Below are positions 1 to 32,000 of a DNA stretch of 32,000 bases, in pieces. The notes beneath the pieces were generated by a model, which saw only the letters and a list, made by a program, of their open reading frames with translations, was not told the origin of the DNA and searched no databases. Every line of letters starts with the position of its first letter. Within the stretch, counting starts at the first letter, position 1. Location: contig CANMZB010000007.1 of the NCBI GenBank assembly GCA_947502265.1, positions 124,324 through 156,323 of the forward strand, written 5' to 3'. Position numbers and translations under genes: made by a program. Source of the stretch: an uncultured Sulfitobacter sp. Its GTDB lineage: Bacteria; Pseudomonadota; Alphaproteobacteria; Rhodobacterales; Rhodobacteraceae.

Positions 1-42
1 TGTTCGATGTGTTTCGCCTAGCTATTGCAATATTCCTAACAG

Positions 43-1410
43 ATGCGTGCGGGACACACGGATCCGTCAGAGGACTTAGGGGATATAGTAAACGTGCGGA
101 CACAGCTCGCGATTAAAACTCATGCCGTTCTGGAGAAATACTTCCCGGAGCGCCGCGTATTTCTTAAATCGGACAACGACACCCGGTTTATTCGCCTGCG
201 ACCCGCGACACAGCTGATCGCGTTTGCAGGGTCCGCGGCGCTGGTGGCTTGGGCGATTGTCGCCACAGCCATTGTTTTGATGGACAGTATCGGCGCCGGT
301 AATTTTCGCGAGCAGGCCAAGCGCGATCAACGCACCTATCAGGCCCGCCTGAACGATCTGAGCGGACAGCGCGACGGGCGCGCCGAAGAGGCGCTTGCGG
401 CGCAGGAACGCTTTAACGCCGCCCTCGCCCAGATTTCCGTGATGCAGTCCGAGCTTTTGAATTCGGAAAACCGCCGCCGCGAGCTTGAGACCGGGATCGA
501 AGTGATCCAGTCCACGCTGCGCGACACGATGAAAGACCGCGAAGCTGCGCGTACGCAGATTGCGGGTATGATGGATGAAAACGGCGGCACCGTGCAGGTC
601 GCGGCAAGCAACGCGCCGGTTGAATTTCTGGCTGATGCGCTGACGCGGACCGCCGCCGAGCGTGATCAGGTGATTATTGATGCACAGGATGCGCTGTTGC
701 AGGCCGACGAGCTGGTCCAGAAAATCGCCCTGATGGAAGAGCAGAACGACGCTATTTTCCGCCAGTTGGAAGAAGCGATGACCGTATCTGTTGCCCCGCT
801 GGACCGGATGTTCCGCGCCGCAGGGATGCCGACAGACCGCATTTTGAAGACCGTGCGCAAAGGGTATTCTGGCCAGGGTGGCCCGCTGACCCCGCTCAGC
901 TTTACCACCCGCGGCGAGCAGCCCACGAGGGACACGCTGCGCGCCAACCGTCTGCTTAACCAGATGGACAGTCTGAACCTGTACCGCATCGCGGCGGCAA
1001 AAGCGCCGTTTGCGAATCCGGTGAAGGATTCGTTCCGCTTTACCTCGCAGTTCGGGTATCGGCGCGACCCCAAGACCGGCGGCCGCCGGATGCACCAGGG
1101 TGTCGATTTTGCCGCAGGTTCCGGCACGCCGCTCTATGCAACAGCGGACGGTGTAGTTGTTCACGCCGGTTGGAGCTCAGGATATGGACGTTTGGTCAAA
1201 ATCCAGCACGAGTTCGGAATCGAAACCCGCTATGCCCACATGTCGAAAATGCGCGTGAAAGTCGGGCAAAGAGTATCGCGCGGTCAGCGGATTGGTGATA
1301 TGGGTGCATCAGGACGGGTCACCGGCGTGCATCTTCACTATGAAGTTCGCGTAAGCGGGAAACCTGTCAATCCAATGATCTATATCAAGGCAGCAAACGA
1401 TGTTTTCTAA
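43..1410 (+). CDS. M23/LytM family metallopeptidase: bitopic membrane protein with coiled-coil linker (LmdC-like)
   Basis: 455-aa ORF. It has an N-terminal hydrophobic segment (LIAFAGSAALVAWAIVATAIVLM) and a long Q/E/R/A-rich helical region. The C-terminal LytM domain carries intact HxxxD (HQGVD) and HxH (HLHYE) zinc motifs. The stop overlaps the bactofilin start by 11 nt. Confidence 0.85.
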   Translation: MRAGHTDPSEDLGDIVNVRTQLAIKTHAVLEKYFPERRVFLKSDNDTRFIRLRPATQLIAFAGSAALVAWAIVATAIVLMDSIGAGNFREQAKRDQRTYQARLNDLSGQRDGRAEEALAAQERFNAALAQISVMQSELLNSENRRRELETGIEVIQSTLRDTMKDREAARTQIAGMMDENGGTVQVAASNAPVEFLADALTRTAAERDQVIIDAQDALLQADELVQKIALMEEQNDAIFRQLEEAMTVSVAPLDRMFRAAGMPTDRILKTVRKGYSGQGGPLTPLSFTTRGEQPTRDTLRANRLLNQMDSLNLYRIAAAKAPFANPVKDSFRFTSQFGYRRDPKTGGRRMHQGVDFAAGSGTPLYATADGVVVHAGWSSGYGRLVKIQHEFGIETRYAHMSKMRVKVGQRVSRGQRIGDMGASGRVTGVHLHYEVRVSGKPVNPMIYIKAANDVF

Positions 1411-1900
1411 GAGCAAAATCAACGATCCGGCCCCAACCACCGGTGACACCAACAAGCCGGCGACGCCTGCGTCCTCCCCTGCTGCACCTGCGCAAAAGCA
1501 AAACGAATTCAAGGCCAGCGCGCCAAAGGCAAAGCCGCCTGCGTCGGTCCTGTCTGCCGATCTGCATGTGACGGGCAATATGAAAACGACCGGTGATATT
1601 CAGGTTGAAGGCACGATAGAGGGCGACATTCGTGCACATCTGCTTACCATCGGCGAGACGGCGACGATCAAGGGCGAAGTGGTTGCCGATGATGTTGTGA
1701 TCAACGGTCGCATCGTTGGCCGTGTGCGCGGCCTGAAGGTGCGTCTGACATCCACGGCGCGCGTCGAGGGTGATATTATCCACAAGACCATCGCAATCGA
1801 AAGCGGCGCGCATTTCGAAGGCTCTGTGCAGCGTCAGGACGATCCGCTGAACCCCGGCGCGAAATCTGCACCGGCACAAAAGCCGAATCCGGCATCCTAA
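1400..1900 (+). CDS. Bactofilin (polymer-forming cytoskeletal protein, DUF583 family)
   Basis: 166 aa. The N-terminus MFSKSK matches the conserved bactofilin membrane-targeting peptide. A Pro/Ala-rich linker follows, then a beta-helical repeat core (VTGNMKTTGDIQVEGTIEGDIRAHLLTIGETATIKGEVVADDVVINGRIVGRV...VEGDIIHKTIAIESGAHFEGS). Confidence 0.85.
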   Translation: MFSKSKINDPAPTTGDTNKPATPASSPAAPAQKQNEFKASAPKAKPPASVLSADLHVTGNMKTTGDIQVEGTIEGDIRAHLLTIGETATIKGEVVADDVVINGRIVGRVRGLKVRLTSTARVEGDIIHKTIAIESGAHFEGSVQRQDDPLNPGAKSAPAQKPNPAS

Positions 1901-2018
1901 AGCGCCCCGCCTCAAACTCGAATCACCAATACCTTTCGGCGCTCTCGCGGCATTGGCAACAAGAGTGACTCAGGTTAAAGGCGGGACGCTTTAAGCCGGA
2001 CACCAGATCTATTCCGGA

Positions 2019-2050
2019 GCGCCGCAGTGTTTTCTGCGGCGCCTTTTCTT
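2019..2050 (+). terminator. Rho-independent terminator after the bactofilin gene
   Basis: GCGCCGCAG / CTGCGGCGC 9-bp GC-rich stem with a 6-nt loop, followed by TTTTCTTT. Confidence 0.6.
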
Positions 2051-2086
2051 TGAGCATGGTTGTTCGCCCTACTCAGCCATCCAACG

Positions 2087-2120
2087 AAAAAAGGCGCTCC
2101 CTGACGGAGCGCCTTTTTTT
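2087..2120. terminator. Bidirectional terminator (ends the minus-strand cyclophilin operon and backs up the plus-strand terminator)
   Basis: AAAAAA-GGCGCTCC-CTGAC-GGAGCGCC-TTTTTTT: a perfect 8-bp stem flanked by an A-tract and a T-tract. Confidence 0.65.
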
Positions 2121-2141
2121 ATTCAGAAAGGGACGCACTCC

Positions 2142-2696
2142 TTAGTCCGTTACGCTCACCGTCTGCATTACATCCGGTGCGCCGATAACGGCACCATTCG
2201 GGCCGGTCCCGCGTTTGATCGCGTCAACCACGTCTTGCCCGTCAGTGACCTTGCCCACAACGGTGTAGTCGCCGTTAAGGAAAGGCGCTTCATCGAACAT
2301 GATGAAAAACTGGCTGTTGGCCGAATCGGGGTTTTGCGCACGGGCCATGCCCAACACACCTTTTTCAAACAGGAGGTCGGAGAATTCGGCAGGCAGGTCC
2401 GCCATGTCCGAGCCACCGGTCCCCGCGCGGCGCATGTCGCTGCCCATGCGGCCATGTTCGACATCGCCGGTTTGCGCCATAAAGCCGTCAATCACGCGGT
2501 GAAAAACCACGCCATCGTACTTTCCGTCAGCGGCCAATGCGGTGATCCGCGCGACGTGCTTTGGAGCGACATCTTCAAAAAGATCTACGGTGACGGTGCC
2601 ATTCGCCTCGCCGGCGACTTCGATCTTGAGACCGGTTGCCGCAGCAGGGCCCGCGATCAGCGCCGCGAGGGCTGTGCCTGTCAGAAACTTACGCAT
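2142..2696 (-). CDS. ppiA: Cyclophilin-type peptidyl-prolyl cis-trans isomerase, secreted/periplasmic
   Basis: 184 aa with signal peptide MRKFLTGTALAALIAGPAAATG. Cyclophilin motifs FHRVIDGFMAQTGD and NSQFFI are present. Confidence 0.85.
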   Translation of the reverse strand: MRKFLTGTALAALIAGPAAATGLKIEVAGEANGTVTVDLFEDVAPKHVARITALAADGKYDGVVFHRVIDGFMAQTGDVEHGRMGSDMRRAGTGGSDMADLPAEFSDLLFEKGVLGMARAQNPDSANSQFFIMFDEAPFLNGDYTVVGKVTDGQDVVDAIKRGTGPNGAVIGAPDVMQTVSVTD

Positions 2697-3195
2697 CCGC
2701 AGCTACCTTGACGCTGATCATGCGGTCGGGATTCGCGGGTGGCTCGCCCTTGGCGATGTTGTCCACATGTGCCATTCCGTCGATCACCAAACCGTAGACA
2801 GTGTATTCCCCGTTGAGGAAATCATTGTCTTTGAAGTTGATGAAGAACTGGCTGTTGGCGGAATTCGGGTTGGCCGAACGCGCCGCCCCCAGAGAGCCGC
2901 GCGCATGCGGGATCTTGGAGAATTCGGCAGGCACATCGGGGTGCTCAGAGCTGCCGGTGCCGGCGCGACCGGGGTTATAGTCTTTTTCCATATTGGCGTG
3001 CTCTACATCGCCGGTCTGGGCCATGAAGCCCGGGATCACGCGGTGGAACGCCACGTTGTCATATGCACCGGCGCGCGCCAGCTCTTTCATCCGCGCGACA
3101 TGCTTGGGCGCGACATCGGGCAACAGCTCGATTGTGACAGTGCCGTCTTTCAGTTCCATCAGGATAGTATTTTCCGGGTCTTTGATCTCGGCCAT
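2689..3195 (-). CDS. ppiB: Cyclophilin-type peptidyl-prolyl cis-trans isomerase, cytoplasmic
   Basis: Motifs FHRVIPGFMAQTGD and NSQFFI, with no signal peptide. The start is placed at ATG 3195 (MAEIKD...) because AAGGAG lies 6 nt upstream; the track start at 3210 sits inside that RBS. Overlaps the downstream ppiA start by 8 nt. Confidence 0.85.
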   Translation of the reverse strand: MAEIKDPENTILMELKDGTVTIELLPDVAPKHVARMKELARAGAYDNVAFHRVIPGFMAQTGDVEHANMEKDYNPGRAGTGSSEHPDVPAEFSKIPHARGSLGAARSANPNSANSQFFINFKDNDFLNGEYTVYGLVIDGMAHVDNIAKGEPPANPDRMISVKVAADA

Positions 3196-3326
3196 GGGGG
3201 GCTCCTTCATAAATATACCGTGTTACCTAAGGCGCGCGACGAGAATTGCCAAGCAGGTGCATTGACCCTCGGCAATATAACGGCAAAACAGCACGCGGAA
3301 CCGACGGAATGACAAGGAATACCGCC

Positions 3327-4520
3327 ATGGGCTGGAAATCACTCGACGATATGGAACTGCACGACAAACGCGTGCTGGTACGGGTCGACATCAACGTGCC
3401 AATGGAAAACGACCGCGTCAGCGATGCCACCCGGATCGAGCGGATCGTACCAACGGTGCGCGATATTCTGGCCAAAGGCGGCAAACCGATGCTGTTGGCG
3501 CATTTCGGACGGCCAAAGGGCAAGGTAAATCTGGATATGAGCCTGCGGCAGGTGCTGCCTGCGCTGCGCGATGCGCTGGCGTGTTCAGTTGCGTTTGTTG
3601 AAACGCTGGCCGGGGCCGAGGCGATGACATCCGAAGCGGCGCTGGCCGATGTGATCCTGCTTGAGAACATCCGGTTCTACCCCGGCGAAGAAGCGAATGA
3701 TCCGGCGTTTGCCGCGCGCATTGCGGCTTTGGGGGATGTGTTTTGCAACGATGCGTTCTCGGCGGCGCACCGCGCGCATGCCTCGACCGAAGGCATTGCG
3801 CATCATCTGCCGTCGTGCGCGGGGCGCCTGATGCAGGCGGAGCTTTCGGCGCTTGAATCGGCGCTTGCCAAGCCGGAACGCCCTGTGGGGGCTGTGGTGG
3901 GCGGAGCCAAGGTTTCGACCAAGATCGCGTTGCTGGAAAACCTTGTGAACCGCCTTGATCTGCTGGTGATCGGCGGTGGCATGGCCAATACGTTTTTGGC
4001 GGCGCAAGGCGCGCACCTTGGCGCGTCGCTGTGCGAGCCGGATTACCTTGAGACCGCGCGCGAGATCATGGCGCAGGCAGAGAAAGCCGGTTGTCGCGTG
4101 TTGCTGCCCGTAGACGGATTGGTCGCGCGGGAGTTCAAGGAAGGTGCTGCACATGAGATAGCGCAGCTTGGCGCCGATACCGTTCTGGAGGATGACCAGA
4201 TGGTGCTGGATGCGGGACCGGACAGCATTGCCTTGATACATGCCGCTTTTGACGGGTTGAAAACGCTGATCTGGAACGGCCCCCTCGGCGCGTTCGAGAT
4301 TGCGCCCTTTGATACCGCAACCGTCGCCGCAGCGCAGCACGCCGCCGCGCGTACCCGCGAGGGCGCGTTGATTAGCGTCGCAGGCGGGGGCGATACTATT
4401 GCCGCCCTTAATCAAGCGGGCGCGGCGGATGATTTCACCTATATTTCCACCGCAGGCGGTGCGTTTCTTGAGTGGATGGAAGGCAAAACATTGCCGGGTG
4501 TGGCGGCCTTGGGCGGCTGA
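3327..4520 (+). CDS. pgk: Phosphoglycerate kinase
   Basis: Typical Pgk sequence ([37 protein letters not shown]-like [10 protein letters not shown]). Start chosen at ATG 3327 (MGWKSLDD), preceded by AAGGAA at a 7-nt spacing, giving 397 aa. The track start at 3246 adds an atypical extension. Confidence 0.92.
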
Positions 4521-4570
4521 TGCCCGCTTGATGTAGAATACCCACAAATTTCGACCAAACGTGCCGGTAC

Positions 4571-4598
4571 GATTCGCAAGGGATTCCTTTTGCGAATC
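4571..4598 (+). terminator. Hairpin downstream of pgk (possible weak terminator)
   Basis: GATTCGCAA / TTGCGAATC perfect 9-bp inverted repeat with a 10-nt loop, followed by TCTTGTGT (poor U-tract). Confidence 0.35.
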
Positions 4599-4676
4599 TC
4601 TTGTGTCATAGTGAAAAAACCATCCGCAAAGAGGTGGCGAGAGCAGCATTTCATTCAGGCATCCCAAGGCACCTTC

Positions 4677-4967
4677 ATGAGCAGACCGGCATTCGGCCCC
4701 CTCCTCTTTTTCGCCATCGCATTCGCGCTGAGCCTCTATTTCACCTTTGCCGCCGTGCAAGGCGACTTTGGCCTCTTCCGGCGCGCCGAAATATTGGGCG
4801 AAGCCAGCGACCTGCGCATCCAGCTTACCAAAGTACGCGCGGACGTGGCGCGCATGGAAAACCTCACACATCGGTTGTCGGACGATTACCTTGACCTTGA
4901 TCTGCTTGACGAGCAGGCGCGCCGCGTGTTGGGCATGGTGCGCGCAGACGAGATTGTAATCCGCTGA
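4677..4967 (+). CDS. ftsB: Septum formation initiator family protein (FtsB/DivIC-like)
   Basis: 96 aa from ATG 4677. It has one N-terminal TM helix (GPLLFFAIAFALSLYFTFAAV) followed by a coiled coil (LRIQLTKVRADVARMENLTHRL) and the C-terminal motif LLDEQARRVLGMVRADEIV. As I recall, this small gene commonly sits upstream of pdhA in alphaproteobacteria. Confidence 0.72.
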   Translation: MSRPAFGPLLFFAIAFALSLYFTFAAVQGDFGLFRRAEILGEASDLRIQLTKVRADVARMENLTHRLSDDYLDLDLLDEQARRVLGMVRADEIVIR

Positions 4968-5041
4968 GCGTGCGTGTTTTTGCGCGCCCCGTCCCCTTTA
5001 CACAAGCCCTCTCGCCATCCCGTTTCGAATCCGGTAAGCTA

Positions 5042-5059
5042 TAGTTTAACGTTAAACTA
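5042..5059. promoter_or_regulatory. 18-bp perfect AT-rich palindrome upstream of pdhA (candidate operator)
   Basis: TAGTTTAACGTTAAACTA is its own reverse complement. It lies 43 nt upstream of the pdhA ATG in an otherwise GC-rich spacer. Confidence 0.4.
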
Positions 5060-5101
5060 CATTCGGCGCACCCCGCGCCGCACCACCGGGAGGATCGCCA
5101 T

Positions 5102-6121
5102 ATGGCCGCCAAAAAGCCCAGCGAGAAAGCTGCGCCATCGAATATATCTGCCGAGGAGCTCAAGGCGTATTACCGCGATATGCTGTTGATCCGGCGTTTC
5201 GAGGAAAAAGCGGGCCAGCTTTACGGTATGGGACTGATTGGCGGTTTTTGTCACCTCTACATCGGGCAGGAAGCCGTTGTTGTCGGCCTTGAGGCCGCGG
5301 CAGAGGAAGGCGACAAGCGCATCACCTCTTACCGCGATCACGGGCATATGCTGGCGTGCGGGATGGACCCCAACGGCGTCATGGCCGAGTTGACGGGCCG
5401 TGAAGATGGCTATTCCAAGGGCAAAGGCGGCTCCATGCACATGTTCTCGAAAGAGAAGCATTTTTATGGCGGGCACGGCATTGTTGCGGCGCAGGTGCCG
5501 CTGGGTGCGGGGCTGGCATTCGCGGATAAATACAAGGAAAACGGCCGCGTGACATTCACCTACTTCGGTGACGGTGCGGCGAACCAGGGCCAGGTTTACG
5601 AGACGTTCAACATGGCCGCTCTCTGGCAACTGCCCTGTATTTTCGTGATCGAGAACAACCAGTACGCCATGGGGACATCGCAGCAACGCTCGACCTCCTC
5701 GCCCGAAATCTATGAACGCGGCAAGGCCTTTGGCATCCCCGGAGAGGCGGTCGATGGTATGGATGTGCTGGCCGTGAAAGCCGCAGGCGAGACGGCGGTG
5801 AAACACTGCCGGTCCGGCAAAGGCCCCTATATTCTGGAAATCAAAACGTACCGTTACCGTGGCCACTCCATGTCGGACCCTGCGAAATACCGGACCCGCG
5901 AGGAAGTTCAGAAAATGCGCGACGAGCGCGATCCCATCGAAGCCGTGCGTACTCTGCTTTTGACGGGCAAGCACGCCTCCGAAGACGATCTGAAGGCGAT
6001 CGACAAGGAGATCAAAGCCGTCGTCAACGAGAGCGCCGAGTTTGCCAAAAACAGCCCCGAACCTCACCTTGACGAGCTTTGGACCGATATTTACGCCACA
6101 GAAATCCCACAGGAGGCTTGA
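5102..6121 (+). CDS. pdhA: Pyruvate dehydrogenase E1 component, alpha subunit
   Basis: 339 aa with a TPP-binding region (GDGAANQGQVYETFNMAALWQLPCIFVIENNQYAMGTS) and YRYRGHSMSDP. GGGAGGA RBS upstream. Confidence 0.95.
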   Translation: MAAKKPSEKAAPSNISAEELKAYYRDMLLIRRFEEKAGQLYGMGLIGGFCHLYIGQEAVVVGLEAAAEEGDKRITSYRDHGHMLACGMDPNGVMAELTGREDGYSKGKGGSMHMFSKEKHFYGGHGIVAAQVPLGAGLAFADKYKENGRVTFTYFGDGAANQGQVYETFNMAALWQLPCIFVIENNQYAMGTSQQRSTSSPEIYERGKAFGIPGEAVDGMDVLAVKAAGETAVKHCRSGKGPYILEIKTYRYRGHSMSDPAKYRTREEVQKMRDERDPIEAVRTLLLTGKHASEDDLKAIDKEIKAVVNESAEFAKNSPEPHLDELWTDIYATEIPQEA

Positions 6122-6124
6122 TCC

Positions 6125-6370
6125 ATGGCAACTGAAATTCTGATGCCCGCCCTGAGCCCCACAATGGAAGAAGGCACATTGGCCAAATGGCTGGTGAAAG
6201 AAGGTGATACCGTCGCCTCCGGCGATATTATGGCCGAAATCGAAACCGACAAGGCGACGATGGAATTCGAAGCGGTCGATGAGGGGATTATCGGCAAGAT
6301 CCTGATCGAGGAAGGCACCGAAGGCGTGAAAGTGAACACCCCTATCGCAGTGCTGCTTGAGGAAGGCGAA
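6125..6370 (+). repeat. Lipoyl-domain coding repeat, copy 1 (in pdhB)
   Basis: About 246 nt, highly similar to 7508-7753. It includes a 32-nt identical run (6164-6195 = 7547-7578). Confidence 0.8.
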
Positions 6371-7495
6371 AGCGCGGACGATATTGCGGACGCGAAATCC
6401 GAACCCGCTTCGGCCCCCGCGCCCGCCGACAAGGAACAGAGCGCGCCAACGCAGAGCAAACCGGCGCCCGAACCGCAAGTGGACGCGGCTCCCGACTGGC
6501 CCGAAGGCACGAAACTGAAGCAGCAGACCGTCCGCGAAGCCTTGCGCGATGGCATGGCCGAAGAAATGCGCCACGATGAAAACGTGTTCATCATGGGCGA
6601 GGAGGTCGCCGAATATCAGGGTGCCTATAAAATCACCCAAGGGATGCTGGATGAATTCGGATCCAAGCGGGTGATTGATACGCCGATCACCGAACACGGT
6701 TTTACCGGTATCGGGGTCGGCGCGGCTTTTGGCGGGTTGAAGCCGATTGTAGAGTTCATGACTTTCAACTTTGCGATGCAGGCAATGGACCAGATCATCA
6801 ACTCGGCGGCCAAGACGCTGTATATGTCGGGTGGCCAGATGGGTGCGCCAATGGTGTTTCGGGGTCCCAACGGTGCAGCGGCGCGTGTAGGCGCGCAGCA
6901 CTCGCAGGATTACGCCGCGTGGTTCATGCAGGTTCCCGGCCTGAAAGTGGCGATGCCCTATTCCGCCTCCGATTACAAAGGTTTGATCAAAACCGCGATC
7001 CGCGATCCAAACCCTGTGATTTTTCTGGAAAACGAAATCCTGTATGGCCGTTCGTTCGATGTGCCGGACCTGGACGATTATACCGTCCCGTTCGGCAAGG
7101 CCCGCATTTGGCGGACCGGCGACGATGTAACCATCGTGAGCTTTGGAATCGGGATGACCTATGCGCTGGAGGCAGCTGACAAGCTGGCCGAAGAAGGCAT
7201 CAAGGCCGAGGTCATTGATTTGCGCACCCTGCGCCCGATGGACACGCCTGCAATCATCAAATCAGTGATGAAAACCAACCGTCTTGTGACGGTCGAGGAA
7301 GGTTGGCCGCAAGGCTCTGTCGGGAGTTATATCAGTTCTGTGGTGATGCAGGAGGCATTCGATTATCTGGATGCGCCTGTGATCTGTTGCACCGGCAAGG
7401 ATGTGCCGATGCCATATGCTGCCAACCTCGAAAAACACGCGCTCGTCACCACCGCCGAGGTGATCGAGGCCGTGAAAAAAGTTACTTACAAATAA
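6125..7495 (+). CDS. pdhB: Pyruvate dehydrogenase E1 component, beta subunit, with N-terminal lipoyl domain
   Basis: 456 aa. It has an N-terminal lipoyl domain ([13 protein letters not shown]), an Ala/Pro linker and a transketolase-like E1 beta core ([19 protein letters not shown]...). Confidence 0.95.
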
Positions 7496-7507
7496 GGAGC
7501 GGTCACG

Positions 7508-7753
7508 ATGCCCACAGAAATCCTCATGCCCGCCCTCTCGCCAACCATGGAAGAAGGCACATTGGCCAAATGGCTGGTCAAGGAAGGTGATACCGTCTCG
7601 TCCGGTGATTTGCTGGCCGAGATCGAAACCGATAAGGCCACGATGGAGTTCGAAGCCGTTGACGACGGCACGATCGGTAAACTCCTGATCGAAGCCGGAA
7701 CCGAAGGGGTCAAGGTGAACACACCCATCGCGGTTCTGCTCGAAGAAGGCGAA
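7508..7753 (+). repeat. Lipoyl-domain coding repeat, copy 2 (in pdhC)
   Basis: See copy 1. The proteins align without gaps over about 82 aa with few substitutions. Confidence 0.8.
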
Positions 7754-8836
7754 AATGTTGACGACATCGCTGAAACCTCCGCTCCACAGGAAGAAGCCCC
7801 CTCAACTGCGGCCCCTGCCGCGGTAACGGAAAAGGCCGAACCCGTTGACGAGAAGGACGCGACACCAGCTCCAACACCGGCTGCGGGCAAAAACACGCAA
7901 GGCGAGCGTATTTTTGCTTCTCCGCTGGCGCGCCGCATCGCCGCACAAAAGGGGCTCGATCTGGAAGACGTCAAGGGTTCCGGCCCGCGTGGCCGCATCG
8001 TCAAAGCGGATGTGGAGGGGCTAAGCAAATCAGACGCCCCCAAAGCTGCCGCCGCACAGACCGAGCCGGCAACGGCAGCAAAATCCGGCGGTTCCATGCC
8101 GACCGGCCCGTCTGCCGATACCGTGGTCAAGATGTACGAAGGGCGCGATTACAAGGAGATCAAGCTCGACGGGATGCGCAAAATCATTGCTACACGCCTC
8201 ACAGAAGCCAAGCAGACCGTGCCGCATTTCTATCTGCGCCGCGATATCCAACTGGATGCGCTGATGGCGTTCAGGGCAGAGTTGAACAAACAGCTTGAGC
8301 CGCGTGGCGTGAAGCTGTCGGTCAACGACTTTATCATCAAGGCCTGCGCGCTGGCGTTGCAGCAAGTACCTGAGGCCAATGCCGTCTGGGCCGGTGACCG
8401 TATTTTCCAGCTCACCGCATCCGATGTCGCCGTGGCTGTCGCCATTGAGGGCGGGCTGTTCACACCGGTCCTGAAAGATGCCCATCAAAAACCCCTCTCC
8501 GCGCTGAGCGCCGAGATGAAAGACCTCGCCAGTCGCGCGCGTGATCGCAAACTCAGCCCGCAAGAGTATCAGGGCGGCAGCTTTGCCATCTCCAACCTCG
8601 GTATGTTCGGCATCGACAATTTTGATGCGGTCATCAACCCGCCACATGCTGCGATTCTGGCCGTGGGCGCAGGGATGAAGAAACCCGTTGTCGGGAAAGA
8701 CGGCGAACTGGCGGTCGCAACCGTTATGTCCGTCACGCTTTCCGTCGATCACCGCGTTATTGATGGCGCTCTGGGCGCCGAACTACTTGGCGCGATCAAG
8801 GACAATCTCGAAGCGCCAATGACGATGCTGGCCTGA
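7508..8836 (+). CDS. pdhC: Dihydrolipoamide acetyltransferase (PDH E2)
   Basis: 442 aa with a lipoyl domain, a peripheral subunit-binding domain (ASPLARRIAAQKGLDLEDVKGSGPRGRIVKADV) and a catalytic domain with DHRVIDGA. Confidence 0.93.
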   Translation: MPTEILMPALSPTMEEGTLAKWLVKEGDTVSSGDLLAEIETDKATMEFEAVDDGTIGKLLIEAGTEGVKVNTPIAVLLEEGENVDDIAETSAPQEEAPSTAAPAAVTEKAEPVDEKDATPAPTPAAGKNTQGERIFASPLARRIAAQKGLDLEDVKGSGPRGRIVKADVEGLSKSDAPKAAAAQTEPATAAKSGGSMPTGPSADTVVKMYEGRDYKEIKLDGMRKIIATRLTEAKQTVPHFYLRRDIQLDALMAFRAELNKQLEPRGVKLSVNDFIIKACALALQQVPEANAVWAGDRIFQLTASDVAVAVAIEGGLFTPVLKDAHQKPLSALSAEMKDLASRARDRKLSPQEYQGGSFAISNLGMFGIDNFDAVINPPHAAILAVGAGMKKPVVGKDGELAVATVMSVTLSVDHRVIDGALGAELLGAIKDNLEAPMTMLA

Positions 8837-8921
8837 GGTCTTCATTTGGCCGGTAACCTCTGGGGAGTGTGAGGGGCTAGCCCCTCGCCGTCGCCCCGAG
8901 GCGACCACATATCGCATAAAA

Positions 8922-8948
8922 GGCCGGAGCGCAGCTCCGGCCTTTTTT
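8922..8948. terminator. Bidirectional rho-independent terminator between convergent pdhC and cysE
   Basis: GGCCGGAGC-GCA-GCTCCGGCC perfect 9-bp stem, followed by TTTTTT and preceded by AAAA. Confidence 0.75.
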
Positions 8949-8972
8949 CATTTCAACAGCATCCGCAGAACC

Positions 8973-9785
8973 TCAGCCCTCCCACGGCCCCAGCATGTGG
9001 TTCATCGAAACCGAGGGCTGTTCGCAGCCCGCTTCGCCCACAATGCGCGCGGGGATACCCGCGACCGTTTTGCAGGCCGGCACCGCTTCCAGCACGACCG
9101 AGCCCGCCGCGATGCGGCTGCAATTGCCCACCGTGATGTTGCCGAGAACCTTGGCCCCTGCCCCGATCAAAACACCATCGCCGATCTTCGGATGCCTGTC
9201 CTCTTCTTCCTTGCCCGTCCCGCCCAGCGTTACGGAATGCAGCATCGAGACATTATCGCCCACGACGGCCGTTTCGCCGATCACAATTGAATGCGCGTGG
9301 TCGATCATGATCCCCTTGCCGATCCGTGCCGCCGGATGGATATCGACCCCGAAAATTTCCGAGACCCGCATCTGGATGAAATAGGCCAGATCGTATTTCT
9401 TTTGTCGCCACAAATAATGCGCAACGCGGTACGCCTGCACTGCTTGATACCCTTTGAAGTACAGGATCGGCTGCAACAGCCGATGACACGCCGGATCACG
9501 CTCGTAGATCGCGACAAGGTCGGCGCGGGCCGCAACAACAAGCGACGGATCGGCTGCATAGGCCTTGTCGACAACTTCACGGACCACCATCATCGACATC
9601 TCGTTCGAGGACAGCTTTGCCGCCATCCGGTAGCTCAAGGCTTTGTCGAGGGACGGATGATGCAGGATCGTTGCATGCACGAAGCCACCTATCAGCGGCT
9701 CGTCAGCAACCGCCTGTTCGGCATCTTGTTTGATCCTGTCCCAAACGGGATCGACCGAGGTAATGTTGCTTTTGGGGGTGGCCAT
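8973..9785 (-). CDS. cysE: Serine O-acetyltransferase
   Basis: 270 aa with the SATase N-terminal helical domain, hexapeptide repeats (GIMIDHAHSIVIGETAVVGDNVSMLHSVTLGGTG) and DRHPKIGDGVLIGAGAKVLGNI. Confidence 0.93.
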   Translation of the reverse strand: MATPKSNITSVDPVWDRIKQDAEQAVADEPLIGGFVHATILHHPSLDKALSYRMAAKLSSNEMSMMVVREVVDKAYAADPSLVVAARADLVAIYERDPACHRLLQPILYFKGYQAVQAYRVAHYLWRQKKYDLAYFIQMRVSEIFGVDIHPAARIGKGIMIDHAHSIVIGETAVVGDNVSMLHSVTLGGTGKEEEDRHPKIGDGVLIGAGAKVLGNITVGNCSRIAAGSVVLEAVPACKTVAGIPARIVGEAGCEQPSVSMNHMLGPWEG

Positions 9786-9861
9786 GACTGCGGCTCCTTT
9801 TCGCGATTGTCCTTTTATTTAGCACAGTGACCCGAAACGCAAACACCAAGCGCGTGCGAAT

Positions 9862-10152
9862 TTACCAAGGATTGCCGCTACGGTGTTCGAGAGCGCGCAA
9901 AACAACAAGGTAGCATGCCTTGAGCGAGGGGGTGTCTGGACCACAACCAGAGCCGCACGGGTATGTCATTGACGCGGCGCGCAAACTGCCGTCACCCCAT
10001 GCAGGGTGCAGTTTGTGCAATCGTTTGACGTATTTGTCCGCCGCATGCGCGCGCTCCAGCAGCCGGTCGCAGAAACCCGCGCGCAGTGGCGGTGCCACCA
10101 TCTGCACCGCGCGCGCCGCATGGTGCAGATCCATCAACCCGATCCGCCGCAT
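9862..10152 (-). CDS. Hypothetical 96-97 aa basic protein, translationally coupled to GTA g15
   Basis: The ATG at 10152-10150 shares its A with the g15 TGA stop (TGATG); an in-frame GTG lies one codon upstream. Third-codon positions are mostly G/C, as in neighbouring genes. I recognise no family. Sequence: MRRIGLMDLHHAARAVQMVAPPLRAGFCDRLLERAHAADKYVKRLHKLHPAWGDGSL... Confidence 0.5.
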   Translation of the reverse strand: MRRIGLMDLHHAARAVQMVAPPLRAGFCDRLLERAHAADKYVKRLHKLHPAWGDGSLRAASMTYPCGSGCGPDTPSLKACYLVVLRALEHRSGNPW

Positions 10153-13100
10153 CACACTGTGATTTCGATGCGTTTAAACAATCCGGCACCGTATGTTGCC
10201 GAAATCTGCGCCACTTCGACGGTGATAGCACCCGTTGCCCCGTCCGCCGCCTGCTGCCCGGCGCTGTAGCTGTATGCCGGCTCTGTTACGATAGCCTCAT
10301 GCAGGGTGATCCCCGCCTGAATGATGCGCAACAGATAGCTCTCGGTTTCTTCACCCAACGGCACGTCCGGCCCTTCCCAGTCATCACCGTCAACGCGTGT
10401 ACGCCTGATCCAGCCCAAGCTAATCGCGCCGCTAATCTCGGCCTTTGCCCGCAGGTGCGCGGGCGCATAGGGGCGCAGACCGTTGCCATCGAACGCGCGT
10501 TGCAGTTGGCGATACGACGGGTCGCTCACGGCGCGCTGCGCAGGCCCGATCCGGTAGTATTGCGCGACGCGCCGCAGATTTCGGCCCAGCTCGATCTGTT
10601 GCGGCACCCCGTTCAACAGCACGAACTGCGATCCCGCAGGCCAGACGTCCGGCATCAGCCCGTCCGATCCCGCCTGCCCGCGCAACCGCTCGCTGAGCAG
10701 ATAGGTTCCCGGCGCCAGAAGTTCGGCCTTGCGGAACTGGAACACTTCCCATCGGTCCGAACTGCCATCCCCGATGGCCGCCAGATTGGCTCCGCTCAAA
10801 AGCGCCTCGGGCGTGACTGTCTCCAACCGCCCGCTGATCAGCTTTACCTCAAGCGCATCGCCGCGATCAATCAAACCCGCACAAGCCGACCCCATCGCAG
10901 AGCGTGTGGCCCCGATGGCCGCACGGATCGGCAGAACCGTATTAATCCCGAAATCCTGCTCTGACTGACTGCTATACAGCGCCACACTGCCCGGCCACGG
11001 CATGGCAGTGGCGGCGATGTAGGGCGCAAAGGAAACTTCATCGCCTTTCAAGAGCGGCAGGTCAAGGAACAGCGGCAGAACCGGAACCGGAGCCACGAAG
11101 CGGCGCAAACGCACCTGTTCGTCCTCCAGAGGGGCCGCATCATAAACCTGTGGGTCAATCCGCACCGCGTCGATTTGTTGGAACTCTGCCTGATCCACGC
11201 GGTCAACACGATAAAGCGATGGCCCCTCGTCCTGATCCGCGGGCAGACGCACGATATCGCCCGCACGCACCGGCAGATTTGAGGGTGGCAGCGCGAACTG
11301 AACCGTATCGCGCGCAATCCGTGCCTCGTTAAGCCACCGCTCGGCAACCTGCCGCCCTTCTGCACGGGTCAGCATCATTGTGAATTCGGTTGCGGCCACT
11401 GCATGGGTTTGTTCGTCGGGCAAAACCGCCTCTTCGGAAATCACATCATAGCTGGCATCCGCCTGAATGAAACGCACGCGCACGCGGCCTGACAATGCGG
11501 CCTCTGCCTCGCGTGTCTGCACGGTGACGCCGTCCATCTCGCCGCTCACGGCAAAGCGGTCGGGATCAAGCGCTGTCTCGCGCAGGCCATCGCGCATCCG
11601 GAATATCAACGTTCCGTCCCGCTCTATTGCATCAAAGCCGAAACGCACCATCAAAGGCTGAAGCGATGCGCGGGCATCGCCCACATCCGAGACACCGTAG
11701 CCACGCACAACGCCGTAAAGCGCGCTGGTGTCATAGGCCACTACATCCGCACGACGGCAGATCTCGTCCACAACCGATGCAAGGCTGCGCGACGAGCTGC
11801 GCCCGTTGAGCCAGTGACCACGTGCATAGGCTTTTCCGTCGCTCCAAAGATCAAGGTTTCCGGGAAAGAACGGATAGGGCCGCACATCCCATGCCCAGAC
11901 AAAGGCGCGCCGCATGTCAATCATCGGCCCTTCGTATTCTATCCCTTGCGGATTGTTTTCCGGCTGCGCCCAATAGTCGATCATCGCGCGCAGGTATTGC
12001 ATCTGCATATAGTCATCACGCGATCCGTCGGAATGCCGTGGCAAGCTGCTTTCAGAGGACTTGGCATCAAGGAATTTATTGGGCTGGTTTGTCCCCTTGT
12101 CGATGGCCGCACAACCGTATTCGGTGAACCAGACGGGCTTCAACCCCGGCAGCCATCCCGTTGGTGCAATCTGGCGCTCTCCGTCGATCCGGTTGTAGTG
12201 CAGATTGCCCCACCAATTGCGAATGTCCTTATAGCGGTAAATCCACGGCTCGTTATGGGTGCCATCGGTGATCGGCGTGCGGATTTGCGCCTCGCGCTCT
12301 TCGGACGATGCGTAATACCAATCATACCCCTCACCGCCTTCGATATTGGATTGCAGATATTCGAGGTTATAGATGGAATCCCATTCCAGCGCGTCACGAT
12401 GCGCGACACCGTCCCGCCAATCGGACAACGGCATATAATTGTCGATGCCGATAAAATCAATCTGCGGATCGGCCCATAGCGGATCAAGATGGAACAGCCG
12501 GTCACCGCTGCCATCCAGCGGCTGATAGCCGAAATATTCGCTCCAGTCAGCGGCATAGCTGATCTTGGTCTGTGGCCCCACAAGGGCACGCACTTCGGCG
12601 GCCAGCACGCGCAACGCCTCTACCGCCGGAAACGTATTGCGCGCGCTGCGAATACGCGTGATCCCACGCATCTCGGACCCGATGCAAAAGGAATCGACCC
12701 CGCCCGCCGCCTGACACAGCGCCGCGTAGTGCAAAATAAATCGGGTCAGGCTCCATTCTTCGGGCCCGGTATAGCTGACGATCCCGTCCGCAACGGTGAA
12801 ATCCGCCGCTGTGACGGTGCCGAAAAAGGTCGCAACCTCGTCAGCCGCCGCCGGTGTCGCGTCGGTTGATCCTTCGCGCCCGGGCGCAAGCGCCGTGGTG
12901 ATCCGCCCACGCCACGGCAACGCAGGCTGTCCCGCCTGGCCCGTATAGGGATTGGGCAGATCGTTCCCCTCATGCTGGTCCATCAGGATAAACGGATAAA
13001 ACATCACCGCCTTGCCTTCAGCGTTCATTGCCTGAATAGCTTCGATCACAGAGGCATCCGCCGGTGTACCGCCATAGATCGGGCGGCTGTCTGCGCCGCG

Positions 13101-14084
13101 CGCTATGACACCGGCACTGGTGCGTGCCAGACCGGCCACACGCCAGGGCATCTCGTCCCCGTCAATTTCAGGATCTTCGACCTTGGGGCGCACCGCACAT
13201 TCCCCCACCCGCAGATCCGAGCCGAACCACGACACCACCAACGAGGCCGCCTTCAACTCCGGCAACTCCTCTGTCAGCGCGTCCAGCGACGTGAGGAAAT
13301 CGGTCTTGCCCGAGGGCGAGTTGATATTGGCGCTCCAGCGCGCCTGATCGTCGCCCTCATAGCTAACCGGCGTTGTGGCGAGCGAATATTCCCCTGTCCC
13401 CGGAATCAACGCGACGCCTTCAACGCCATAGCTCAACGCATGGCTGGCGTCCGGCGCGCCGCGCTGTTCGGGGCGGATTACCTCGAACGAGAACTGCGGC
13501 ACGCGGTTGCCAAAACGTTGCAACGCCAACGCTTCCATCACCACATAGGCAGTGCCGCGATAGGCAGGCACCATGCCCGCCCCTTCAATCGCCTCGATCA
13601 ACGGATCGGGCGGTTGCGCCGCGCTGCCTGTGTAGACGCGCATGTTCAAATCATCTGGCGCGATCTCTTCACCATCGGCCCAGATACGGCCCACGCTGGT
13701 AATTTCGCCCTCGCACAAAGCAATCGCTAGGTGGACGGAATAACTGTAAGCTGTTGTGCGCGGCTCGGGGCTACCGCCTTTACCACCGCCACTTGTGGTC
13801 GCAACCTCCTCGAAATCCGACGCCCAGATCACCTGCCCGCCCAACCGCAGCCGACCATAAAGCTGGCTAACGGGATCGCCCTCACCGGCCCCTGTCAGAC
13901 GAAACCGGTCCACGCGGCCTGTCTCGACCGCCTGCGCACCGGCACCGAGTATCTTTTGATCCACCACACGGCCCAATGTTGCACCCACGGCGCGGCCAAC
14001 GGCCACCGAAGAAAGCCCCGCCAACGTGCCGCCAACGGAGCCGCCTACAGCCGCACCCGCTGCTGAAAATAATATCGTCGCCAT
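10152..14084 (-). CDS. g15: GTA g15: large baseplate/host-specificity protein (megatron)
   Basis: 1310 aa. It has a Gly/Ala-rich hydrophobic N-terminus and a central glycoside-hydrolase/TIM-barrel-like region typical of GTA g15. The size, the last-gene position and the neighbouring cysE match RcGTA g15. Confidence 0.9.
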   Translation of the reverse strand: MATILFSAAGAAVGGSVGGTLAGLSSVAVGRAVGATLGRVVDQKILGAGAQAVETGRVDRFRLTGAGEGDPVSQLYGRLRLGGQVIWASDFEEVATTSGGGKGGSPEPRTTAYSYSVHLAIALCEGEITSVGRIWADGEEIAPDDLNMRVYTGSAAQPPDPLIEAIEGAGMVPAYRGTAYVVMEALALQRFGNRVPQFSFEVIRPEQRGAPDASHALSYGVEGVALIPGTGEYSLATTPVSYEGDDQARWSANINSPSGKTDFLTSLDALTEELPELKAASLVVSWFGSDLRVGECAVRPKVEDPEIDGDEMPWRVAGLARTSAGVIARGADSRPIYGGTPADASVIEAIQAMNAEGKAVMFYPFILMDQHEGNDLPNPYTGQAGQPALPWRGRITTALAPGREGSTDATPAAADEVATFFGTVTAADFTVADGIVSYTGPEEWSLTRFILHYAALCQAAGGVDSFCIGSEMRGITRIRSARNTFPAVEALRVLAAEVRALVGPQTKISYAADWSEYFGYQPLDGSGDRLFHLDPLWADPQIDFIGIDNYMPLSDWRDGVAHRDALEWDSIYNLEYLQSNIEGGEGYDWYYASSEEREAQIRTPITDGTHNEPWIYRYKDIRNWWGNLHYNRIDGERQIAPTGWLPGLKPVWFTEYGCAAIDKGTNQPNKFLDAKSSESSLPRHSDGSRDDYMQMQYLRAMIDYWAQPENNPQGIEYEGPMIDMRRAFVWAWDVRPYPFFPGNLDLWSDGKAYARGHWLNGRSSSRSLASVVDEICRRADVVAYDTSALYGVVRGYGVSDVGDARASLQPLMVRFGFDAIERDGTLIFRMRDGLRETALDPDRFAVSGEMDGVTVQTREAEAALSGRVRVRFIQADASYDVISEEAVLPDEQTHAVAATEFTMMLTRAEGRQVAERWLNEARIARDTVQFALPPSNLPVRAGDIVRLPADQDEGPSLYRVDRVDQAEFQQIDAVRIDPQVYDAAPLEDEQVRLRRFVAPVPVLPLFLDLPLLKGDEVSFAPYIAATAMPWPGSVALYSSQSEQDFGINTVLPIRAAIGATRSAMGSACAGLIDRGDALEVKLISGRLETVTPEALLSGANLAAIGDGSSDRWEVFQFRKAELLAPGTYLLSERLRGQAGSDGLMPDVWPAGSQFVLLNGVPQQIELGRNLRRVAQYYRIGPAQRAVSDPSYRQLQRAFDGNGLRPYAPAHLRAKAEISGAISLGWIRRTRVDGDDWEGPDVPLGEETESYLLRIIQAGITLHEAIVTEPAYSYSAGQQAADGATGAITVEVAQISATYGAGLFKRIEITV

Positions 14085-14524
14085 CAGGAAACCTCCTCGG
14101 GAAATTCAAAACACGCCACTATGCGGCGGTGCCACGGGGCGCTCAGCGGGCTTTGCACAACCCCGTGACCGCAATAGGCGTGGATAAACTGCGGCACGTC
14201 GCCCGCCTGCGACAGGATGCCCAGATGTTTGGCCACCGAGCCCTGCCGCATCCGGAACAAAACGACATCGCCGGGCAAAGCGTCGCGCACAGGTTTGGCC
14301 GCCAGATGCCGCAATGCCGCCGCCCAAAGCCGCTCCTCGCCCTGCGGTTCTGACCAGTCCATCGAATAGGCGGGAATGGCCTCGGGTTCCTGCCCGTACA
14401 CCTCGCGCCAGACGCCGCGCACTAGCCCCAGACAATCGCTGCCCGCGCCCCTGACAGAGGCCTGATGCACATATGGCGTCCCAATCCAGCCGCGTGCCGC
14501 CGCGACAAGCGCTGAACGGATCAT
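14084..14524 (-). CDS. g14: GTA g14: NlpC/P60 family cell-wall peptidase
   Basis: Contains WIGTPYVHQASVRGAGSDCLGLVRGVW (catalytic Cys) and a downstream His (KHLGIL). The ATG at 14524 forms an ATGA overlap with the g13 stop, and the g14 stop overlaps the g15 ATG (TGATG). Confidence 0.85.
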   Translation of the reverse strand: MIRSALVAAARGWIGTPYVHQASVRGAGSDCLGLVRGVWREVYGQEPEAIPAYSMDWSEPQGEERLWAAALRHLAAKPVRDALPGDVVLFRMRQGSVAKHLGILSQAGDVPQFIHAYCGHGVVQSPLSAPWHRRIVACFEFPEEVS

Positions 14525-15408
14525 CGCAACGATCCGCCGCTGTTGGCCTTGCCGCTCGACGGAATGGACACAACCCAATCCTCGCCCGGCAAATCCGGAA
14601 ACCCTTGAAAGTTGTCAAAATTGTTGAACTTTAGCCTGCACGTCTCGGTGCGCTTGTCACACCCCGCAATCAATCGAACCTGTGTGCCAGGCTCGACAAG
14701 TCCGCGCACCGGCTCCCACAGCTCGACAATGCGCGCGCTGTCCTCAATACGGTCACTCTTGATCGTCCCCCACAGCCCCTTTGCGGGCCCGCTCATGATT
14801 TCCAGACGTCCGCGCGTGAACCAATCGGTATCGAACGACAAAAAACCCTCCCAGACAAAGCGCCGCGCGTCCTGCACGGCCTGCGCCGGCAGCACATGTG
14901 CATAGCCCTCACGCGCCAGATTAAAGCGGCACGCCTTGTCGCCCAGAACCGCCGTACACGGCTTTTGATACACGCGCCCTAGGGGACGGTTCAACGCTTC
15001 GGTCAGCCCGCGCAATTCTGCGCGAAACGCACCGCCCGTGCGGGTCAGCTCGCCAATGGTACCGCGAAAGTTAAGCCAATGCTGCGCGGGGTTTGCCCAG
15101 TTAACCAGCCACGCACGCACCTCTGCGCCATCAAAACGACCCTGTTCTATCTCGTCCTCACGCAATGACGCATCGCTCAGCGCCCCCAACGCCTCGGTGT
15201 TGTCCACCGACAGGCCGGTGGATTGCGCCAGCGCCAACGCACTTAACCCCGTGTCTGCCCGAAACGTGATACCCGCGAAAGACAATGGCAGATCGTGATC
15301 GGTAAACGCAAAAACCTCACCATCACGGCGCATGATCGCCCACGCATGGCACACAGTTGTCAGACCTCCCTCAAGGTGGGCTGCAAGATCGGAATTGAAA
15401 TCAACCAT
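14521..15408 (-). CDS. g13: GTA g13: baseplate hub protein (DUF2163 / BR0599-like)
   Basis: Contains LTTVCHAWAIMRRDGEVFAFTDHDLPLSFAGITFRA, characteristic of the DUF2163 family. The start is ambiguous: ATG 15408 gives TGATG with the g12 stop, or GTG 15411. Confidence 0.85.
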   Translation of the reverse strand: MVDFNSDLAAHLEGGLTTVCHAWAIMRRDGEVFAFTDHDLPLSFAGITFRADTGLSALALAQSTGLSVDNTEALGALSDASLREDEIEQGRFDGAEVRAWLVNWANPAQHWLNFRGTIGELTRTGGAFRAELRGLTEALNRPLGRVYQKPCTAVLGDKACRFNLAREGYAHVLPAQAVQDARRFVWEGFLSFDTDWFTRGRLEIMSGPAKGLWGTIKSDRIEDSARIVELWEPVRGLVEPGTQVRLIAGCDKRTETCRLKFNNFDNFQGFPDLPGEDWVVSIPSSGKANSGGSLR

Positions 15409-16040
15409 CACACACGCACCTCCCGGACTGGAATATCCGGCACCTGTCCCGCCTGAAAGCTTGCGATGTTGGTCAGAATGCGATCACTGTCAAAACGCAC
15501 AGGCACGTCGAATTCATACCCCACATAGACCCGCGTGTCCGGGTCGGGCGGGCGCATGAAACTGATGATACCCGTTGTATCATCAATGGAATAATCAATG
15601 GTCTCACGCTTTTCGTCCTGCTCTACCATGACCAGAACACTACCCTTGACCGGCTTGGTGATCGGACGCGCATAGGCATGATCCCCCGAACGATAGGTTT
15701 TGATGATCTGGAATTCCTTGCGCACCCCATCACCGGTGGCAATCTGCTGATCATCATAGGCGATCCTGGCCGAGGGCTTGGCGGATTTGAAATCCGACCA
15801 GTCCTTCCAGCGAAACCCGAACATCTGGCCGTACCGCGCCTCGTAAAACGCGATCACCTTTTCGATGTCGTCAAGCGAGCGCATCCCCAGTCCCGCGTCA
15901 TAAACACGACGCGAATGGGCCCAGGGCGTGTTGCGCTCCTCATAGCCGTTGGCAAGCGTCACCACATCGACCCGCCGCTGCGGACCACCCAATGCGCCAA
16001 AACTCAGATCCGCCGGAAACAATACCTCATGAAAATTCAT
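15408..16040 (-). CDS. g12: GTA g12: distal tail protein (DUF2460 family)
   Basis: 210 aa starting MNFHEVLFPADLSFGALGGPQRRVDVVTLANGYEERNTPW, the typical N-terminus of the DUF2460/TIGR02217-type family. Confidence 0.85.
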   Translation of the reverse strand: MNFHEVLFPADLSFGALGGPQRRVDVVTLANGYEERNTPWAHSRRVYDAGLGMRSLDDIEKVIAFYEARYGQMFGFRWKDWSDFKSAKPSARIAYDDQQIATGDGVRKEFQIIKTYRSGDHAYARPITKPVKGSVLVMVEQDEKRETIDYSIDDTTGIISFMRPPDPDTRVYVGYEFDVPVRFDSDRILTNIASFQAGQVPDIPVREVRV

Positions 16041-16055
16041 CTCTAATTCCCTCGC

Positions 16056-16718
16056 TTAACGGTTTTTCTGGCCGGCACTCAGCGCACGGCTCATTTGGGC
16101 GGCGATCTGTGCGCGCGACCGCTGGAAGCCTGCCACATCAGGCGTCGAGATGTTCATCACCACCGTTGGCGTACCGCCACCGCCACCACCCGCACGCACC
16201 CCCAGCTTGCCGTCGGGGCCGCGCGCGAGCGGCATAATCGCCTCCGGCCCCGCTTCGCCCATCACGCCCATGCCGCCGCGCATGCCGAAATGCGTGGCCT
16301 GACTGACCACGCCCCCATCAGCAAATGGCATCACACGGCCCTGACTGAACGGCGCACCATTGGCAAAAGGCAGAACCCCCTGCACCAACCCCGTAACCCC
16401 TTGGGAAATCAGCCCGCCTAAATGATCGGTCACCGGTTTGACCGCGGCGCTATAAGCCGAGCGCGACAGCGATTGCGCCACGGTAGTTAACGCATCCGAC
16501 AGCTTCATGCCGTCGAAAACCACGCCATCAAACGCCTTGCGCAAACCACGGCTCAGACCACGCTCAAGCGTCGCCACATCCTTGCCCGTGGCCGCCAGTG
16601 AGGTTCGCATCCGGCGCAATTCGCTGTCAAAGCCCGATACCAGAACACTGGTCTGCCCCAGCGTCTGGTTAAGCGACTGCGCGTCCGTGCCCAGTGCGTC
16701 AAAGGTTTCTTCATCCAT
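16056..16718 (-). CDS. g11: GTA g11: short tail tape measure protein
   Basis: 220 aa with the tape-measure motif MGEAGPEAIMPL and a Gly-rich C-terminal part. It sits after the chaperone pair. Confidence 0.8.
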   Translation of the reverse strand: MDEETFDALGTDAQSLNQTLGQTSVLVSGFDSELRRMRTSLAATGKDVATLERGLSRGLRKAFDGVVFDGMKLSDALTTVAQSLSRSAYSAAVKPVTDHLGGLISQGVTGLVQGVLPFANGAPFSQGRVMPFADGGVVSQATHFGMRGGMGVMGEAGPEAIMPLARGPDGKLGVRAGGGGGGTPTVVMNISTPDVAGFQRSRAQIAAQMSRALSAGQKNR

Positions 16719-16920
16719 GATCGTGATCCTTTTGCTTGTCCGGATAGGCCGCCATCAGCGCCTCCAGCCCCTCGCTCAGCAGCGGCGCTGTGCCGCTGCC
16801 GCCTGCCCCCAGCATCAGCTGCAATTCCGCAGGGGTCAGCGCCCAGAACGCATCGGGCGTAAGCCCCAGCCCCTGCAACCCCGCCCGTATCAGCGCGGGC
16901 CAGTCAAAGCCGTCGCTCAC
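16711..16920 (-). CDS. g10.1: GTA g10.1: small tail-assembly chaperone-like protein
   Basis: 69 aa. The GTG start forms a GTGA overlap with the g10 stop, and the gene overlaps the g11 start by 8 nt. Position and size match RcGTA g10.1. Confidence 0.65.
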   Translation of the reverse strand: MSDGFDWPALIRAGLQGLGLTPDAFWALTPAELQLMLGAGGSGTAPLLSEGLEALMAAYPDKQKDHDHG

Positions 16921-17231
16921 GGGCGCACCATAAACGCCCGCGCCAAAAGCTCCGCAGCGGCCTGCGCTGCGGCCATCGGGCCACCCTCAATCTCGGCGTG
17001 CGCCAGCGTGTCCGCATCCATGCGCACACCCGCCCCCCGCAGCCCCGCCGCCAGCAACGCCAGCACATCGCGTGTGCTATACCGCCCGCCCTCGAACCGC
17101 TCGACCAGCGCCACCAGCGACGGCTCGTCCAGCACCTCTTCCAACTCCGCCAACGCACCCAGCGTCAGCTTCATCCGGTGACGCTGCCCATCGACCGTCA
17201 ACGCCACCTCTCCCCGCCACCGGTTGCTCAT
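16917..17231 (-). CDS. g10: GTA g10: tail assembly chaperone-like protein
   Basis: 104 aa from ATG 17231; the track start at 17237 is TTG. MSNRWRGEVALTVDGQRHRMKLTLGALAELEE is typical of the gene-transfer-agent family protein that follows the tube gene. Confidence 0.75.
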   Translation of the reverse strand: MSNRWRGEVALTVDGQRHRMKLTLGALAELEEVLDEPSLVALVERFEGGRYSTRDVLALLAAGLRGAGVRMDADTLAHAEIEGGPMAAAQAAAELLARAFMVRP

Positions 17232-17233
17232 CT

Positions 17234-17662
17234 TCAAATTCCCGAATCGACGTAAGGCACGAACTGCAACTGACCGGCAGACGCAAGCGACAGCTCATAG
17301 GTCGCCTCACCATTCAACTGGCCCGCGTATTCCAGCGAGGTCACCTGAAACGGCCCCTCGACCACACCGAACTCCGGGATCACAATCTGGAAATCCGGCG
17401 TCAGCCCGTCGAACAAAAGCTGGCGTGCGCGCTCGTCCGTGGCCTCGTCGCGAAACACGCCCGAGCCGCTGATCGCCGCCGACCGCACACCGGCCCCCGC
17501 CAGCAACTGCCGCCAACCTCCCGCGGAATCAAGCGATGTGACATCCACCGCCTCGGCGTTGAAATTGATGCGCGTGGCACGCAGCCCCGCAATGGTCTCA
17601 AAGTTGCCATCGGTCGTCATATCAACCTTGATCAAAAGGTCTTTGCCTGCTTGAACAGCCAT
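17234..17662 (-). CDS. g9: GTA g9: major tail (tube) protein, TP901-1-like
   Basis: 142 aa starting MAVQAGKDLLIKVDMTTDGNFETIAGLRATRINFNAEAVDVTS. CAGGAG RBS upstream. Confidence 0.85.
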   Translation of the reverse strand: MAVQAGKDLLIKVDMTTDGNFETIAGLRATRINFNAEAVDVTSLDSAGGWRQLLAGAGVRSAAISGSGVFRDEATDERARQLLFDGLTPDFQIVIPEFGVVEGPFQVTSLEYAGQLNGEATYELSLASAGQLQFVPYVDSGI

Positions 17663-17702
17663 TCTGTATACTCCTGTTAAAAGCCTGAAAGCGTTTTACT
17701 AT

Positions 17703-18113
17703 TCAGTCGTCTTGCACCCGTGCACGAAACCGCAGATCAATCTGGCGCGCACTTGCCGCATCAATCCGGCGCGCCGTAGCCCGATCAAATCCCAATGAAA
17801 CAAGCCGCCCGCGCGCCAGCGTCAGATCGGCACCATGCAGCGCATCGCTGATCGCTGCCGCCGCGCGCTTGGCGCTGGCAAAGCCGGGGTTGGTCGTAAT
17901 CACGGAAACGCTCAATGTATGCGCCGCCCCCGCGCCACTACCGTCCGAGGCATCGCGCACCGTCTCTGTTCCCAGTTGCACATAGATCTCCGGCAAGCTG
18001 CCCGCAGGCACCGCATCATAGATCGCGCTGCCCACCTCAGCTGCCAACGCCGTATCGGCCGTCAAGGCCGCGAATACCGCAGCCTGAAGCGCTGCTGAAA
18101 CCGCATAGCTCAT
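17703..18113 (-). CDS. g8: GTA g8: tail terminator (DUF3168-like)
   Basis: 136 aa. ATGA overlap with the g7 stop. Ala-rich N-terminus MSYAVSAALQAAVFAALTAD, typical of DUF3168 proteins. Confidence 0.8.
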   Translation of the reverse strand: MSYAVSAALQAAVFAALTADTALAAEVGSAIYDAVPAGSLPEIYVQLGTETVRDASDGSGAGAAHTLSVSVITTNPGFASAKRAAAAISDALHGADLTLARGRLVSLGFDRATARRIDAASARQIDLRFRARVQDD

Positions 18114-18448
18114 ACCACCTGCTCCTCTTGCGCAAAGCAGGTCAGATAGCGCCCGTCAGAGTCGCGCTCGGCCACTGCTTCGATGGTAAAAATCCGGTTT
18201 CCCTGACGAAACCGCTGTTGCGCCGCAGGGCGCTCGGAACTGCCGGCAGGGGCCGCGCGCACGGTGATTTTATAGGCCATCCGGCTCACCGGTGCTCCGC
18301 TTGCGGCGGTCTCGCGCCCTGTACGCGCCGTCATCTCGGCCCAGACAATTCCCACCGGCACCCACCCGTTGACAAATCCGCCCGCCCCGTCGCTCAAACG
18401 GTCCGGCGCTTCCAGAACCAGCTGCCGGTTCAAACGCGGCACGCTCAT
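18110..18448 (-). CDS. g7: GTA g7: head-closure/stopper protein (head-tail joining family)
   Basis: 112 aa from ATG 18448, which forms ATGA with the g6 stop. The track start at 18520 would overlap g6 by 76 nt. Confidence 0.8.
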   Translation of the reverse strand: MSVPRLNRQLVLEAPDRLSDGAGGFVNGWVPVGIVWAEMTARTGRETAASGAPVSRMAYKITVRAAPAGSSERPAAQQRFRQGNRIFTIEAVAERDSDGRYLTCFAQEEQVV

Positions 18449-19041
18449 GTCCGCGCTCCAGCGCCAAGGCGCATCATGCGGAACCGCTCGATCAGGCTGG
18501 TCACCCCAAAAGGCATACAACCGCCACTCAACCCTGTGTCGTGGCGGTATTCATAGTAATGCGCCGCGAGCATCAGAACCGCCTGCTGCAAATCGCTCGG
18601 CACATCGTCCCATTCGGGACCAAATCCCGCCAGAAACCGCACCCGCAACTCGCCGCCTCTATCGGGTGCAGGCAACGCAGCACCCGCCGCCCGCAGGCGC
18701 GGTGTGTGCATATCGCGCTCCAGCCAATAGGCCGAGGAATGAACCGGACGGATCGCGCCATCCCTTCCAACCATAGTCACATCCGCAATCACCGTCACAG
18801 GAGCCACGCCAAGCGCCAGCGCCTGACCGTTTCTCAATTCGTTGACCGACAGCGTAAACTCACGCTCGATCAGCGCCTTGCCGGTGCGGGCCTCGATCGC
18901 CGTCAGAGCGGCGCGCAGAAAACCACGCAACACCACATCCTGCACCTCTGCATCGGCAAAGCCCGTGCCCATGCGCATATGCGCCTTGAACGCTGCTACC
19001 GGCAGGGCTTCATCCGGCACGTTTGTCTCTTCGATCAACAT
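18445..19041 (-). CDS. g6: GTA g6: head-tail adaptor (connector) protein
   Basis: 198 aa from ATG 19041 (MLIEETNVPDEALPVAAFKAHMRMGTGF...), preceded by GAGAGAGG. The upstream part of the track ORF lies in a structured spacer. Confidence 0.8.
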   Translation of the reverse strand: MLIEETNVPDEALPVAAFKAHMRMGTGFADAEVQDVVLRGFLRAALTAIEARTGKALIEREFTLSVNELRNGQALALGVAPVTVIADVTMVGRDGAIRPVHSSAYWLERDMHTPRLRAAGAALPAPDRGGELRVRFLAGFGPEWDDVPSDLQQAVLMLAAHYYEYRHDTGLSGGCMPFGVTSLIERFRMMRLGAGART

Positions 19042-19212
19042 CTCAAAGCCTCTCTCAACTTCCCTCAACTCCCCTATCTCGGACGCACGCCCCGCCCCTC
19101 CGCATTGCTCGGTTGGAGGGGAGCAGCTAGACAACACGATGGGGTCTCAACAGGGGCGCGCGCCCGGTCCGGAGCAAGGGATGACCCCCGCCCCGGCTTC
19201 AGCATTGCCGTC

Positions 19213-20388
19213 TTAGGCCGTGCCGAATTTCAGAAGCTTGATCGCAGCAAAATCGCTCACATCACCGCCCACACGCTTGGTCGCGTAGAAAAGCACATGC
19301 GGCTTGGCACTGAAGGGGTCACGCAAGATACGCAGATCGGGGCGTTCCGCGATGGTGTATCCGGCGGCAAAATCGCCAAAGGCAATGGCCATCTCGTCGG
19401 CATCCGCATCGGGCATGTCCTCGGCAATCAGTACAGGATAGCCCATCAGACGCGCAGGCTCTCCCGCCGCCAGACCATCGGACCACAGGAAACGACCGTC
19501 CATATCCTTAAGCTTGCGAATGACACCCGCAGTTTTCGAGTTCATCACAAATGTCGCATTGGCGCGGTACTGCGCACCCAGCGCATAAACCACATCAACG
19601 ATGGCATCGGCGGTGACTTCACCCGCTACACCCGTCGGCACATACCCCAGATTACCCCAGGCCCAGACGTCATTGTCGACGGTGCTATGCGCAAGCAAAC
19701 CCTTGGGCTTGTCGATGCCGTCCCCGTTGATAAACGCCCCCGCTTCGGCACGCGCAAACTTGTCCGCGATACGCCCTGCAAGCCACCCCTCGATGTCGAA
19801 CGCAGCATCATCCAACAGACGCTGGGACGCCTTGGGCAGCGCGCTCAGCTCGTGCAGTTGCACGGTGATGCGGTCGATCTGCGGCGTGTCGCTTTCGCCC
19901 ACAATCGTGGATTCTGTGGCCCAACCGGCACCCACATCGGAATGATCCACCAACACGTCATAAGACGTCGCCTCCACGTTCACCACAGACGCAATTGCGC
20001 GGATTGAAGCGGTGGTGTTCAGCACCGATTTCACGATGTCCGAGGTCTGCGGATCAACCAGATAACCGCCGTCGGAATTGACAGCTGTGGACAGCGCCTT
20101 GCCTTCCAGTTGCAGCCCGCGCAACCCGTCGTCATCGCCAGTCCGCACATAGGCGTTAAAGGCTTTTTGATGCGGCGCACCCGCATCGGTGGCACCCGCC
20201 AAAGGTGGACGCGACGCATTGAGTGTTTTACGATCCAGCATGTTCATTCGCTCTTCTGTTTGTTGAAGTTTGGTCTCGATCTCGGCCTGAAAGCCTTTGA
20301 ATTCGTGGACAAAGCCGGTCACGGCCCGCCGCACGTCTTGTGCCGGGGATAATTCGTTTCCCACGGCCTTTTCTTCAGTCATGCTCAT
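19213..20388 (-). CDS. g5: GTA g5: HK97-family major capsid protein
   Basis: About 391 aa with an N-terminal delta-domain-like helix, then DGGYLVDPQTS and the HK97-like core. Three in-frame ATGs exist (20394, 20388, 20382). 20388 gives an ATGA overlap with the g4 stop and sensible spacing from GGGGGAA. Confidence 0.92.
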   Translation of the reverse strand: MSMTEEKAVGNELSPAQDVRRAVTGFVHEFKGFQAEIETKLQQTEERMNMLDRKTLNASRPPLAGATDAGAPHQKAFNAYVRTGDDDGLRGLQLEGKALSTAVNSDGGYLVDPQTSDIVKSVLNTTASIRAIASVVNVEATSYDVLVDHSDVGAGWATESTIVGESDTPQIDRITVQLHELSALPKASQRLLDDAAFDIEGWLAGRIADKFARAEAGAFINGDGIDKPKGLLAHSTVDNDVWAWGNLGYVPTGVAGEVTADAIVDVVYALGAQYRANATFVMNSKTAGVIRKLKDMDGRFLWSDGLAAGEPARLMGYPVLIAEDMPDADADEMAIAFGDFAAGYTIAERPDLRILRDPFSAKPHVLFYATKRVGGDVSDFAAIKLLKFGTA

Positions 20389-21017
20389 GCGCATTTCCCC
20401 CGTTTGGTTGCTGTTTTCGGTGTTTTCAATTCGGCACGCGCCGCATCAAAACCCGCCGCCATGTCACGCAGGATCGCTCCAAGGCCGACGAAACCGTCCG
20501 CCTTCGCCGCGACCCGCGCACTGGGCAGCATCGGAAAGGTCACCAACGACACCTCCCAAAGCTCCAGTTCCTGCAAGAGCCGCTGGCCCTTGGTATTTTT
20601 CGTGGCTTTCACCGTGCGGTATCCGATGGACAACCCGTCAATCGCTCCCGCCTCGATCAGGGCGATCGCCTCGCGCCCCTTGTCCACGGATTTAAGGATA
20701 CGCCCCTTGACGAACAGACCACGCGCGTCCTCGCGCACCTCGTCCCACACGCCGATGGGTTGCGCCGGATCATGCTGCCACAGCATCTTGACGCCCCGTT
20801 TCGCCGCCGACAGCGCCTTGAGGCTCGCGCCGTACGCCCCCGCTTCCACTACGTCATTGCCCTGATCCACCGCCCCGAAAAAGCTGGCGTAGCCGCTAAT
20901 CTCGACACCCGTTTCAACCTTCGCGACCTCATCAAGCGCGATGAATTTGCGCTCCAGCCCGGGCAATCCGCCCCCGTTCCCCGGGGCTGGCCCGAGGTCG
21001 TTTCCACTCATATCCAT
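20385..21017 (-). CDS. g4: GTA g4: HK97-family prohead maturation protease
   Basis: 210 aa with ISGYASFFGAVDQGNDVVEAGAYGASL and GLSIGY motifs. AAGGAGA RBS lies 5 nt upstream. Confidence 0.9.
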   Translation of the reverse strand: MDMSGNDLGPAPGNGGGLPGLERKFIALDEVAKVETGVEISGYASFFGAVDQGNDVVEAGAYGASLKALSAAKRGVKMLWQHDPAQPIGVWDEVREDARGLFVKGRILKSVDKGREAIALIEAGAIDGLSIGYRTVKATKNTKGQRLLQELELWEVSLVTFPMLPSARVAAKADGFVGLGAILRDMAAGFDAARAELKTPKTATKRGKCA

Positions 21018-21044
21018 GGATGTCTCCTTGTTAGAATTTTCCGT

Positions 21045-21266
21045 CTAGGGGGCCACCGCCAGAAACGATTGCACCGCCTGCGCCAGGATCATCGCCACAA
21101 CCCCGTAAACCGTCAGCCACAACCGCCGCTCCAGCCGCTCCATCATCACCTCGATCCGGTCCAGCCGGTGGGTCAGATTGGCAAAATGGATCGCGCTGAC
21201 CTGCTCATGCGCCTGAAGCTTCATTCCCGGCGCGCATTGAAACCGCTCGACCGGAAGATCACTCAT
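21045..21266 (-). CDS. g3.5: GTA g3.5: small protein with C-terminal hydrophobic helix
   Basis: 73 aa. It overlaps the portal stop by 8 nt and has a C-terminal TM-like segment (LWLTVYGVVAMILAQAVQSFLAV). The position matches RcGTA g3.5. Confidence 0.6.
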   Translation of the reverse strand: MSDLPVERFQCAPGMKLQAHEQVSAIHFANLTHRLDRIEVMMERLERRLWLTVYGVVAMILAQAVQSFLAVAP

Positions 21267-22431
21267 CGGCAGCCACCACAGGCAGGCCCAGCAACTTGCG
21301 CTTTTCCGCCTCCGTCAGGAAATCCGCACCCGCAACACGCGCCCATTGCGCATCGCGCTCGGCACTCAGCGCCGGCACCTGATCCAGATCGGGTTTCAGA
21401 GCGACCACCTCACCGGTGAACCCCGACAGCCAATGCGCCAGCACCGCCGTCACCCGCGTCACCAAAGGCAGCACCGTCAGACGGTAAAACGCGCGGTTCG
21501 CCTCTTGAAAGTTTGCATAAGTCGCATCGCCCTGGATACCGATCAGCATTGGCGGCACCCCGAAGGCCAAAGCAATCTCGCGCGCCGCCGCTTCCTTGGT
21601 CTGCTGGAATTCCATGTCCGAAGGCGAAAATCCCATCGGCTTCCAATCCAGCCCACCTTCTAGCAGCATCGGACGGCCCGCGTTGCGTGCGCCCTGATGA
21701 TGGCTTTCCATCTCGCTGACCAAACGCTCGTATTGGTCGTTGCTGAGCGTCCCTTGCCCCTCGGCGCCTTTATAAATGATCGCCCCTGAAGGCCGCGCCG
21801 CATTGTCCAGCAACGCTTTGGACCAGCGCGAGGCAGAGTTATGCACATCCATCGCCATCGCCGCCGCCTGCATCGGTGAAAAGCCGTAGTGATCGTCTTG
21901 CGGATGGAAATTACGCACATGACAAACGGGCGTGCCCTGCGTGGCATCAAACCGGTGCTTGCGCCCCCCTACAGCGTATTCATACGCCACCGGCCAGCCA
22001 TCCGCGCCCGGCACCACCGACATCCGGTCAGAGCGTAGAACATGCAACTCCAGCGGCACACCTGTCTCACCACCCACCGCCTCGACATAACCATCACCAG
22101 ACAGCAGCAGCTGCGCATAAAGCGCCTCCAGCAGCTCCGCACGCCCCTGCGCGCCGTTGGGCCGCGCCAGCAACGCCAGCATCGGATGCACCTCAAAACG
22201 CTGCTCTGCGTTCTGCAACACCAACGGCAGCGCCGCCGCCGCTTCCGCAATCAACTTGACCGAACGAAACCCTACCGGATTGCCCAAAAACCCCGTCCGC
22301 GTCAGCGACACCGTATCGCGCGGGCTCCAGGCCACGCGACCCGCACTCTGCACCGATACGACGCGCCCCGTGGCCGAGGCCTTTGCCTCGATCACATCTC
22401 CCGTGCCGCGCCGTAGAAAATCAAACATCAT
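21259..22431 (-). CDS. g3: GTA g3: HK97-family portal protein
   Basis: 390 aa from ATG 22431 (MMFDFLRR...), with AAGGAG 8 nt upstream. The track start at 22491 is GTG and has no RBS. Confidence 0.92.
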   Translation of the reverse strand: MMFDFLRRGTGDVIEAKASATGRVVSVQSAGRVAWSPRDTVSLTRTGFLGNPVGFRSVKLIAEAAAALPLVLQNAEQRFEVHPMLALLARPNGAQGRAELLEALYAQLLLSGDGYVEAVGGETGVPLELHVLRSDRMSVVPGADGWPVAYEYAVGGRKHRFDATQGTPVCHVRNFHPQDDHYGFSPMQAAAMAMDVHNSASRWSKALLDNAARPSGAIIYKGAEGQGTLSNDQYERLVSEMESHHQGARNAGRPMLLEGGLDWKPMGFSPSDMEFQQTKEAAAREIALAFGVPPMLIGIQGDATYANFQEANRAFYRLTVLPLVTRVTAVLAHWLSGFTGEVVALKPDLDQVPALSAERDAQWARVAGADFLTEAEKRKLLGLPVVAADE

Positions 22432-22563
22432 CCCGCTCGCTCCTTGCCCATGTCCCGTGGCAGCCACGACTGCCTCAACGCTTCGAAACACAATCTCTCA
22501 CCAAAGAATTAAGGGGGCCGGACCAGACCGTACGTTGCGCACGACGCACAAAAATCCGCGCAT

Positions 22564-22588
22564 AAAAAAAGGAGGGCCAAAGCCCTCC
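22564..22588 (-). terminator. Canonical intrinsic terminator inside the GTA cluster, between g2 (TerL) and g3 (portal)
   Basis: The minus strand reads GGAGGGC-TTTG-GCCCTCC-TTTTTTT, starting 24 nt after the TerL TAG stop. About 130 nt of spacer follow before the portal start. Confidence 0.7.
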
Positions 22589-22612
22589 GTTTTCCCGTCC
22601 AACCACCACCCC

Positions 22613-24025
22613 CTAAAGCGAGCGCACACCGGGCTGTCGCCATTTCGCCGCCGGTGCGATCATCAACTCGTGCAGCGCCCAAACCAGCGCATCCACACGG
22701 TCGGGCGAACCACCGCCTTCGTATCCGCGCGCCGTCATCCGCGTCATCTGGTCCTCCAACCCGTCCAGATCAGGCATATGGCGTACACGCCCCTGCTCGT
22801 ACAATGCCGCCACCGGCTCCGCCCGCGCGACCTTCCCGCGCGTGGCGTGAACGCCCTTATACGGCACCAACGGATCAATCTGCCGGATCACCTCCTGCAC
22901 CATCTGCCCGCCCTGATTAACCTCCGCCACCAACCGGTCCGCGCCGTATTGCTCCATCGCAGCGATCGCGGCCCGCGCCCAGCCGCTCGGCCCCTCACCG
23001 CTCACCGTACAATCGGCCAGCACAAAGGCCCGCCAGTCCTGCGGCGGGCCGCTGCTTTGCACCCCGGCCACCACAATCCCGCATTCATCCGCTGCCTTGC
23101 CCGATGTCGTCGCCGGATCTATCGCAACCACAATGCGGTCCAGCACAGGCACCTTGCGCACACGGCACGTTTCCAGCATCGCGCTCGTCCATAACGCCCC
23201 CTCTGCATCCGCCAACAACACCCCGTCCAACTCCTGCCGCCCCAGCCGCGTACCGCGATAACGCGCGCGCACCTCCTCCAGAAACGACGCCGCCAGATTG
23301 GCACGGTTCGCCTCTGTCGGCGCATGGGTCACAACCGTCGAAGGCGACTTCAACAACTCCTTCAACACGCCCACATTTCGCGGCGTGGTCGTCACGCACA
23401 CCTGCGGTCGTTCCCCCAGCCGCAAAGCGAATTGCAACATGTCCCACGTCTCTTGCGCCTTCTTCCACTTGGCGATCTCGTCCACCCAAGCTGCATCAAA
23501 CTGCGGCCCGCGCAGCCCTTCGGGATCATGCGCCGAATGCACCGTCGCAATCGCGCCATTCGGCCAAACCAGCCGCTTGCGCGACGCTTCCCAATCGGGG
23601 CGTCGATCCTCGGGCGAACAGGCTAATATCCCGCTGTCACCAAAAATCATCACTTCGCGCACCTGATCTATCGTCTCTCCCACAAGAGCGACACGCGCGC
23701 ATTGCCCCTTGTCCAGCGGACGTGCACCTTCCACCACGGACCGGACCCATTCGGCCCCGGCCCGCGTTTTACCTGCACCACGCCCTCCCATTATCACCCA
23801 CGACCGCCAGTCTCCCTCTGGCGGCAACTGGTGCGGCATGGCCCAGAAGTCGAATAAAAAAGGGAGAGCACGAAGCTCCCCCTCTCCCAGCTCATTCAGG
23901 AATTGATCCTGTACCGATGGTGCTGCGGAGCCGATCCAACTTGCACCCGATGTCAGCCCGCGCCTGATCGAGATCAAGCGCGTACCCCCCGCGTGCAATT
24001 CCGGCTCGTTTGTTTCGACAGTCAT
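22613..24025 (-). CDS. g2: GTA g2: large terminase subunit (TerL)
   Basis: 470 aa with Walker A GGRGAGKT, a Walker B-like VDE in DAAWVDEIAKW, and a C-terminal nuclease domain. ATG 24025 is preceded by GGAG at a 10-nt spacing. This start overlaps g1 by 134 nt, so the start is uncertain. Confidence 0.9.
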   Translation of the reverse strand: MTVETNEPELHAGGTRLISIRRGLTSGASWIGSAAPSVQDQFLNELGEGELRALPFLFDFWAMPHQLPPEGDWRSWVIMGGRGAGKTRAGAEWVRSVVEGARPLDKGQCARVALVGETIDQVREVMIFGDSGILACSPEDRRPDWEASRKRLVWPNGAIATVHSAHDPEGLRGPQFDAAWVDEIAKWKKAQETWDMLQFALRLGERPQVCVTTTPRNVGVLKELLKSPSTVVTHAPTEANRANLAASFLEEVRARYRGTRLGRQELDGVLLADAEGALWTSAMLETCRVRKVPVLDRIVVAIDPATTSGKAADECGIVVAGVQSSGPPQDWRAFVLADCTVSGEGPSGWARAAIAAMEQYGADRLVAEVNQGGQMVQEVIRQIDPLVPYKGVHATRGKVARAEPVAALYEQGRVRHMPDLDGLEDQMTRMTARGYEGGGSPDRVDALVWALHELMIAPAAKWRQPGVRSL

Positions 24026-24245
24026 ACAGCATCAGCTCCGCTTTCTGGCAGCGCCCGATGACATCAGAAACGCTACTGATGGTTTTGGCCGCTGCGGTTG
24101 CATTGATATCCTCCCCGGCTCTGGCCCGTTCTTTCAGGCTCTCTATCTCTTGTCTCAACTCGGCCAGCGTGCGTTTGACAGAGGCAAACAGGGCTTCTGT
24201 TTCAGCGAGCTCGTCGAGGTGATGCGCCGGGGTGCTAACAGTCAT
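23892..24245 (-). CDS. g1: GTA g1: small terminase-like protein
   Basis: 117 aa from ATG 24245 (MTVSTPAHHLDELAETEALFASVKRTLAELRQEIESLKERA...), a coiled-coil-rich small protein at the first position of the cluster. GGAAGGA lies upstream. The track start at 24278 is TTG. Confidence 0.7.
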   Translation of the reverse strand: MTVSTPAHHLDELAETEALFASVKRTLAELRQEIESLKERARAGEDINATAAAKTISSVSDVIGRCQKAELMLYDCRNKRAGIARGGYALDLDQARADIGCKLDRLRSTIGTGSIPE

Positions 24246-24290
24246 CCGATATCGGTCCTTCCGCTTGGGTATCTCCAACCGAAAGACATG

Positions 24291-24319
24291 AAAAAATGAT
24301 CCCTGACACGCCGTCAGGG
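24291..24319 (-). promoter_or_regulatory. Terminator-like hairpin in the leader of the GTA operon
   Basis: The minus strand reads CCCTGAC-GGCGT-GTCAGGG-ATCA-TTTTTT, ending about 45 nt upstream of the g1 ATG. The T-tract is offset 4 nt from the stem, so this is weaker than a textbook terminator. Confidence 0.35.
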
Positions 24320-24378
24320 CCGCTCCTTCAAATCTCCTAGCATGTTTGAATACCTACCCGATAAACCGGGCAGAGTCA

Positions 24379-24411
24379 AGAAAAACGGGGTTAACAGAAC
24401 CTGCTAACCCC
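24379..24411 (-). terminator. Rho-independent terminator of mltG
   Basis: The minus strand reads GGGGTTAGCAG-GTT-CTGTTAACCCC (11-bp stem, one mismatch) followed by GTTTTTCTT. It starts 47 nt after the mltG stop. Confidence 0.65.
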
Positions 24412-24458
24412 GTGCGTTGCTTGTATAAATCGTTAACCAGCGTACAGTTTTAAAGAGA

Positions 24459-25643
24459 TCAGTTCCCGCCCGTAGAGGCATTTCCCGCTGCCGCTGCACC
24501 CTGCTCCGCTTCGATCTGGCGCCAGCGTGCCACGTTGTTATTATGCTCTTTCAGCGTTGTCGCAAAGGCGTGCCCGCCCGTACCGTCCGCCACAAAGAAG
24601 ATGTACTCCGTCTGCTCCGGTTGCGCCGCCGCCATCAGGCTCGCGCGTCCGGGGTTGGCAATCGGCGTGGGGGGCAAGCCCGCGATAACATAGGTGTTAT
24701 ACGGTGTCTCGCGGCGCAACTCGCTGCGCCGCAACCCACGTCCCAAAACGCCTTCACCCTTTGTGATGCCGTAAATCACTGTCGGATCGGTCTGAAGCCG
24801 CATTCCCTGATTAAGACGGTTCACGAACACACTGGCAACCTGCCCGCGCTCCTGCGCAACTCCGGTTTCCTTCTCAATGATAGAGGCAAGAATCAACAGC
24901 TCTTCTGGGCTGTTAATCGGCAGGTCCGCGTCACGCGCCTCCCATGCAGCTGCCAAATGTGCCGCCTGTGCCGTCTCCATCTGCGCGATTAACGTCGCAC
25001 GGTCATCGCCCTTGCGTACCTCATAGCTGTCAGGTGCCAACGCCCCCTCGGCGGGTGTCTCGTCCACATCGCCGCTCAGCACCTCCATGCCTTCCAAAGC
25101 GTTCACAATCTGCCAGCTGGTCACCCCTTCGGCCATCGCAATCCGCAGCCGTGTATCCGCTTTCGCCAGCGTTTCGGTGTACGCCTGCGGTGCCTCCTCC
25201 GCGACCGGCGTGAATTCCGCCAGCTCGACAAACCGGTTGGTCGCCGGATCAAGCTCGCGCACCTGCACGCTCACCTGGTTTACCCCGATACGGTACACAA
25301 TCTCGGTGCCACAGGTGCTGGCCCCGCCGCGGGTGATCACATCAACGATCTCCTGCATGCTCGCCTGCGGTTCCACCAAAAAGCTGCCCGCCTTCAACTG
25401 GCTTGATTTTTCCTCATAACTGGCACCAAGCCGGAATATCGCAGCAGATGTCACAGCTTTCTGATCCGCCAGATTCTCGCTGACCTTGCGCATGGATGCG
25501 CCGCGCTCGACCTGCACACAGATCGCCTGGCTCAGCGGTCCGGGCGTATCATACTGGGATTTCCCCCAGATGATCAGCCCACCCAAAAGGAAAAGCCCAA
25601 GCATGAGGAACGTGATCGCATTGGCCGCAATATGGCGCCACAT
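24459..25643 (-). CDS. mltG: Endolytic murein transglycosylase MltG (YceG-like)
   Basis: 394 aa with an N-terminal TM helix and YceG motifs: LKAGSF, ILASIIEKETG, VFVNRL, MRLQTDPTVIYG, PYNTY and GLPPTPIANPG. Confidence 0.9.
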   Translation of the reverse strand: MWRHIAANAITFLMLGLFLLGGLIIWGKSQYDTPGPLSQAICVQVERGASMRKVSENLADQKAVTSAAIFRLGASYEEKSSQLKAGSFLVEPQASMQEIVDVITRGGASTCGTEIVYRIGVNQVSVQVRELDPATNRFVELAEFTPVAEEAPQAYTETLAKADTRLRIAMAEGVTSWQIVNALEGMEVLSGDVDETPAEGALAPDSYEVRKGDDRATLIAQMETAQAAHLAAAWEARDADLPINSPEELLILASIIEKETGVAQERGQVASVFVNRLNQGMRLQTDPTVIYGITKGEGVLGRGLRRSELRRETPYNTYVIAGLPPTPIANPGRASLMAAAQPEQTEYIFFVADGTGGHAFATTLKEHNNNVARWRQIEAEQGAAAAGNASTGGN

Positions 25644-26903
25644 TCAGTCGACCTTCCCGAACAAAACGCTCGCATTGGTGCCGCCGAATCCAAAAGAATT
25701 GCTCAGCGCCACGTTGATTTCGCGTTTGACAGGCGCGTTTGGCGCCAGATCAATCTTCGTCTCGACCGCCGGATTATCAAGGTTGATGGTCGGCGGCGCG
25801 ATCTGGTCACGGATCGCGAGAACCGAAAAAATCGCCTCGATCGCACCCGCAGCGCCCAAAAGATGCCCTGTTGCCGATTTTGTCGATGACATGGTCACCT
25901 TGTCGGCATGATCTCCCAGCATCCGCTCGACCGCGCCCAACTCGATGGTGTCGGCCATTGTTGATGTGCCATGCGCGTTGATATAATCAATGTCTTTCGG
26001 CTCTTTGCCCGCATTGCGCAATGCCGCGCGCATGGACCGTTCGCCGCCTTCCCCGTCCGCTGACGGCGCAGTAATGTGATACGCATCACCCGACAGGCCA
26101 TAACCGATCACCTCGGCATAGATTTTCGCGCCGCGCGCTTTTGCGTGCTCGTATTCTTCCAGCACCACAATGCCCGCGCCTTCGCCCATAACAAACCCGT
26201 CACGGTCCGCATCATACGGACGGCTGGCATTTTGTGGATTATCGCCGTGTTTCGTCGACAGCGCCTTGCAGGCGTTGAAACCCGCGATCCCGATTTCGCA
26301 AATCGCGGCTTCGGCCCCGCCCGCCACCATAACATCGGCATCGCCAAACATGATCAGACGGCTGGCATCGCCAATCGCATGCGCACCCGTGGAGCAGGCC
26401 GTCACAACCGAATGGTTCGGCCCCCTGAACCCGTATCTGATCGACACCTGACCCGAGATCAGGTTGATCAAAGCCCCCGGCACGAAAAACGGGCTCACGC
26501 GGCGCGGGCCTTTTTCGGCCATCATCACGGCTGTATTCGCAATTGAATTCAGCCCCCCGATGCCGGAACCGATCAAAACGCCCGTCCGCTCCTGCCCTTC
26601 ACGGTCCTCGGGCATCCATCCGGAATCTTCGACCGCCTGTTGGGCTGCGGCCAACCCGAACATGATGAACGTATCCACCTTGCGCTGTTCTTTGGGCTGC
26701 ATGTATTTGTCGGCGTTAAAGGTGCCGTCCGTGCCATCGCCCAAAGGCACCTCGCAGGCATATTGCGTGACAAGACGGCTGGGATCGAATCCCGTAATCC
26801 GCCCCGCACCGGACTGACAGTCCAGAATGCGCCGCCAGCTTTCCTCGACCCCGTCCGCCAACGGTGTCACCAATCCCAAACCTGTCACGACCACTCTGCG
26901 CAT
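25644..26903 (-). CDS. fabF: 3-oxoacyl-ACP synthase II
   Basis: 419 aa with active-site Cys (VVTACSTGAHAIG), His motifs (INAHGTSTMADT and KSATGHLLGAAG), and a GFGGTNASVLF C-terminus. Confidence 0.95.
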   Translation of the reverse strand: MRRVVVTGLGLVTPLADGVEESWRRILDCQSGAGRITGFDPSRLVTQYACEVPLGDGTDGTFNADKYMQPKEQRKVDTFIMFGLAAAQQAVEDSGWMPEDREGQERTGVLIGSGIGGLNSIANTAVMMAEKGPRRVSPFFVPGALINLISGQVSIRYGFRGPNHSVVTACSTGAHAIGDASRLIMFGDADVMVAGGAEAAICEIGIAGFNACKALSTKHGDNPQNASRPYDADRDGFVMGEGAGIVVLEEYEHAKARGAKIYAEVIGYGLSGDAYHITAPSADGEGGERSMRAALRNAGKEPKDIDYINAHGTSTMADTIELGAVERMLGDHADKVTMSSTKSATGHLLGAAGAIEAIFSVLAIRDQIAPPTINLDNPAVETKIDLAPNAPVKREINVALSNSFGFGGTNASVLFGKVD

Positions 26904-27114
26904 ATGCTAGCCTCTCGGTGTTTTATTGCTTGATCGGCTATACAGCGCAAAAGCGGTTTTGTTCAAGAGCGCAGGCCATACGCTGCGCGCGGATTGCTGC
27001 CAAATTGCGGGGCAGCATCAGGACCAAAGCCGGTCATTGCGCCAAATGAACACCTGCAATCTGCGTAACATCCACGTCGTAGCGATCAAACGAAAGCTTC
27101 CCGCGCAGTCCACC

Positions 27115-27666
27115 TCAGACAGGAGGCCCCTTGCGCGTCATCAAAAGCACTTCCACGCCCTCCACCTCGACACTGCGGATCGGCACATAACCAAGCGTCT
27201 TTGCAATTTCCTGTGAGCCGCCATTCCCCGGCGTGATCATGCACACAGTGCGCCCCGCCATCACACGGTCGAACCAGTCATGCGCCGCGTTCGCCGCCTC
27301 CATACCCAATCCGGCCCCCTGCGCATCAGGGTCAAGTACCCAACCCGCCTCGGGAAACGGATCAAAATCCTCCCCCAACCCGCGTGAGCCAAAGAAAAAA
27401 CCGGTCTGCCCCGACATTTGCGGCTGGCCATGCACCTGCACGGCCCATTGTCCGAAACCGGTGATCTGCCAGTGTCCCGCGTTACGCAAAAACGAATCCC
27501 AACTGCGCGCCTTGGGCCACGGTTTGCCACTGATGTGCGCCACGACTTCGGGCTTGGCCCATATCTCGGCAAAGCGGGCGAAATCCTCGCCGCGCATCGC
27601 GCGCAGGGTCAGACGGGAGGTATTGATGGTCGGTATAGTGCGTGACATCTGGTGAATAACCTTCAC
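27115..27666 (-). CDS. GNAT family N-acetyltransferase (RimJ/RimL-like)
   Basis: 183 aa. The N-terminal TSRLTLRAMRGEDFARFAEIW is typical of the RimJ/L-type acetyltransferase subfamily. A GxG-containing region (DAQGAGLGMEAANAAHDWFD) is present. Confidence 0.78.
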   Translation of the reverse strand: MKVIHQMSRTIPTINTSRLTLRAMRGEDFARFAEIWAKPEVVAHISGKPWPKARSWDSFLRNAGHWQITGFGQWAVQVHGQPQMSGQTGFFFGSRGLGEDFDPFPEAGWVLDPDAQGAGLGMEAANAAHDWFDRVMAGRTVCMITPGNGGSQEIAKTLGYVPIRSVEVEGVEVLLMTRKGPPV

Positions 27667-27740
27667 TCTATAGGTGTGCTCGGGCGCTCACCCTCACCCG
27701 AAGCGCGCGCCGCCGACAAGCCACAAAGCGGTGGGAAATG

Positions 27741-27776
27741 AAAAACGGCGCCGATCCGCAGAGGATGGCGCCGTTT
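27741..27776 (-). terminator. Rho-independent terminator after acpP
   Basis: The minus strand reads AAACGGCGCCATCC-TCTGC-GGAT(C)GGCGCCGTTTTT, a long GC-rich stem with one bulge followed by a T-tract. Confidence 0.65.
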
Positions 27777-27813
27777 GAGAATTTTCTTGCCGAGCGGACC
27801 CGGCCGGTGAGGC

Positions 27814-28047
27814 TTAGGAAGCTTCTTTGATGAACTTCACCGCATCGCCGAACGTCTGGATATTTTCAGCCGCATCATCGGGGATTTCGATGCCGAACTC
27901 TTCTTCGAAGGCCATAACCAACTCGACTGTGTCGAGGCTGTCTGCGCCCAGATCGTCGATGAACGATGCGTTCTCGACTACTTTGTCTTCTTCAACACTC
28001 AGGTGCTCTACAACGATCTTTTTAACGCGGTCTGCGACGTCGCTCAT
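27814..28047 (-). CDS. acpP: Acyl carrier protein
   Basis: 77 aa from ATG 28047 ([16 protein letters not shown]...) with the phosphopantetheine site [28 protein letters not shown] upstream. Confidence 0.95.
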
Positions 28048-28255
28048 AACTTTGGTCCTCACTCAATCAGGCCACATGGCCCCTTTTGGTTTCCGTCCCT
28101 CCCAGATTTCGAAGGGGCCGGCGAATGCCCCAAAAGGGGCGGCTCGTTCTCCTTGTTTGCACAAGGTGCGGGTCACAATCAAGCGCCCGCCTAGTTTAAT
28201 CTGCGCTCCCTTTAGCATATGATGCAAGGGACGCAAACGCTTTCAGTTAGCGTTG

Positions 28256-28993
28256 TCACAACATGGCCATGCCGCCATTCACATGCAAGGTCGCTCCTGT
28301 GATATACGCAGCCTCGGCGCTGGAAAGATACACAACAGCGCCGGCAATCTCGTTTGGTGTTCCCATGCGCCCGGCCGGAATTTGTCCCATGATTCCCGAC
28401 TTCTGATCATCGCTCAACTTGTCGGTCATCGCCGTCGCGATAAATCCTGGAGCAACCGCGTTCACGGTAATTCCGCGGCTTGCCACCTCATAGGCAAGGC
28501 TTTTGGACATGCCGATCATGCCCGCCTTTGACGCAGCATAATTCGCCTGCCCCGGATTGCCGGTCGCTCCTACGATGCTGGAAATATTCACGATCCGACC
28601 CCAACGCGCCTTCATCATACCGCGCATAACACCCTTGCACAGCTTGAACGTCGCGGTAAGATTCACATCCAGCACCGATTGCCATTCATCATCCGACATC
28701 CGCATGAACAGATTGTCACGCGTGATACCAGCGTTGTTCACCAGAATATCAACCGCTCCCATCGCCTCGATCGCCTGCTTGGGCAACGCCTCGACAGCGA
28801 CCATATCGCTCAGGTTGCAGGGCAGCACATGCGCGCGCGCGCGCAGTTCCGCCGCCAGCGCCTCCAACGGCTCGGTCCGCGTACCTGACAGACCGACAGT
28901 CGCCCCCTGCGCGTGCAATGCGCGGGCAATATCCGCCCCGATACCACCCGACGCGCCGGTGACCAACGCGCATTTCCCTGTCAGATCAAACAT
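28256..28993 (-). CDS. fabG: 3-oxoacyl-ACP reductase
   Basis: 245 aa SDR with TGASGGIG, NNAG and the YAASKAG catalytic motif. It sits between fabD and acpP. Confidence 0.95.
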   Translation of the reverse strand: MFDLTGKCALVTGASGGIGADIARALHAQGATVGLSGTRTEPLEALAAELRARAHVLPCNLSDMVAVEALPKQAIEAMGAVDILVNNAGITRDNLFMRMSDDEWQSVLDVNLTATFKLCKGVMRGMMKARWGRIVNISSIVGATGNPGQANYAASKAGMIGMSKSLAYEVASRGITVNAVAPGFIATAMTDKLSDDQKSGIMGQIPAGRMGTPNEIAGAVVYLSSAEAAYITGATLHVNGGMAML

Positions 28994-29184
28994 AGTTTTT
29001 CCTTCTCAGTCATATGTCGTGACGGGCGCCGTCAGCAGCCCGTATTGCGCGATTTCATCCGCGCTCGTAATGTGTATCCGGTTCGACGGGGCCACCTGCA
29101 AGCAAAACCGGTAAAAATCTCCCGATCCCGCCACATCGCGCACACAAGCTTTTTTCGCACGATGCCCGGGCGCGTCGGGTGAAC

Positions 29185-30117
29185 CTAGCCTGTAACGATC
29201 TGCTGCACATCCGCGGCGGCACCGACGTTGCGCAAAACAGCGGCCTTGTGAATCCGGCGGATCATACCCGAAAGCGCCTTACCCGCGCCGATCTCCCAAA
29301 ACTCGGTCACACCCTCCGCCACCATCCATTCCACCGACGAGCGCCAGCGCACGCGGCCCGTAACCTGATCCACCAGAAGTTGCGGGATTGGACCTGCGGT
29401 ATCCACCGCCTCGGCCAATACGTTCGCAACCAGTGGCACAGCCGGATCGTTCAGTGTCACATTGCTCAGCGCCTCGGCCATTGCATCGGCGGCGGGGGCC
29501 ATCAATGCACAGTGAAACGGTGCAGAGACAGGCAGTGGCAGCGCCCGCTTGGCCCCTGCGGCCTTGGCCAGATCAATCGCGCGCCCGACAGCCGCCTTGC
29601 TGCCCGAAATCACGTTCTGCGTCGGATCGTTTTCGTTTGCCAGCGCACAGACATCATCGCCCGCGGCCTCTGCCGCGATACGCGTCACATCCTCGGCTGG
29701 CAGGCCCAGAATGGCGGCCATCGCCCCCTCGCCCTGCGGCACCGCCGCCTGCATCGCGCGGCCCCGAATGCGCAAAAGGCGCGCCGTATCAGCCAGCGAA
29801 AACACCCCCGCCGCGCACAGCGCCGAATACTCGCCCAGACTATGCCCCGCCACAAACGAGGCACGCGTCACCGCGACGCCCTCGGCTTCCAGCGCGCGCA
29901 TCGCCGCCATCGAGGTCGCCATAAGCGCAGGCTGCGCGTTCTCGGTCAGCGTCAGCGTCTCGATATCACCCTCCCAGATCAGCGCGCTCAGCTTCTCGCC
30001 CAACGCCTCGTCGACCTCGTCAAAAACAGCCTGCGCCACCGGGTAGGTCTGCGCCAGATTTCGGCCCATCCCGATGACTTGCGCGCCTTGGCCGGGGAAA
30101 ACGAATGCGATGCTCAT
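29185..30117 (-). CDS. fabD: Malonyl-CoA:ACP transacylase
   Basis: 310 aa with FVFPGQGAQ and the active-site motif GHSLGEYSAL. Confidence 0.95.
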   Translation of the reverse strand: MSIAFVFPGQGAQVIGMGRNLAQTYPVAQAVFDEVDEALGEKLSALIWEGDIETLTLTENAQPALMATSMAAMRALEAEGVAVTRASFVAGHSLGEYSALCAAGVFSLADTARLLRIRGRAMQAAVPQGEGAMAAILGLPAEDVTRIAAEAAGDDVCALANENDPTQNVISGSKAAVGRAIDLAKAAGAKRALPLPVSAPFHCALMAPAADAMAEALSNVTLNDPAVPLVANVLAEAVDTAGPIPQLLVDQVTGRVRWRSSVEWMVAEGVTEFWEIGAGKALSGMIRRIHKAAVLRNVGAAADVQQIVTG

Positions 30118-30229
30118 GGCTCTGTCTCTCCAATAAAGTTGGACTTTGGTTTAGCGAAGGCCGACCAGCCCCACAAGAGCGCACAATACACCTGCACCAG
30201 CGATCATTGCCCTGCCCGCACGGCGCGAT

Positions 30230-31471
30230 ATGTTGCCAAAACCCCCGAAACGGAGACACCCTTTGACCCTCTCGAACACCACCAGCCACTACGGCAGCGT
30301 CACCCGCAGCTTTCACTGGCTCATCGCCCTTCTGGTGCTGACATTGATCCCGGTCGCCATGATCGCGCAAGAACTGCCCTATGAAACCGCAGAACAGCTC
30401 ACGCGCAAGGCGCTGCTGTTTTCGTTGCACAAGACCCTTGGCGTGTCGGTCTTTCTCATCGCCCTCCTGCGCATCCTCTGGGCCGTGACGCAAACCAAAC
30501 CCGCCTCCCTGCATCCCAAGCGCAAGGTCGAGACCCTGCTGGCCGAGACCGCGCACTGGTTGCTCTACGGCTCGCTGGTGCTGGCCCCCTTGTCAGGCTG
30601 GATCCATCACGCGGCCACATCCGGCTTTGCGCCAATCTGGTGGCCCCTCGGCCAAAGCCTTCCGATGGTGCCAAAGTCGGAATATGTGGCGGCCGTCGCG
30701 GGTGGATTTCACTGGGTCTTCGGCAAAGTCATGGTGGTCACGCTGATCGCGCATCTCGCAGGCGCCCTTAAACATCACTTTATAGATCAAGACGCCACCC
30801 TGCGCCGGATGCTGGGCCGCGCACCCGACCTGCCCGCACTGGCTCCGACGCAGCACCGAATCGCGCCGCTCCTCGGCGCTGCAATTGTCTGGGCTGGCGC
30901 ATTGGCGCTTGGCAGCGTGCTCGGCGTTTACAGCGAAAAAGGCGCGGGCGTAACTGCTGCTACGCTGCAAGACGTGACTTCCGGCTGGACGGTACAGGAC
31001 GGCCAGATCACCCTTAACGTCACGCAATTCGGCTCGGAAGTACAAGGCAGCTTTGCCGACTGGACGGCAAGCATCACCTACGATGATGACGTCATGAGTG
31101 GCCCCGCCGGTGCCGTCGATGCCGTCATTTCCATCGGGTCGCTAACGCTGGGGTCGGTCACGGATCAGGCGATGGGGCCGGATTTCTTTGACGCCACGAC
31201 CTTTGAAACTGCCACCTACACGGCGGACCTCATCAAAGGCATCGACGGCTTCATGGCCGAAGGGACATTAACGATCAAAGACCGGACCGTGCCCGTCACT
31301 ATGCCCTTTAGCCTGCTGATCGACGGCGACACCGCGCAAATGCACGCCTCCCTCACGCTTGACCGGCGCAGCTACGGCATTGGCGACAATATGAACGACG
31401 AAAGCGCGCTGGCGTTCGATGTCGGCGTCAACATCGACCTTGTGGCGACCCGCGCCAGCGATGCCCAATAA
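30230..31471 (+). CDS. Cytochrome b561 family protein fused to a C-terminal YceI-like domain
   Basis: 413 aa. The N-terminal half has four TM helices with conserved His (SFHWLIALLVL, HKTLG, AHWLLYG, KHHF). The C-terminal half resembles YceI (GWTVQDGQITLNVTQFGSEVQGSFADW...GTLTIKDRTVPVTMPFSL...LDRRSYGIG). Confidence 0.8.
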   Translation: MLPKPPKRRHPLTLSNTTSHYGSVTRSFHWLIALLVLTLIPVAMIAQELPYETAEQLTRKALLFSLHKTLGVSVFLIALLRILWAVTQTKPASLHPKRKVETLLAETAHWLLYGSLVLAPLSGWIHHAATSGFAPIWWPLGQSLPMVPKSEYVAAVAGGFHWVFGKVMVVTLIAHLAGALKHHFIDQDATLRRMLGRAPDLPALAPTQHRIAPLLGAAIVWAGALALGSVLGVYSEKGAGVTAATLQDVTSGWTVQDGQITLNVTQFGSEVQGSFADWTASITYDDDVMSGPAGAVDAVISIGSLTLGSVTDQAMGPDFFDATTFETATYTADLIKGIDGFMAEGTLTIKDRTVPVTMPFSLLIDGDTAQMHASLTLDRRSYGIGDNMNDESALAFDVGVNIDLVATRASDAQ

Positions 31472-31494
31472 ATCGTGCCACCGAAACGAAGAAA

Positions 31495-31525
31495 GGCCGC
31501 CGGAACAGTCCGGCGGCCCTTTTTC
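31495..31525. terminator. Bidirectional terminator between the convergent b561-YceI and YceI genes
   Basis: GGCCGCCGGA-ACAG-TCCGGCGGCC perfect 10-bp stem followed by CTTTTTC. Confidence 0.75.
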
Positions 31526-31541
31526 TAACCTCAAATCAACC

Positions 31542-32000
31542 TCAGTCGACTTTACCAGCCTCGACCGAGATTATAACCTGTACTTCATCACTGATGTGGG
31601 GCGCGAATTTGCCAAGGTTGTAATCAGTGCGCAGTAGCGTTGTTGTCGCATCAAAACCGGCCCAGAGCTTGTTCGCCATAGGATTGTTCGCCGCCTGATT
31701 CAGCGTCGCATCAAGGACCACGGATTTGGTTACATCGTTCAACGTCAGATCGCCGGTGATCTTGGCGGTATCATCCCCCGTCACTTCGATAGAAGTCGAA
31801 TTGAACGTGATCATGTCTTCATCTGTCGCGCCAAAGAAATCGTCGGTCATGAAATGGCCGGTACGCTCTTCCCAGCCCGTGAACATGGACGTCGTCGGCA
31901 TCGAAACAGTGACCGAGGAGTTCGCAGGGTTTTCCTGATCAAACATGATTTCCCCGTCGAATCCGGAAAACATGCCGTAAGTTGTCGAGAATCCAAGGTG
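31542..32000 (-). CDS. YceI family protein (5' end runs off the window)
   Basis: The YceI-like sequence includes GDLTLNDVTKSVVLDATL and LLRTDYNLG. The reading frame stays open upstream of the track ATG (HLGFSTTYGMFSGFDGEI...), which matches the usual YceI N-terminal motif, so the true start lies beyond position 32000. Confidence 0.8.
   Translation of the reverse strand, partial: HLGFSTTYGMFSGFDGEIMFDQENPANSSVTVSMPTTSMFTGWEERTGHFMTDDFFGATDEDMITFNSTSIEVTGDDTAKITGDLTLNDVTKSVVLDATLNQAANNPMANKLWAGFDATTTLLRTDYNLGKFAPHISDEVQVIISVEAGKVD

Follow-up and report, generated by a model that had tools for sequence, protein, structure and literature searches.

A Sulfitobacter-like RcGTA-type gene cluster and the candidate regulatory RNA elements conserved along it

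We analyzed a 32-kb window (the whole stretch of 32,000 nucleotides) and found that positions 10152-24245 hold a minus-strand block of 17 ORFs, g1-g15, spanning 14,094 bp from the g1 ATG at 24245 to the g15 stop at 10152. We assign the block, with a probability of about 0.9, to the RcGTA-type gene transfer agents (GTAs) as a head-tail structural cluster, that is, a domesticated HK97-like siphovirus module passed on by vertical inheritance and kept under purifying selection. Gene content, order, intactness, orthology with RcGTA, host context, selection and composition are established here, and the host is a Sulfitobacter-like member of the marine Roseobacter group with the cluster resident in its chromosome. 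Orthology with RcGTA, matches to GTA models, distance from phages, lack of mobility genes, a conserved chromosomal site and the dN/dS ratios together argue for a GTA cluster and not a prophage.

The initial annotation had placed 17 ORFs in the block, and all were present, intact and in the positions and order given there (all features described below are on the minus strand). Profile-HMM searches returned the phage and GTA families that it had named, and Pfam, TIGRFAM and NCBIfam matches upheld its domain assignments from the terminase to g15. The GTA small terminase g1 (23892..24245, 117 aa) is located directly upstream of TerL, as in R. capsulatus, and shares 31% identity with R. capsulatus gp1 over 102 aa (E 6e-11). 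The large terminase TerL, g2 (22613..24025, 470 aa; PF03237 and PF17289, Terminase_6N/6C), is 71% identical to its R. capsulatus counterpart and contains the Walker A motif GGRGAGKT. It is followed by the HK97-type portal g3 (21259..22431, 390 aa from the ATG at 22431; PF04860, TIGR01537), which is 74% identical to R. capsulatus and has the RcGTA portal Rcc01684 as its top PDB match (637.7 bits); the 73-aa GTA head formation protein g3.5 (21045..21266), scoring 107.7 bits against the cut-off of 50 for NF048001 (RCAP_rcc01685 family); the HK97 prohead protease (S78) g4 (20385..21017; PF04586, TIGR01543; 66% identity to R. capsulatus); and the HK97-fold major capsid protein g5 (19213..20388, 391 aa; TIGR01554; 71% identity to R. 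capsulatus). In PDB, g5 scored 590 bits with the RcGTA capsid 6TB9 and 158 with the runner-up 9gyi.

The connector and tail genes showed the same correspondence. The head-tail adaptor g6 (18445..19041, 198 aa, a gp6-like connector; TIGR02215; 49% identity), the stopper or head closure protein g7 (18110..18448, 112 aa; PF05521, Phage_HCP), the tail terminator g8 (17703..18113, 136 aa; PF11367, formerly DUF3168) and the TP901-1-type tail tube g9 (17234..17662, 142 aa; PF06199, TIGR02126; 74% identity) matched RcGTA chains Rcc01688, Rcc01689, Rcc01690 and Rcc01691, respectively. Two tail assembly chaperones come next, g10 (16917..17231; GTA-gp10 family, PF11836; 59% identity to R. capsulatus) and g10.1 (16711..16920; rcc01693 family, PF09550, TIGR02216). 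The short tape measure g11 (16056..16718, 220 aa) carries the motif GEAGPEAIMPL, scores 348.8 bits with NF058675 RcGTA_tape (cut-off 220) and aligns to phage tape measures (390-1972 aa) only over their last ~100 residues. The baseplate end consists of the distal tail protein g12 (15408..16040; PF09343, DUF2460; TIGR02217; RcGTA Rcc01695 match), the hub g13 (14521..15408; PF09931, formerly DUF2163, and PF09356, BR0599; TIGR02218; RcGTA 6TBA_7A), the NlpC/P60 cell-wall peptidase g14 (14084..14524; TIGR02219, PF00877; 66% identity to R. capsulatus) and the 1310-aa "megatron" g15 (10152..14084; PF13547, PF13550, PF23666), which reached 1864.9 bits with NF048004 (GTA_megatron; cut-off 800) and matched RcGTA g15 over its full length with 1584 bits.

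An 18th gene, missing from the earlier list, overlaps the g15 stop by 1 nt through a TGATG coupling: g16 (9862..10152) encodes a DUF7742 protein of 96 aa from its ATG (PF24891), is 45% identical to the R. capsulatus rcc01699 homologue of the same family and has a dN/dS of 0.14-0.19. The junctions reported among the 17 ORFs proved correct base by base, with ATGA at g4/g5, g6/g7, g7/g8 and g13/g14, TGATG at g12/g13 and g14/g15, GTGA at g10/g10.1 and 8-nt overlaps at g3/g3.5 and g10.1/g11. That listing lacked the 134-nt overlap of g1 and g2; of 75 loci examined, ~50 have one of 134-137 nt and most others a longer one. Two gaps, of 181 nt between g2 and g3 and of 171 nt between g5 and g6, each hold an element.

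The RcGTA-type reading was borne out gene for gene and flank for flank. Genes g1-g16 match the R. capsulatus RcGTA cluster (locus L082) one to one at 31-74% identity, and protein lengths agree within a few residues for most, g2, g4 and g16 differing more. Three GTA-specific NCBIfam equivalogs, those of g3.5, g11 and g15, were matched above cut-off, and wherever an RcGTA structure has been solved (capsid, portal, adaptor, stopper, terminator, tube, distal tail, hub and g15), the RcGTA chain was the best PDB match to the window's protein. No PHROG family was found for g1, g3.5 or g16. Rather than grouping with temperate phages, the proteins are distant from deposited ones: the closest capsid among 50,697 phage records is at most 42% identical to g5, and the closest TerL is 54% identical to g2. 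The head and tail genes do follow the order of a siphovirus late operon, so in principle the block could belong to an active temperate phage, as its late region, with the early region beyond the window. We regard this as extremely improbable, given the distance of the capsid, the truncation of the tape measure to 220 aa, the presence of the GTA-only genes g3.5 and g16, and the conserved host operons that adjoin both ends within ~200 bp, the same block ends being kept in 81 loci. The neighbors had been named correctly, mltG(YceG)-fabF at the g1 end and cysE with PDH E1a/E1b/E2 at the opposite end.

Those 81 Roseobacter-group loci, from Sulfitobacter, Roseobacter, Ruegeria, Leisingera, Phaeobacter, Tritonibacter and others, share with R. 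capsulatus the colinear layout fabF-mltG-g1…g15-g16-cysE; the region is present in all 81 related loci, and 50 of them have the core marker set (g2, g3, g5, g9 and g11-g15) plus both flanking genes. The nearest species representative has 94% capsid identity, and a Logan contig of 12 kb is 97-100% identical to the window. Against four relatives, dN/dS was 0.03-0.34 across all 18 genes. Against the closest relative, L002, dS was 0.45-1.6 for 17 of the 18 genes and 0.20 for g1, the flanks giving 0.9-1.1, and GC3 was 0.698 in the cluster and 0.701 in the flanking housekeeping genes; in both dS and GC3, the cluster equals its housekeeping neighbors. These figures bear on a second phage-based explanation, in which a recent HK97-like siphovirus has lost its lysogeny, replication and lysis modules and decays as a remnant of no use to the host. 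The structural genes are indeed all phage-derived and the rest of a phage genome is missing, but a recent arrival is at odds with the same chromosomal site across many genera and in R. capsulatus, with housekeeping-like dS and GC3 and with purifying selection on every gene. Of the signs of a remnant that we checked, namely relatives without the block, pseudogenes and dN/dS near 1, none holds. A domain search of the ORFs in the 32-kb window found no integrase, repressor, replication or lysis domain, and a repeat search found no direct repeats bracketing the block, confirming the absences reported earlier; the window also has no tRNA. With att repeats, tRNA and integrase fragment all lacking, we consider a prophage remnant very improbable.

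The GTA cluster is preceded by a series of conserved non-coding elements. Directly 3' of the mltG/yceG stop is a terminator-like hairpin with a T-run (24385..24413), where the host transcript coming from upstream would end; an equivalent hairpin is present 3' of yceG in R. capsulatus, and RT-PCR in that species showed that yceG and g1 are not co-transcribed (PMC9552610). A predicted GTA promoter follows (24333..24379), with the -35 element TTGACT (24379-24374), a 17-nt spacer, the -10 element TAGGTA (24356-24351) and, downstream of it, a conserved CATGCTAGGAGA box (24344-24333) that is likely the transcription start region. The arrangement TTGACT-17-TATAG[AG] plus CATGCTAG[AG]AGA was found in ~60 Roseobacter-group leaders, and we infer promoter function in the window from such sequence features. 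In R. capsulatus, the same layout occurs at -129 to -84 and so overlaps in part the GafA-bound fragment from -76 to -125, which contains the -10 element and TSS (PMC6363796). An intrinsic-terminator-like hairpin CCCTGACGGCGTGTCAGGG followed by a T6 run (24289..24319; hairpin 24319-24301, T6 24296-24291) occupies positions -74 to -46 relative to the g1 ATG, in what is predicted to be the 5' UTR, and its R. capsulatus counterpart is equally far from g1. Across 46 leaders, 89.1% of its cells were paired, compared with 81.1% in shuffles (0/500), and 52 were double-change cells (0/500 shuffles). A putative second leader hairpin (24257..24285), whose 3' arm enters the g1 Shine-Dalgarno GGAAGG (24262-24257), can be recognized by eye in the majority of leaders as well as in R. 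capsulatus.

The window's own leader hairpin is among the weakest copies (-14.4 kcal/mol, z -2.15) and its T-run is lost in L002, so leader termination may be relaxed in this lineage. The degraded hairpin in the window and L002 relative to other Sulfitobacter loci also suggests regulatory drift, as would be expected if the cluster were genuine and intact but silent or non-productive, its regulators or accessory loci lost or its genes kept for another use. We think this unlikely: the window has kept its promoter, ribosome-binding sites and translational coupling as well as the g5-g6 RNA described below, and all 18 genes being intact with dN/dS of 0.03-0.34 makes an absence of function unlikely.

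Within the g2-g3 gap, a hairpin GGAGGGCTTTGGCCCTCC with a T7 run (22564..22588) is terminator-like (z -3.67). Of 76 g2-g3 gaps, 40 contain sites of this kind; their density there is 3.3/kb, whereas g5-g6 gaps have 0.22/kb and coding sequence 0.47-0.72/kb.

The gap between the capsid and adaptor genes contains a candidate structured RNA (19078..19197) with covarying helices and a near-invariant loop. It comprises a P0 hairpin (19197-19167), an outer helix (19167-19155 paired with 19091-19079), an inner helix (19140-19131 paired with 19108-19099) and the loop CTAGCTGCTCCCCTCCAACCGA of about 24 nt (19130-19109). RNAalifold predicted 23 pairs, 21 with compensatory change, and 94.8% of cells were paired, whereas shuffled controls gave 80.9% (0/500) and sliding the partners gave 33-54%. 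A covariance model gave exactly one sense match per source in 83/83 genome-derived sources, always in the g5-g6 gap (19078-19170 in the window, 64.4 bits), and in IMG/VR the element was between g5 and g6 in 80/80 contigs examined. Searches of Rfam returned no family and those of deposited phages no match, and a literature search found no description of the conserved non-coding RNA elements, this one included.

These elements might alternatively not be regulatory RNAs: the leader hairpin could simply shield the cluster from upstream read-through, and the g5-g6 element could work at the DNA level, for example as a protein operator or a recombination site. An A-tract precedes the leader hairpin and a T-tract follows it, as in bidirectional terminators, and folding the window's entire g5-g6 gap as a single sequence gave an unexceptional result (z -1.2). 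However, the window and R. capsulatus each have a separate terminator between mltG and the promoter; the distance from the leader hairpin to g1 stays fixed even with 0.7-3.2 kb inserted after mltG; and the R. capsulatus hairpin is downstream of the GafA-bound -10/TSS fragment (PMC6363796). G-U was much more frequent than A-C, 66 to 9 in the leader hairpin and 157 to 9 in the g5-g6 element, which points to pairing in sense-strand RNA, and the covariance model scored 52-87 bits on the sense strand and at most 26 bits on the antisense. This alternative appears doubtful.

Going by its homology to RcGTA, the cluster would be switched on by a GafA-type activator firing a single promoter upstream of g1. 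The g1/g2 (TerS/TerL) terminase would then package headfuls of random cellular DNA into proheads of g3, g3.5, g4 and g5, and as headfuls would be far smaller than the 14-kb cluster, the element could not transfer itself. Genes g6-g8 would connect the head to a short g9-g11 tail and the g12-g15 baseplate would breach the recipient envelope, with head spikes, tail fibers, lysis genes and regulators probably encoded elsewhere in the genome. The initial annotation had placed these accessory loci elsewhere; none is inside the window, and a location beyond it would follow from RcGTA biology. Judging from the conserved non-coding elements, transcription would start ~100 nt upstream of g1 and the polymerase would have to pass the leader hairpin and, in many lineages, also the hairpin that follows g2, so expression would depend on anti-termination. 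The g5-g6 RNA would act in cis on the mRNA and may serve its processing or stability or bind a factor.

Many Roseobacter strains carry such clusters, and particle production is known for only a few of them. The cluster itself is ordinary, since one report describes such clusters in almost all marine Rhodobacteraceae (PMC5786225). The window and R. capsulatus share the flanks fabG-acpP-x-fabF-yceG upstream and g16-cysE downstream. The expectation that cysE follows g15 in R. capsulatus stood in that cysE is downstream, but the small g16 intervenes, there and here; R. capsulatus transcribes g16 together with g15, and deleting g16 gave no phenotype (PMC9552610). The serine O-acetyltransferase gene cysE (8973..9785; PF06426, TIGR01172) is a downstream neighbor and not a particle component, and it has this place in most related loci; in R. 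capsulatus, cysE1 is transcribed separately and has an effect on GTA receipt and on biofilm formation (PMC9552610). The g2-g3 gap of R. capsulatus also has a terminator-like hairpin, and as sequence patterns the leader and g2-g3 hairpins would fit anti-termination of the GafZ type (PMC11150451).

The 17 ORFs placed by the initial annotation on the minus strand between 10152 and 24245 are all uninterrupted and stand in the order it described, and the junctions it listed are right at base level: ATGA overlaps at g4/g5, g6/g7, g7/g8, and g13/g14, TGATG at g12/g13 and g14/g15, GTGA at g10/g10.1, and 8-nt overlaps at g3/g3.5 and g10.1/g11. The peptide motifs it quoted are found in the sequence, and the g2–g3 and g5–g6 gaps measure 181 and 171 nt in the window. 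Profile-HMM searches, which it had proposed as a check, gave names from Pfam and NCBIfam to all ORFs but g1: the N and C domains of a T4-type TerL (g2); HK97 portal, S78 protease, and HK97 capsid (g3, g4, and g5); a gp6-like connector, a head closure protein, and a PF11367 terminator protein (g6, g7, and g8); a TP901-1 tube (g9) and two chaperone families (g10 and g10.1); DUF2460, a PF09931 plus BR0599 hub, and NlpC/P60 (g12, g13, and g14); and GTA_TIM, Phage-tail_3, and Rcc01698_C in g15. Three NCBIfam equivalogs are GTA-specific and were scored against their curated cut-offs, giving 107.7 bits for NF048001 on g3.5 (cut-off 50), 348.8 bits for NF058675 (RcGTA_tape) on g11 (cut-off 220), and 1864.9 bits for NF048004 (GTA_megatron) on g15 (cut-off 800). 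The top PDB match was an RcGTA chain for the capsid, portal, adaptor, stopper, terminator protein, tube, distal tail protein, hub, and g15, near full length each time and with a score at least two- to four-fold that of the next entry. No PHROG family was found for g1, g3.5, or g16, and the match of the 220-aa g11 to phage tape measures (390–1972 aa) is confined to their C-terminal ~100 residues.

The other reading of these genes, a temperate HK97-like siphovirus resident as a prophage, finds no integrase, repressor, replication, or lysis gene in the 32-kb window, as the initial annotation had said of the block; the remaining genes encode an M23 peptidase, bactofilin, two cyclophilins, pgk, PDH E1a/E1b/E2, cysE, mltG, fabF, a GNAT protein, acpP, fabG, fabD, and cytochrome b561/YceI proteins. 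The window contains no tRNA that could have served as integration site, and none of the 31 short repeat families in 8500–26000 brackets the block as att sites would, in keeping with the claim that flanking direct repeats are absent. A prophage would also be without close relatives among sequenced phages, the best matches among 50,697 deposited records having 42% (capsid) and 54% (TerL) identity. We scanned one genome per prokaryotic species and obtained 80 loci, all from Roseobacter-group genomes, which together with one 12-kb Logan contig, retrieved by exact protein match, made a set of 81. The closest species representative was an uncultured Sulfitobacter with 94% capsid identity (GTDB; none at 100%). 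All 81 loci were colinear with the window and on one strand, and 50 of them had the complete set of core markers (g2, g3, g5, g9, and g11–g15) together with mltG and cysE. The cluster is fixed between host genes. Compared with four Sulfitobacter relatives, dN/dS was 0.03–0.34 in every GTA gene and 0.03–0.11 in the flanking genes; dS to the closest relative, L002, was 0.45–1.6 for 17 of the 18 GTA genes and 0.9–1.1 for the flanks, and GC3 was 0.698 in the cluster and 0.701 outside. The dS, GC3, dN/dS, and synteny therefore indicate that the cluster is as old as its surroundings and has been maintained by selection. Neither a grouping with phages, nor an integrase or attachment repeats, nor absence from relatives, the outcomes that the initial annotation had named as speaking against its reading, was seen. 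The cluster is an RcGTA-type GTA, vertically inherited and under purifying selection; the class is already well known, and this is a further example from the Sulfitobacter lineage. The practical value lies in correct annotation, as the block is not a prophage, and an organism with such a cluster is to be regarded as a potential producer and recipient of GTAs.

Two genes at the ends of the block deserve a closer description. The 117-aa g1, a homologue of gp1, gave no match to an HTH or any other domain; a GTA small terminase without a DNA-binding domain, which would make packaging nonspecific, has been defined experimentally (PMC6854486). Given a g2 start at its only ATG, 24025, g1 and g2 overlap by 134 nt (23892–24025, minus strand), and they do so in different reading frames. 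Among the 75 loci examined, about 50 have an overlap of 134–137 nt and most others a longer one, and the N-terminal motif GLxSGAxW[IL]xxA of g2 is conserved. Because of this overlap and the conserved motif, the C-terminal helix of TerS, reported as the sole conserved part of the protein (PMC6854486), is dual-coding. The dS of g1 to L002 is unusually low at 0.20. At the other end, the 18th gene, g16 (DUF7742, 96 aa; 9862–10152, minus strand), begins at the final base of the g15 stop codon and is translationally coupled to it. No gene of the block evolves faster: g16 has 65% identity to the closest relative vs. 79–94% for the others, yet its dN/dS of 0.14–0.19 denotes purifying selection. Deleting it in R. 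capsulatus had no phenotypic effect (PMC9552610).

The cluster is a head-tail operon, complete, intact, and translationally coupled, that is orthologous to RcGTA and has a truncated tape measure and a g12–g15 baseplate. From RcGTA biology, its particles would be filled, a headful at a time, with random stretches of DNA far below the 14.1-kb length of the cluster, and the 71% capsid identity to RcGTA predicts a head with room for ~4 kb of host DNA and hence a non-propagating particle. Release would take place through lysis genes encoded elsewhere, and GafA, under the control of CtrA and quorum sensing, would activate the cluster (PMC6363796, PMC9638019). Accessory genes for head spikes, tail fibres, and holin/endolysin were not found in the 32-kb window, where a GafA-type promoter layout was the only feature of GafA/CtrA control or accessory function seen. 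The question posed by any GTA is how a population keeps a self-lethal 14-kb operon off in the majority of its cells and yet fully expressed in a few, and noncoding elements that bear directly on this gating could matter more than the cluster itself.

The spacer between mltG and g1 contains two terminator-like hairpins, the first of them at 24413–24385, after the mltG stop, and between the two lies TTGACT, 17 nt, and TAGGTA, followed by CATGCTAGGAGA. The leader elements cover 24257–24379 (minus strand) and have counterparts in about 60 related leaders and in R. capsulatus, where they occupy 4358–4488 of L082, the contig that we reached from the RcGTA capsid sequence of the PDB alignment via the R. 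capsulatus protein P0001. The order is common to all of these: TTGACT-17-TATAG[AG], a CATGCTAG[AG]AGA box, a hairpin, a second hairpin, and the ATG. The conserved hairpin is GC-rich, has a 3' bulge, and is followed by a run of T5–7; the second hairpin runs into the Shine–Dalgarno sequence. The covarying hairpin and its T-run lie ~46–74 nt before g1, within the predicted 5' UTR. The hairpin stays 46–53 nt from g1 even where 0.7–3.2 kb has been inserted after mltG, and this fixed distance shows that it belongs to the GTA leader. It beat shuffled sequences in stability in 44 of 46 leaders (median z −3.9). A whole-leader MAFFT alignment recovered only the outer hairpin pairs, and the hairpin segments were realigned for the counts: 89.1% of cells were paired, a fraction still depressed by one register shift in the Sulfitobacter clade, in comparison with 81.1% in shuffles and 31–62% with slid partners, and 52 cells were changed on both sides, a number reached by 0 of 500 shuffles. 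G–U outnumbered A–C 66 to 9, as expected for a sense-strand RNA. The window hairpin is among the weakest, and in L002 the T-run is lost; no Rfam family was found in the leader (24200–24480).

In the R. capsulatus leader, counted back from the g1 ATG, positions −106 to −101 form the −10 element and positions −95 to −84 the box, both within the −76 to −125 fragment that is bound by GafA and said to hold the −10 and the TSS (PMC6363796). The hairpin (−74 to −52) and T6 (−51 to −46) are located downstream of these and therefore inside the 5' UTR. From the promoter motif and the R. capsulatus data, we infer that the leader hairpin lies downstream of the TSS. As read from sequence, this layout suggests attenuation combined with anti-termination.

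A similar element recurs after g2. At 22588–22564 (minus strand), the g2–g3 gap contains a terminator-like hairpin with T7 (z −3.67), and its R. capsulatus counterpart is at ~6222–6252 of L082. We counted such sites with an RNAfold-based scan, as a scan for perfect stems undercounts the bulged leader hairpins. Terminator-like sites were present in the g2–g3 gap of 40 of 76 loci, R. capsulatus included, at a density of 3.3 sites/kb, which is ~5–15 times that in coding sequence (0.47–0.72 sites/kb) or in the g5–g6 gap (0.22 sites/kb). The conserved hairpins of the leader and of the g2–g3 gap fit the idea of a GafZ-like anti-termination. We found no paper describing them in the literature, where an early mention of intergenic hairpins is possible. 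Downstream of the terminator-like hairpin, at 22500–22545 (minus strand), the gap also has a conserved block, GTGTTGC...GC..CG.ACGGTCTGGTTTC...TTAA, and its core CG.ACGGT recurs in the main-promoter spacer of some loci. The core is ~11-fold enriched in the promoter spacer and the g2–g3 gap, in 17–21 of 74 loci only; the window leader lacks it, as do both regions in R. capsulatus. As a weak lead, it could be an internal promoter or a site for a regulator.

The third noncoding element is an RNA in the gap between the capsid and adaptor genes. The g5–g6 gap is 158–200 nt long in every locus and contains a hairpin directly after the capsid stop and then a long interrupted helix closing a 24-nt loop. 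The element has one site in each of the 81 related loci and is located at 19078–19197 (minus strand) in the window and at 9566–9640 of L082. Its two helices, of 13 and 10 bp, covary, and the loop, C[U/C]AGCUGCU(C)CCCCUCCG[A/U]CCGA, also written CUAGCUGCUCCCCUCCG[A/U]CCGA, hardly varies across the range from R. capsulatus to Sulfitobacter. A small ORF could explain such a conserved block, and we rejected it: indels of 1 nt in the C-run break any frame, and a coding role is therefore excluded. The covariation was computed from 39 sequences in a plain MAFFT alignment, for which RNAalifold gave 23 pairs, 21 of them with compensatory changes. Paired cells made up 94.8% of the total vs. 80.9% in shuffles (0/500 reaching the observed value) and 33–54% with slid partners; 145 cells were changed on both sides vs. 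42 expected (0/500), and the ratio of G–U to A–C was 157 to 9. A covariance model built from the alignment found exactly one sense-strand match in each of 83 sources (83/83; 1.63 Mb), always in the g5–g6 gap and with 52–87 bits, the remaining matches, at ≤26 bits, falling on the opposite strand of this site. In IMG/VR, an exact-pattern scan returned at least 120 contigs with the motif. All 80 of the contigs that we examined were RcGTA-type clusters no longer than 15 kb, and in each of them the motif lay between g5 and g6; these are therefore apparently GTA clusters catalogued as viruses or proviruses, and at least 120 such clusters stand as "viral" contigs in that database. The RNA was present in all 163 clusters examined, R. 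capsulatus included, and had no match in deposited phages. Rfam 15 gave no match at gathering scores anywhere in the window and only chance miRNA matches (E > 3) in 19000–19260, and we found no mention of the element in the searchable literature.

We considered what such an RNA could do. Its loop contains CCUCC and could pair with the ribosome-binding region of g6, yet the duplex energies are no better than those of dinucleotide shuffles, the median z over 81 loci being +0.35 with values below −2 in only 3, and we discarded this pairing as a general mechanism. Nor is termination the role of the gap, as only 3 of 80 gaps have a terminator-like site. Our best guess, held with low confidence, is that the g5–g6 RNA is a cis-acting mRNA element through which expression of the head genes would be uncoupled from that of the tail genes, perhaps a place of processing or stabilization, perhaps one where a factor recognizing the loop binds. 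A transcription-unit boundary was placed at rcc01688 (g6) by a co-expression analysis cited in one study (PMC9552610).

Taken together, terminators and the g5–g6 RNA may form an undescribed cis-acting RNA control layer of RcGTA-type clusters that extends from Rhodobacter to the Roseobacter group, a reading to which we give a probability of roughly 45%, slightly under even odds. Under such control, an intrinsic terminator would act ~20–50 nt into the 5' UTR and a second one, often, after g2, and expression of the lethal operon would need processive anti-termination, presumably by GafA, as by GafZ in Caulobacter. The g5–g6 RNA would serve as the binding or processing site of a dedicated factor and thereby set the balance of head and tail gene expression. 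Whether GafA is an anti-terminator, as has been suggested, could be tested directly on the conserved putative leader terminator, and the g5–g6 RNA, present in the genetically tractable R. capsulatus, is a ready target for mutagenesis.

Intergenic RNA elements occur in the late operons of phages, examples being the RNase III sites of T7 and the put RNAs of HK022. The g5–g6 RNA resembles them as a long interrupted helix between a highly expressed capsid gene and the genes downstream in the same operon, but it has no sequence or Rfam relationship to them, and we know of no counterpart to its invariant 24-nt loop. The RcGTA-like roseophage of PDB 8GTC has homologues of g12, g13, and g15 of the window (133–808 bits), although its scores are far below those of the RcGTA chains for the same proteins (808 vs. 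1584 bits for g15); this phage replicates and has a full genome, and the N terminus of its megatron differs. The Roseobacter-group loci, a set of 81 that did not include Dinoroseobacter shibae (DsGTA) or Ruegeria pomeroyi, share gene order and flanks with the window and have capsids of 71–94% identity. Nearly all marine Rhodobacteraceae are reported to have RcGTA-like clusters (PMC5786225).

The Caulobacter crescentus CcGTA is likewise a ~14-kb cluster with a terminator early in the operon, and GafZ lets RNA polymerase read through this terminator after the first gene (PMC11150451). GafZ is homologous to the C-terminal part of GafA, and the authors of that study suggested that GafA might act likewise, for Rhodobacterales a suggestion only (PMC11150451). 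Judged by the published description, the window and its relatives are alike in having terminator-like hairpins in the leader and after g2, whereas terGTA of CcGTA consists of three 150-bp GC-rich repeats after the first gene and not of a simple hairpin and U-tract as here.

RcGTA itself (rcc01682–rcc01698 and g16, rcc01699) has the same 17 genes and g16 as the window, identically ordered and almost equal in length, L082 reading fabG-acpP-LigT-fabF-yceG-g1-g2-g3-g3.5-g4-g5-g6-g7-g8-g9-g10-g10.1-g11-g12-g13-g14-g15-g16(DUF7742)-cysE. The statement in the initial annotation that cysE follows g15 in R. capsulatus was right in that cysE lies downstream and needs correcting in that the small gene g16 stands between them (L082, PMC9552610): g16 begins 3 bases after g15 and is on the GTA transcript, and cysE1 comes next with its own transcript; yceG directly precedes g1 and is not co-transcribed with it (PMC9552610). 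Identities between the two clusters range from 31% (g1) and 45% (g16) up to 74% (g3 and g9), and the flanking genes are 58–78% identical. Unlike RcGTA, the cluster of the window has a marine, Sulfitobacter-like host. Its g1 and g2 share 134 nt vs. 50 nt as called in R. capsulatus, and g16 has 96 vs. 142 aa and is separated from cysE by a 76-nt gap, whereas the two overlap in R. capsulatus; past cysE, the window has a convergent PDH operon and R. capsulatus rcc01701-cdsA2. The gene between acpP and fabF is a GNAT acetyltransferase in the window (27115–27666, minus strand) but LigT in R. capsulatus (1211–1762 of L082). The latter is of the 2'-5' RNA ligase type, and the swap is the only upstream synteny break. 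The upstream arrangement fabG-acpP-x-fabF-yceG and the downstream g16-cysE are common to both, and so are the leader layout of TTGACT-17-TA..., CATGCTAGGAGA box, hairpin with T6, and ribosome-binding-site hairpin, the terminator-like hairpin between g2 and g3, and the g5–g6 RNA.
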